From Candidatus Saccharimonadota bacterium (lineage in GTDB: Bacteria; Patescibacteriota; Gracilibacteria; Absconditabacterales; Absconditicoccaceae), in assembly GCA_965231145.1 (NCBI GenBank), contig OZ246420.1, forward strand, positions 690,001 through 722,000: a stretch of DNA of 32,000 bases, read 5' to 3'. This document shows positions 1 to 32,000 of this stretch, piece by piece (within the stretch, counting starts at the first letter, position 1; each line of letters opens with the position of its first letter). A program made the translations under genes and the position numbers. The notes beneath the pieces are model-generated. The model saw only the letters and a program-made list of their open reading frames with translations, had not been told where the DNA came from and ran no database searches.

Positions 1-1123
1 AGTTCCCAGCCCACTCGTAACCCTCCTGAGGAACAAAACGTAAGTGATTTCTTTCCATCGTTTCTCTATCTTTTATGGCATCATTATAACTCAACGTCAT
101 GCCTTCAAGTGGTTCTTCTGGTCCATACACATTTTGTGCAGGCATTGGCTTCTCTTCTACTACTGGGAAATCACCTTCTACTGCTTTGATTTTACTCTTT
201 CCATCAGCAGATGTTATGGTTCCACTATTATTCTCATCTTCTACATCCGTATTATTTTCTGGCTGAGCTCATCCTTCGCGCAACTTCGTTGCGTAATTTT
301 CACTATCCTGCCCATCTGCCCATTCGTAATTTTTTACAGGCTTAAGACCAAGATGGTATTTATCCATATTTGGATCTTTAAAGAAATCTTCATAACTCAT
401 AAAAGGCGTATTCATAAGTCTCTTTCCTTTTACCTTCATAGCAATATTTGCCGGATCTGTAGGATCCACAAACTCATACCCATCTTGTGGCATAAACTCG
501 AGATGATTATCTATCATCGCTTGTCTATCTTTAATAGCCTCTTGTGCTGTGACTTTAGGCACTTCTGTTACGACATTCTCTCCTTCTTGTCTTTCTACTT
601 TTCTCCCACTCATGCGAGATACATCCCACTTTGGATCATCAAGTGCAGCTACAATTCTGACGAGAGTAGCTTCTACGTCTGATGTGTCGATAATAGTATC
701 TTCAGGATGAGTAGTGTTCCATACTTTCTGAAATTCTTGTACTCTTTTTCCTGTATCTGATGTACCATACATACCATCGATACCCTTATCAAAGTGACCT
801 CCAAGCTTAGCAAGAGCGAGCTGCATGTTGAATGTAATACCCGCATCTAGATTACTATAGGTAGCTTGCTTTATAGATGGATCATCAATTCCTGCCTTAA
901 GGACATTTTTTACATGATCAACCGTAAGCTCTTTTTCAAGAAGCTCTTTCAACGTCTTACCCGAAAGATTATTCTTTATTTCCTTTTGCAGATCCTGCAA
1001 TTCTCCTTTCGTCTCATAGATTTCCTTATAACTATCTTTAATTTTACTTTCGAGTGAATTGATATCTCCGATTTTTGTAGAGATCGTGTTATCACCGATT
1101 TCATTTTTGATAAGTTCAGTCAT
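1..1123 (-). CDS. Hypothetical secreted/cell-wall-associated protein with peptidoglycan-binding-like motif (3' end runs off window start)
   Basis: ATG at 1121-1123. The standard-code ORF 269..1123 stops at TGA 269-271, but the frame stays free of TAA/TAG down to base 2 when TGA is sense. 'LALAKLGGHFDKGIDGMYGTSDTGKRVQEFQKVW' resembles the PG_binding_1 pattern (LG..DG.FG..T..AV..FQ). Internal duplication: 'AIKDRQAMIDNHLEFMPQDGYEF' / 'AIKDRETMERNHLRFVPQEGYEW'. Confidence 0.6.
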
Positions 1124-1150
1124 GGTAGTGATATAAGATGTATAAAGTGG

Positions 1151-1894
1151 TTATGCGTTTGCTCAGGGATAGAGTTCAAACTTTCTCTGAAATGCTTTCT
1201 GTCTTTTTTCTAAGTTATTTGCTACGGCATCGACTCCATCTTGCAAAGATGCATATTTCCTTGTACTTCCGTCGTCGGTATTACCGACATTTCCAGGATT
1301 ATTGGTTCGTACGGCTTTACCCTTCGTGGCCATCGAGCTATCAAGTGCAATAATGGCAGCAACAGCATATGGATCCACATTATGTTTCTTTGCGGCGGTT
1401 TCTATCATCTGAGTATTAAGTGGCGTGCCTTTAAATCATTTGATGAACTTATTGAGTCATTTTTGTTTCGCAGTTTCATGGATTCATTTTACTTTTGTTC
1501 CATATTTGTCTCATGTAGAGTACGCTCATACAAAGAACTTCTTTCACTGGAAGTGTCATGAATAAAGAACTTGCAGATAGTCAGAGCTGTTTGCTATTCC
1601 CTGTGGATAGAGATACTCATACTTATAGGGTCATCTGTAAGCAGGCTGCGGTGGTGTTTCTATTTTTGGAGCAGCTTTTGCTGCCTGCTTCTCCGGCCCG
1701 CCAGATCAAAAAAATGATTTGAATGCGTTTCCCAGTATATTTGTAAAGTTGGTCACAGTTGCTTTTATCTGATCAATAAATTGCTGCAGTGAATTAAGCT
1801 CACCACGGCTGCCTTTGAGTACTTTGTCTATTTCCTGTTGTTTCTGTTCTTCTTTTGAAAGAGGCTGTTTCTCAGGAGAGTTTTTTGGAGCCAT
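1151..1894 (-). CDS. Hypothetical protein with weak lysozyme/muramidase-like C-terminal region
   Basis: Track ORFs 1706..1894 and 1163..1408 are in one frame. The ~300 nt between them has no TAA/TAG. There are 10 in-frame TGA; the gene ends at TAA 1151-1153. 'KHNVDPYAVAAIIALDSS...NNPGNVGN' is reminiscent of cell-wall hydrolase domains; the family call is weak. Confidence 0.55.
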
Positions 1895-2202
1895 ACAACA
1901 CCATGCACAAAATAAAGTATCTCCAGTATATGGGCTGTTTACCTCAGGAGCAAAAATCTTCGGGCATGTATCATTATAGAAGAGATATTATATTTGACAT
2001 ACAAAAAATAAGTGATATGAGAAGTGATATAAGTATTTGCAATAGCTCTTCTTCTCTCTATACTCACTAGATATAAGCTCCATACGTACAAAGATACGAA
2101 GAAATTAGGTCGTCACGTGATTTCTTAGTCTCTTTGTTGCTATTGGACTTATGTAGTTCATAAAGTAGAAAGTTCTTAAAGCAGAAACAAACAAGGTGTT
2201 TT

Positions 2203-2266
2203 AACTTTATAAACTTTATAAACTTTACGAACCATCCTTAATACTTTTAACTTTATAAACTATTTT
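2203..2266. repeat. AACTTTATA 9-mer repeats directly upstream of pnp
   Basis: Three tandem units at 2203-2229 (AACTTTATA, AACTTTATA, AACTTTACG). A fourth unit at 2249-2257 is followed by degenerate AACTATTTT. The repeats end 2 nt before the pnp ATG. Confidence 0.8.
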
Positions 2267-2268
2267 TA

Positions 2269-4404
2269 ATGCCAACAAGCAAAAAACAATTTACTATCGT
2301 CCAGCACCAGGCTGACTGGCATGGACACTCATTTTCAGTTGAGTCAGGAAAACTTGCAGGACAAGCTGATGGAGCTGTTGTGGTAAAATATGACGACAAT
2401 ATGTTTCTCGTGACAGCAGTCATGAATAAAAATCCTGATGCCAATAAGGATTTTCTTCCACTGACACTCGACTTTAGAGAAAGTTACTCTGCTGCCGGTA
2501 AGATCGGTGGAGGTTCATACCGCAAAAGAGAAGGTAGACCCTCTGATCAGGCCGTACTTACGGGAAGACTTACTGATCGTGCGCTCAGACCTATGTTTCC
2601 AAAAGGTATGATCAACGATACTGTTCTCACGATCACTCCCCTCGCTATCGACCACGAACAAGATCTTGGCGTACTTTCTATCATTGGTTCATCACTGGCA
2701 GTGATGGCCGCAGGCATTCCGTTCGATGGACCGGTAAGCGCAGTAAGAATCGGGTATATCGATGGTAATTTTATCGTGAATCCAACGATTGAACAGATAG
2801 AGAAAGGTGAATTGAATTTGTTAGTTTCAGGAAAAGAAGGATCAATTAATATGATCGAATGTGATGCCGCTGAAGTAAATGAAGAGCTGATCGACAAGGC
2901 TTTTGCGCTCGGACAGGAAGAGATCAATCGTATGTGTAAAGTGCAGGCTGAGTTCCTCGCAAAGTGTACGATAAGCAAAAAAGAAATCGCCTACAATAAG
3001 CCCAGTGATGCACTTATGGCATATGTACAAGGGATTATCACACCAGAAAAATTTGCTGCTATGACAGGAAACAGTAAAGTTCCTTTCAATGAACTTTTCA
3101 ACGAGTATCAGAAAGAAACGCTCACGCTTGCGAAAGAAAAGATCGCTGATACGACCATTGAAGATTTTACGGAGTCGAAAATAAAGATCGCTGTGTTCAA
3201 TGTCATTAAGCACTATATCCGTGATCGTGTACTGCATGAGTCACTCAGAATTGATAACAGGGATAAGCTTACTATCAGGCCACTCTACTGTGAAGCCGGA
3301 CTCCTTCCAAGAGTACATGGTTCCGGTCTTTTCTGGAGAGGAGATACGCAGGTACTTTCAAGTGTAACACTTGGTTCTCCTGGCGATGTGGAGATGCTCG
3401 ACACCATGGAAGAAGACAATATCGAGAAGCGCTATATGCATCACTATAATATGGCACCCTACTCTACTGGCGAAGCGCAAGGAACAAGAGGAACGAACCG
3501 TCGTGAGATTGGTCATGGACGTCTTGCAGAGAAAGCGCTTGAAAGGATGATTCCTGACAAGGTAACATTTCCGTATACTATCAGAGTGGTTTCAGAGTGT
3601 GCGAGTTCAGGAGGTTCAACTTCTATGGGTTCTGTATGTGGTTCAACATTGGCGTTGATGGATGCGGGAGTGCCGCTCAAACAACCGGTAAGTGGTATCG
3701 CCATGGGACTCATGACTGATTCTACAGAAGATGGAAAGATCCTCAAATATACGATCCTCACAGATATCATGGGAACGGAAGACTTTACTGGAGATATGGA
3801 CTTCAAGGTTGCTGGTACAAAAAATGGTATCACTGCTATCCAACTCGATATTAAAATAAAGGGTATCACGCTCGCGATCATCAAAGAGACCATCATGCAA
3901 GCAAATATCGGAAGAAATGAAATCCTTGATTTCATGCTACAGACACTTCCGGAGGCGAGAAAAGAGCTTTCTCCATTTGCTCCAAAAATTGTTTCATTTC
4001 AGATCCCTGCGGACAAGGTTAAAGTGGTTATCGGAAAAGGAGGCGAAACTATCGATGAGATCATCGCTGAAACAGGTGTGAAGATTGACTTTGAAGACGA
4101 TGGAACATGTTTCATCACCAGTCGCGATCAAGCCATGATCGACAAAGCAAAATCTATTATCTTCGATATTGCTGTGGGACCACAGGTCGGCTCAGTAGTA
4201 GAAGGAACTATTGCTCGCGTGGAAGACTACGGCGTATTTGTTGCTCTCAATAAGTTCAAATCAGGTCTTTGTCATGTGAAAAATATGTGACCATGAGTTA
4301 CAGCACAACAGATTCACGCTGGCTACAAGATAGGAGACAAGATAAAAGTAAAAATCATGGAAATCGATAAGGAAGGAAGACTCAATCTGGCAAAAGCTAT
4401 CTAG
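2269..4404 (+). CDS. pnp: Polyribonucleotide nucleotidyltransferase (PNPase)
   Basis: 711 codons. Two RNase PH-like halves ('[25 protein letters not shown]', '[15 protein letters not shown]', 'DFKVAGT'), then KH ('VIGKGGETI') and S1 domains. The track ORF stops at TGA 4288-4290. Reading TGA (4288, 4294) as Gly completes the S1 domain '..[46 protein letters not shown]' to TAG 4402-4404. Confidence 0.97.
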
Positions 4405-4406
4405 CA

Positions 4407-4432
4407 GTTAGATTATAGATGTTAGATTATAG
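4407..4432. repeat. Direct 12-nt repeat GTTAGATTATAG x2 just after the pnp stop
   Basis: 4407-4418 and 4421-4432 are identical, separated by 'at'. Confidence 0.85.
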
Positions 4433-4511
4433 CATAAAAGAAATTCATTTTACTGCTAAAATCTCACTGCTCACAACGGATCACCATTCCTTCTATAAGT
4501 AAAAAGTATCT

Positions 4512-4901
4512 ATGAGAAAAGGAGCATATGCTATTATTATCAATGATGAAAAAGAGATTCTTCTGACCAAAAAGAAGGACGTCTATATTTTGCCATGATG
4601 AAAACATGATGAAGGAGAAGATGACGAAAAGTGTATCAAAAGAGAACTTGGAGAAGAGATATGTATTCCTGAGAACGATATTACGATAGGTCATCATTAT
4701 AAAGACTCCATATGAGCAACTCCTCACTCAAAAACAGAAATACTATGTAAAACCTATTTTGTAACCATTAAAGATGAGAGCGCTGTGAAAGCAGGTAGGG
4801 AAATTAGTGAAGTTTTACGAACACGTGAGTTTCAGAACCATAATCTCTCAGAGATTACTAGAGAGATTATAGAAGCGCTACAAGCTGACACACTGATATA
4901 A
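4512..4901 (+). CDS. Nudix hydrolase
   Basis: Not in the track, because it is broken by TGA. Translation: 'MRKGAYAIIINDEKEILLTKKKDVYILPGGKHDEGEDDEKCIKRELGEEICIP...'. This is a full Nudix box GGx5Ex7REUxEExGU whose GG is encoded TGA TGA (4596-4601). Stop TAA 4899-4901. Confidence 0.9.
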
Positions 4902-4911
4902 GATATGATAG

Positions 4912-4939
4912 AAAAACTCGATAGTAGTATCGAGTTTTT
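4912..4939 (+). terminator. Rho-independent terminator after Nudix gene
   Basis: Hairpin CTCGAT-agtagt-ATCGAG (4917-4934) followed by TTTTT. Confidence 0.7.
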
Positions 4940-5108
4940 AAATTGTTCTAACTCACCGATTTTACCTGAGTCTCCTCTATGCGGTCTATAAATATTTCTC
5001 GGTCGTGAAAGCATGAATAACTCACAGGCTCGTAGTGCTATATCTGACTAGACCTTTTTGGTTACTTTTTAGGGATATGCTAAAAAGTAACGCCCCTCCC
5101 GGCAGGAG
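4940..5108 (+). repeat. Structured intergenic repeat element, copy A (candidate ncRNA or MITE-like element)
   Basis: Homologous to the reverse complement of 19010-19230. The 61-nt core 5048-5108 is near-identical to 19010-19069 and contains a perfect 12-bp hairpin GTTACTTTTTAG-ggatatg-CTAAAAAGTAAC. Further shared blocks: AACTC(A/G)CCGATTTT, (T/C)CTCCTCTA, GTGAAAG, ATGAATAAC. Confidence 0.8.
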
Positions 5109-5131
5109 TGAGAAAGAAATAAAAATGATTT

Positions 5132-5163
5132 AAAAAAAGACACTTGTAATAAGCGTCTTTTTT
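5132..5163. terminator. Bidirectional terminator-like hairpin
   Basis: A-run, then GAC..GTC stem (AAAAAAAGACacttgtaataagcGTCTTTTTT), then T-run. It lies between copy A and the convergent gene ending at 5167. Confidence 0.5.
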
Positions 5164-5166
5164 CAA

Positions 5167-5781
5167 CTATTTCAACTGAATAAGTTCATATTTTCATTCG
5201 TCATACGACACCAATCATTGCTTGTTTCCACACACCACATCGCCTTTGAGCTGAGTAAGTTCCTTACAACGAGCAAAGTCAGAGCTACATGCATGGAGCG
5301 TATCATTTACCTGAAGGAACGCAACCTTACTAAAGCTAAATGCCGCCTGTATCGGCTGTGCAAATGTTTGCTTACCGATAGTATATGTTTCGTGGTCTGT
5401 CGGTATGATCGGCATACATGACGATGAGAATGTCGATTTTACATATGGTTTCGTATCGATATAGCGAACAAACACATCAGTATAGAGCGTATTATTTTCA
5501 TAACAACGTTTCTCTGCGTCTCATGCAAAATGTATATCGTAACATCCTGACTCTATGTTATAGAAGTTAATCTGATGCTCTTGTGGCTCATAGATATTTC
5601 CATCGAAGACAAGCGTATTATCATCAGAGAAGAAGTTCATGCTTACAAAGACATTTTGTGTTACAAAAGATTTCGTATTATTGTCAAATCTGTATCCATA
5701 CACGACAAATAAGAAAATGAAGCTGAGGATAAAGGTCAGCATAGCCAATTTTACAAAAACTCTCAATGGAACACTTATCAT
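5167..5781 (-). CDS. Hypothetical membrane-anchored protein
   Basis: Track ORFs 5521..5781 and 5215..5475 share a frame. Joined across TGA 5521-5523 and 5215-5217 plus one more, ending at TAG 5167-5169. N-terminal TM segment 'VFVKLAMLTFILSFIFLFVVY'. No recognisable family. Confidence 0.6.
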
Positions 5782-5839
5782 CTTATTTCAATGCACTTAA
5801 AACATTAGTACGGACGTAATATACTACGTCCCTACATAT

Positions 5840-6313
5840 CTATTTTACTTCAACAATTTTTACATCATATCTTCCGCTATCTGCCCTTACTCTTACAACA
5901 TCTCCTTTCTGCTTTCCCTTGATAGCAATACCAAGAGGAGAATCAAATGAGATCGTACCAGAAAGAATATCTACTTCTCCACTACCTACGATAGTGTATT
6001 CAAATACTTTTTTACTTTCGACAACTTCAATCTTTACCTTTGATCCATAACGGATTTCATCCGTCTTTGCTTTCCCGTCTGAGATAATCTGTACATCAGC
6101 AAGAAACGCTTCGATTTCTGCAATACGCGCTTCTATAAGCTCTTTCTCTGCAATAGATGTATCATACTCTGAGTTTTCCGAGATATCTCCTTGTCCAATT
6201 GCTTCTTTCAGTCTTGAAAGCGCAGCAGGAAGGTCTTCATTTTTTAGTCTGTGTAACTCAGATACCAGGTTGTCATATCACTCCTTCGTAAGATAATTGG
6301 TATTTTCACTCAT
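5840..6313 (-). CDS. greA: Transcription elongation factor GreA
   Basis: Absent from the track (TGA at codon 12). 'MSENTNYLTKEGYDNLVSELHRLKNEDLPAALSRLKEAIGQGDISENSEYDTSIAEKELIEARIAEIEAFL...IRYGSKVKIEV...ISFDSPLGIAIKGKQKGDVVRV'. This is the GreA coiled-coil plus C-terminal domain pattern. Stop TAG 5840-5842. Confidence 0.9.
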
Positions 6314-6416
6314 ACGATTGTAACGCGTAAACAAAATAAAGCTTTACGGCAAAGCCGGAACTTACTTATGTAGATCGATTATCGATTTTCGAATATACTA
6401 CTTTATAGCACATATA

Positions 6417-6782
6417 TTATCATACTTGCGTAACTCAGCGATTTGCATTTTTTACATCTGCAATCTGTTGTTTCAGATGATCGAATGCATGATTTACGAG
6501 ATCACGTACATTTTCAAATCATCTATCTCCTTCTCTCTTATATGGGGGATAAACTTTCCCGTTTAACGTAAACAAGAATGTCCCATCATATCTTTCATCT
6601 TCTCCTTTGTGTTTTTCGATCGTGATGCGAATAGAGATGCGAGCATCTTCATGCCCCAGAACCTTCTTAAAGTATGCATCCATTTTTTTTGTAATGTTTT
6701 CTAGAACATACCCTCTAATACTTTCTTCAACCAATTCTTTGACTCATTTAAAGTAATACGTTACATCAATTTTTTCGTGCAT
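6417..6782 (-). CDS. Ribosome hibernation/S30AE-family (HPF/RaiA-like) protein
   Basis: 'MHEKIDVTYYFKGVKELVEESIRGYVLENITKKMDAYFKK...ARISIRITIEKHKGEDERYDGTFLFTLNGKVYPPYKREGDRGFENVRDLVNHAFDHLKQQI' fits the short-HPF beta-alpha-beta-beta-beta-alpha pattern. Four in-frame TGA. Stop TAA 6417-6419. Confidence 0.6.
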
Positions 6783-7026
6783 TTTACCATTGGTTATGGG
6801 GTAAAACTTCACTGCGCTGAGTATATCTATTGAAAGAGAAAAAGCAATCACAAAAAGGGTAAAATTCACCATCAATAGGAGACCTCAACCACATCTTTAT
6901 AATGTATTTTCTCTATGTCAATATACACTTCTCTTGCAAAAGAACAAAACTCTTCAAGTTTTTTACTATCCACACAAGTTCACTACAATGAGAGTATTAT
7001 ATTATATTCTTTTTCCATCTATCATC

Positions 7027-10000
7027 ATGAAAATACGCAAACATCACCGAGGGATTGCCCTAAGTTTTATCGCGATCAGTACTCTCTATTATTTCTGAAT
7101 GACAAGTCAGAAATCTTCTGCTGCTATGCTGGACTGTGCATCAGCGATGAGTATTACAGTACCGGTACAGGAGTGTCAGGGACTTGTAGAGCTCTTCAAT
7201 AACATGAATGGAGCTTCATGGACCAACAGTACAAACTGGAATCTTAATATCAATGTTTGTACTTGGTACGGAGTATCCTGTGCATTCCTTGATGGTCAGC
7301 GGCACGTGACCAGACTTTCTTTGGTAAATAACAATCTTTCTGGAAGTGGACTTCCGGCGAATATGTCTGGACTCAGATATATCACCGGTCTCGATTTAAC
7401 AACAAACCCCATAAGAGGAACCCTTCCATCAGAATGGTCAACGTGGACAGGAATACAAAGCTTTGCAATTTCACCAGCATATTCATTTCTCCTCTCAGGA
7501 ACATTACCTTCTTCATGGTCTACATGGACAAAGATCAAATACTTCAAAATTGGTCATGGTAATATCCAAGGTAATCTTCCTAGTTCTTGGTCTACATGGA
7601 CGGGTATACAACATTTTGAAGTAACACAAAATAACCTTACCGGAACATTACCTACTTCATGGTCAACGTGGACGGGTATCCAGCACTTCGGAGTAAGCGA
7701 CAATGACATAGAAGGATCGCTGCCATCAAACCGGTCAGGATGGATCAATATGTCATGATTTATCGCTTCCAACAACCAACTTACCGGCACACTTCCTACC
7801 TCGTGGTCAACGTGGACGAAGATTACTTCATTTGCTATTGATGGTAATCAAATCTCATGACCACTGCCTACAACCTGGTCAACATGGACGAAAATGAAAC
7901 GCTTTGGGGCAGGTAGCAATCAGCTAACAGGAACATTACCATCATCTTGGTCGACATGGACTGGTATCAATGTCTTTGAAGCCGGGAACAATCAGCTTAC
8001 CGGAACGCTTCCTTCTTCGTGGTCAACGTGGAGAAATCTTACATACTTTAGCGTACAAAATAACAAACTTCGTGGAACATTTCCATCAACTTACTCAGCA
8101 TGGAATTCGTTTGATGGACTTATTACTGTTTTCCGTAACAACTTTTTTGAAGGAGATATTCCTGCATCCTGGATAGGCATGACGGGGCTTTCAGCAACCT
8201 TCCTTAATAACAACTGTCTCAATCCCGTACAACCTAATCCTCCTTCAACATTTATCAATAGTAAAGCAGAAATCGGCTGGACAGGCACACAAACACACTG
8301 TGGAACCGATCTCGTTATTACTAAATCAAATAGCGCCTCTACAGGACTTATCGGATGAACATTCAACTATACTATTCACTATCTCAATAGCGGAGAGAAT
8401 GCTGTGACTTGAGCAAGCATCATCGACTACCTCTATTTATCTACAGGAGTTATGTTCGTCAGTTCTACTCCGACATTCACGAGTGAAACCGATGGGATGT
8501 ACTATTGGGATATTGGGACTCTTGAACCAATGCAATCCGGAGATATCGTTATCACTGTATCGTTCTCTGGGGATTATTTCTCTTCTGGAGACACCGTAAC
8601 AAACTATGCTGCTATCGGAGGATGGTATACATATGACCCAAATGAACTAAATAACGAAACCACTACTCCACCGGTCACACTTTTTGCTCCTGGAGCGACA
8701 GCTTCTGATCTCGTCATCAACAAGGTGAACGGAGCAGATACTGGTACTATCGGCGAACCTATTTCATATATTATCTCGTATTTCAATAGTGGAGACGTCA
8801 CTATTACAGGCACAAACATCTCTGACAGTCTACCGGGAGGTTTCAATTTCACAAGTGCATTTCCTGCTCCTACGCTTATTACTGGATCAGAGTTGTTCTG
8901 GGATATCGGAACTCTTACAGCGATGCAAAGTGGCATCATTATCATCACGGGATATGCAAACGAAACACTCGGATCCGGGGATGTTTTAGTAAACATGGCC
9001 GTGATCAATGGAATTCTTGATGACTATGATAACAATAATAATGTCTCTTTCACTTCACCTATCATACTTTTTGGTCCTACTATCTATTCGGATCTTACCA
9101 TCACGAAAGTAAATAATGCCGTAACAGGAACGATCGGTGGACTGATAAGTTATACTATCAATTATACAAACAGCTGAGCACAAACTGCTTCATGAATAAC
9201 TATTACTGATAGTTTACCTTCCGGATTATCTTTTGTTAGCGCGTTCCCAGCTCCTACTATAGCTACGTGATGAGATCTCTTCTGGAGTTTTGCTTCTCTT
9301 ACAGCAATGCAAACAGGCAAGATTATCATCACGGGATACATTGAAAATACTCTTGCTTCCGGAGATAGCATCATCAATACAGCTATCATTGATGGACTTG
9401 TCACTGATACTGCTACAGGAAACAATACTTCTACTACCCCACCCGTAACTGTTGTTGATCCTATTATATTCTCTGATCTCACGATTACTAAATCGAACAA
9501 TGCATCTACTGGCACAGTAGGTAGTCAGTTCAGCTATACGATCAATTATAGAAACAGCGGTGCCACTATGATCACAGGAATATCTATCGTTGATAGCCTT
9601 CCTGCCGGATTGTCCTTTGTCAGTGCTGCGCCAGCACCAACCATAGCTACATGAGGAAATCTCTTCTGGAATATTGGTACGCTGACTGCGATGCAATCAG
9701 GAAGCATTATCGTCACAGGATATCTTGAAAATACATTGTCATCCGGAGACACCATTATCAATACTGCTACTATTGATGGATTTCTTACCGACACTGTTAC
9801 AGGAAATAATTCCTCTACAACTCCTCCGGTAATTATATTTGATACGATAACATATGGGGATCTTAACATAGAAAAGATTGCAAATCAACTGACAGGAACA
9901 GCAGGAAACATCATCTCATATCTTATAAGGTATGTAAACGCAAGCTGAGCTCTTTCTCCTCTCTCTAGCATTACTATATCAGATCTTATTCCTGCAGGAC

Positions 10001-11316
10001 TGACATATATTTCCACAGACTTCTCATGATCTGCTGCAGACTTTAGCACAGGTATTACTGCTACCGGTTCAAATGTGACATGGAATATATGGAATGTAAC
10101 ATGATCTACTATCATGTCATGAGCATTCACTATCTATACCCAGATAGGAGCAGGCGTAGCATCAGGAACAGTATTGATGAACAGAGCGACTATCTTGAGT
10201 AGCGATATCATTGATATCTCTACAGGAGACAATACAGGTGTTGCTTCGGGCGTACTTGTCTTTGGACCACTTGTTACAGGAAACATGTCTGTCTTTAAAT
10301 TTACGGCAAATCCTATAGCTATCGCTTGAGACATCGTTTCATATATGCTGACATATCAAAATGATGGCGAAAGCACAGAAACAGGCATCTCTCTGATAGA
10401 TATTATGGATGATGGACTTACGTTCCTCGCAACAAACTTTACGACTGGATTGACTATTACTCCTATCGTCACTGGCGGCACGATCTTACACTGGAATATT
10501 ACCGGAAGCATCCTTCCTCACACATCAGGATCAATCCTTGTTTCAGCTATGGTAAACACCGGCGTTACTTCAGGAACTATCCTAGCAAACCACATCACTA
10601 TTACAGGAAATCGTACAGATACAAATCCGACATATGACTCAGACGTAGCATTCATTAATGTCATGGCTATCCCCGACGATCTGAGCGGAGGAAGTTATAG
10701 TACAACAGGAACCTCTACTGGCAATACGCCAACACCTCCAAACAATGATTCACGAGGATACGCAGGTGGTGGATTTGGAAGCAATCCTACGCCAAATATT
10801 GTCACACTCGGATCAGCTCCTACCCTCCTTGAGGATGAAGTATGTCCGTATAAAGATGGCGACTTTGAAAGATATAAAACAACTTTTAAAGATATTCAAA
10901 ATAGCGTCTTTAAACCAGCTGTAGATCTTATGCTCGACTACTGTCTCGTACAAGGTGAATACAACGGAGGAAAGATGTTTGGAGTATATAACTACCTCAG
11001 ATGGGGTGAAGCATATAAGGTATTCTCAAGACTTGCAGGTCTCAGCTTCTCTCGTACAGCCAATCCTGCTCACTGGTCAGACAGATATAGATTTGCTGGA
11101 CAGAAGGTGCATCTGTGGAATAGTATTACGTCACAGCGTCATGATCCAAGATCATATATCACGTATGCGGATATCTTTACACTCGGGAACAATCTTCTCA
11201 AATACTATAAGAAACCTCTTCTCGAGTACGACCCAACACTTAATTACAACAACGCAATCAGCAGAGGTAAATTTGCTCTGTTCATCCAAAACATTATCGG
11301 AAGAATCAAAAATTAA
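7027..11316 (+). CDS. Giant secreted surface protein: signal peptide, LRR repeats, DUF11 (conserved repeat domain) repeats, SLH-like C-terminus
   Basis: Six track ORFs (7099, 7894, 8452, 9307, 9691, 10345) are all in frame 1 and are separated only by TGA (about 15 in-frame TGA, no TAA/TAG). Start ATG 7027 ('MKIRKHH.GIALSFIAISTLYYF'). 1429 codons. Stop TAA 11314-11316. Confidence 0.85.
7318..8170 (+). repeat. About 11 LRR-type 24-aa coding repeats (consensus N.LTGTLPSSWSTWTGIQ.F)
   Basis: Read directly: 'GTLPSEWSTWTGIQSF', 'GTLPSSWSTWTKIKYF', 'GNLPSSWSTWTGIQHF', 'GTLPTSWSTWTGIQHF', 'GSLPSN(CGG)SGWINMSGF', 'GTLPTSWSTWTKITSF', 'G(TGA)PLPTTWSTWTKMKRF', and others. Confidence 0.85.
8304..10650 (+). 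repeat. About 6-7 DUF11-type ~125-aa coding repeats
   Basis: Recurring 'DL.ITK.N....G.IG...SYTI.Y.NSG......I.I.DSLP.G.SF.SA.PAPT......LFW.IGTL.AMQSG.III.TGY' with high nucleotide similarity between units (e.g. around 8910, 9300, 9680). Confidence 0.8.
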
Positions 11317-11340
11317 ATAAAAAATAAGAGATAATAGAAT

Positions 11341-11377
11341 AATAGATAAGGAATATTTCTTATCTATTATTTTTTTA
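11341..11377 (+). terminator. Rho-independent terminator of the surface-protein gene
   Basis: AATAGATAAG-gaatattt-CTTATCTATT followed by ATTTTTTT. Confidence 0.7.
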
Positions 11378-11380
11378 TTA

Positions 11381-11408
11381 AAAAAAGTCCATCTGTATAA
11401 TACAGATG
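11381..11408 (-). terminator. Terminator of the tRNA-Lys/tRNA(CCG) transcript
   Basis: Minus-sense CATCTG-tattata-CAGATG followed by GACTTTTTTT. Confidence 0.6.
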
Positions 11409-11419
11409 AACTACAATTG

Positions 11420-11492
11420 AGCGAGATACCGGATTCGAACCAGTGACCTCATCCCCCGGAGAGATGTGCTCTACCATCTGAGCTAATCTCGC
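11420..11492 (-). tRNA. tRNA with anticodon CCG; acceptor end looks tRNA-Gly-like, not Arg-like (identity uncertain)
   Basis: Minus-sense GCGAGAT TA GCTC AGATGGTA GAGC A CATCT CTCCGGG GGATG AGGTC ACTGG TTCGAAT CCGGT ATCTCGC T. Clean cloverleaf with canonical T loop. G1-C72, C2-G71, G3-C70, U73. U rather than A at position 20. Confidence 0.8.
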
Positions 11493-11569
11493 TGGTGGGC
11501 AGATTGGGAGTCGAACCCAAGACCTCCTGATTAAGAGTCAGGCGCTCTAGCCAGCTGAGCTATATGCCC
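11493..11569 (-). tRNA. tRNA-Lys (anticodon CTT), CCA encoded
   Basis: Minus-sense GGGCATA TA GCTC AGCTGGCTA GAGC G CCTGA CTCTTAA TCAGG AGGTC TTGGG TTCGACT CCCAA TCTGCCC A CCA. One acceptor mismatch (T6/C67). Abuts the next tRNA with no spacer. Confidence 0.9.
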
Positions 11570-11597
11570 TGCTTTATATAAAAGCGAAGTACTTAGT

Positions 11598-11625
11598 ATG
11601 ATATCTATTAGTCCTATAGAGTCAA
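11598..11625 (-). promoter_or_regulatory. Candidate sigma70-type promoter for tRNA-Lys/tRNA(CCG)
   Basis: Minus-sense TTGACT (11620-11625), 16 nt spacer, TATCAT (11598-11603), about 25 nt upstream of the tRNA-Lys 5' end. Confidence 0.4.
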
Positions 11626-11639
11626 CAGATTTAGGATAT

Positions 11640-11805
11640 AAAAAAAGCTTATAGGTTGATACCCTATAAGCCCCGGCTAAACCTGTAAGTAACTCACCGG
11701 TGGTCCAGCTATGGTGCCCCATGCGGAATTGTAACTAAGTACCCTAAGGTACCCCGAAGAGTCATAATATCTCCTCTGCAGGCACTCCACGCGTAGCCTT
11801 CCCTG
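11640..11805 (-). ncRNA. Candidate structured small RNA of unknown class, co-transcribed downstream of tRNA(CCG)
   Basis: A ~165-nt non-coding stretch, conspicuously GC-rich relative to its flanks, that starts right after the tRNA 3' end. It contains a C(UUCG)G hairpin (ACUC-UUCG-GGGU), a GUACC-UUAG-GGUAC hairpin and the palindrome CACCGGUG. It ends in a strong terminator GCTTATAGG-gtatcaa-CCTATAAGC + TTTTTTT (11640-11671). I could not match SRP, RNase P, 6S or tmRNA motifs. Confidence 0.45.
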
Positions 11806-11876
11806 TAGCCCGAACAGGATTCGAACCTGTACCAACAGAGACGGAGTCTGCTATCCTACCGTTAAACCATCGAGCT
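11806..11876 (-). tRNA. tRNA with anticodon CCG on a tRNA-Trp-like body (candidate CGG decoder)
   Basis: Minus-sense AGCTCGA TG GTTT AACGGTA GGAT A GCAGA CTCCGTC TCTGT TGGT ACAGG TTCGAAT CCTGT TCGGGCT A. A1-U72 first pair. The anticodon loop CUCCGUC differs from the tRNA-Trp loop CUCCAAA at positions 36-38. U37 is unusual. No A20. Weak D stem. Confidence 0.75.
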
Positions 11877-11885
11877 AGAAAGCTC

Positions 11886-11913
11886 ATTATAAGCATGAAC
11901 TTCATAAATACAA
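11886..11913 (-). promoter_or_regulatory. Candidate promoter for tRNA(CCG) + downstream RNA
   Basis: Minus-sense TTGTAT (11908-11913), 16 nt spacer, TATAAT (11886-11891), 9 nt before the tRNA 5' end. Confidence 0.5.
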
Positions 11914-12028
11914 TGAGAAAATACGTTACTTGAGGCCAATCACTTCCAGGATATTTCCAAGATATTTTTCATCTGACCAAAGTTTTTTCTGTTCAAGAAT
12001 ACTTTGTGTGATATATGCATGGGCATGA

Positions 12029-12385
12029 TTATAATGTGTTTCACAGAGCTGATCATGAGCATTTTTTATCAACACGTATATCGAACTCTTTACCGGACTG
12101 TGCAAGTCTATATGTTCCTACCTGCATATAGGTATCCACATATGACGGGATAAATGGTCGGTTGCACTTTATCGCTAATTCGCTATATTCGTCTCATGAA
12201 ACTCCTTCAAAAGATCAATTATCTCCTCGGGAAAATCGCTCAGTGAGGCATATGGATCTATCAGTTATTGCTCTCTCCGGATAAAGGCATCCCATCGCTC
12301 TGGCTAAAGTGAAAAATATGTTCTCATGTTCCTCACTGTAGTGCATATGGGAAACAATGCTTTGAAAGATATGGCTTTTGGCCAT
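12029..12385 (-). CDS. Hypothetical protein; possibly frameshifted/decaying (alternative 3' end at 11927)
   Basis: ATG 12383-12385 opens a 118-codon frame (TGA as sense) ending at TAA 12029-12031. This frame has 3 CGA codons, which are rare elsewhere. A second frame carries protein-like segments ('DPYASLSDFPEEIIDLLKEFHETNIAN', 'IKNAHDQLCETHYNHAHAYITQSILEQKKLWSDEKYLGNILEVIGLK*'). The frames switch at an A6 run. Confidence 0.35.
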
Positions 12386-12432
12386 GATTTTTGTATACTG
12401 TTGACAGAATTAGCTCGTGTACTCCAAAGCCT

Positions 12433-13434
12433 ATGAAACAGTACGATCCATCTCACTACAAAGTAGTTTTCTTCTCTTCTGCTCCGATCGGAGTTCCTTT
12501 TCTTGAACAGTTAGCAAAGGATAAAAGATTTGAAATTGCTGGAGTTGTCTGCGCTCCTGACAGACCATCCGGTCGTGGCATGGAAGTGCAACAAAATATT
12601 ATTAAAAAAACCGCATTTCAGATCATAGAGCAAAGAGCAGAGAGCAGAATTAATTGAGAATTGAGAATTGAGAATTGAGAATTTCCTATATTAACTCCAA
12701 GTAAAATTAACCCAGAAAAAAGCGATGAATGAAAAGAGTTCTATGAACAAATAAAAGCTCTTGATGCCGATTTTTTTGTGGTGATTGCGTATGGGAAGAT
12801 TATGCCGCAAAGCATATTAGACATACCAAAGCTTGGACCAATCAATGTGCATCCATCACTCTTGCCGAAATATCGCGGCGCCTCACCTATCATCTCTGCG
12901 CTGTTGCATAATGAGACTATGACGGGCGTGACGATCATGTACATGGATGCAAAGATGGATGAAGGAGATATCCTCTCCTCTCTTGGATTTTCTATCGATC
13001 CGTCATGGAACGAAGCAGACCTTACTCATAAGATGACACAAATCTGACCAGAGCTTTTGTGTAATACACTATGGGATTTCGGCAAAGAACATATCAGCAG
13101 AAAACCTCAGGATCATAGCAAAGCAACATATGCGACAAAGTTTACCAAAGAAGACGGCAAAATTGATCCGCGACAAGACTCATTACAAACTATTTACAAT
13201 AAATATCGTGCATTCTATCAGCGACCAAAAATTTTCTTCATACACAACGACAAGAGAGTCATCATCGAAAAAATGGTCTTCGACCATACCCCGACAGCTC
13301 GTCGGGGTGAAGAAAAAATGATAGATGAAAATAATCAGTTACACGCTTCTATCCTGGAATGTATGGTGAAACCGGAAGGAAAAAAAGCTATGAGTTGGGA
13401 AGAATTTAAAAGAGGATACATCCATATGAAATAA
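12433..13434 (+). CDS. fmt: Methionyl-tRNA formyltransferase
   Basis: Track ORFs 12391, 12778 and 13057 are all in frame 1, joined over four TGA. 'KVVFFSSAPIGVPFLEQL...VVCAPDRPSGRG', 'FFVVIAYGKIMP', 'GPINVHPSLLPKYRGASPI', 'ETMTGVTIMYMDAKMDEGDI', 'PQDHSKATYATKFTKEDGKID'. Carries a repeat-derived insertion at 12622-12683. Confidence 0.9.
12652..12683. repeat. Heptanucleotide microsatellite (AATTGAG)x4.6 inside fmt
   Basis: Units at 12652, 12659, 12666 and 12673, plus a partial unit. Encodes 'N-G-ELRIEN-G-EF' with two TGA codons. Confidence 0.9.
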
Positions 13435-13472
13435 TAAATAATAGATAAGAAATGCTCCATACGGCAAATAAG

Positions 13473-13503
13473 AACGGCTTTAAATAGCCGTTTTTCTGTT
13501 TTT
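13473..13503 (+). terminator. Rho-independent terminator after fmt
   Basis: ACGGCT-ttaaat-AGCCGT followed by TTTTCTGTTTTT. Confidence 0.65.
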
Positions 13504-13509
13504 CATTTT

Positions 13510-13538
13510 TTGCAAAAAACAGCTTTTTTAGCTATAAT
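13510..13538 (+). promoter_or_regulatory. Near-consensus promoter for the nucleoside hydrolase operon
   Basis: TTGCAA (13510-13515), 17 nt spacer, TATAAT (13533-13538). Confidence 0.55.
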
Positions 13539-13575
13539 TAGTTATATAATATTTACGATCTATAACCTATAAGTT

Positions 13576-14559
13576 ATGAGCTCAGAAAAGATCCTTCCCG
13601 TATTGATAGACTGTGATCCAGGTGCCGATGATGTATTTGCACTTTTGTGGTTATTGATAAATCATCAGTTTGCTCATCTTCCGATGAAAGTAGTGGGTAT
13701 TACAACCGTAGGAGGAAATGTCTCAGCAGACAAGACATATGCAAACGCACTCAGAATGTGTCAGTTTGTCGGAGCAAATGATATTCCTGTCGGGAAAGAT
13801 CATAGACAGATTGTATCGCAAGATGCGTCACATATCCATGGTGCCGATGGAATTGGCAATCTTTCGTCTATGCTTCCGGAAGTTATACTACCAGCAGCAG
13901 AAAAAGATAGCGTGGATATGATCATTGATGCCATACATACATATGGTAGTGAGCTAGCAATTCTCGTGACCGGACCCATGACAAATATGGCACTTGCAGA
14001 AGTTCGCGAGCCAGGTATTCTTTCAAAGTGTAAAAAGATCATCGCTATGGGTGGAGCGATTAAGGTCAATGGAAATATTACTCCAAGTGCTGAGTTCAAT
14101 ATTGCATATGATGCAGAGAGCGCTGCTGCGGTGTTCAATGCGACGAAAAATATTATCCTTGTACCGCTTGATCTCACGACACAGATGGTCTTCACCGATG
14201 AAGATCTTGAAAATTGCTTTAAAAATGTAAACCACGATAAGAAACAGGAATTTATGCGTGCCCTGACAAAGTTTACCATCGGCACAAATATGATGTTCAG
14301 AGAAACAGCATATGATAGAGGTTTCTTCGTGCACGATGCACATACTGTTGGTATGCTCCTCTACCCTCATATCTACAAGGGAACATTTTACGATGTCCAT
14401 GTAGAGACGAAAGGAGAGCTCACAAAGGGAGAAACAGTAGTAGACGTACGCAATCATCCAAGAACAGAAGTCAACTCATACGTTGCTCTCGAGTTTGATA
14501 AAAGACTTTTTATGGAAGCGATGACCGAAGATTTTAAACAGTTTAACTTCAGCGACTAG
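13576..14559 (+). CDS. Inosine-uridine preferring nucleoside hydrolase family protein
   Basis: Intact 327-aa ORF. N-terminal 'VLIDCDPGADDVFAL' matches the DxDxxxDD signature; 'VTGPMTNMA' and 'VHDAHTV' fit the family. Confidence 0.9.
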   Translation: MSSEKILPVLIDCDPGADDVFALLWLLINHQFAHLPMKVVGITTVGGNVSADKTYANALRMCQFVGANDIPVGKDHRQIVSQDASHIHGADGIGNLSSMLPEVILPAAEKDSVDMIIDAIHTYGSELAILVTGPMTNMALAEVREPGILSKCKKIIAMGGAIKVNGNITPSAEFNIAYDAESAAAVFNATKNIILVPLDLTTQMVFTDEDLENCFKNVNHDKKQEFMRALTKFTIGTNMMFRETAYDRGFFVHDAHTVGMLLYPHIYKGTFYDVHVETKGELTKGETVVDVRNHPRTEVNSYVALEFDKRLFMEAMTEDFKQFNFSD

Positions 14560-14561
14560 CC

Positions 14562-14831
14562 ATGAGTATGATGCACTGTTCAAAAAAGCTTACCGGACAA
14601 ATAGAATGGCTTGGCTGTTCACTGACTGTTATTAGCTTCCTTGCAAATATTGACCAAGCAAGGCTCAATCTTGAAGGGCAGAAATGATCCGTCTTCATCC
14701 CCTGCACCATACTTGTCGCATGTTTTGTATGGATGTTCTATGGGATACAAAAAAATGATAAACCAATCATTGTCAGTAACATCGTTGGTATCATCGCATC
14801 GATTGTTTCAATTATAACGTACTTCATATAG
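14562..14831 (+). CDS. SemiSWEET / PQ-loop family small sugar transporter
   Basis: 89 codons, 2 nt after the hydrolase stop, with one in-frame TGA. Three TM helices; loop 'ANIDQARLNLEGQKG' sits at the PQ-motif position; 'WMFYGI' follows. Confidence 0.65.
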
Positions 14832-14834
14832 AAA

Positions 14835-14860
14835 AAAGAGGTCCTCATAAGGACTTTTTT
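14835..14860 (+). terminator. Terminator after SemiSWEET
   Basis: GTCCT-cata-AGGAC followed by TTTTTT. Confidence 0.6.
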
Positions 14861-14900
14861 CTATTTCATTTTTTCTTTTCTCCTGCGAAAAAAAAAGAAT

Positions 14901-14931
14901 AAAAAAAGCCACCGGGGACCGGTGGCTTTTT
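14901..14931. terminator. Bidirectional terminator
   Basis: A7, then GCCACCGG-gga-CCGGTGGC, then TTTT. Confidence 0.7.
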
Positions 14932-14954
14932 AGATTTCATGTATAATACCATTT

Positions 14955-15308
14955 TTATGCAGCATATTGCCCGCCCCATGTTTGATAGATAGGCATTTTC
15001 TTTTTCTTCTTATACAAGAAGCCGGATGCTGCCATTGCCTTAGCAATATCATCTCTATAGCAAATAAACATTCCGCCTTTCTGTACGATATAGTCTTCAC
15101 TACACGGATAGGCGTCTGCCACTTCCATCATGGCATGGTGTACATCATTGAGGGTAAATGCTTTTGGAATAAGCATGACTATAACCTTCTCAATGCGCTG
15201 TAAGAGAGAGCCATTTACCCTTCTTACATCAATAAGCTTACAAGGAGCTTTATCTATCTTAGCTCTCCTGTTTTGCAGCCTACGCAACTCAAATTTTTGT
15301 AGTTTCAT
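14955..15308 (-). CDS. Hypothetical protein
   Basis: 'MKLQKFELRRLQNRRAKIDK...'. ORF without TGA, stop TAA 14955-14957. The start is taken at the internal ATG 15306-15308; the track start is at 15386. Confidence 0.5.
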   Translation of the reverse strand: MKLQKFELRRLQNRRAKIDKAPCKLIDVRRVNGSLLQRIEKVIVMLIPKAFTLNDVHHAMMEVADAYPCSEDYIVQKGGMFICYRDDIAKAMAASGFLYKKKKKMPIYQTWGGQYAA

Positions 15309-15451
15309 ATTATGTGAATTTATGTGTTTATGTAGTGAAATAATAATCACAGTAATAAGAAAGTCAAGACTTCTCCCCCTAAACATCTAACCTTCTTATA
15401 GCAATTAGATGATAGCATCTTGCCAACATCCAACATCTAATTGCTTTGTAT

Positions 15452-16240
15452 TTACCCTGCAGTATATCCTCCATCGATACTAATAAGCGATCCTGTCATG
15501 AAGCCCGGTTTATCAGACAGCAAGAACACAACGGTTTCGGCTACTTCTTCTGGCGTTCAAAGTCTTTGGATCGGCTGCGCTTTTTCGAGAAACTGTGTTC
15601 CTTTTTTCAGATCTCCGCCAAAGTTTTGTTCAGCGAATCCTTTCATCGCTCCTCTTGCAAGAGGAGTATCAATCGTTCACGGACAGACACAGTTCACGCG
15701 GATATTATCTTTTGCGTAGTCGATAGCTGTGCTTTTTGTCAGCTGTCATACCGCTCCTTTCGCTGCACCATATGCTGCTGAGTTTCCTTTACCGATCAGC
15801 GACTGATCTGATCCCATGATGACGATACTTCCTTTGCCAGTGTTTTGCAAATGTGGGATCGAATATTTCAGTGTGAGGAAGACTCCTTCGACATCCACGG
15901 AAAACATCTCTCTCCACTGAGCAAGAGTCGTTTCAACGACGTTCCCTACCATATGTTTTCCGGCATTGGCAAAAACGCCATCGAGCTTACCAAAGTGATT
16001 CACACACTCCTCTATCTGAGAGCGTAATGCTTGTTCATCAGTAATATCTCCTTGGATAAACAAGAGATTATCAGTGTTATAACCAGCCTTAATAGCTTCA
16101 CCTCCGAGTGCATCAGCTTCTTCTTTTCTTCTTCCGGTAAACGCAACCTTTGCGCCTTCGCGCAGTGCTGCAAGCACCGTTGCCCTACCGATACCACTTG
16201 TACCACCAGTAATGAAGATAACTTTGTTTTCTAGCAACAT
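15452..16240 (-). CDS. Short-chain dehydrogenase/reductase (SDR)
   Basis: '[11 protein letters not shown]' (TGxxxGxG), 'NAG', '[14 protein letters not shown]' (YxxxK), 'NCVCP-G-TIDTP', 'RL-G-TPEEVA', '[13 protein letters not shown]'. The three hyphenated G are TGA. Stop TAA 15452-15454. Confidence 0.93.
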
Positions 16241-16258
16241 GAAATGATATAATAATAA

Positions 16259-16756
16259 TTAAAAATCATCTTCCTGAGGATATTTCTTTGCGTAATAATC
16301 ATGCCATTTTCTATTATCCTCTGTATCTTGTGGGATCTCTTGTTTGAAAATATATCGTCCCTGCGCAAATGAACCTCTCTCTTCTCTGTCTTGTAACTGT
16401 ACTTTTTCAAGCTCAGTTGGATCGATGCTATATTTTTTACTTATAGTATCGATAATATCACGAAACGATTTTAACTTCTCCATATTTTCTCACATATCTG
16501 TCAGGACATCTATTGCCTCTTTGATATCCTTCATTTCTTTCATCAGCTCTTTTTGTAATTCGTCGAGTTTTCTTGTCGTATCTTCATGAAGTTCTTTTAC
16601 TAGTTGATTCAACTCTTTTAGTTCCTCCTCTGCCTTTTCATACAGAGCATCTATCAGTGCTTTTCCAGTTTTTTTCATGCACAAAACCTTCCATCCCATG
16701 AGAAGCTGCTTATCGATGAGCTTGTCTCTATACAGTTTATTGATGACAAATACCAT
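16259..16756 (-). CDS. MazG-like / phosphoribosyl-ATP pyrophosphohydrolase-like all-alpha NTP pyrophosphatase family (paralog 1)
   Basis: Track ORFs 16490..16756 and 16259..16483 are joined over TGA 16490-16492. N-terminal 'INKLYRDKLID' (compare the KLVRDKIPE family) and C-terminal 'REERGSF'. Confidence 0.5.
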
Positions 16757-16780
16757 AGTATCAAGGGAAAGAAGTAGAGA

Positions 16781-17227
16781 TTACTCTTGTATTGGATATT
16801 TTCATTTCACCAATAGGTCATAGACTTCTGGAACATCTTTAGAAACAGTAATATCTTCAATGTAATATCACTCAGTAAAGCTTCATCGACTCGTTTTTCT
16901 CGAGACCTGCATATCAAGAATGGTTTTTAACTGTATAGCATGTGTATGTAATATCTGGTTGATACGTTGTTGTTCCGGTAGAAGTTCTATTGGATTAGCA
17001 TCATGCGATATAAGTGATTCAACTATTTCCTTTGCGTCAGCAACATGCTCTAGTAGTTTTCCATCGGTAGAAGGTGTTTCCCCCAGCTCCAATGTGTGGT
17101 ATAACTTTTCCTTCAAGGCTTGTATAAGTTCCTCTCCAGTAAGATTTTTATAGGTGACCTTACACCTGCTCAATAATTGTGGCACCATCCTATCTCTCAC
17201 CAATCTATTTATCTGAAAAGTAGTCAT
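16781..17227 (-). CDS. MazG-like all-alpha NTP pyrophosphatase family (paralog 2)
   Basis: 'MTTFQINRLVRDRMVPQLL...NLTGEELIQALKEKL...'. Continues past TGA 16883-16885 ('SR-G-SFTEGYYIED') to TAA 16781-16783. Collinear with paralog 1. Confidence 0.5.
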
Positions 17228-17341
17228 TTTCTGTCCCAAAAACTAAATGTCCTGAGTATATAAGAGTGATTTATTTTTGCAATAGCTCCAAGAAATCAAA
17301 AAAAGCCGGGGAAACCCCCCGAGCTTCATTATCTTTTACGC

Positions 17342-17914
17342 TTATTGAGACAATGGTTTGAACTTATGGTGTTCTCCTATGGCTTCATAAAATCGCTCCA
17401 GAAGCACATAATATGGCCTCAGTTCATTTGATACTTTGTTTTTGTCATCTGCACGAATTTGCTGCACAAGCTCGCCTGCGGTCATAAGTAATGCATGCGC
17501 TTTAGTGCCGGATGTAACCAGGCAAAACTCTGGTACATGAAACACATTTTCACCTTTGTGAGGATTAACAACATGCAGTGAGATGTCTCCATCATTTGCT
17601 ACCATGATATGAAGAACTACGCCTTCTTTACCGGTAATAGACCAGTGGTTATCACCCTCTTTCTTAAAGGCAACCGACAAGCCATGAAGCTTTGCATCTA
17701 ACATCCAGGGGGAACTACGCATCAACTCTTGTTCATCCTGATTGTAATGTGCTAATACAAATGAAAACTCCATTTCTGTTCTGGTTATCTGAAGGGCAGT
17801 TTCTGTACCATCATCAGACTCTATTTCTCTTGTATAGTGGTCCTTTTGGCGAGGACAAAGACCAATAGTACCAAAGCCAATTTTTTCGTATATACTGTTG
17901 CTTCCCATAGTCAT
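17342..17914 (-). CDS. Hypothetical protein (190 aa)
   Basis: Uninterrupted ORF, stop TAA 17342-17344. The start is chosen at ATG 17912-17914 because a consensus promoter lies inside the longer track ORF. Confidence 0.6.
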   Translation of the reverse strand: MTMGSNSIYEKIGFGTIGLCPRQKDHYTREIESDDGTETALQITRTEMEFSFVLAHYNQDEQELMRSSPWMLDAKLHGLSVAFKKEGDNHWSITGKEGVVLHIMVANDGDISLHVVNPHKGENVFHVPEFCLVTSGTKAHALLMTAGELVQQIRADDKNKVSNELRPYYVLLERFYEAIGEHHKFKPLSQ

Positions 17915-17950
17915 ATATATTTTGCGTGAGTGTTTTTTGTTAACGCAAAA

Positions 17951-17978
17951 ATTATAGACTTTATACATATTAAGTCAA
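17951..17978 (-). promoter_or_regulatory. Consensus promoter for 17342..17914
   Basis: Minus-sense TTGACT (17973-17978), 16 nt spacer, TATAAT (17951-17956). Confidence 0.6.
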
Positions 17979-17980
17979 CT

Positions 17981-18889
17981 TTATTCGTCTTTCAGAAAGT
18001 CTTTGAATTTTTCTCTCAGCTTAGCCAGTTTTGGATTAATGACGAGCTGACAGTATGGCTTCGTTTGGTTCTGGTTATAGAAATTTTGATGGTATCACTC
18101 TGCAGGCCAAAATGTACTCGCCTGACGTAGTTCAGTTACTATAGGCTTATCGTATACGCCTTCCGCTTGTAATTTTTGTATCATCTCTTCCGCCATTTTC
18201 TTCTGCTCGTCATTTGCATAGAAAATTATCGAGCGATATTGCTCACCCGCATCTCATCACTGCTTGTCCAAAGATGTTGGATCGTGAGTTGCAAAAAAGA
18301 CTGCAAGTAATATCTCATAGTTAATTGTAGAAGAGTCATAGATTACTCTTACTATCTCAATATGTCATGACACACCTGTTGATACTTGTTCATAGCTTGG
18401 ATGCGGACGCTTTCCACCCATATAACCAGACTGCACTTCGATCACTCATCTCAGTCTTTGCATGATAGCTTCTACACACCAGAAACATCCTCCTCCAAAG
18501 TACGCTACATCATATATGTTTTCATCTATTACTTCTGCAACAAATTTCATGGAAAGAGAGTTTACACAGTGACGAGTATTTTTCTCGGTCATCTGTTCAC
18601 CTACAAATACATGCCCCAAATGGGCACCACATGTTGCACATGTGATCTCTGTACGCATGCCATCTGCATCGAGTGTTTGTAATACTCTCCCCGGAATCGC
18701 ATCGTCAAACGATGGCCATCCACAGTGACTATCAAACTTATCGGTACTGCGATAGAGCGGGGTGTTACAACGACGACACAAATACGTTCCTGTTTGCTTA
18801 TTATCCACATATTGGCCGCTATATGGCATCTCAGTTCCCTTGTCTTCGATAATATGCTTTTCTTCGTCTGTCAGCTTATTTCGAACCAT
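17981..18889 (-). CDS. msrAB: Bifunctional peptide-methionine sulfoxide reductase MsrB-MsrA
   Basis: N-terminal MsrB ('[22 protein letters not shown]', '[12 protein letters not shown]', 'RHCVNS'), then MsrA ('[10 protein letters not shown]', 'GYMGG', 'VS-G-HIEIV', '[12 protein letters not shown]', 'AE-G-YHQNFY'). Five in-frame TGA. Stop TAA 17981-17983. Start at MVRNKL (18887-18889), not the track start 19030, which lies inside the repeat element. Confidence 0.93.
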
Positions 18890-19009
18890 AGTAATAAGGC
18901 TAAAGATAAAGGAATATAGATTTTTATAGTTATATATTGGAATATTGCAATTATTGATTACTCCTTTTCTAAATAGATCTATTTTAAAATTTAATTCAAA
19001 AGGGCTTTT

Positions 19010-19230
19010 CTCCTGCCGGAGGGGCGTCACTTTTTAGCATATCCCTAAAAAGTAACCAAAAAGGTCTAGCCGATTTTAGTGCATACGGACTGACTTGTTA
19101 TTCATATATTAACTACGAAAGAATCTCACCATCGCGCACTTTCACAGCGACTCCGGTTCGATCCTTTTCGATTGATTATTCACGCACTTTCAGTTAGAGG
19201 AGGCGCGGAAAAATCGGCGAGTTATAATAA
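19010..19230 (-). repeat. Structured intergenic repeat element, copy B (inverted relative to copy A)
   Basis: The reverse complement aligns block-wise with 4940-5108. The core 19010-19069 differs from 5048-5108 by one indel and one substitution. About 45 nt longer than copy A, with extra material including GCCGATTTT / AAAATCGGC complementary arms. Confidence 0.8.
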
Positions 19231-19233
19231 ATT

Positions 19234-19258
19234 TAAAAAAACTCAGCTTCTTGCTGAG
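19234..19258 (-). terminator. Terminator of the 19342..21249 gene
   Basis: Minus-sense CTCAGC-aagaa-GCTGAG followed by TTTTTTT. Confidence 0.7.
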
Positions 19259-19341
19259 TTTCTATTTATCTATAAGATTTACTTCTGTGCTATGTTCAAG
19301 AGTTGGAAGAGAACATCAATGTTACGATTTTGTAGCTTTGC

Positions 19342-21249
19342 TCATGAAGCTATCATACCAGGCTTGTATCTATTGATAATAGTGACAAGCTGATCTGATG
19401 TAAGTAATGTTGATGCATTAAAGCTTGAGATAAGAGATTTCCCGTTTGCTGTGAGTCCCATAAGACCAAGATCACAGGCCTGTGTGATCACAGTCTGCAT
19501 ACTTGGTGTGAAAGTACTGTAGTCAGAGTATTTTGTTATGTCGCATAGAGCGTTATGGACGATAGTTTGTTTCTTCACATTTTTTGCAAACTGGACGAAC
19601 ATCTGAGCAGCACCATATCTTGAAACTGGCGCATACATTTGTGTTGCTGAGAGTTTTATAGGAGTAATACCATATCTATATGCCCATCCGATAAGTGTAT
19701 TTACAACGCTTATTGACGTCGTACCTGTTCCAAATGGCATAGGAGAAAGAACTGTCGATGTCGGACTCTTGATGATAATACCACTCGTAAGCACAGGAGT
19801 TATAACTCTTCCGGTGAAAATAGGATTTATAACCCTACCTGTAAGGACAGGAGTTATAACTCTTCCTGTAAGAACAGGATTGATGATTACTCATGTATTT
19901 ATTCTTCCGGTAAGCACAGGATTTATAATGACACCTGTATTTATTCTTCACGTAAAGATAGGATTGATAACTACTCCTGTATTCACTCTTCCGGTAAATA
20001 TTGGATTGATGATTGGTTTTCCTGTTGCGTAGATACTTGCATTACATCTTGTCATGAGATTTGGTACAAGTGGATTGATATACGTAATACTTATACCATA
20101 CACACCAGGCGTCATATATGTATGCCCACTGGTGAAGGTTGGCGGAACTCCACTTCAAAGCCATGGCCCGAAAGCGATTGGACCTTCTCCCCAATAAATG
20201 CTACCAATAACTCCTCCGAATCCTGTCAGGGTAATCGTTACAGGAAGTGGAGCCATGCCTGATGTCGGAGCAACAGAAAGATTACATGTTGGGATAGTAT
20301 ACTGACATGTAAGACTACATCCTGAACCTGGAAGACCATTGCTTGCTCCAAGATCACATTGTTCTGGTGCTTCCACAATTCCATTTCCACAGATTGGTCT
20401 TGGAGTACTTTTGCCCATAACGACTACTGTTGCTGAACACATGCTTGTGTAGTTCGGAGAGTATGGATTAACCGCACTTGCTGTTATCGTGTATGTCCCG
20501 CTTGTCATATATGTATGCGGTGTTGAAAACCATACACCTGTCACCGCAGTTCCTATCCATGGTCCAAATGTTGATGTACTATCTCCTCGTGAAACAGAAT
20601 TTATCTGTCCTACAGATCCTGTTACTGTTGCAATAACGTTGAGCGGAGCTGTTCCTGTTGTCGGAACAACAGTGATAGCACATTTTGGCATAACGAGTGT
20701 ACATGTTGCACTACATCCCGATGCTGGAAGGCCATTGTTTGCTCCTGCATCACACTGCTCTGGTGCTTCTACGATTCCATTTCCACAGATCGGTTGTACT
20801 CTTCCTGTATTGATCGGAGCTTTCGTACCTACGGCTACATTGTTGCTTGAGCAGAATGCGCTTGCATTACGGTCTATCCATGTAAACATCGGATCTGTAG
20901 CATATACTACGTTATTGGTAATAGTATATACTCCTGTAGTCGTATATGTGTGGTTTGCATACCAACGAACATGTGTTGGGTTTACCCATATCGATCCTGT
21001 GATTGGTCATGAGAAAAAACCATCTCCCCAGTTGATACTACTATATGCTTCGACATATCCACTTGAGATAGATCTGTATACTGTACCACTGAGTGTCACC
21101 GTATGAGGCACTGATCCTGCAGGCGGCGTTACCGAGATGTCACATATATCCCATGGGCCACTTGCAGCAAAAGTGCTTGAACCCACCGCAGCGACTAGAA
21201 GCGCGATTCACCGCATGTAAATCTTTTTTAGTTGTCTTCACATTTTCAT
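19342..21249 (-). CDS. Secreted surface protein: signal peptide, 3 PKD-like modules, 2 Cys-rich CGNG..E.CD repeats, 11-aa tandem repeat linker, SLH-like C-terminus
   Basis: Track ORFs 20155..20889 and 19342..19794 are in one frame with an open stretch between them. It extends upstream over TGA to ATG 21247-21249 ('MKMGRQLKKIYM.GIALLVAAVGSSTFA'). 'ICGNGIVEAPEQCD(A/L)GA(N/S)NGLP.SGCS.TC' occurs twice. 'P.(T/S)G.APL.V' PKD-like. 635 aa. Confidence 0.8.
19780..20019 (-). repeat. In-frame 33-nt (11-aa) tandem repeat, about 6-7 units
   Basis: 'PIINPIFTGRVNTGVVINPIFT-G-RINTGVIINPVLTGRINT-G-VIINPVLTGRVITPVLTGRVINPIFTGRVITPVLTSG'. The hyphenated G are TGA (19948-19950, 19891-19893); the same column is GGA/GGT in sister units. 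Confidence 0.9.
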
Positions 21250-21341
21250 ATATGGAGAGAGAAATTAAAAATACCTCCTCTATATAATGATTAAGCAAGA
21301 CAATGACAAGAACTAATTAACACCGTAAAACTAAAACCTCA

Positions 21342-21370
21342 AACCTAAAAGTAGATTTACGTTTTAGGTT
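21342..21370 (-). terminator. Terminator-like hairpin after apbE
   Basis: 9-bp stem AACCTAAAA / TTTTAGGTT with an 11-nt loop, followed on the minus strand by a T-rich tract. Confidence 0.5.
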
Positions 21371-21384
21371 TTAAGATTTCAGTT

Positions 21385-22248
21385 CTACGAGAATAGTTTT
21401 CCCAAATACCCATCTTTCTGCCAGAAACTTCCGTCTGCAAAGACTATCACGCCGGTGATATCTTTTTCGACTGTAAGCAGCTGTTTTCCTTTTTCCGGTC
21501 ATGAGACAAATACAGCAGTGCTATAAGCGTCAGCGAGTAATCATGTGGGAGCTGCGATGTAGACGCCGGCGATGGAAACGATAGGTTCGCCGGTGTGTGC
21601 ATCAAGCAGATGATGAAACTCCCCCACTCTTCTCTTTGCGCCATTGCTTGATGCGACTGAAAATCCATCCACGTGTATGGTTCAAATAAGCCGAGAAAGA
21701 TCGAAAGGATTTTCGAGCCCGACATCATATCAACCATGAGCGATGATATCGCCTCCGAAATCCAAAAGAAAATGAGAAAATCCTGCAGTGAGGAGCCTGT
21801 GGGAAAGTTTGTCCAATAGATATCACTTTCCGACTGAGCCAAATTCGATTTTTACACCGTGGTGTAAGATCACGGAGTGATCGGAAATTTCAACGTGCTG
21901 ATATCCCATGGATCATCACGCTTTACGTTGAAATGAATAGGTATGATCGTATCAGTATGATTCCAGTGTTGAGATAATAGTAGGATCAAATGCTCCTCAT
22001 GTTTTATGAGCAAGATCCAGTGAAAATATGAGAAGTTCATATGCTTCGTCATCAAGCGGGATAGGTTGTTCTTGTGTTTTATTGATTGTATCAAGCCGAT
22101 TTCCAGGAATAAATCTGGAGTAACGCTCTTCAAACTTTTTGCATATCGAAAAACAATCCTGCACAAGCTGCGTAGGATCGTTTTCAGAAAGAATATCTAT
22201 CGTCAACACCGAGCCGCATGACTCCTGACGAAACACGTACTGTTGCAT
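21385..22248 (-). CDS. apbE: FAD:protein FMN transferase (ApbE family)
   Basis: '..SRFIPGN.LDTIN..', 'T-G-GAFDPTI', 'ESY-G-YD', 'GSVGK-G-YLLDK', 'LDFGGDIIAHG', 'HHLLDAHTGEP', 'LADAYSTAVFV'. About 10 in-frame TGA. Stop TAG 21385-21387. 287 aa. Confidence 0.9.
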
Positions 22249-22252
22249 AAAA

Positions 22253-22792
22253 CTATTTTTCTAATGCATGAAGAGCTTTATCAAAAGCTTGCGCTGTAAG
22301 GCTTGAACCATTTACGTATGTAACTTTTACATCAGCAATATTTTTTCCAACGATCTGTCCTGCGATTCCGCTGATGAACATATCCTGATACATCTTGCTT
22401 TTTACTGCATGCGCTACATTTTTTGCTTCAACTGCAGTGATCACATCGTTCTCGATAGTGACTGTTGCATCGAGAGGTTCTGGACCTGCAGGACTGTCAT
22501 ATGTGCTAGTAAGGTGAAATATACCATTGAGCGATGTTTCTGCAGATGAGTCATTCGAATGAGAGACAGAATGATCCATATCTGTCATAGCATCGTGGTT
22601 CATGCCAGTTGCAGGAGTCTGTTCAGCATTAGTTTCTACTGACGTAAAACCCGTTAATGATGTCTCATTTTTTAATTCTGCTCTCTGCTCTTTGCTCTCT
22701 GAATTATTAGCAGGAATAATAGAGCATCATTGTAGAGTAAGTGTTAGTATAACAAAAAATCCAAAGATCGCTTTTTGATGTTGAAGAGCCAT
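22253..22792 (-). CDS. FMN-binding-domain lipoprotein (likely ApbE substrate)
   Basis: Start ATG 22790-22792. Lipobox 'LTLQ-G-CS' with G = TGA. C-terminal 'VKVTYVNGSSLTAQAFDKALHAL' matches the flavinylation context D..(S/T)GA(T/S).T. Stops 4 nt before the apbE start. Confidence 0.7.
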
Positions 22793-22910
22793 ACAAAAAA
22801 ACAAAAATATAAAATACTATATTCTTATAATTATTTTTAACTCGTTATACATAGCAATTTCAGGTTAAGAGAAACTTAAGTATAATAGAGCTTGATATAA
22901 GACCTTATTT

Positions 22911-23321
22911 ATGACATACTACAGAAAACACTTTAATCTCTCGTTCATTACAATGAAAGCATTAGGCAAGGATGACACGCATAGGATATTTAAAACCTCT
23001 TTTGCAAGTGTCTACTCACTCTATATCCAGAAAGCAGAGAAAAAAGGACGCACGAAAGAAGAGGTCGATACGATTATTTTCTGGTTAACAGGTTATAGTA
23101 AGAAAAACCTGCAGCAACAAATTAATAAGAAAGTAGATTTTGAAACGTTTTTCGCGGAAGCGCCTGAACTCCATCCCAATGTGTCAAAAATCACCGGTCT
23201 TATTTGTGGCTACCGTGTTGAGGAAATTGAAAACAAGCTTATGCAAAAGCTTCGTTATCTGGATAAGTTGATTGATGAGTTAGCAAAAGGAAAAGCTATG
23301 GAAAAGATTTTGAGAAAGTAA
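22911..23321 (+). CDS. DUF2200-family protein
   Basis: '[40 protein letters not shown]...[10 protein letters not shown]...[22 protein letters not shown]' matches my recollection of DUF2200. The true start may be the internal Met at 22953. Confidence 0.6.
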
Positions 23322-23376
23322 TCATATCATTATAATACATTTATCTTTTCACTTCTCTTCAAAATGATTAAGCACA

Positions 23377-23491
23377 TTATGATGACTATGGACCATCGAT
23401 GTACTCCCAGGATTTCGAAGATCTTGATGGGCACAGCTGGCAGATTACGTATATGGATATGAGTGCAGATGGTATGAGCCAAGGTGCATAA
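23377..23491 (+). pseudogene. C-terminal remnant of a glyoxalase/VOC-type gene
   Basis: A short open frame 'AHYDDYGPSMYSQDFEDLDGHSWQITYMDMSADGMSQGA*' holds only the terminal beta-strands ('F.D.DGH.W.') of a VOC fold. There is no N-terminal part, and a stop lies immediately upstream. Confidence 0.45.
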
Positions 23492-23573
23492 TTACATCGC
23501 CTCCTGGTAAAGCATCTAATACTTTATAAGAAATTATATTGATTTCTGAGATTTTCAGAGTAAAAGTAGACAT

Positions 23574-23963
23574 ATGAAAATTATGAGAAAACGAGCTATA
23601 TTTCTAGTACTGCTAAGTTATGCTTTCTGAGCATCAACATTTTCTCATATGTTGACTATGAACCATCCAGCGATGGATATGACAAGAGATCATAGTAGTC
23701 ATGAAACGTTGGATACGGATAGCGCTCATAAAAAATGTGTGAAAACATGTGAAAATATAGAGAAAATGAAAATGTCTTCATTGGTAAGTGCTATCATCAT
23801 AAAAACTATTACTTTCAGTTATATTAGCTTTCCCCTTCCTGCACTTGAAACAATACACTCTACTCCGCTAGCATATTATTATATGAGTAGTTGACCACCG
23901 TGAGAATTTACATTTTCCCCACTTCATCTCGCACACATCGCATCCACCGTTCTGACAATATAA
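23574..23963 (+). CDS. Small secreted His/Met-rich protein (possible metal-binding)
   Basis: 'MKIMRK.AIFLVLLSYAF-G-ASTFSHMLTMNHPAMDMTRDHSSHETLDTDSAHKKCVKTCE...'. Extended over three TGA to TAA 23961-23963. Confidence 0.5.
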
Positions 23964-24019
23964 GATATTTTTTCTTCGCTTGCATGAAAATATCTTTTTA
24001 TATTCTTTTTTTGATGTAG

Positions 24020-24592
24020 ATGAAAAAATTACTTACTATAGGATCACTTATAGCAGCAGGCACACTAATCAGTGGATGTACCTTACAGAATACCAATAAT
24101 AATCACGTTATGATGAGTGGGCACTCTATGAACCACGACATGGATAATAACATGATGATGCACGACATTGAAAATGAAGAAGAATTTATCATCAATATGA
24201 TACCCCATCATCAAGAAGCTGTTGATACTGCACAGATCGTCGTAGCACAATCTACCAATAGCGATCTTAAGAAACTTGCTCAAAATATTATCGATGCTCA
24301 AACCAGAGAGATCACTATGATGAATGGTTGGTTACAACAGCGGTATCCAAATAGCACTATCAAAAGCAACTATCAAAATATGATGCCCGAGCTTACAACT
24401 CTGACAGGAGACGCTTTAGATACCGCCTTCTTACAGTGAATGATAATACATCATATGTGAGCAATTCATATGGCGCAAAGCGTATTAAAAGCGGAGCATA
24501 GAACTGAAACCATGACTCTTGCCAATAATATTATCAGCACACAACAGCAAGAAATTGTGATGATGAAAAACATGTTACAAAATATCAAATAA
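24020..24592 (+). CDS. DUF305-family lipoprotein (copper-stress associated family)
   Basis: Lipobox 'LISGC'. Met/His-rich linker. Two DUF305 half-repeats: 'FIINMIPHHQEAVDTAQ...LAQNIIDAQTREITMMNGWL' and 'FLQ-G-MIIHHM-G-AIHMAQ...LANNIISTQQQEIVMMKNML'. Stop TAA 24590-24592. Confidence 0.8.
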
Positions 24593-24606
24593 CACTTAAC
24601 TAAAAG

Positions 24607-24635
24607 GCTTGTACATATATATGTACGAGCTTTTT
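24607..24635 (+). terminator. Rho-independent terminator after DUF305 gene
   Basis: 10-bp stem GCTTGTACAT / ATGTACGAGC followed by TTTTT. Confidence 0.75.
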
Positions 24636-24743
24636 AAATACAAAAAAACAGCTAGAATTAGCCGTTTTATATGTCAAATGTTTGCTTATATAAACCCTTT
24701 TAGATGTAGCGAGACTACTTTATAATGCTCTTTAGCTTAATAC

Positions 24744-25484
24744 CTAGAATCGAATCGAAATAACTCCATCAGATACGAACTTCAAACTAAGGATAATAAT
24801 TCCTATAAGAATAACTTTTCTAAATATTTGTTCAGAGATGCTCTTCACAATCTTCCTCCCGATATATGAACCTATCAGCGCTATGAGAAGCAATAAAGGT
24901 ATAAGGAAATAATATTGTCTCTCTAAAAATCATTGTCAGAAATAGAGAGGTATTCTTGTGGCATCGACTATCAGAGCAACTAGAGCAATAGTAGCAATAT
25001 ATTGCTCTTTCGGCAAAGCAAATGCTGTCATAAATGCGCCTCTTAACACTCATCATGTACCAATGAGTCAGGCAGTAAACCCTGACAGTCATCATCCTAC
25101 GATACCCGCCATGGGACTATTTGGCAGTGTAAACTTCGGTTTTCGTAATACATATGAAGCAAATAGTGTCAGAATAATACCCAGCACTATTTTTAGTATA
25201 TTTTGATCGATGTAAGACACTAGTAAAGACCCAATGACTGTTAAAACAACACTTGGGATTCCAAAGAGTAACGCTACTCTCTTATTAACATGATTACGGA
25301 AGAAGTAGAGTCTCGAAGCATTTCCAAAGATATGATAAATTGCTACCAGCAGCAATGCTGTCTGGAAGTCTAAAACAAGCAATGCCAGCGGCAGGAAAAT
25401 ACTTGATGATCAGAATCAAGCTATAGTTCAAAGCACCTCTGAAATAAGTGCTACGATTAACAGAAAGAATATAGTTTGCATCAT
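24744..25484 (-). CDS. TauE/SafE-family anion exporter (membrane protein)
   Basis: 246 aa, reconstructed over about 12 TGA. 'EVL-G-TIA-G-F-G-SSSIFLPL' and 'GIVG-GG-LSGFTA-G-LIGT-GG-VLRGAF' are the duplicated TauE glycine motifs. Multi-TM. Stop TAG 24744-24746. Confidence 0.85.
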
Positions 25485-25562
25485 TGATATATCGGGTAAA
25501 AATATTTAATATAGTTAATTTTTACACTTAGGGCAACAATCTCAATAAATATTATACTATAG

Positions 25563-25592
25563 AAAAGCTCCTCTCTCTATGAAGGAGCTTTT
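25563..25592 (-). terminator. Terminator after delta-60 repeat protein gene
   Basis: 10-bp stem AAAAGCTCCT / AGGAGCTTTT. Confidence 0.6.
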
Positions 25593-25601
25593 TCTCATTT
25601 T

Positions 25602-27608
25602 TTACAGTCTCATTAGCATAAGCATCGCCCATCATCTTGGAAGCGGACTAAATAGATCTGTCTTCACTTTTATTACTCATAATTCATGCAGTTTATCTAC
25701 ATGTTTCACATACCGGTTCTCGTCATCTCCATTATAGGCTGATCCATATAATAACCTGGAGAGGATAGTTGCGAATTGTGCCTTAGTAACTGCTTCATCC
25801 GGATTAAAGTTTTTATTTACCTCATTAGTCACATTATTGATACCCATCACACCGAGCTGACATGCAAGCTTCGCATATATCTGATATTCTGCATCACCAT
25901 TTATCATATCATCAAACGCACACTCTCTGCTCTCATCCGGTTGCTTGTCCAATACATTGATCGCGTAATTACTGATCATTTTTGCCGCATCTCTTCTGAG
26001 TAATACTCATGTCATATTTGCCTTGATACAATCTGACATAGTTGTGATGCTGTGGCCATATGCAAAGTTATATGCATCATTCATCTCTCATTCCATACAG
26101 TTGAGCTGCTGTGGCTGTGCAACAATCTCACTTGATGATAAAATCTCAGATGAACTATCCGTATTATCATCCACCTGTTCTGTGGTGTCCTCTGACTCTA
26201 TCGTTGTTCAGGTAGCGGCGACAGTTGTTCAGGTAGCGGCGACAGTTGTTCAGGTAGTATCAGATGTAACTGCTACGCCTCATTGCAACAGACTCATTCA
26301 CTCACACAAACCATCATATTGCGTGGGAGATATATCTCCATTGGGACAGTTATCTACTGGTGCACGATAGACTTTTCCAGCTCACTGAAGAGCAGGACTA
26401 TTATCTCATGCTGATGCTATCAAACGAGTCATATATGGATCAGAAATGGGTGAGCCATTAAAATACTCAAAGTATCCAGCTACAATAATACTACCATCAT
26501 TATGCAACAGATGAGTATTAATTTCAGCATCAAAACCTGAACCTCCTACGAACGAGCTATCAAGCACCCCATTACTATCCAAACGAGCTATACGATTTGC
26601 TTCTACCCCACTATAAGAAGTAAATGCACCTCCCAGCAATATAGAATCTCCAGTTTCAATGGAGACAGATATCGGCACGTTATTAAATCATCCCCCCATA
26701 GTAAAACTTGTATCGAAACTTCCATCTGTATGTAAACGAGCTATGCGGTTTGCAGTATGACCATTATAATCAGTAAAAGAACCAACTGCAATTATCTTTC
26801 CATCTGACTGTGCAACAATTTGATATACATGGTGATTGAAACCAGAACCAACATTGAAACTATTATCTATAGTAGCGTCCTCATTCAAACGAATAATACG
26901 GTTTGAACTAACTCAACTAAAGTGAGTAAACTGTCACGCGGCAATTATCTTCCCATCGCCCTGTACAATCAATGACGACACCTCAAATTGACTAGTAATT
27001 TCACCGCTAAATAGACCGTTAGCTATATTAAATCACGTATCTCTCGTTCCATCTGTGTTGAGACGGACAAGAGCCCTCGTACTAAATCATGAATAGTTAC
27101 TAAAGTTTCATCATACAAGGAGTTTTCAATCTGTAAGTTGTTTGATCACACTTACCTGCTGACTGGAAGTGGGGAAACCCGAACCGATCTGAAACGTATT
27201 GTCTCTCGTCCCATCACTATTGAGACGCACTATACGATTGGTTGTAACACCACTAAATGATGTAAAACTTCCTCACACAACGACTTTACCATCCTGCTGT
27301 AACTCAATAGAAGCTACCGCGCTATTAAATGTACCAATAACATTAAATCACGTATCTCTCGTTCCATCTGTGTTCAAACGCAACACCCTACTCGCAGATA
27401 GTCCATTAAAATTACTAAAATATCCCGCAACGAGAATTTTACCATCGGGTTGTTCTATCATCTTCAAAGGTACATTATCAAGACCACTTCCTCCAGAATC
27501 GAATGTAGTATCAACCATCAAACCCGCAAATACAGCTCACGCATGAAATATAAATATACTCATTGCAATGACAGAGATCAAAACCCTACTATACTTCTTC
27601 ATAGACAT
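25602..27608 (-). CDS. Secreted delta-60/beta-propeller-repeat surface protein with Thr-rich linker and SLH-like C-terminus
   Basis: One frame from ATG 27606-27608 ('MSMKKYSRVLISVIAMSIFIF') through track ORFs 26688..26888, 26406..26678 and 25677..25979 to TAA 25602-25604. About 7 units of '..DGK....G.F..(F/Y).G.....R(I/L).RL..DG..D..F..G.GF'. More than 20 in-frame TGA, many on the repeat glycines. Confidence 0.8.
26203..26258 (-). repeat. 21-nt in-frame tandem repeat (2.7 units)
   Basis: GTTGTTCAGGTAGCGGCGACA at 26203 and 26224, partial at 26245. Encodes 'T-G-TTVAA' heptads with G = TGA each time. Confidence 0.9.
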
Positions 27609-27865
27609 AGAAAGAAAGTAAAAAAACACTTCCATCTTTTTACACAAGCCTACGCCTCTATTCAAGCGATAATAAAAAAAATGCCGTGAAGGCAAATCCT
27701 TGATTAGAGTATATTTTTTCTACTAATTTCTCATCAATTGGAGGTGATAAGAAAGTATTTCAACCGTTAAAATCTCTCTAATTACTCTATCTTGCTACGT
27801 TTCACGATTTCAGGAAGCTTGTTTTCAGTTCAGCAAGTATATTATAAATTATTATATTGAATTGT

Positions 27866-28348
27866 CTAGAAAATACTTTTAATGAATTTATATTCTTGTC
27901 TTTCTTCTATTCGGGGAAGATATTTTCATAGCTCAGACAATTTAACTTTTTTGACATATTTTATTTCTTCTTGCTTTGATTTTTCTTTATCTTTTTTTTG
28001 TATTATTATATCATGTAGTTGAATATATAATCTAAGTTACAGAATACTATCTAACGAAGCATTTTCACTTATCTCATAAAATCCAAAAAGATTTATTTTA
28101 GCCGTATGCTCTTTAAGAACAATATTGGTCTCCTCCTCTACTTCTCTGATTCATGTTTCAAAAATATTCTCATTCATTTCTGGTTTTCATCAGGGCATTT
28201 GCCACTCAGCTCAATTCTTAGAGACGATTATTACATTATTATCTTTATCCAAGATTCGAACATATACTTGTGATATTTTCTTTCCTCTTGGAAGATCTTC
28301 TAATGAATTTGTACTATACCAAACTCTAGTAATATTACTCTCTTCCAT
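27866..28348 (-). pseudogene. Nudix hydrolase interrupted by an in-frame TAA (pseudogene or read-through)
   Basis: 'MEESNITRVWY...WQMP-GG-KPEMNENIFET-G-IREVEEETN' is a full Nudix box (GG = TGA TGA 28187-28192). TAA at 28037-28039 after only 103 codons. The same frame stays open for 56 more codons to TAG 27866-27868 and encodes a Nudix-like C-terminus 'QEEIKYVKKVKLSELGKY'. Confidence 0.6.
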
Positions 28349-28422
28349 GAAATCTTTTCATATATAAATATTATAGCTTACTTAATTTTACACTTATCAT
28401 TTCATTTTTCCATAAATAAAAA

Positions 28423-28626
28423 ATGGCTTATTATAGCCACGAATGAAGCATTGGAGAACGTCGGGCACTTTTCGAACACTTATACTCAAACGTATTGTGA
28501 AAAGCCAATATTAGATATATTGGTAAATTAATGCAGTATTATATCAAAGAATTGGAAGGAGGGAAGGAACTAGAAGAAAGCCTTACGGAGAGGCAGAAAG
28601 TACTGTATTGATTAAAGCTTTTTTAA
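28423..28626 (+). CDS. Small hypothetical ORF (67 aa)
   Basis: ATG 28423 to TAA 28624-28626 with three in-frame TGA. No motif, in an AT-rich region, so it may be spurious. Confidence 0.25.
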
Positions 28627-28742
28627 GGATTTGAGATGTTTTAAAGAGTACAAGTTCATAGGATTTGAACTTAATAACATATTGATATATAGAGGACAAA
28701 AGATAAAAAGTGGCTTAAACTTATTTATAAGGAGAGCTAAGT

Positions 28743-30125
28743 ATGTGCAAAGGCGTATTTCTTTCATTTTTACCGTGTCAATTGCTAGATCCGACTTTAA
28801 TACGAAGTTCGGCAATCACACTTTTCTTATCTCTTTTATTACATTTTGTTCTACAGCATCGTTATAAAAATAGCTTAGAAAAGGAATTAGAGCAATATAA
28901 GCAAGCATTAAGTGAACAAAGTGAAGTATTTAAACATAAGTTAGCTCTATTTCAGAACTTTTTCATACAAGAATATCTACCTAAAAAACACCCAGACGCA
29001 GATAAAGACACTATTATGCTAGAATATTACTGAAAAATTTGATTATTGTGAAATATGAATACATTAAAAGCTATTGTGGACTCAAAACTTACAGAGTTAG
29101 AGCCAAACAAAGACGATATAGAGCAAACATACGCTTTATTGCTATCTCTAAGGCAAGAATTGAATTCCAATCTTAAAAATGATCCATCTATACTTGCAGA
29201 TTATGTAAAAGTTTTGTTTCAGATTTTCACTCCTATACCACAGTTTATTAGTGAAGACAGAAAAGTACAAACAGGTACAGTTCACTTTATTAACAAAGAA
29301 AAAATCAGCTATACCGAATTAGGCTCTTTAGTTGCCCTAAAAATGGGAACAGCATTAAAAAAACTGAGTAAGTGAGACGAGTTTGAATATATTAGAATTA
29401 AAGATATTAATTCTTTCAATAATGTACAATGAGAATTTTATAAGTTACCTTTACATTCAAAAGCATTTGATCTTGAGAATATACTGCTAGTATCAACTAT
29501 ATGAACTATTGGCAAGTTAGCTTTTATTAGAAATAAGACTAATGCCATTATATCGGGTAATTTGGCTTTTGGAAAAATTAATCCACAAATAATCAATCCT
29601 AGTTTCCTTGATCTTATATGGCAGACAGATTATGTTCAGTCTCAGTTAAGGTTGTTTTATGCGTGAACAGTACAAAAGTTTATTCCTTTATTTTCTCTTA
29701 AACAAATTACACTTCCTCTCTTACCTATCGAGGATCAAAATCTCTTGATTAAAAGAGCAGAGACAGAAGGCAAACTTATTGCCATCCAAGATTTTAATAA
29801 AGTATTACCTAAATTTCTTTCTAGAGAAGAATTATTAGCTTCTCAAATATATGATAGATATTGTAATCATCCAGCTATTCAAAATATTCAATTATCACCT
29901 ATTAATTTATTTGAAGGAATAGATTATGTTCCAGATATTTTTATTGAGCTAAAAAATTGACAGAAAATAGTGATAGAGTTAGTCAATGTAGATATTAAAA
30001 GAAATGATGCTTCTAGAATAAAATTCTTCCAGTTGGCGCCTGATCTATGATATTGTATGTCTTTTATGTATGAATATGACTTAAAATCTATACAGGAGAC
30101 AATTAATGACTTTATAAGTGATTAA
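28743..30125 (+). CDS. HsdS-like (type I R-M specificity) single target-recognition-domain protein with extra N- and C-terminal regions
   Basis: Track ORFs 28743, 29055 and 29745 are in one frame, joined over nine TGA. AAGGAG lies 8 nt upstream of the ATG. The core 'ELGSLVALKMGTAL...ILLVSTI-G-TIGKLAFIRNKTNAIISGNLAFGKINPQIINPSFLDLIWQTDYVQSQLRLFYA-G-TVQKFIPLFSLKQITLPLLPIEDQNLLIKRAE' follows the Methylase_S/HsdS TRD plus conserved-helix pattern. Stop TAA 30123-30125. Confidence 0.65.
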
Positions 30126-30141
30126 TCTGTAAGGAGTATAT

Positions 30142-30339
30142 TTATTCTTTTTCTAGTGGTCTTTGTGATTCTATTTTCAATCTCTTTTCTCTAGCTAATC
30201 TCTCGTTTCTTAAAGCAGTATTTCGTTTCATCATCCAAGCATAATATTTAGGATCATTTTCTTTTGTGACACTCATAAATAGATTAAAAACTTCTGTTAA
30301 TGCTTTTCATAAACCGTGGTCATCATCCTTCATATCCAT
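30142..30339 (-). CDS. Small hypothetical basic protein (65 aa)
   Basis: 'MDMKDDDHGL-G-KALTEVFNLFMSVTKENDPKYYAWMMKRNTALRNERLAREKRLKIESQRPLEKE*'. Convergent with the HsdS-like gene. Confidence 0.35.
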
Positions 30340-30458
30340 TTGTTATATAGCAATAAGATAAAAGGACATAATACATACTAATTTAAGTTAGTAAAGAAAT
30401 TGCAAAGTAAGGCATTAATCTTATATTGACGTAAATTTAATTACGTTATTTTATAGAT

Positions 30459-32000
30459 ATGTGAAGTATAATTAAGGAAAATAGTCCTTATATCCCTAGA
30501 TTAATAGGAATATATTTTGCAGAACCTTATAAAAGATTTGATAGATGAACAATTATCAATTTATCGCAAGATTATAATATTAGTAAAACTCCTCAATGAA
30601 ATGAATTTAGTGAATTTGATACTTCAAATTCTATTGATTTGTATGTGGAAGAAGAATTATGAGCAATAGTATTAAACATAGAAAAAACATTTAAAGATAC
30701 ATTTGGAAGAGTTTTATCTAACGCTATTGAATGATATTCAAATAATATTTCCACAAGAGCTATAATATGAGATAATTGAGCGGGGAAATCAACTATTTTA
30801 GAACTTATAGAAGGATTTTATAAAACAGTTAGTCGTAAAATTATTGCTGATTCAATTAATGAATTAAGAGAAGGTTTGGGTTATGTTAATTCTATTATTC
30901 CAGGCATAGTTTTTATAATCGTATGTAAAGATATTAAATGAAAAATAAGACATAAATTAGTAAATCTAACAAGAACTCAAGGTATATTAAGCTCTAAGAA
31001 TGAACTTAAATCAATCATTTTAGAAAATTATGATTTGTTAGGATCAGTATTAACGGATCATTTACATATTTGTAAAAACAAAGAGGATGCCGTACCAGTA
31101 ATAAATTTACGCTTACCTAACTTTTCACGTAAAAGTTGAAGAGAAAACATTATACCTTACTGGAACTCTTTAACTATATTTCTCTTTAATCTCATTAAGG
31201 AAGATAATGTTGAAACGTTCTTTCCAAATAACGAAGAAGCAAATTTATTAAATTGATATTTTCTTACAATATATCAATATTTAATAGAAAATAAGATCCC
31301 TAAAGAATCGATAATCTTCTTTTTCCTTTTTTATCATTTAGGATCTTTTGAATATGTGTCTCGCAAAGACTTAAAATATGATCCTCAAAGTGAAGAATAT
31401 AAACAAGTAATATTAGCCCATCAGATTACTATAGATATATATAAAGAAATTGCTCAAAAACATAAATCTACAGAGTATAATGATATAATTTCTAAATTGC
31501 TGTCATTAATAAATGCTTATCAAGATAGTCAAATAACTATTAGTGAAGTAGAAAGCAGAAAAGGATCTGATAGACTTGCGATTAATATGAAAGTTCCACT
31601 TTCTCCTGAATTAAAACTACCAAATATGTATAAATTCATTTTTGAAATCATACCCAAGCATTTAGTGAATGATTTAAAAGTTAGATCTATTCTAGAATAT
31701 AATTTAACTATTCCAATTGCGACTTTCCTTAATAATTTAACTAATATCGAAAACAATGAAACAAAGAAAGATCTATTAAAAGCCATTAAAAATCATTGGC
31801 TATTTACGGTAAATGTTAAATTGCAAACTCCCTCAGGGATACATTATCTCGACTCACTATCATCCTGAGAAAAACAAATGATATTACTTTTTTCTCGCAT
31901 AAAAAATAATATTTCTTCGTATTATGAGAACCCTATTAAAGATGAAGAAAACCAAAAGACATTGCCACATTTGATACTGCTTTTAGACGAGCCTGAAAAT
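30459..32000 (+). CDS. ABC/OLD-type (AAA_15/21-like) P-loop ATPase, 3' end beyond window
   Basis: A single frame is open from ATG 30459 to the window end (TGA as sense, about 12 of them). Walker A 'II-G-DN-G-AGKSTILELI' (30762-30800). A roughly 400-aa helical insert follows. Walker B 'LILLLDEPEN' occupies the last 30 nt of the window. Confidence 0.8.

Follow-up and report, generated by a model that had tools for sequence, protein, structure and literature searches.

NCBI translation table 25, the SR1/Gracilibacteria code, reads UGA as glycine, terminates at UAA and UAG only and keeps CGA and CGG as arginine codons (Campbell et al. 2013; Rinke et al. 2013; both cited in PMC8629427 and bioRxiv 10.64898/2026.05.24.727570). 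For the Absconditabacteria, the Codetta program gave a code in which UGA is glycine and, in addition, CGA and CGG are tryptophan (Shulgina & Eddy 2021, eLife 10:e71402, PMC8629427); both reassignments are published for this clade (PMC8629427; bioRxiv 10.64898/2026.05.24.727570). Table 4, found in Mycoplasmatales and several endosymbionts, reads UGA as tryptophan. Other described cases are CGG as glutamine in Peptacetobacter and the competing tRNAs that read CUG as serine or leucine in Ascoidea (PMC8629427).

The DNA analysed here is a stretch of 32,000 nucleotides (the window) with a GC content of 37.8%. We are highly confident that it comes from the chromosome of an uncultured member of the Absconditabacterales (candidate division SR1) with a recoded genetic code: UGA is glycine throughout, the stops are UAA and UAG only, and the rare CGA and CGG codons are tryptophan instead of arginine, firmly so for CGA and probably for CGG. 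What the analysis itself demonstrates is which amino acids the codons correspond to and where the organism belongs taxonomically.

With table 25 the window shares the UGA assignment, the two stops, a low-GC CPR genome and the Absconditabacterales lineage; it differs in that its CGA and CGG codons behave as tryptophan. The code of Shulgina and Eddy agrees in both reassignments, in the clade, in the rarity of CGA and CGG and in putative CGG decoders that lack the Arg element A20, and the GC content (0.38) lies within their range of 0.26-0.38 (PMC8629427). The differences are that their Trp-type tRNAs carry G73 (PMC8629427), whereas the tRNA(CCG) genes of the window carry U73 and A73, and that one CGG site of the window is Gln-like. 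Table 4 resembles the window in a sense UGA and a low-GC, reduced genome, but its UGA is tryptophan and that of the window glycine. The double reassignment itself has been described before, and this window adds another example; the only element that could possibly be new is a pair of atypical tRNA(CCG) genes.

Reading frames and taxonomic placement

The main features are given below, with x marking the position of TGA in the motifs.

1..32000, whole window: Absconditabacterales (SR1) chromosome segment; 141 in-frame TGA, stops TAA and TAG only
2269..4404, plus: PNPase (two RNase_PH domains, KH, S1); 2 TGA, in the S1 domain; taxonomic marker
4512..4901, plus: Nudix hydrolase; TGATGA at 4596-4601 ('ILPxxKHDEGE') is the 'GG' at the start of the Nudix box; CGA at 4818-4820
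5840..6313, minus: GreA; one TGA ('LTKExY'), Gly in the E. coli GreA and Thermus Gfh1 structures
7027..11316, plus: 1429-aa LRR/repeat surface protein; 15 TGA
12196..13434, plus: YidD-Fmt fusion ORF; 7 TGA, that of 'MTQIxPELL' being Gly in 3/3 Fmt structures; CGA at 13222-13224 ('NPWP' Trp) and 13171-13173, CGG at 13303-13305
13573..14559, plus: inosine-uridine nucleoside hydrolase; among the few genes with no TGA
15452..16240, minus: short-chain dehydrogenase (SDR); 3 TGA; 'CVCPxTIDTP' (15677-15679) is Gly in 3/3 PDB homologs, 'RLxTPEEV' in 2/3
17981..18889, minus: MsrB-MsrA fusion; 5 TGA, three on columns with 76-92% Gly in 114 homologs; CGA at 18881-18883 in a hydrophobic/aromatic column
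19279..21249, minus: DUF4215/PKD-like repeat protein; 7 TGA; tandem 'NPxxTGRxNTGV' units (here xx is any residue)
21385..22248, minus: ApbE (FAD:protein FMN transferase); 9 TGA, Gly the top residue in 6/9 columns
22253..22792, minus: lipoprotein; TGA at 22727-22729 directly before the lipobox Cys ('LTLQxC')
24020..24592, plus: DUF305/CopM-like protein; 2 TGA; 'HHMxAI' is Gly in 2qf9; CGG at 24341-24343 at the Trp of the CopM repeats
24744..25484, minus: TauE/SafE permease; 10 TGA, eight on columns with 72-91% Gly in 116 homologs; CGA at 25143-25145
25602..27608, minus: DUF5122 beta-propeller protein; 22 TGA on repeat Gly columns; CGG at 25713-25715
28037..28348, minus: second Nudix-like protein; TGATGA at 28187-28192 ('QMPxxKPE') is the 'GG' of the Nudix box
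30459..32000, plus: P-loop ATPase, truncated at the end of the window; TGA at both glycines of Walker A ('IIxDNxAGKST', 30768-30770 and 30777-30779)

The 26 stop-to-stop ORFs (about 9100 codons) contain 141 in-frame TGA codons, or about 135 once the ORFs are trimmed to likely starts, and 24 of the 26 have at least one, which bears out the first-pass annotation that almost all genes are cut by TGA. Its statement that the genes end in TAA or TAG holds for all 24 ORFs whose 3' end lies inside the window (18 TAA, 6 TAG). No in-frame TAA or TAG and no frameshift was found in the ORFs of the window. TGA makes up about 20% of all glycine codons of the window, and the glycine content rises from 6.2% to 7.8% when it is counted as such.

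The number of ORFs of at least 200 aa was compared between codes. The standard code gives 11 ORFs (9.7 kb). When one of the stops is read as sense, there are 12 (10.5 kb) for TAG, 16 (14.2 kb) for TAA and 29 (34.4 kb) for TGA. Long-ORF content is tripled by reading TGA, and not TAG or TAA, as sense, and this is not chance; the warning that the supplied ORF track is misleading was justified. With TGA masked as X, the Pfam domains of 12 genes continue through the TGA codons over their full length, with end-to-end matches for PNPase, Nudix (two genes), GreA, YidD and Fmt, SDR, MsrB-MsrA, ApbE, DUF305, TauE and DUF5122. The re-called lengths of ApbE (287 aa), TauE (246 aa) and MsrB-MsrA (302 aa) agree with those of their homologs.

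The placement was made by ranking PNPase similarities, i.e. from a single marker and not from a phylogeny. The best matches (79-82% identity) are MAGs, some of them assigned to Patescibacteria, followed by Absconditabacterales/SR1 sequences at 56-70%, among them SR1 oral taxon HOT-345, while Gracilibacteria reach 46-51%. The source names of the ApbE and MsrB-MsrA homologs agree with Absconditabacterales. These similarities put the organism among the lineages of code 25, Absconditabacterales and BD1-5 (GTDB class JAEDAM01), and more precisely in the former, which confirms and refines the earlier assignment to Absconditabacteria/Gracilibacteria.

CGA and CGG codons

CGA and CGG are rare in the window. 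They amount to 26 codons, and per 10,000 codons there are 17.5 CGA and 11.0 CGG as compared to 83.3 TGG; no more than 8 of the CGG codons fall within likely coding sequence. Codon pairs were compared with three close relatives (L001, L051 and the Logan contig ERR7015365; 7534 aligned pairs). TGG codons of the window are paired with TGG 30 times, with CGA 7 times and with CGG 3 times, and the CGA and CGG codons of the window stand opposite CGA, CGG or TGG in 15 of 18 pairs and opposite an arginine codon once. Neither CGT, CGC nor AGA is among the commonest partners listed for CGA and CGG in the 7534 pairs.

The individual sites show the same tendency. CGA 13222-13224 falls on the tryptophan of the Fmt motif 'NPWP', and the Formyl_trans_C score is 43.0 bits when it is read as W and 35.5 as R (+7.5). 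CGG 24341-24343 is at a tryptophan in both CopM repeats (DUF305 114.3 bits as W, 110.6 as R). CGA 20587-20589 is in the Trp column of a 'WG[DE]G' repeat and is TGG in a relative; CGG 7732-7734 is in the Trp column of the LRR units, which otherwise has 8 TGG and 1 TAC; CGG 25713-25715 corresponds to TGG in two relatives and to CGA in the third. The TauE column of CGA 25143-25145 has Trp as its commonest residue (52 of 116 sequences, 45%). About 10% of the database homologs have 'R' at the invariant tryptophans of MsrB 'GWPSF' and MsrA 'GCFWC', for which a mistranslated CGA or CGG is the only sensible reading.

One could also suppose that plain table 25 applies, with UGA as glycine and CGA and CGG still arginine, and that the overlap with the tryptophans of the relatives reflects real Trp-to-Arg substitutions. 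Some sites do point that way. CGG 21691-21693 of ApbE is aligned to CAG/Gln in all close homologs and lies in a polar Q/E/R column; neither this codon nor the other ApbE CGG (22096-22098) is at a Trp-like site, and the Pfam score for the two is 162.1 bits as Q, 160.4 as R and 156.7 as W. CGA 1307-1309 stands opposite AGA in L051, and in this closest relative a tRNA(UCG) carries A20 and A73, which are Arg-like. Three CGA or CGG codons lie just upstream of signal-peptide hydrophobic cores, in the n-regions, where arginine would be natural as well. CGA 13171-13173 is one residue past the conserved tryptophan of Fmt 'IDW', and the alignment is ambiguous there. Nevertheless, the codon pairs (exchange with TGG, hardly ever with AGA or CGY), the tryptophan sites in Fmt, CopM and the repeats, the Pfam gains for Formyl_trans_C and DUF305, the 'R' residues in MsrB and MsrA and the lack of A20 in both tRNA(CCG) genes of the window make unmodified table 25 very unlikely. 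We conclude that table 25 is an incomplete description of this code. On the evidence of aligned positions, CGA is firmly placed at tryptophan sites, with one contrary site (1307-1309), and CGG is probably tryptophan, less securely than CGA. The first-pass annotation had proposed code 25: its UGA and stop assignments stood, while the 26 CGA and CGG codons, arginine in that table, behave as tryptophan codons here.

UGA codons at glycine positions

The reading of UGA as glycine is supported by five lines of evidence, i.e. homolog columns, interchange of TGA and GGN with relatives, Pfam score differences, PDB alignments and internal repeats. Columns were examined in alignments of homologs below 62% identity (32 sequences for ApbE, 116 for TauE and 114 for MsrB-MsrA). 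Glycine is the commonest residue in 18 of the 24 TGA columns, against a background of 8.9% over 842 columns, and in 14/14 TGA columns with at least 60% conservation. The six others (ApbE 115, 116 and 240; TauE 139; MsrA 260 and 313) are all variable, as expected for any codon. For the sense codons other than TGA, CGA and CGG, 306 of 346 conserved columns agree with the standard code, and none of these codons deviates systematically.

In the three close relatives the partners of the window's TGA codons are TGA (48), GGN (45) and other codons (24), i.e. TGA or GGN in 93 of 117 pairs, and none of the 117 is TGG, TAA or TAG. Conversely, TGA codons of the relatives are paired with GGN (50) or TGA (48) in the window. 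Over 75 Absconditabacterales loci, the TGA of the relatives stands opposite a window GGN in 506 of 724 cases.

In the PDB alignments TGA falls on glycine in SDR 'PG.iDT' (3/3) and 'RlG' (2/3), in Fmt (3/3), in GreA/Gfh1 and in DUF305 'HH.G'. Within internal repeats TGA and GGN share the same column. The LRR units have 9 GGN and 1 TGA (7858-7860) in their Gly column, and the units 'NP[IV][FL]T-G-R[IV]NT-G-V' have TGA at 19891-19893 and 19948-19950 and GGA or GGT in sister units; TGA also occurs in the 'TTxTTVAAT' repeats at 26203-26258. The ABC_tran match of the P-loop ATPase appears only with TGA as G. At every coordinate cited by the first-pass annotation, TGA was found in the context described, its lipobox example being located at 22727-22729, and its general claim that TGA falls on conserved glycines agrees with the column counts and the structures.

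That UGA is tryptophan, as the public pipelines assumed for the proteins of this organism, draws its support from W at TGA positions in database homologs, including the organism's own TauE record (P0038). These W residues are an annotation artefact: the source DNA of P0038 is 100% identical to 19136-26232 of the window, and its protein differs from our translation solely by W at the 10 TGA codons. Distant homologs have glycine in the TGA columns, and TGA-TGG codon pairs are absent (0/117 and 0/41). The Pfam scores with TGA as G and as W are 120.6 and 89.3 bits for TauE, 160.4 and 138.9 for ApbE, 212.8 and 199.6 for PMSR, 200.0 and 193.0 for adh_short_C2 and 288.1 and 250.4 for DUF5122, which adds up to about 111 bits in favour of glycine. 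The column and codon tallies refute the tryptophan reading, which we regard as extremely unlikely. A further possibility is that the genome uses the standard code and that TGA marks selenocysteine or programmed readthrough, or stems from damage such as pseudogenes or sequencing error. This has the mere presence of in-frame TGA in its favour and is of negligible probability, being refuted by the spread of TGA over nearly all ORFs, PNPase, Fmt and GreA included, by aligned columns with Gly and not Cys, by the lack of in-frame TAA, TAG and frameshifts, by TGA positions kept or swapped with GGN in three relatives and by an independent assembly of the same organism that is identical over 7.1 kb. 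The earlier exclusion of both tryptophan and selenocysteine is therefore upheld.

According to the clade literature, UGA would be read by a tRNA-Gly(UCA) charged by GlyRS, and release factor 2 would be absent (PMC8629427, also citing Campbell 2013 and Rinke 2013). A tRNA-Gly(UCA) of code 25 was defined by anticodon UCA, G1:C72, C2:G71, G3:C70 and U73. No tRNA(UCA), GlyRS, prfA or prfB was found in the 32,000 nt of the window, the tRNAs of which are Lys(CUU) and two with anticodon CCG, and no tRNA(UCA) was found in 153 further loci.

The two tRNA(CCG) genes

The tRNA genes of the window are as follows.

11419..11492, minus: tRNA with anticodon CCG (tRNA#3); G1:C72, C2:G71, G3:C70, U73, U20 (no A20), loop CUCCGGG
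11493..11569, minus: ordinary tRNA-Lys(CUU)
11805..11876, minus: second tRNA with anticodon CCG (tRNA#1); Gln/Glu-type architecture with 72 nt, a 7-nt D-loop and a 4-nt variable loop

The CCA of tRNA-Lys is encoded, the tRNA#3 gene begins right after it, and a terminator comes next; tRNA#3 is a candidate decoder of the reassigned CGG. tRNA#1 has A1:U72, A73, U37 and a weak D-stem. The arginine determinant A20 is missing from both. A bacterial tryptophan acceptor is expected to carry G73, along with no A20 and, as a supportive element, A/G1:U72; tRNA#3 has U73, tRNA#1 has A73, and A1:U72 is present in tRNA#1 only. Judged by these elements, the two genes fit neither the arginine nor the tryptophan identity rules. 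In structure they also differ from the tRNA(CCG) of other recoded contigs, which is Trp-derived, has A1:U72, G73 and the loop CUCCGAA and adjoins tRNA-Trp(CCA).

From the clade literature, CGA and CGG would be read by tRNA(UCG) and tRNA(CCG) without arginine identity (PMC8629427). A tentative and rather doubtful suggestion is that CGG in this sublineage may be served by two unrelated tRNA(CCG), and not by a duplicate of tRNA-Trp(CCA) as in other recoded genomes. tRNA#3 might be a former tRNA-Arg(CCG) that lost A20 and now has U73 on its G1:C72/C2:G71/G3:C70 stem, and tRNA#1 a Gln/Glu-type body; either the aminoacylation identity would have switched by an undescribed route, or CGG would be ambiguous (Trp and some Gln or other). 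The single Gln-like CGG site (21691-21693) would fit ambiguous decoding. As to the described cases, the Gln/Glu-type body of tRNA#1 is of the kind expected of a decoder like that of Peptacetobacter, but glutamine is indicated by this one CGG site only, and the glutamine elements A37 and G3:C70 are replaced by U37 and C3:G70 in tRNA#1. As in Ascoidea there are two dissimilar tRNAs for one anticodon, the charging of both being putative here.

The choice of code has consequences for the annotation of such genomes. Table 11 shatters nearly all genes of the window; table 4, used by public pipelines for the same organism, turns about 1.5% of residues into false tryptophans, many at positions where glycine is catalytic or structural; and even under table 25 about 0.3% of codons (CGA and CGG) come out as arginine at conserved tryptophan sites. 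These errors spread to the protein databases: the homolog sets of this analysis contain W where glycine is invariant and R where tryptophan is. Should both tRNA(CCG) carry the amino acid suggested by the codon data, CGG would have been reassigned along a second evolutionary path within a single order.

UGA is a glycine codon in the window

In-frame use of a stop codon as sense is real in the window (GC content 37.8%) and is specific to TGA, as is apparent when the open reading frames are counted under different assignments.

ORFs of at least 200 aa (total length) under different stop codon assignments
Standard bacterial code: 11 (9.7 kb)
TGA as sense: 29 (34.4 kb)
Control, TAG as sense: 12 (10.5 kb)
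Control, TAA as sense: 16 (14.2 kb)

The gene set used for counting consists of 26 long, non-overlapping ORFs that make up about 85% of the window. All but two of them (24/26) contain at least one in-frame TGA, and there are 141 such codons in total (about 135 once the ORFs are trimmed to likely start codons). When TGA was masked as X, end-to-end Pfam matches spanned the TGA codons in PNPase, two Nudix proteins, GreA, the YidD-Fmt fusion, SDR, MsrB-MsrA, ApbE, DUF305, TauE and the DUF5122 propeller. The first-pass annotation had placed TGA codons in a series of conserved motifs; all its coordinates hold TGA in those motifs, the lipobox codon being at 22727-22729. It was also right that genes end in TAA or TAG, i.e. 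the 24 ORFs that terminate inside the window use TAA (18) or TAG (6) and nothing else, which shows that UAA and UAG are the only stops. Assembly error does not account for the TGA codons, since a Logan contig of run ERR4405440 (listed with locus L083) is 100% identical to window 19136-26232 and the organism was thus assembled independently.

The amino acid read at UGA was investigated using homologs of ApbE, TauE and MsrB-MsrA from a collection of 5.8 billion proteins, of which only those below 62% identity were kept in order to limit same-lineage bias. Glycine ranks first in 18 of the 24 TGA columns of these alignments, as compared to 8.9% of all 842 columns, and in all 14 TGA columns that are conserved at 60% or above. 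Codons were also compared with three close relatives, the GTDB genome loci L001 and L051 and a 40.6-kb Logan contig from ERR7015365, whose DNA identity to the window is 69-82% over the longer aligned stretches. Opposite the TGA codons of the window the relatives carry TGA (48), GGN (45) or other codons (24), with no TGG, TAA or TAG in any of the three; conversely, their TGA codons are opposite GGN of the window 50 times and opposite TGA 48 times. The same TGA/GGN pattern is found over 75 Absconditabacterales loci. The Pfam scores follow the same tendency, with a sum of about 111 bits for Gly over Trp in five families.

Pfam scores (bits) with TGA translated as Gly and as Trp
TauE: 120.6 and 89.3
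ApbE: 160.4 and 138.9
PMSR: 212.8 and 199.6
adh_short_C2: 200.0 and 193.0
DUF5122: 288.1 and 250.4

The ABC_tran Walker-A match (E = 2.4e-7) in the P-loop ORF 30459-32000 is obtained only if both of its TGA codons are translated as Gly. Solved structures have Gly opposite TGA in the 'PG.iDT' and 'RlG' motifs of SDR, in Fmt, in GreA/Gfh1 and in the 'HH.G' motif of DUF305. Within repeats, the Gly column of the leucine-rich repeat (LRR) units is encoded by nine GGN and one TGA, and a similar GGN/TGA mixture is seen in the tandem 'NPxxTGRxNTGV' units and in the DUF5122 blades. Counting TGA as Gly raises the glycine content from 6.2% to 7.8%. These data show that UGA is read as glycine in the window. 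The homolog columns, codon pairs, Pfam scores, structures and repeats exclude tryptophan (table 4), and they equally exclude selenocysteine as well as readthrough or sequence damage; the first-pass reading of UGA as Gly, which had ruled out Trp and selenocysteine, is thereby confirmed. For this clade UGA = Gly is the textbook table 25 (PMC8629427; bioRxiv 10.64898/2026.05.24.727570).

CGA and CGG at tryptophan sites

Taken together, the 26 CGA/CGG codons of the window behave as tryptophan rather than arginine codons; CGA, CGG and TGG occur 17.5, 11 and 83 times per 10,000 codons, respectively. For TGG of the window the counterparts in the relatives are TGG (30), CGA (7) and CGG (3). CGA/CGG of the window are opposite CGA, CGG or TGG in 15 of 18 pairs and opposite an arginine codon once; CGT, CGC and AGA are absent from their commonest partners in the three-relative codon tally. 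The sites at which tryptophan is indicated are as follows.

CGA/CGG codons at tryptophan positions
13222-13224, CGA: Trp of the Fmt 'NPWP' motif; Formyl_trans_C 43.0 bits with W, 35.5 with R
24341-24343, CGG: Trp in both CopM repeats; DUF305 114.3 bits with W, 110.6 with R
7732-7734, CGG: LRR column in which eight sister units have TGG
20587-20589, CGA: Trp column of 'WG[DE]G'; TGG in a relative
25713-25715, CGG: TGG in two relatives, CGA in the third
25143-25145, CGA: TauE column in which Trp is the commonest residue

We conclude that CGA is firmly established as a tryptophan codon and that CGG is probably one as well. Shulgina & Eddy inferred CGA/CGG -> Trp for Absconditabacteria and described the codons as rare (PMC8629427), and the window agrees with their code in both respects. 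The code 25 assigned by the first-pass annotation consequently holds for UGA but not for CGA, and probably not for CGG, to which table 25 assigns Arg; table 25 alone thus mistranslates the window.

Some sites dissent. The CGG at 21691-21693 (ApbE, minus strand) is opposite CAG (Gln) in the ERR7015365 ortholog and all close homologs have Q; the ApbE Pfam model, applied to both CGG codons of this gene, scores highest with Q and lowest with W, R being intermediate. This is the sole site that hints against a uniform CGG = Trp. The CGA at 1307-1309 is opposite AGA in L051. Several CGR codons directly precede signal-peptide cores, where Arg and Trp are both plausible. Two further sites were dropped as evidence for Trp, namely ApbE position 55 (CGG), where the W of close database homologs may itself be a mistranslated TGA, and the Fmt CGA at 13171-13173, which is one residue off the conserved Trp of 'IDW'. 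No alignment was obtained to the relatives' counterparts of the DUF4215 protein N-terminus and of Fmt codon 384.

The tRNA(CCG) genes and their counterparts

The window has three tRNA genes, all on the minus strand: a tRNA-Lys(CUU) and two with anticodon CCG.

11419-11492, minus strand: tRNA#3, anticodon CCG, loop CUCCGGG, G37, stem G1:C72, C2:G71, G3:C70, U73, no A20
11805-11876, minus strand: tRNA#1, anticodon CCG, 72 nt, 7-nt D-loop, 4-nt variable loop, A1:U72, A73

tRNA#3 starts directly after the encoded CCA of tRNA-Lys and shares G37 with ordinary bacterial tRNA-Arg(CCG). Its G1:C72/C2:G71/G3:C70 stem is the usual one of bacterial tRNA-Arg(CCG), as in the E. coli sequence, and the tRNA(CCG) of locus L108 likewise carries it. 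The Gly-like appearance of this stem together with U73 had prompted the reading CGG = Gly, which was rejected as no CGG is opposite GGN or TGA in the comparison with the three relatives. The architecture of tRNA#1 is of the tRNA-Gln/Glu type, and of the tRNAs fetched it is tRNA-Gln genes that resemble it most; its U37 is unusual and its D-stem consists chiefly of G·U pairs. The two molecules thus have the same anticodon and are structurally unrelated. According to the published identity rules, i.e. A20 with A/G73 for Arg and G73 without A20 for Trp (PMC8629427), neither is Arg-type or Trp-type. This atypical pair is the only potentially new element of the window. The stretch of about 160 nt that separates tRNA#1 from a strong terminator hairpin (11640-11800, minus strand; fold z-score -2.1) contains no ORF and matches no Rfam family; it may represent an as yet unclassified small RNA or mere spacer.

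The strict tRNA#3 pattern gave zero matches in metagenome contigs. A looser pattern gave 70 metagenome loci, none of them with a close homolog of tRNA#3, and zero matches in viral contigs. Seventeen of the 70 combine TGA-dependent ORFs with a different tRNA(CCG) that has A1:U72, G73 and the loop CUCCGAA; it often adjoins tRNA-Trp(CCA) and is thus the expected Trp-derived decoder. This G73 type (L084, L098, L104 and others) is unlike both tRNA(CCG) genes of the window. In the eighteenth recoded locus, L124, the tRNA(CCG) is a variant whose body differs. Molecules similar to tRNA#1 were found in contigs of normal TGA use; GenBank phages gave zero matches to a tRNA#1-like sequence, so that a phage origin of tRNA#1 is unsupported. 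L051, the nearest relative, has a tRNA(UCG) (L051 8916-8990) at the chromosomal position that matches the tRNA cluster of the window; its D-loop is Arg-like (A20), its discriminator is A73, and a compensated A19:U56 replaces G19:C56. L051 puts CGA/CGG at Trp sites despite this tRNA. The text of the supplements of a 2026 NAR paper on 4-bp anticodon stems contains no Absconditabacterales rows.

Going by the clade literature, UGA would be read by a tRNA-Gly(UCA) charged by GlyRS, RF2 would have been lost, and CGA/CGG would be read by decoders without arginine identity. The loss of arginine identity is partly visible here, as both tRNA(CCG) genes of the window are without A20.

Lineage, neighbouring genes and annotation

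The lineage of the window is shown by its PNPase, whose closest relatives come from unnamed or Patescibacteria MAGs (79-82% identity), followed at 56-70% by a large number of genomes that bear the label Absconditabacterales or candidate division SR1, SR1 oral taxon HOT-345 among them; genomes labelled Gracilibacteria reach 46-51% at most. The source names of the ApbE and MsrB-MsrA homologs are consistent with this placement.

Several other genes were noted in the window.

7027-11316, plus strand: predicted surface protein, 1429 aa, about ten LRR units, repeated modules of about 130 aa
12196-13434, plus strand: YidD (membrane protein insertion efficiency factor) and methionyl-tRNA formyltransferase in one ORF, no intervening stop
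16259-16756 and 16781-17227, minus strand: neighbouring ORFs with similar N-termini ('INKLYRDKL' and 'INRLVRDRM')
28743-30125 and 30459-32000, plus strand: gene pair, a 460-aa protein and a P-loop ATPase whose ABC_tran/AAA_21/AAA_23 matches are weak

The fused YidD-Fmt arrangement is also present in L001 and L051. The LRR gene is missing in both of these otherwise syntenic loci, which indicates a variable region beside the tRNA cluster. The two neighbouring minus-strand ORFs have no significant Pfam family and one weak counterpart each in L001 (29-31% identity). The gene pair may be a defence-type module; close to the homologous DUF5122 gene, the contig of a relative encodes an SMC_N/AAA_23 protein as well as one with DUF6602.

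Public data carry the traces of other code tables. Table 4 was applied to this organism, and its TauE record from the ERR4405440 contig (P0038) accordingly shows W for each of the ten TGA codons. In public homolog sets W accounts for 5-26% of invariant-Gly columns, and in MsrB/MsrA roughly 10% of the residues in invariant-Trp columns are R. The records listed in connection with this artefact (W for Gly, R for Trp) are P0038, P0001-P0011 and P0158-P0162.

UGA = Gly, CGA/CGG = Trp and the clade are all published, i.e. the finding is correct and already known. Its value is practical, for annotation: table 11 fragments the genes, and with table 25 conserved Trp sites are still rendered as Arg.

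Follow-up and report, generated by a model that had tools for sequence, protein, structure and literature searches.

CGA and CGG as probable tryptophan codons beside UGA-glycine in an Absconditabacterales (SR1) genome

CGA and CGG are scarce in this locus, and several of them fall where related proteins carry tryptophan, which raises the question of whether both codons still mean arginine. Bacterial sense-codon reassignments are very rare. The window analysed here is the whole stretch of 32,000 nucleotides. We conclude, at a probability of roughly 0.87, that this SR1 genome uses UGA for glycine and reads CGA and CGG mainly as tryptophan, not arginine. The change from arginine to tryptophan, proposed in an earlier note on this DNA, is supported by three independent lines of evidence: columns in distant protein families, codon-level alignments of ten genomes, and two tRNA(CCG) genes without A20.

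Source organism, code and codon usage

The PNPase encoded in the window shares 60-82% identity with proteins labelled Absconditabacterales, Absconditicoccaceae or SR1, these being its best named matches, and gene order is shared as well. By sequence comparison, the source organism is placed in the order Absconditabacterales (candidate division SR1). UGA is sense and stands for glycine, because long open reading frames are obtained in the window only under code 25, with TGA read through, and because TGA stands opposite glycine codons in 713 pairs in codon-level alignments of relatives. The window contains 132 in-frame TGA codons (149 per 10,000).

Codon frames were checked with UGA taken as sense. 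All ten CGA/CGG codons cited in the earlier note, including three at signal-peptide boundaries, are in frame with correct coordinates, and 13 further in-frame CGA/CGG codons were found that it did not contain. Among 8,851 curated codons there are 15 CGA and 8 CGG (23 together), 73 TGG, 150 AGA, 58 CGT, 28 CGC and 25 AGG, which bears out the claimed scarcity. Per 10,000 codons this corresponds to 16.9 CGA, 9.0 CGG, 82.5 UGG and 169.5 AGA; the CGA and CGG frequencies are inside the published Absconditabacterales range and that of UGG slightly above it (PMC8629427). With a GC content of 37.8% and AGA as the main arginine codon, the window has the low GC and rare CGA/CGG of the Absconditabacterales code. 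As previously claimed, pnp has neither codon, and conserved arginines are written otherwise: AGA in Nudix RELGEE, CGC in MsrA QYRS, CGC in Fmt YRG, and CGT, CGT in PNPase RREIGHG.

CGA and CGG in protein and codon alignments

Eight of the 23 CGA/CGG codons in the window are on tryptophan or aromatic columns, among them the following.

13222-13224, plus strand: CGA at the Trp of Fmt 'RAFNPWP'; 4 of 5 solved Fmt structures have W there
13171-13173, plus strand: CGA at the Trp of Fmt 'IDW'; TGG in relative L015, F in L021
24341-24343, plus strand: CGG in DUF305/CopM-like 'GWLQQ-CGG-YPN'; W in both CopM domains
25713-25715, minus strand: CGG in the final SLH repeat, at its Trp position; column of 37 homologues
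7732-7734, plus strand: CGG in the LRR unit 'LPSN-CGG-SGW'; compared with sister-unit codons
20587-20589, minus strand: CGA at the Trp of PKD-like 'S.S-W-GDG'; TGG in both sister modules
16355-16357, minus strand: CGA in MazG-like paralogue 2 'AQG-CGA-YIF'; the column is aromatic, with W in L020 and Y in L019

The strongest of these is the Fmt codon at 13222-13224, which is absent from the earlier note. Across relatives it reads CGA/CGA/CGG/CGG/CGA/CGA/CGG/TGG, the TGG being that of L024, and the Formyl_trans_C profile gains 7.3 bits with W. The second Fmt codon had been described as close to the IDW tryptophan, which agrees with the TGG of L015; in solved Fmt structures the W is one residue away. 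The tryptophan stated for the DUF305 family is indeed present in both CopM domains, and W at this site raises the DUF305 profile by 3.7 bits and DUF4142 by 4.0 bits. The proposed SLH tryptophan position is confirmed by a column of W, Y or F, with R in close relatives only, whose database translations render CGR as R; L002 and L015 have CGA at the same site, and with W the Pfam SLH score rises by 4.4 bits and a second matched stretch is gained. At the PKD-like site, TGG in both sister modules verifies the earlier reading, and W adds 2.4 bits to the Pfam PKD score, the alignment then extending across the site. Tryptophan had been claimed for nine sister LRR units; TGG is present in eight of them and TAC in the ninth. 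In the tandem MazG-like paralogue the residue of the aromatic column is Y. Replacing R by W at the window CGA/CGG codons yields a net 12.6 bits in favor of W in Pfam; with W in place of R, the Fmt, CopM/DUF305, SLH and PKD profiles gain 2.4 to 7.3 bits, and the ApbE and Glucosaminidase profiles score slightly lower. In relative L020, CGA is found on the universally conserved tryptophans of MsrB 'CGWPSF' and MsrA 'GCFWC'.

CGA/CGG thus lie on tryptophan rather than arginine columns, with two exceptions, which head the following list of counter-examples and uninformative sites.

1307-1309, minus strand: CGA in a glucosaminidase-like domain, on an Arg/Lys column; counter-example
16886-16888, minus strand: CGA in MazG-like paralogue 1 'KTS-CGA-GSF'; column R/E/R in paralogue and orthologues
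4818-4820, plus strand: CGA in Nudix 'EVL-CGA-TREF'; uninformative, CGA also in L002
7048-7050, plus strand: CGA at a signal-peptide n/h boundary; uninformative
21211-21213, minus strand: CGG at a signal-peptide n/h boundary; uninformative
23592-23594, plus strand: CGA at a signal-peptide n/h boundary; uninformative

Among 152 homologues, the column at 1307-1309 has R in 94, K in 25, S in 13 and W in none, and L002 has AGA there. It is a stronger counter-example than 16886-16888, which had been raised before and is real, its R/E/R column making it weak. The Nudix codon had been assigned to what the earlier note gives as the usual E..E..W position; the Pfam NUDIX profile does not favor this, scoring 47.5 bits with R and 47.4 with W.

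Aligned codon by codon, ten related SR1 genomes showed that CGA/CGG swap freely with TGG and with one another. They stand opposite TGG in 93 pairs and opposite other arginine codons in 4 (CGA-TGG 57, CGG-TGG 36, CGA-Arg 4, CGG-Arg 0), whereas ordinary arginine codons (AGR/CGY) form 3,088 Arg-Arg pairs and face TGG a single time in about 3,800 pairs. Columns with CGA or CGG number 47; another genome shows TGG in 23 of them and an arginine codon in 4. CGA-TGG is the commonest class despite requiring two nucleotide changes, which fits synonymous drift via CGG. The Firmicutes-type pattern, where CGA stays arginine and CGG alone changes, is not seen, with CGA-TGG at 57 versus CGA-Arg at 4.

That CGA/CGG still encode arginine, the tryptophan coincidences being due to chance or to tolerated W-to-R replacement by T-to-C mutation, is very improbable and is effectively refuted by these pair counts. 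CGG is one transition from TGG, two CGA codons are on Arg-type columns, and the tRNA(UCG) of L002 is Arg-type in appearance. However, CGA, two changes from TGG, follows the same pattern, the affected sites include invariant tryptophans of Fmt, MsrA, MsrB and CopM, and both tRNA(CCG) genes of the window (see below) are without A20. Scarcely credible is C-to-U RNA editing of CGG to UGG in the mRNA, the code itself unchanged: a single edit would suffice for CGG, but the same edit would make CGA into UGA, i.e., glycine, yet CGA is on tryptophan columns as often as CGG, and dedicated tRNA(CCG) genes without arginine identity are present.

tRNA(CCG) genes and their possible charging

Two tRNA(CCG) genes, overlooked in the earlier note, are within the window, apparently in ordinary transcription units.

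11420-11492, minus strand: tRNA(CCG)-A; ARAGORN and Rfam tRNA model, 60.1 bits
11386-11412, minus strand: intrinsic-terminator-like hairpin and T-run after tRNA(CCG)-A
11493-11569, minus strand: tRNA-Lys(CUU), 67.4 bits; apparently co-transcribed with tRNA(CCG)-A
11598-11625, minus strand: sigma-70-like promoter TTGACT-16-TATCAT upstream of tRNA-Lys and tRNA(CCG)-A; consensus match only
11806-11876, minus strand: tRNA(CCG)-B; ARAGORN and Rfam tRNA model, 55.4 bits
11644-11674, minus strand: intrinsic-terminator-like hairpin and T-run at the end of the tRNA(CCG)-B unit

A20 is the main arginine identity element and the chief determinant for arginyl-tRNA synthetase (ArgRS), and the normal SR1 tRNA-Arg(CCU) keeps A20 together with A73. 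Both tRNA(CCG) of the window have U20. Beginning right after the encoded CCA of tRNA-Lys, tRNA(CCG)-A has G1:C72, C2:G71, G3:C70, a U73 discriminator, G37 and the D-loop AGAUGGUA. By comparison with verified E. coli reference sequences, it is 71.6% identical to tRNA-Arg(CCG), from which it lacks precisely the A20 position, and shares 69.9% identity with tRNA-Gly(GCC). Its acceptor-end set is that of SR1 tRNA-Gly(UCC), the full glycine set including U73. tRNA(CCG)-B has A1:U72, G2:C71, C3:G70, an A73 discriminator, a 4-nt variable loop, a 7-nt D-loop (AACGGUA) and an unusual U37. In its first three acceptor pairs and in A7:U66 it agrees with tRNA-Trp(CCA) of the sister order BD1-5, and it is about 60% identical to SR1 tRNA-Arg(CCU), L002 tRNA(UCG) and BD1-5 tRNA-Trp. 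The tryptophan discriminator G73, present in 4 of 4 Patescibacteria tRNA-Trp(CCA) sequences compared, is absent from both window tRNA(CCG). Relative L002 has CGA/CGG at tryptophan positions, yet its tRNA(UCG) is Arg-type, with A20 and A73.

We infer that the tRNA(CCG)s could be former Arg-type or Trp-type scaffolds that lost recognition by ArgRS, and that at least one may be charged by the tryptophanyl-tRNA synthetase (TrpRS). The latter would still see C34 and C35, and G36 would need to be tolerated. tRNA(CCG)-B is the better tryptophan candidate because its A1:U72, G2:C71 and C3:G70 match the sister-order tRNA-Trp. CGA is presumably decoded by a tRNA(UCG) whose gene is outside the window. 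It is a tentative and rather unlikely proposal that the tryptophan tRNAs for CGG are such A20-less scaffolds with A73/U73, and not duplicated G73 tRNA-Trp genes.

The same genes bear on an ambiguous or incomplete reassignment, in which the codons would mostly yield tryptophan and a competing tRNA would insert arginine or glycine at a meaningful rate. Either the Gly-like tRNA(CCG)-A or an Arg-type tRNA(UCG), such as L002 retains, might compete, and the SR1 glycyl-tRNA synthetase already takes an anticodon without C36, UCA, according to the literature. CGA is kept on the R/K and R/E/R columns described above, and one window contains two tRNA(CCG) genes with differing identity sets. We nevertheless regard this alternative as quite improbable, as CGG is opposite glycine or arginine codons in 0 of 89 pairs among relatives and CGA opposite arginine in only 4 of 174, and mixed products would be costly where CGA/CGG encode catalytic or structural tryptophans. 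With CGA and CGG taken as mainly tryptophan, the leftover CGA at Arg-type positions suggests that the reassignment is not fully consolidated; given these two codons and the Arg-type tRNA(UCG) of a relative, it may be unfinished or ambiguous.

Comparison with known codes and significance

Shulgina & Eddy (eLife, 2021) applied Codetta to ten Absconditabacterales genomes, inferring CGA=Trp for every one and CGG=Trp for five, and required G73 for a tryptophan tRNA call (PMC8629427; see also PMC13092985). This is the computational proposal that the earlier note had mentioned (PMC8629427), and the reassignment seen here is real, already known from that 2021 prediction, and not new. The window shares with their Absconditabacteria the clade, codon pair, tryptophan meaning and UGA=Gly, as well as low GC, dominant AGA, rare CGA/CGG and a tRNA(CCG) without A20. 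It differs in that the tRNA(CCG) have A73 or U73 whereas the paper used G73 to call tryptophan acceptors, there are two CCG isoacceptors, and a few CGA still occupy Arg-type columns. The published Absconditabacterales code further comprises the absence of tRNA-Arg(ACG), a tRNA-Arg(GCG) for CGU/CGC and a tRNA(UCG).

NCBI translation table 25 (SR1/Gracilibacteria) likewise has UGA as glycine but keeps CGA/CGG as arginine; here both behave as tryptophan, so the remaining codons are not all standard, and translating the window with table 25 places arginine at conserved tryptophan positions. In Anaerococcus and the RFN20 Bacilli (Onthovivens), with which Peptacetobacter is grouped as a Firmicutes-type CGG-only reassignment, tryptophan also captures a rare CGN-box arginine codon in a low-GC genome with a dedicated tRNA(CCG). 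In Anaerococcus and Onthovivens, however, CGG alone changes and CGA stays arginine via tRNA-Arg(ICG), whereas both codons change here, as expected where tRNA(UCG), not ICG, reads CGA. The AGG-to-Met change of Candidatus Enterosoma (CAG-288 Bacilli) apparently employs an Arg-type scaffold minus A20, similar to tRNA(CCG)-A here, which corresponds to E. coli tRNA-Arg(CCG) minus that position. The codon and amino acid are different, and AGG is the dominant methionine codon in Enterosoma, while CGA/CGG stay rare here.

The change of CGA/CGG to tryptophan has so far been predicted by computer only, and the window adds independent codon-level confirmation from ten genomes. Table 25, and still more tables 11 and 4, mistranslate Absconditabacterales genomes, and public databases contain relatives with arginine at conserved tryptophan sites or tryptophan at glycine sites. 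The tRNA(CCG) pair provides concrete charging substrates, without A20 or G73 and with one Trp-like and one Gly-like acceptor end. If the tentative proposal of A20-less scaffolds is true, the SR1 TrpRS may recognise substrates outside the canonical G73 rule, and the isoacceptors may be charged differently, tRNA(CCG)-B with tryptophan and tRNA(CCG)-A with glycine, in which case CGG would be a sense codon with two real meanings. The Arg-type tRNA(UCG) of L002 and the leftover CGA would then mark an ambiguous intermediate state.

Gene content and the UGA code

Under the standard bacterial code only short ORFs are seen in the window; with UGA as sense, about 27 long genes appear. In alignments with related genomes TGA stands opposite Gly codons in 713 pairs, and the organism therefore uses code 25. 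Its PNPase shares 60-82% identity with its closest named relatives, which belong to Absconditabacterales, Absconditicoccaceae and SR1. Window GC is 37.8%.

Genes among these, with Pfam used for assignment
PNPase, Nudix, GreA, 1,442-residue LRR surface protein, YidD-Fmt fusion
Nucleoside hydrolase, SDR, two MazG-like paralogues, MsrB-MsrA
PKD/SLH surface protein, ApbE, DUF305, TauE, SLH-anchored repeat protein

YidD (PF01809, membrane-protein insertion efficiency factor) and Met-tRNA formyltransferase (PF00551 and PF02911) form a single continuous ORF (12196-13434, plus strand), and the fusion was called also in relatives L020, L021 and L032. We took the tandem diverged paralogues at 16259-17227 (minus strand), both starting with the motif 'N[KR]L[YV]RD[KR]', for MazG/PRA-PH-like proteins. 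Pfam gave no meaningful match to either of them, and paralogue 1, the sole one searched, gave no solved-structure match; one copy each of the MazG-like protein was detected in L019 and L020. A low-GC island at 28000-32000 (27-29%, versus 36-43% elsewhere) is likely a defence island:

28743-30125, type I restriction specificity-subunit-like domain protein
30459 to past the window end, AriA/ABC-like ATPase

The island shares the code of the window: the two ORFs holding these genes contain 9 and 11 in-frame TGA codons.

CGA and CGG codons at Trp positions

The 8,851 curated codons of the window include 15 CGA and 8 CGG, versus 73 TGG and 261 other Arg codons. An earlier note had cited ten CGA/CGG codons and suggested that CGA/CGG may specify Trp; all ten are in frame, with correct coordinates. 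The conserved Arg residues that it named are indeed encoded by AGA, CGC or CGT, and pnp contains neither CGA nor CGG. The LRR CGG at 7732-7734 aligns with TGG in eight sister units and TAC in one, the PKD CGA at 20587-20589 with TGG in both sister modules, and the DUF305 CGG at 24341-24343 with W in both CopM domains. The SLH CGG at 25713-25715 falls in a column of W, Y or F (37 homologues), where R is confined to close relatives that databases have translated with CGR as Arg. The Fmt CGA at 13171-13173 had been placed close to a conserved Trp, and L015, a locus from a related genome, has TGG there. A further Fmt CGA (13222-13224), overlooked by the note, lies on the Trp of 'RAFNPWP', which is W in four of five solved Fmt structures and TGG in L024. 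In MazG-like paralogue 2, CGA at 16355-16357 lies in a W/Y column. Solved-structure searches gave no usable alignment for the MazG-like, SLH and Nudix C-terminal sites; at the Nudix CGA (4818-4820) such alignments end before the site, and the Pfam score is equal with R or W.

In a Codetta-like test at window scale, proteins were scored against Pfam with R, and then W, at CGA/CGG codons. Although this scoring penalizes W heavily at every non-Trp column, the net change was +12.6 bits in favor of W.

Change in Pfam score with W at CGA/CGG codons
Formyl_trans_C, +7.3 bits
SLH, +4.4 bits
DUF305, +3.7 bits
PKD, +2.4 bits
TauE, 0 bits
NUDIX, -0.1 bits
Glucosaminidase, -1.4 bits
ApbE, -3.7 bits

Both ApbE sites are in variable loops and are uninformative; the TauE, g17342 and MsrB N-terminal sites are also uninformative. 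The three signal-peptide CGA/CGG sites do not inform on Arg versus Trp.

Syntenic loci were found by genome scan, metagenome scan and exact-protein look-ups, and 13 orthologous genes were aligned at the codon level with nine relatives (L002, L015, L016, L019, L020, L021, L023, L024 and L026), counting columns with well-aligned flanks.

Codon pairs in alignments with nine relatives
CGA with TGG, 57
CGA with another Arg codon, 4
CGG with TGG, 36
CGG with another Arg codon, 0
AGR/CGY Arg with Arg, 3,088
AGR/CGY Arg with TGG, 1

Among 47 columns containing CGA or CGG, TGG occurs in another genome in 23 and an Arg codon in four, two of which are highly variable. With x for CGA and z for CGG, one PNPase column reads W-x-z-W-x-x-x-W-x-x across genomes, and the Fmt PWP column x-x-z-z-x-x-z-W. 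L020 carries CGA on MsrB 'CGWPSF' and on MsrA 'GCFWC' and 'FW.AEGYHQ', where the window has TGG. CGA is the commonest partner of TGG though two mutations away, as would fit Trp codons drifting synonymously along CGA-CGG-TGG; mutation pressure does not fit the pattern. Nor does C-to-U RNA editing, which was rejected since it would turn CGA into UGA, a Gly codon. Gly was considered as the main meaning of CGG and rejected because the relatives show no CGG-Gly pairs.

The L002 Fmt has an insertion of ~95 residues (about 10180-10620, plus strand) that is absent from the window and holds five CGA/CGG codons, an unusually dense set. Public protein collections include SR1 relatives for which an incorrect translation table was used (alignment A2; P0004, P0021, P0025 and others): in some, W stands at Gly positions, apparently because TGA was taken for Trp, some break off at TGA as fragments, and in some R occupies Trp positions encoded by CGA/CGG.

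With some CGA codons left on Arg-type columns, the reassignment may be incomplete or ambiguous. The CGA at 1307-1309 (glucosaminidase-like domain) is AGA in L002, and its column in 152 homologues from a 1.84-billion-protein representative library holds R 94, K 25, S 13, G 5, N 4, Y 3 and W 0. The CGA at 16886-16888, the earlier note's own counter-example, is also upheld as such, though a weak one, in a column of R/E/R.

tRNA(CCG) genes and their surroundings

Three tRNA genes, overlooked by the earlier note, lie between the LRR gene and yidD-fmt:

11876-11806, minus strand, tRNA(CCG)-B
11569-11493, minus strand, tRNA-Lys(CUU)
11492-11420, minus strand, tRNA(CCG)-A

A terminator-like hairpin accompanies each of the two units that they form, and the Lys/A unit has a promoter-like site as well. 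Both tRNA(CCG) genes have U20 in place of A20, the main Arg identity element. The SR1 tRNA-Arg(CCU) of L026 has A20 (D-loop AACGGGAUA) and A73, indicating that canonical Arg identity is used in the order and has been lost from both tRNA(CCG) genes. Compared with verified E. coli reference tRNAs, tRNA(CCG)-A is 71.6% identical to tRNA-Arg(CCG) and has its deletion precisely at A20. Its acceptor end (G1:C72, C2:G71, G3:C70, U73) is the glycine set, as in SR1 tRNA-Gly(UCC). In tRNA(CCG)-B, the pairs A1:U72, G2:C71, C3:G70 and A7:U66 are those of tRNA-Trp(CCA) from the sister order BD1-5 (GCA_003260345.1, supplement of PMC13092985), from which it differs in A73 versus G73 and an unusual U37. The published rule for a Trp call is 'G73 and no A20' (Shulgina & Eddy, PMC8629427), and with no G73 neither gene conforms to it.

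The syntenic spot in L002 (8231-8304, minus strand) has a single tRNA(UCG). Since it keeps A20 and A73 it is Arg-type, and A19:U56 replaces the near-universal G19:C56. L002 uses CGA/CGG at Trp positions despite this tRNA, which again leaves room for ambiguity. In ~400 kb of related loci, no SR1 tRNA-Trp(CCA) or further tRNA(UCG/CCG) was found, and tRNA-pattern scans of viral contigs gave nothing relevant.

A GC-richer 130-nt spacer (11675-11805, minus strand) separates tRNA(CCG)-B from its terminator. This spacer folds moderately well (z = -2.3, terminator included), has no Rfam match, and could represent a small RNA or an extended 3' trailer. The 4.3-kb LRR gene and three-tRNA cluster (6988-11876) are missing at the syntenic position, between a 121-residue ORF (6417-6782) and yidD-fmt, in L015, L016 and L019-L021. 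Other insertions occupy that position in L002 and L024, and the region looks like a variable insertion spot.

Proposed decoding and the published reassignment

Beyond the observed codon statistics, Trp-column occupancy and A20 loss in both tRNA(CCG) genes, we propose that ArgRS charging of both tRNAs has been lost and that at least one would be charged by TrpRS, with tRNA(CCG)-B the more likely substrate. Recognition by TrpRS would then draw on C34, C35 and the acceptor end and would require tolerance of G36. CGA would be read by a tRNA(UCG) encoded elsewhere in the genome. CPR bacteria are reported to lack tRNA-Arg(ACG) (PMC8629427).

CGA=Trp was predicted in 10 of 10 Absconditabacterales genomes and CGG=Trp in 5 of 10, with usage per 10,000 of 13-37 for CGA, 1-24 for CGG and 35-76 for UGG (Shulgina & Eddy, eLife 2021, PMC8629427); in a 2026 NAR paper the reassignment is repeated as accepted knowledge (PMC13092985). 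CGA and CGG usage in the window fits this profile, and UGG, at 82.5 per 10,000, slightly exceeds the reported values. The reassignment seen here is thus real, though not new. What is added is modest in weight: discriminators other than G73, a pair of dissimilar CCG isoacceptors, and CGA codons left on Arg columns.

What the first reader, a model, noticed from the sequence alone, without database searches (positions are those of the whole stretch)
11420..11876. Two different tRNAs with anticodon CCG, neither Arg-like, in one tRNA cluster
Both CCG tRNAs lack A20, the main ArgRS determinant in bacteria. 11806-11876 has an A1-U72 first pair (a tRNA-Trp hallmark). Its D arm GUUUAACGGUAG resembles Firmicute-type tRNA-Trp as I remember it. 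Its anticodon loop CUCCGUC is the Trp loop CUCCAAA with A36 changed to G, and it has an unusual pyrimidine at position 37. 11420-11492 has G1-C72/C2-G71/G3-C70 plus U73, the bacterial tRNA-Gly acceptor signature. Its loop CUCCGGG has a C32-G38 pair that could form and shrink the loop to 5 nt. Two isoacceptor-like genes with the same anticodon but different identity sets would give ambiguous decoding unless one is inactive or regulatory. tRNA-Lys and the Gly-like tRNA abut with zero spacer: the encoded CCA ends at 11493 and the next tRNA starts at 11492.
Basis: partly seen in the sequence, partly recalled or inferred. Interest (0 to 1): 0.8.

Follow-up and report, generated by a model that had tools for sequence, protein, structure and literature searches.

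The report
Two odd CGG-reading tRNAs in SR1
An uncultivated SR1 (Absconditabacterales) bacterium that already reads the arginine codon CGG as tryptophan carries, side by side, two unusual tRNA genes for that codon, one tryptophan-like and one built like a glycine tRNA; the recoding is published, the glycine-like gene is not.

Summary
ARAGORN and the Rfam tRNA model both find three minus-strand tRNAs: tRNA(CCG) "A" at 11806-11876, tRNA-Lys(CUU) with encoded CCA at 11493-11569, and tRNA(CCG) "B" at 11420-11492. Both CCG tRNAs have U20. B starts directly after the CCA of Lys.

The window is Absconditabacterales: TGA codes for Gly, and CGA/CGG code for Trp, as published by Shulgina & Eddy (2021). 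In 36 ortholog pairs, window TGG aligns with CGG or CGA 21 times. Arg codons never do (0 of 343). Five of the window's eight CGG codons sit at Trp positions, and none sits at a clear Gly or Arg position.

Neither gene is the class's canonical Trp-type tRNA(CCG), which has A1-U72, G3-C70, G73 and loop CUCCGAA in 35 distinct sequences. A shares its architecture but has C3-G70, A73 and U37. B has the full bacterial Gly acceptor set and resembles tRNA-Gly end to end.

The cluster is absent from syntenic relatives, and no homologue turned up in the patterned collection scans.

Most likely A serves CGG=Trp and B is a Gly-derived paralogue with little decoding impact. Ambiguous Trp/Gly decoding is not excluded.

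The parts
11806..11876 (-). tRNA(CCG) 'A'. It has A1-U72, C3-G70, A73, U20, loop CUCCGUC (U37) and a 4-nt variable loop, and is 71 nt long. It is a divergent relative of the class's Trp-type tRNA(CCG).
   Evidence: define the gene. One search aligns it with canonical sequences. The class-specific covariance model scores it 56.7 bits, the best of the three tRNAs.
11886..11913 (-). Promoter-like element for A: TTGTAT, 16 nt, TATAAT, with the -10 box ending 9 nt before A1.
   Evidence: Read from the sequence. The first hexamer matches 3 of 6, below the scanner's threshold, so one search does not list it.
11675..11805 (-). A stretch of about 130 nt transcribed after A and before its terminator. 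It is structured and of unknown nature.
   Evidence: The fold z-score is -2.66 for 11636-11805, terminator included. No Rfam family matches at E<=10 apart from a sub-threshold trpB-motif hit on the terminator hairpin.
11644..11674 (-). Intrinsic-terminator-like hairpin followed by a U run. It ends the tRNA A transcription unit.
11598..11625 (-). Sigma-70-like promoter (TTGACT, 16 nt, TATCAT; 10 of 12 matches) upstream of tRNA-Lys.
11493..11569 (-). tRNA-Lys(CUU) with encoded CCA at 11495-11493 and one U6.C67 mismatch. It abuts tRNA B with no spacer.
11420..11492 (-). tRNA(CCG) 'B'. It has G1-C72, C2-G71, G3-C70, U73, U20 and loop CUCCGGG (G37; C32-G38 can pair). Its body is tRNA-Gly-like.
   Evidence: Its best full-length matches are tRNA-Gly in E. 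coli and in phage records.
11386..11412 (-). Intrinsic-terminator-like hairpin followed by a U run. It ends the Lys-B transcription unit.
6988..11316 (+). Giant LRR + DUF11/CLIPPER surface-protein gene. Together with the tRNA cluster it fills a 5.3-kb gap that is only 170-320 bp in syntenic relatives.
   Evidence: Pfam. Synteny with L105 and L106. Present at the same site in L121.
7300..7302 (+). CGG codon at a Trp position: TGG in the closest ortholog, L121.
7732..7734 (+). CGG codon at the Trp of the SSWSTW repeat: TGG in L121.
22096..22098 (-). CGG codon at ApbE residue 51. Orthologs alternate W (TGG) and CGA/CGG here.
24341..24343 (+). CGG codon at DUF305/CopM residue 108. It aligns with W in solved homologues and with TGG in L117.
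25713..25715 (-). CGG codon at residue 641 of the DUF5122-type surface protein. It aligns with TGG in L105, L107 and L116.
21691..21693 (-). The one CGG codon that does not fit Trp: ApbE residue 186, where 10 of 11 clade orthologs have Gln (CAG in L116 and L117).

Best explanation
The window comes from an uncultivated Absconditabacterales (SR1, class JAEDAM01) bacterium. It reads TGA as Gly and, as already published for this order, CGA and CGG as Trp. ARAGORN's 'tRNA-Arg' label therefore reflects the anticodon alone.

The cluster is a lineage-specific pair of transcription units. One holds A alone. The other holds Lys(CUU) followed directly by B.

Shown:
- Both CCG tRNAs are sound cloverleafs without the Arg determinant A20.
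- CGG is a Trp codon in this genome and its relatives.
- Neither gene is the class's canonical Trp-type tRNA(CCG).

Inferred:
- A is a divergent descendant of the Trp-type tRNA(CCG). It keeps A1-U72, the same D arm, the 71-nt length and the 4-nt variable loop, and it is the CGG=Trp decoder seen in this window.
- B descends from a tRNA-Gly whose anticodon became CCG. It is co-transcribed with tRNA-Lys and is a plausible GlyRS substrate, because in code-25 bacteria GlyRS already accepts a tRNA-Gly(UCA) that lacks C36.
- B contributes little to decoding, because CGG is kept at conserved Trp sites. Its self-pairing anticodon loop (C32-G38, U33.G37) and the missing C36 determinant may keep it weak.
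- A single RNase P cut at B's 5' end would also release tRNA-Lys with its finished CCA end. That could help keep B in place.
For: **Genetic code.**
- Long ORFs appear only when TGA is read through.
- TGA falls at conserved Gly positions in SDR, GreA, MsrA, ApbE and DUF305.
- Fmt and ApbE homologues are named SR1 or Absconditabacterales.
- The CGA/CGG->Trp reassignment is published for this order (PMC8629427).
- Over 36 ortholog pairs, window TGG aligns with TGG 35 times, CGG 11 times, CGA 10 times and another codon once. Window Arg codons align with CGR 0 of 343 times. Window Gly codons align with CGR 1 of 860 times.
- Window CGG codons at Trp positions: 7300 and 7732 (TGG in L121), 22098, 24341 and 25715.

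**tRNAs.**
- The canonical class tRNA(CCG) is invariant for A1-U72, G3-C70, G73 and loop CUCCGAA in 35 distinct sequences from 46 loci.
- A aligns with these without gaps and shares the D arm of L064 and L095. It scores best of the three tRNAs with the class-specific model: 56.7 against 52.7 and 47.8 bits.
- B matches the Gly identity set U73, G1-C72, C2-G71, G3-C70 and C35 (table in PMC9976931).
- B's only full-length E. coli matches are tRNA-Gly. Most of its best phage-record matches are tRNA-Gly.

**Expression signals.** Promoter-like and terminator-like sites bracket both units.

**Reality of the locus.** Two independent assemblies are identical across it.
Against: **Against A as the Trp decoder.**
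- A lacks G73, G3-C70 and A37/A38, which are invariant in all 29 reference sequences aligned for the class (27 CCG plus 2 Trp(CCA)) and include the major bacterial Trp determinant. Its charging with Trp is therefore not assured.
- A pyrimidine at position 37 is very unusual for a working tRNA.
- A does not fold to a cloverleaf as its minimum-energy structure, because its D stem is weak.
- The class-specific model prefers A over B by only 4 bits.
- Only 32 kb of the genome is visible, so a canonical Trp-type tRNA(CCG) or a tRNA(UCG) may lie elsewhere.

**Against B as a weak Gly-derived paralogue.**
- B's isotype rests on identity rules and BLAST similarity. One good match was a tRNA-Val.
- GCG... 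acceptor stems also occur in ordinary tRNA-Arg(CCG).
- B's loop CUCCGG with G37 is Arg(CCG)-like.

**General limits.** No homologue of A or B was found anywhere, so there is no covariation or conservation evidence that either gene is under selection. No expression or charging data exist.
Confidence: 0.5

Rival explanations
1. CGG is decoded ambiguously by two competing tRNAs. A (or another Trp-type tRNA) inserts Trp and B, charged by GlyRS, inserts Gly. CGG would then be a dual-meaning codon, or a codon in transit towards a further reassignment.
For: - B has every acceptor-stem Gly determinant plus C35.
- B resembles tRNA-Gly end to end.
- B sits in a unit with a promoter, a terminator and an apparently needed tRNA-Lys(CUU).
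- B's G36-G37 is the motif of m1G37-modified readers of C-starting codons (established knowledge).
- Code-25 GlyRS must tolerate a non-C36 anticodon. This is inferred from the tRNA-Gly(UCA) of these bacteria, for which Campbell et al. 2013 is cited.
- One CGG codon (21691-21693) sits where orthologs have Gln, which does not fit Trp.
Against: - Five of eight CGG codons lie at Trp positions, including conserved ones. Trp->Gly errors there should be costly.
- None of the eight is at a conserved Gly position.
- CGG is not depleted relative to most relatives.
- Across relatives, CGG never replaces Gly codons (0 of 860).
- B's anticodon loop can close to 3-5 nt.
Confidence: 0.15
2. Both A and B are redundant or decaying copies in a recently rearranged region. 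The working CGG/CGA decoders are a canonical G73 tRNA(CCG) and/or a tRNA(UCG) elsewhere in the genome.
For: - Each tRNA in the cluster has a blemish: U37 and a weak D stem in A, a self-pairing loop in B, and a U6.C67 mismatch in Lys.
- The cluster is absent from the same site in five relatives.
- No homologue of A or B was found in the patterned scans of GTDB representatives, JGI metagenomes or IMG/VR.
- The canonical type is otherwise strictly conserved across the class.
Against: - Rfam scores of 55-67 bits are typical of working tRNAs, well above the threshold of 29.
- Both units keep promoter-like and terminator-like signals.
- tRNA-Lys(CUU) is needed for the 176 AAG codons in the window.
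- All acceptor, anticodon and T stems in A and B are fully paired.
Confidence: 0.2
3. B is a remnant of the ancestral tRNA-Arg(CCG) and is still charged, weakly, with Arg, leaving residual Arg decoding of CGG.
For: - B's loop CUCCGG with G37, its variable loop AGGUC and its GCG... acceptor start all occur in ordinary bacterial tRNA-Arg(CCG) (L091, L100 and L012).
- The identity table lists U73 among bacterial Arg discriminators.
- The Gln->CGG change in ApbE would be conservative if CGG were read as Arg.
Against: - A20, the main ArgRS determinant, is absent.
- CGR never aligns with Arg codons in 343 Arg positions across relatives.
- B's best overall matches are tRNA-Gly, not tRNA-Arg.
Confidence: 0.05
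4. The two genes are ordinary tRNA-Arg(CCG) isoacceptors, as ARAGORN labels them.
For: ARAGORN names both tRNA-Arg from the anticodon alone.
Against: - Neither has A20.
- CGG sits at Trp positions and never at Arg positions.
- The reassignment is published for this order.
Confidence: 0.02

Closest known systems
CGA/CGG (Arg->Trp) reassignment in Absconditabacteria, with Trp-type tRNA(UCG)/tRNA(CCG) (Shulgina & Eddy, eLife 2021, PMC8629427)
   Same: The order is the same, and so is code 25. CGG and CGA interchange with TGG at Trp positions, CGG is rare, and the tRNA(CCG) lacks A20 and has A1-U72.
   Different: The published rule for Trp type is G73 without A20. The 35 canonical sequences found here all have G73, G3-C70 and loop CUCCGAA. 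The window's A has A73, C3-G70 and U37, and B has U73. The paper's table records presence or absence of tRNA(CCG) and mentions no second, Gly-like gene.
Competing tRNA(CAG) genes of Ser and Leu type in Ascoidea and Saccharomycopsis yeasts (described in PMC8629427)
   Same: One genome holds two tRNA genes with the same anticodon but different identity sets.
   Different: In the yeasts, expression, charging and (for A. asiatica) stochastic decoding were shown experimentally, and Codetta gave no clear call for the codon. Here codon usage points cleanly to Trp, nothing is known about expression, and the organism is a bacterium.
tRNA-Gly(UCA) of SR1 and Gracilibacteria, which reads UGA as Gly (Campbell et al. 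2013, cited in PMC8629427)
   Same: It is a tRNA with the Gly acceptor set (G1-C72, C2-G71, G3-C70, U73) and C35 but without C36, carrying a non-glycine anticodon in the same bacterial class.
   Different: The anticodon is UCA, not CCG. That tRNA is universal in the class and matches the codon's inferred meaning. B is confined to one lineage and conflicts with the inferred meaning of CGG.
Other bacterial tRNAs for reassigned Arg codons: tRNA(CCU) of Met type in Enterosoma, tRNA(CCG) of Trp type in Anaerococcus, the undefined tRNA(CCG) of Peptacetobacter (PMC8629427), and the Ala-like tRNA(CCG) of RGIG3102 (bioRxiv 10.64898/2026.04.02.715157)
   Same: Each is a tRNA for an Arg codon that has lost A20 and acquired the acceptor features of another amino acid.
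   Different: Each of those genomes has one such tRNA per codon. A Gly-type tRNA(CCG) has not been reported in the papers read here.

Membership tests
tRNA (Rfam RF00005) | Covariance-model score above the gathering threshold (29 bits), with a cloverleaf and a 7-nt anticodon loop | tested here: met
   A scores 55.4, B 60.1 and Lys 67.4 bits. ARAGORN gives the same genes and the same register.
Bacterial tRNA-Arg (ArgRS substrate) | A20 in the D loop, the main determinant | tested here: not met
   Position 20 is U in both tRNAs: D loop AACGGUA in A and AGAUGGUA in B. Identity table.
Bacterial tRNA-Arg (ArgRS substrate) | C35 with G/U36, and an A/G73 discriminator | tested here: inconclusive
   Both have C35 and G36. 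A has A73 and B has U73. These are minor determinants without A20.
Bacterial tRNA-Arg (ArgRS substrate) | The codon it reads encodes Arg in the genome | tested here: not met
   CGG/CGA align with Trp codons and never with Arg codons: 0 of 343 Arg positions.
Class JAEDAM01 Trp-type tRNA(CCG) / bacterial tRNA-Trp | G73 discriminator, the major bacterial Trp determinant and the criterion used by Shulgina & Eddy | tested here: not met
   A has A73 and B has U73. G73 is present in all 29 class sequences aligned.
Class JAEDAM01 Trp-type tRNA(CCG) / bacterial tRNA-Trp | A1-U72 first pair | tested here: met
   Met for A only. B has G1-C72.
Class JAEDAM01 Trp-type tRNA(CCG) / bacterial tRNA-Trp | G3-C70 and anticodon loop CUCCGAA (A37, A38), invariant in the class | tested here: not met
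   A has C3-G70 and loop CUCCGUC. B has G3-C70 but loop CUCCGGG.
Class JAEDAM01 Trp-type tRNA(CCG) / bacterial tRNA-Trp | Overall architecture: 71-72 nt, 7/8-nt D loop with GGUAG, 4-nt variable loop; scored with a class-specific covariance model | tested here: inconclusive
   A aligns without gaps and scores 56.7 bits, against 52.7 for B and 47.8 for Lys. The margin is small and the model is generic (effective sequence number 2.35).
Bacterial tRNA-Gly (GlyRS substrate) | U73, G1-C72, C2-G71 and G3-C70 | tested here: met
   All four are present in B and none in A. Identity table.
Bacterial tRNA-Gly (GlyRS substrate) | C35 and C36 in the anticodon | tested here: not met
   B has C35 but G36. The class's own tRNA-Gly(UCA) also lacks C36, so this determinant may be relaxed there. 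That is inference and was not tested.
Bacterial tRNA-Gly (GlyRS substrate) | Actual charging with glycine | not testable with these tools
   This needs aminoacylation assays or charged-tRNA sequencing.
Genetic code 25 with CGA/CGG->Trp (Absconditabacterales) | In-frame TGA at conserved Gly positions, and CGA/CGG interchanging with TGG at Trp positions | tested here: met
   for TGA. for CGR.
Ambiguous decoding by competing tRNAs (Ascoidea type) | Two tRNA genes with one anticodon and different identity sets in one genome | tested here: met
   A and B.
Ambiguous decoding by competing tRNAs (Ascoidea type) | Both tRNAs expressed and charged, and two amino acids found at the codon in proteins | not testable with these tools
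   Codon-usage evidence shows only Trp.

The most novel reading that the evidence does not exclude
In this SR1 lineage CGG is read by two competing tRNAs of different identity, Trp-type A and Gly-type B. The codon would then be ambiguous (Trp/Gly), or caught in the middle of a second reassignment. That would be the first bacterial case of a competing-tRNA 'ambiguous intermediate', and it would sit on a codon that has already been reassigned once.
Probability: 0.15. Interest if true: 0.85.

Novelty: new variant of a known kind. Interest (0 to 1): 0.5.

Why it matters
Reading CGG as Trp in Absconditabacteria is known only from computational inference. The tRNAs behind it have been described as one conserved Trp-type gene per genome.

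This locus shows a lineage where that picture breaks in two ways:
- The Trp-like gene has lost the discriminator and position-37 features thought to define it.
- A second gene joins the same anticodon to a complete glycine acceptor identity.

If B is charged and used, it would be a natural test of the ambiguous-intermediate model of codon reassignment in bacteria. If it is silent, it shows how anticodon-mutant tRNA paralogues can persist harmlessly, for instance as a processing partner of tRNA-Lys.

There is also a practical point. Annotation pipelines would label both genes tRNA-Arg and translate CGG as Arg, and both would be wrong here.

Tried and rejected
**Searching for homologues of A or B.**
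- I scanned GTDB species representatives with GGTAG-N9-CTCCG-N14/15-GGTTCNANTCC. This gave 103 loci, and none is more than 70% identical to A or B.
- I scanned JGI metagenomes restricted to the loops CUCCG[GU][CG]. This gave 3 unrelated hits.
- I scanned IMG/VR with the first pattern. This gave 3 unrelated hits.
- These scans find exact pattern matches only. Homologues with other anticodons, D loops or T loops would be missed.

**Synteny.** Fmt-anchored loci of five relatives (L105, L106, L107, L119, L120) and ApbE-anchored loci (L116, L117) contain no tRNA. The closest relative, L121 (77% nucleotide identity), has the giant gene at the same site. Its contig ends 57 bp short of tRNA B.

**A conserved protein neighbour of the canonical tRNA(CCG), to use as an anchor.** None is shared widely enough.

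**Native tRNA-Gly and tRNA-Arg of the class, for direct comparison.** None was present in the fetched loci, so B's ancestry could only be judged against E. coli and phage tRNAs.

**An early guess that the CGG at 7300 might be a Gly position.** It aligned with G in a 35%-identical paralogue. I rejected this once the 69%-identical ortholog in L121 showed TGG there.

**The idea that the cluster is phage-derived or an integrative element.** There is no integrase and no specific phage similarity. The adjacent giant gene uses in-frame TGA like the host.

**Rfam search of the spacer after A.** It found nothing above threshold.
Full report
**Observation.** ARAGORN finds three tRNA genes on the minus strand: tRNA(CCG) at 11419-11492, tRNA-Lys(CUU) at 11493-11569 and tRNA(CCG) at 11805-11876. 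The Rfam tRNA covariance model finds the same three, with the same anticodon register, at 60.1, 67.4 and 55.4 bits against a threshold of 29.

I call the upstream CCG gene A (11806-11876) and the downstream one B (11420-11492). Read against the model:

| Feature | A | B |
|---|---|---|
| Acceptor pairs | A1-U72, G2-C71, C3-G70, U4.G69 | G1-C72, C2-G71, G3-C70 |
| Discriminator | A73 | U73 |
| D loop | AACGGUA (U20) | AGAUGGUA (U20) |
| Anticodon loop | CUCCGUC (U37) | CUCCGGG |
| Variable loop | 4 nt | 5 nt |
| Length | 71 nt | 73 nt |

B folds as a cloverleaf at minimum energy. Its anticodon stem can extend through C32-G38 and U33.G37. The region is 100% identical in two independently assembled runs, so it is not an assembly artefact.

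**Whose genome and which code.** Long reading frames appear only if TGA is read through. TGA falls on conserved glycines of an SDR, GreA, MsrA, ApbE and DUF305. Fmt and ApbE homologues are annotated SR1 or Absconditabacterales, and the closest are 62-72% identical. This is a code-25 bacterium.

For this order, Shulgina & Eddy (2021) inferred a further reassignment of CGA and CGG from Arg to Trp. They supported it with tRNA(UCG) and tRNA(CCG) genes that lack A20 and have G73 (PMC8629427).

I tested this on the window and on seven fetched loci of relatives. Over 36 ortholog pairs:

| Window codon class | Aligned codon in relatives |
|---|---|
| TGG | TGG 35, CGG 11, CGA 10, other 1 |
| Arg codons (343 positions) | CGR 0 |
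| Gly codons (860 positions) | CGR 1 |

The window's own eight CGG codons break down as follows:
- Five lie at Trp positions: 7300 and 7732 (TGG in the closest ortholog), ApbE residue 51 (orthologs alternate W and CGR), DUF305 residue 108 (W in solved structures, TGG in L117), and residue 641 of a surface protein (TGG in three relatives).
- One lies in a variable stretch of Fmt.
- One lies in a signal peptide with no aligned counterpart.
- One (21691-21693) replaces a Gln that is conserved in 10 of 11 orthologs.

None lies at a conserved Gly or Arg position. CGG therefore means Trp here. ARAGORN's 'Arg' label is wrong, and a non-Arg tRNA(CCG) is expected.

**How the two genes compare with the class norm.** A scan of GTDB species representatives for U20-type tRNA(CCG) returned 103 loci. 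Forty-six of them, from SR1, Gracilibacteria and allied bins, hold 35 distinct sequences of one conserved type. That type has A1-U72, G3-C70, G73 and loop CUCCGAA, and is 71-72 nt long. In two loci it sits beside tRNA-Trp(CCA).

Neither A nor B belongs to this type.
- A shares its architecture. It aligns without gaps, has A1-U72 and a 4-nt variable loop, and has the D arm of L064 and L095. It departs at C3-G70, A73, U37 and C38, all of which are invariant positions. A covariance model built from the class sequences scores A 56.7, B 52.7 and Lys 47.8 bits. This reverses the Rfam order, but only by a small margin.
- B carries all four acceptor determinants of bacterial tRNA-Gly, plus C35 (identity table in PMC9976931). 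Its only full-length matches in 5,426 E. coli genomes are tRNA-Gly. Most of its best matches among 50,697 phage records are tRNA-Gly, although one good match is a tRNA-Val.
- A has no E. coli match, and only weak matches to phage tRNA-Gln and tRNA-Asp.

**Genomic setting.** Relatives keep the order SLT, PNPase, a 204-aa gene, GreA, a small gene, then YidD-Fmt. Only 170-320 bp separate the last two, and there is no tRNA (L105, L106 and L107). In the window that gap is 5.3 kb. It holds a 1,443-aa LRR + DUF11/CLIPPER surface protein and the tRNA cluster.

A closer relative (L121, 77% nucleotide identity) has the giant gene at the same place. Its contig stops 57 bp before tRNA B. More distant SR1 genomes have no tRNA beside Fmt. 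Pattern scans of JGI metagenomes and IMG/VR found no homologue of A or B. The cluster is therefore lineage-specific, and no comparative evidence on selection is available.

**Expression signals.**
- A TTGACT-16-TATCAT promoter-like site precedes tRNA-Lys, and a hairpin with a U run follows B.
- A is preceded by TTGTAT-16-TATAAT, ending 9 nt before A1 (sequence).
- A is followed by about 130 nt of structured RNA of unknown nature and then a second terminator-like hairpin.

**Most likely mechanism.**

Shown:
- The code is TGA=Gly and CGR=Trp.
- There are two structurally sound tRNA(CCG) genes without A20.
- Both differ from the canonical type.
- B has a Gly-type acceptor stem and body.

Inferred:
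- A is a divergent Trp-type tRNA(CCG) that supplies Trp at CGG.
- B arose from a tRNA-Gly whose anticodon became CCG.
- GlyRS of code-25 bacteria already serves a tRNA-Gly(UCA) that lacks C36, so B is a plausible GlyRS substrate.
- CGG persists at conserved Trp sites, which argues that B competes weakly at most. Its self-pairing loop and the missing C36 are possible reasons.
- With no spacer between them, one RNase P cut at B's 5' end would also create the mature CCA end of tRNA-Lys. That could favour keeping B. This last point is speculation.

**Rival explanations.**
- True Trp/Gly ambiguity: probability about 0.15.
- A and B are redundant or decaying, and a canonical decoder lies elsewhere: about 0.2.
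- B keeps residual Arg acceptance: about 0.05.
- Both are ordinary tRNA-Arg: refuted.

The main weakness of the preferred reading is that A lacks G73, the major bacterial Trp determinant, and has a pyrimidine at position 37.

**Comparison with what is known.** The codon reassignment, and the existence of Trp-like tRNA(CCG) genes in this order, are published. I did not find the following in the papers read:
- A Trp-like tRNA(CCG) with A73, C3-G70 and U37.
- A second, Gly-type tRNA(CCG) in the same genome.

The nearest analogue for two tRNAs with one anticodon and two identities is the Ser/Leu tRNA(CAG) pair of Ascoidea and Saccharomycopsis yeasts. The nearest analogue for a Gly tRNA with a foreign anticodon is the class's own tRNA-Gly(UCA).

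**Verdict.**
- Most of what looked strange is explained by a known alternative code.
- What remains is a modestly novel variant whose functional meaning needs a complete genome, tRNA-seq, charging assays or proteomics.

Noticed in passing
L108 684-757 and 787-863 (IMGVR_UViG_3300035145_002017); also L109 9327-9400: A viral contig carries two different tRNA(CCG) genes side by side. One is Arg-type with A20. The other has U1-A72, A73 and a Glu/Gln-like D arm. A second viral contig has the latter type. This may be a phage-borne parallel to two identities on one anticodon.
   Followed up: no
window 11675-11805 (-): About 130 nt lie between tRNA A and its terminator. With the terminator included (11636-11805), the region folds better than shuffled sequence (z -2.66). 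It matches no Rfam family. It is not a tRNA, and its nature is unknown.
   Followed up: partly
window 21691-21693 (-): ApbE codon 186 is CGG where 10 of 11 clade orthologs have Gln (CAG in L116 and L117). It is the only window CGG that does not fit Trp. It could be a tolerated Gln->Trp change or a hint of another reading.
   Followed up: partly
window 12154-13434 (+): YidD and methionyl-tRNA formyltransferase form one continuous reading frame. The same fusion appears in many SR1 relatives.
   Followed up: partly
window 6988-11316 (+): This is a 1,443-aa surface protein. It has an LRR N-terminal cap, about ten LRR units carrying a 'SSWSTW' motif, six DUF11/CLIPPER domains and an SLH-like tail. 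It is absent at this site in L105 and L106 and present in L121.
   Followed up: partly
window 28000-32000: GC content drops to 27-29%, against about 39% elsewhere. The region holds an ABC/AAA_21-like ATPase (30459-32000, cut by the window end) and an unannotated 461-aa protein. It may be a defence or mobile island.
   Followed up: no
window 16259-16756 and 16781-17227 (-): Two tandem paralogous small proteins end in an RGSF-type motif. In one copy a CGA codon aligns with the other copy's Arg. That is the only CGA in the window that looks Arg-like rather than Trp-like.
   Followed up: no
protein database hits P0003, P0005, P0121, P0125 and others: Public translations of SR1 genes mix codes. Some show W where TGA (Gly) is meant, and all show R at CGA/CGG Trp positions. 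W and R in these records therefore cannot be taken at face value.
   Followed up: yes

What the first reader, a model, noticed from the sequence alone, without database searches (positions are those of the whole stretch)
28743..30125. Orphan HsdS-like specificity domain fused to unknown helical N-terminus and a nuclease-like tail
The 460-aa protein has one clear type-I-like TRD plus the 'P.L.EQ..I' conserved helix. It lacks a second TRD, and no HsdM or HsdR is encoded on either side within the window. Instead the TRD is preceded by about 170 aa of predicted helices ('LEKELEQYKQALSEQSEVFKHKLALFQ...'). It is followed by about 90 aa containing 'GIDYVPDIFIELKNGQKIVIELVNVDIK', which loosely resembles a PD-(D/E)xK core (D ... 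E.K). A DNA-sequence reader fused to a putative nuclease and placed next to an OLD/ABC ATPase is not an architecture I can assign to a described system.
Basis: partly seen in the sequence, partly recalled or inferred. Interest (0 to 1): 0.7.

Follow-up and report, generated by a model that had tools for sequence, protein, structure and literature searches.

The report
Orphan HsdS-like gene in defence island
A real 460-residue gene in a TGA-recoded bacterium carries one DNA-reading domain of the Type I restriction kind between two regions with no known relatives. It sits alone at the edge of a strain-specific defence island, and the proposed nuclease tail and link to the neighbouring ATPase are not supported.

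Summary
The ORF is real. Window 28743-30125 (+) encodes 460 aa once all nine in-frame TGA codons are read as Gly (table 25). One Type-I-like TRD plus its conserved helix (aa ~186-373) is confirmed by PADLOC specificity models (E=1e-13). It is very divergent: Pfam scores 21.3 bits against a cut-off of 22.

The N-terminal 185 aa and the C-terminal 87 aa match no family, solved structure or protein in any collection searched. Both AlphaFold runs failed (pLDDT 34-38), so the fold is untested.

A Logan contig identical to the window extends the view 10 kb downstream. The neighbouring ATPase is not OLD. It is the A subunit of a complete ATPase+HNH pair (PDC-M62, Septu-like), followed by a complete PDC-M24 pair, a nonsense-mutated serine recombinase and Rep_1. 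No hsdM or hsdR lies within -27 kb or +10 kb.

A related genome has the same flanks (83-86% identity) but different defence cargo, so the site is a defence hotspot.

Best reading: a solitary, aberrant half-HsdS-type DNA-recognition protein with an unknown partner. It is a new variant of a known kind, of modest interest.

The parts
28743..30125 (+). HsdS-like ORF, 460 aa under table 25 (9 TGA=Gly codons; TAA stop)
   Evidence: The same gene is on record as P0005 (Logan, TGA read as W) and as table-11 fragments P0004 and P0006.
28730..28734 (+). Shine-Dalgarno AGGAG, 8 nt upstream of the ATG
   Evidence: read directly from the sequence
28743..29297 (+). N-terminal orphan region, aa 1-185. It has a hydrophobic segment at aa 19-37 (Kyte-Doolittle 1.92, possible membrane anchor), then a charged heptad-like stretch (aa ~42-78) and further probable helices.
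   Evidence: No hit in Pfam, PADLOC, PHROGs or NCBIfam. Exhaustive HMMER of aa 104-210 against 1.84 billion representatives finds only itself. Hydropathy. The coding signal is weak for aa 1-40 and clear for aa 41-185.
29298..29747 (+). Type-I-like target recognition domain (TRD), aa ~186-335
   Evidence: PADLOC Specificity_I E=9.6e-14; Pfam Methylase_S 21.3 bits against a cut-off of 22; NCBIfam MAD5 and PRK09737 at E~1e-4
29748..29861 (+). Conserved-region helix following the TRD (aa ~336-373). The TRD-helix junction motif LPLLPIEDQNLLI is at aa 333-345.
   Evidence: Alignment to the HsdS structures 5ybb_D and 3okg_A across 'PLPPLEEQRRIV'. The tblastn alignments to plasmid HsdS run to aa 373.
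29862..30122 (+). C-terminal orphan tail, aa 374-460. It is acidic (pI 4.5) and beta-prone, and contains PD397-398...D418-I-K420 and ELK/ELV strings.
   Evidence: No family, PDB or homolog match. Motif statistics. The coding signal is clear. AF2 was unusable.
28423..28626 (+). 67-aa ORF upstream on the same strand (3 TGA), unknown function; possibly co-transcribed with the target
   Evidence: also called as a gene in Logan; weak coding score of 0.13
30142..30339 (-). 65-aa antisense ORF between the target and the ATPase; it argues against a shared operon
   Evidence: called as a gene in Logan; coding score 0.25
30459..32000 (+). ABC-type AAA_21/AAA_15 ATPase (PDC-M62A, PtuA-like), 658 aa, running to window-equivalent 32435. 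Its HNH partner (PDC-M62B) follows 2 nt later.
   Evidence: (PDC-M62A 3.1e-27; PDC-M62B 2.3e-21)
28037..28348 (-). Short (103-aa) Nudix gene inside the island
   Evidence: NUDIX 3.1e-9
27715..32000 (.). Left part of a ~11-kb low-GC (0.25-0.35) strain-specific segment. It runs from window 27715 to window-equivalent 38691 and is replaced by unrelated cargo in relative L012.

Best explanation
The gene encodes a solitary, highly diverged member of the HsdS (Type I specificity subunit) family reduced to one TRD plus one conserved helix. This unit is embedded between a lineage-specific N-terminal region (possibly membrane-anchored, probably helical) and a small acidic C-terminal domain. It is cargo at the left edge of a ~11-kb strain-specific defence hotspot in a table-25 (Absconditabacteria/Gracilibacteria-type) genome.

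Shown: the ORF is intact and coding throughout. The TRD and its helix are present. There is no adjacent hsdM/hsdR. The gene lies in a defence island, and the neighbouring ATPase belongs to a separate ATPase+HNH (Septu-like) pair.

Inferred mechanism: the protein is a sequence-specific DNA-recognition module. Like engineered and natural half-HsdS proteins, it would pair its helices, as a homodimer or with its own N-terminal helices, to present the TRD(s) to DNA. It would depend on catalytic partners encoded elsewhere, most simply a Type I HsdM/HsdR in the same chromosome. This is how orphan hsdS genes on plasmids and genomic islands are thought to act. The roles of the N-terminal region and the tail are unknown.
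For: - TRD and helix.
- Intact, coding-like ORF in all segments from aa 41 to 460.
- No MTase or helicase motif in the window, and no hsd genes in 10 kb downstream.
- Island context with two complete candidate defence pairs (PDC-M62 AB and PDC-M24 AB) on the same strand.
- The same chromosomal slot holds other defence-like cargo in relative L012 (PD-DExK/NucC-like 6e-22; SMC/LmuB-like 8e-17).
- Literature: a half HsdS dimerises into a functional S subunit (PMC6158711). Orphan hsdS genes occur on plasmids and genomic islands and are linked to Type I systems elsewhere (PMC13335696). Related Absconditicoccaceae carry two to four hsdRSM systems (PMC13059738).
Against: - Natural half-HsdS proteins are about 200 aa. 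Here 272 of 460 residues are non-HsdS sequence that could block HsdM binding.
- The helix preceding the TRD shows no similarity to HsdS conserved regions.
- It could not be established whether this genome encodes any HsdM or HsdR.
- There are no homologs, so conservation and co-occurrence cannot be assessed.
- The island is decaying: the recombinase has an in-frame TAG and the Nudix gene is short. The gene could therefore be on its way out.
Confidence: 0.35

Rival explanations
1. Non-functional or decaying relic. An old hsdS-derived gene (total length 460 aa, like a full HsdS) has flanks that drifted beyond recognition. It survives as an open frame in an eroding island but no longer does anything.
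For: - The TRD is barely recognisable to Pfam (21.3 bits, below the cut-off of 22).
- The N-terminal 185 aa equals the length of a TRD1 plus conserved-region unit.
- The first 40 codons have an ambiguous coding signal.
- The island recombinase carries a nonsense codon and the Nudix gene is truncated.
- There are no homologs anywhere.
Against: - 460 codons stay open at 6.4% stop probability per codon (P~5e-14).
- The codon-usage signal in frame is uniform (0.29-0.37 bits per codon) across the N-terminus, TRD, helix and tail.
- There is a strong RBS.
- The gene is identical in three independent assemblies.
Confidence: 0.2
2. One reading: a self-contained defence effector in which the TRD reads a DNA sequence and the C-terminal tail is a minimal PD-(D/E)xK-type nuclease that cuts it.
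For: - Strings of the PD...(D/E)xK kind are present (PD397-398...D418-I-K420). The strict pattern occurs in only 4.6% of shuffles.
- The tail is beta-prone around these residues.
- The gene lies in a defence island.
Against: - The tail has no match to any Pfam, NCBIfam, PADLOC or PHROGs model or PDB sequence, and no homolog.
- At 87 aa the tail is shorter than known PD-(D/E)xK domains.
- The best-placed strand reads E-L-V, not E-x-K.
- A genuine PD-DExK protein of the same lineage is detected at 6e-22, so divergence alone is not a full excuse.
- A TRD-guided nuclease with no cognate methylase would attack its own genome unless its site is absent from it.
Confidence: 0.12
3. An element-encoded anti-restriction or regulatory protein. 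The HsdS-like decoy would sequester the host's HsdM/HsdR, or act as a sequence-specific DNA-binding factor, for the benefit of the integrative element that carries it.
For: - It lies on a segment bounded by a serine recombinase and Rep_1.
- The non-HsdS flanks could disable productive complex formation.
- Type I systems are common in the lineage.
Against: There is no precedent tested here and no homologs. The cargo around it is defensive rather than anti-defensive.
Confidence: 0.1
4. A third, specificity-conferring subunit of the adjacent Septu-like ATPase+HNH system. The TRD would direct or trigger PtuAB on particular DNA.
For: Same strand and adjacent position. ATPase+HNH systems lack an obvious sequence reader.
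Against: - A 333-nt gap separates the genes. It holds a promoter-like site at 30400-30427 and a coding-like antisense ORF.
- PDC-M62 is a complete two-gene model that coincides with Septu calls.
- No PDC-M62 or Septu component model matches the target.
- No co-occurrence data could be obtained.
Confidence: 0.08

Closest known systems
Type I R-M specificity subunit HsdS, especially half-size (single-TRD) and orphan hsdS genes on plasmids and genomic islands
   Same: It has a Methylase_S-type TRD followed by the conserved helix with the P-L-x-(E/D)-Q junction motif. It is solitary and sits on a mobile or variable island, as reported for lactococcal orphan hsdS genes (PMC13335696). One TRD plus one helix is the unit that dimerises in half-HsdS constructs (PMC6158711).
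   Different: It is 460 aa rather than about 200 (half) or about 400-460 with two TRDs. 185 aa before the TRD and 87 aa after it have no HsdS similarity. No hsdM/hsdR lies within -27 or +10 kb, and there are no inverted repeats or shufflon features.
TRD modules of single-chain Type IIG, IIB and ISP enzymes
   Same: A single HsdS-like TRD flanked by helical segments within a larger polypeptide (PMC6158711).
   Different: There is no methyltransferase, nuclease or motor domain in the protein or upstream of it. No NPPY-type motif occurs in any frame.
MAD5, the HsdS-like component of the MADS methylation-associated defence system
   Same: The TRD matches the MAD5 models (PADLOC mad5 9.9e-9; NCBIfam 1.2e-4).
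   Different: The score of 21 bits is far below the 400-bit equivalog cut-off. Only the TRD aligns, and no other MADS genes are present.
Septu (PtuA ATPase + PtuB HNH), PADLOC PDC-M62: this concerns the neighbour, not the target
   Same: The downstream genes match PDC-M62A (3.1e-27) and PDC-M62B (2.3e-21), with weaker hits to PtuA and PtuB. They are adjacent with a 2-nt gap.
   Different: The target matches no component of these systems. The neighbour is not an OLD-family protein, because it has no TOPRIM domain.
PD-(D/E)xK nucleases
   Same: Short strings compatible with PD...(D/E)xK in a beta-prone stretch of the tail.
   Different: There is no profile, sequence or structural match, and the tail is only 87 aa. 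The pattern is common by chance.

Membership tests
HsdS (Type I specificity subunit, Pfam Methylase_S) | At least one Methylase_S-type target recognition domain | tested here: met
   PADLOC Specificity_I E=9.6e-14. Pfam Methylase_S E=3.4e-4 at 21.3 bits is just under the cut-off of 22.
HsdS (Type I specificity subunit, Pfam Methylase_S) | TRD followed by a conserved helical region with the PLPPLxEQ-type junction | tested here: met
   LPLLPIEDQNLLI at aa 333-345 aligns to PLPPLEEQRRIV of 5ybb_D and 3okg_A. The tblastn alignments extend to aa 373.
HsdS (Type I specificity subunit, Pfam Methylase_S) | Canonical architecture: TRD1-CR1-TRD2-CR2, or a ~200-aa half subunit | tested here: not met
   Only one HMM stretch is found. 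The N-terminal 185 aa and the 87-aa tail resemble neither a TRD nor a conserved region.
HsdS (Type I specificity subunit, Pfam Methylase_S) | Encoded with hsdM (and usually hsdR) in one locus | tested here: not met
   None in 27 kb upstream or 10 kb downstream. Orphan hsdS genes are nevertheless known.
HsdS (Type I specificity subunit, Pfam Methylase_S) | Assembles with two HsdM subunits into an M2S methyltransferase | not testable with these tools
   This needs biochemistry.
PD-(D/E)xK nuclease superfamily (tail, aa 374-460) | Match to a family profile or to a solved member | tested here: not met
   There are no hits for the tail in Pfam, PADLOC or PHROGs at E<=10, nor in the whole-protein NCBIfam scan at E<=1. 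The PDB search gave only chance-level hits, none of them a nuclease. No protein homolog was found.
PD-(D/E)xK nuclease superfamily (tail, aa 374-460) | Catalytic D...(D/E)xK residues on adjacent strands | tested here: inconclusive
   The strings are present. However, D...ExK occurs in 22% of shuffles, the generic form in 44% and the PD-anchored form in 4.6%.
PD-(D/E)xK nuclease superfamily (tail, aa 374-460) | alpha-beta-beta-beta-alpha-beta core fold | tested here: inconclusive
   Single-sequence AF2 gave mean pLDDT 33.6 for the full length and 37.6 for the tail. These models are unusable. No alignment could be built because no homologs exist.
OLD-family nuclease (neighbouring ATPase) | ABC ATPase fused to a C-terminal TOPRIM domain | tested here: not met
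   The full 658-aa protein has AAA_21, AAA_15 and ABC_tran only. Its partner is an HNH protein.
Septu / PDC-M62 (neighbouring gene pair) | AAA_15/21 ATPase immediately followed by an HNH nuclease | tested here: met
   PDC-M62A 3.1e-27 and PDC-M62B 2.3e-21, with PtuA/PtuB hits. There is a 2-nt gap between the genes. The motif CPYCG...HLDHF...CCQTCN is visible. PDC-M62 calls coincide with Septu calls.

The most novel reading that the evidence does not exclude
A single-gene defence or targeting protein of a new type. A Type-I-style TRD would act as the DNA sensor and be wired directly to novel effector parts: an N-terminal membrane-anchored helical region, and/or an 87-aa minimal nuclease-like domain unrelated to catalogued families. 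It would work without any methyltransferase partner.
Probability: 0.1. Interest if true: 0.7.

Novelty: new variant of a known kind. Interest (0 to 1): 0.3.

Why it matters
If functional, this protein would show that the Type I TRD-plus-helix unit can be detached from the methyltransferase context and combined with unrelated domains. That would extend the known structural malleability of Type I systems into a candidate-phyla-radiation lineage with an altered genetic code.

There is also a practical lesson. Recoded genomes hide such genes. This gene is stored in public collections as table-11 fragments and as a Trp-substituted read-through, so standard searches miss it.

The locus also documents a defence hotspot in these episymbiotic or predatory bacteria, with swappable cargo next to a serine recombinase and Rep_1 module.

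Tried and rejected
- Homolog searches for the target all came back empty beyond generic TRD hits: word-indexed search of 5.8 billion proteins with the full length and the tail; GTDB genomes; IMG/VR; JGI metagenomes; phages; plasmids, where only the TRD matched at ~25% identity; and exhaustive HMMER of aa 104-210, which found only itself.
- The partial ATPase had no close relatives either.
- Exact-DNA look-ups of the window end in genome and metagenome collections found nothing.
The work-around was the Trp-substituted Logan record P0005, found through its cluster.
- AF2 on P0005 and on aa 329-460 failed, so no fold search was run.
- Tail or N-terminus as a degenerate second TRD: rejected.
- Paralogous domains elsewhere in the 40-kb locus: none.
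- hsdS shufflon or inverted repeats: none.
- An RNA gene in the 400-nt upstream gap: none.
- Identification of the organism from the literature was not achieved.

Full report
**The observation**

The frame 28743-30125 (+) has nine internal stop codons under table 11. All nine are TGA, and the frame ends in TAA. Reading TGA as sense restores long ORFs across the whole window.

TGA means Gly, not Trp. It sits at the conserved glycines of an SDR (CPgTIDTP), of Nudix boxes (PggK) and of the neighbour's Walker A motif (gDNgAGKST). I masked the TGA positions of the SDR with X and compared it with solved structures. The homologs carry G at two of the three positions and never W.

The gene has an AGGAG 8 nt before its ATG. 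An open frame of 460 codons has a chance of about 5e-14 at this composition, where TAA/TAG make up 6.4% of random codons. A codon-usage log-odds trained on the other island genes is positive only in frame 0. It reaches 0.29-0.37 bits per codon for every segment from aa 41 to 460, including the N-terminal region and the tail. Only the first 40 codons are ambiguous. The ORF is therefore a real, intact gene, not a chance frame or an obvious fusion to non-coding DNA.

**What the protein contains**

PADLOC's Type I specificity models match aa 184-342, with a best E-value of 9.6e-14 and 32 models hit. Pfam Methylase_S matches the isolated segment at 21.3 bits, just under its cut-off of 22. NCBIfam gives only weak TRD-level hits to MAD5 and a Type I S subunit.

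The junction motif LPLLPIEDQNLLI aligns with PLPPLEEQRRIV of the solved HsdS structures 5ybb and 3okg. The tblastn alignments to plasmid HsdS proteins run from aa 187 to 373 at about 25% identity. So there is one TRD plus one conserved helix.

The 185 residues before this unit and the 87 after it match nothing in Pfam, PADLOC, PHROGs, NCBIfam or the PDB. They show no similarity to the TRD, to each other or to any other ORF of the 40-kb locus.

Residues 19-37 are hydrophobic enough for a membrane helix (Kyte-Doolittle 1.92). The tail is acidic, with pI 4.5.

**The nuclease idea**

Only the PD-anchored form is uncommon, at 4.6%.

No homolog of the tail exists in the word-indexed 5.8-billion-protein search, even at E<=10. 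The table-25 sequence could not be submitted for structure prediction. A Trp-substituted record of the same gene (P0005) was accepted, but with no alignment available both runs gave mean pLDDT of 34-38. I therefore did not run fold searches.

By contrast, a genuine PD-DExK/NucC-like protein in a related genome is recognised at 6e-22. The nuclease reading is thus unsupported, though not formally excluded.

**Relatives**

None were found. The searches covered the full-length protein in the 5.8-billion set, GTDB genomes, IMG/VR, JGI metagenomes and phages. An exhaustive HMMER pass of aa 104-210 over 1.84 billion representatives returned only the gene's own table-11 fragment.

That fragment's cluster showed how the gene is stored in public collections. 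It appears as 96- and 106-aa fragments from a 1,107,293-bp NCBI genome, and as a 460-aa Logan protein with W at the TGA sites.

**Context beyond the window**

The Logan contig (L003) is identical to the window over 4,656 bp and adds 8.1 kb downstream of the window's end. The neighbouring ATPase is 658 aa with AAA_21 and AAA_15 domains and no TOPRIM, so it is not OLD. It matches PDC-M62A at 3.1e-27.

The next gene starts 2 nt later. It carries a CPYCG...HLDHF...CCQTCN signature and matches PDC-M62B at 2.3e-21, along with PtuB models. PDC-M62 calls coincide with Septu calls in a published survey (PMC11811056).

After this pair come four more features:
- a complete PDC-M24 pair: DUF6978 at 6.7e-31 and DUF1828/1829 at 5.3e-67;
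- a 425-aa probable membrane protein;
- a large serine recombinase interrupted by one in-frame TAG;
- a Rep_1 protein.

No hsdM or hsdR occurs there. No [ND]PP[FYW] or DE[AC]H motif occurs in any frame of the window.

The target is separated from the ATPase by 333 nt. This gap holds a promoter-like site and an antisense 65-aa ORF with a coding-like score. There is thus no positive evidence for an operon.

**A variable hotspot**

The Rep_1 protein has close relatives on other contigs. In L012 the flanks are conserved at 83-86% nucleotide identity. These flanks are the DUF5122/SLH propeller gene on the left, and the end of the recombinase plus Rep_1 and the cation-efflux gene on the right.

The roughly 11 kb between them in our genome (window 27715 to window-equivalent 38691) is replaced in L012 by an unrelated 8.5 kb. 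That segment carries a PD-DExK/NucC-like protein, an SMC/LmuB-like ATPase and an intact 515-aa recombinase. GC falls to 0.25-0.35 in both inserts. None of the ten related loci encodes anything like the target. The gene is therefore strain-specific cargo of a defence hotspot.

**Interpretation**

What is shown is a solitary, intact, very divergent single-TRD HsdS-family gene with two orphan flanking regions, lying in a defence island.

What is inferred is that it is a sequence-specific DNA reader. The most economical mechanism is the one documented for half-HsdS proteins, which dimerise into a working S subunit with HsdM and HsdR (PMC6158711). The same applies to orphan hsdS genes on plasmids and islands (PMC13335696). 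Type I systems are common in related Absconditicoccaceae (PMC13059738). I give this reading 0.35, because the 272 non-HsdS residues are unexplained and no partner could be sought in the rest of the genome.

The rival explanations are:
- a decaying relic (0.2);
- an element-encoded decoy or regulator (0.1);
- a third subunit of the adjacent Septu-like pair (0.08).

**Verdict**

This is a new variant of a known kind. It is an orphan without relatives, which limits both its testability and its generality. Interest is modest.

Noticed in passing
whole window: The genome uses genetic code 25 (TGA=Gly). Public collections hold its genes inconsistently: as table-11 fragments (NCBI-derived P0004 and P0006; Logan L002) or with Trp at TGA (Logan L001, L003, P0005). 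This hides them from ordinary homology searches.
   Followed up: yes
window 30459-32000, continuing in L003 3115-5989: A complete Septu-like pair: a 658-aa AAA_21/AAA_15 ATPase (PDC-M62A 3.1e-27) and a 298-aa HNH protein (PDC-M62B 2.3e-21) starting 2 nt later.
   Followed up: yes
L003 6152-7397: A complete PADLOC candidate system PDC-M24: DUF6978 (6.7e-31) plus DUF1828/DUF1829 (5.3e-67). Its function is unknown.
   Followed up: partly
L003 9636-11471 and 11550-12482: A large serine recombinase interrupted by a single in-frame TAG at codon 173 (otherwise in frame and conserved), next to a Rep_1 rolling-circle replication protein. In relative L012 the recombinase is intact (515 aa) but unrelated at the DNA level except for its last ~120 nt.
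   Followed up: partly
L012 1242-9798 versus window 27715 to L003 11347: The same chromosomal slot holds unrelated defence-like cargo in a related genome (DUF6602 PD-DExK/NucC-like protein; SMC/LmuB/PDC-S06-like ATPase). This makes it a defence hotspot with swappable inserts.
   Followed up: partly
L004-L010, just upstream of the Rep_1 homolog: In other relatives a 104-aa protein with a weak HSDR_N (Type I R-subunit N-terminal nuclease) hit precedes Rep_1. Upstream of it the gene content varies (DuOB, DUF488, acetyltransferase, IS1595, KilA-N).
   Followed up: no
window 30142-30339 (-) and 28423-28626 (+): Two small ORFs (65 and 67 aa) lie in the gaps flanking the target. Both were called as genes in Logan. 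The antisense 65-aa ORF has a coding-like codon score (0.25). Neither matches a family.
   Followed up: partly
window 28037-28348 (-): A short (103-aa) Nudix gene lies inside the low-GC island. A second Nudix gene lies at 4512-4901 (+).
   Followed up: no
window 25602-27635 (-): A 677-aa secreted protein with seven DUF5122 beta-propeller repeats and an SLH domain. A perfect 21-nt tandem duplication at 26203-26244 coincides with the point where the Logan contig L001 breaks (26232).
   Followed up: partly
window 11419-11876 (-): Two tRNA-Arg(CCG) genes and one tRNA-Lys(CTT) gene are clustered within 460 nt.
   Followed up: no
window 6988-11316 (+) and 19279-21249 (-): Large repeat-rich probable surface proteins (1,442 aa with WSTWT-type leucine-rich-like repeats; 656 aa with DUF4215-like Cys-rich repeats). 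Such proteins are typical of episymbiotic candidate-phyla-radiation bacteria.
   Followed up: no
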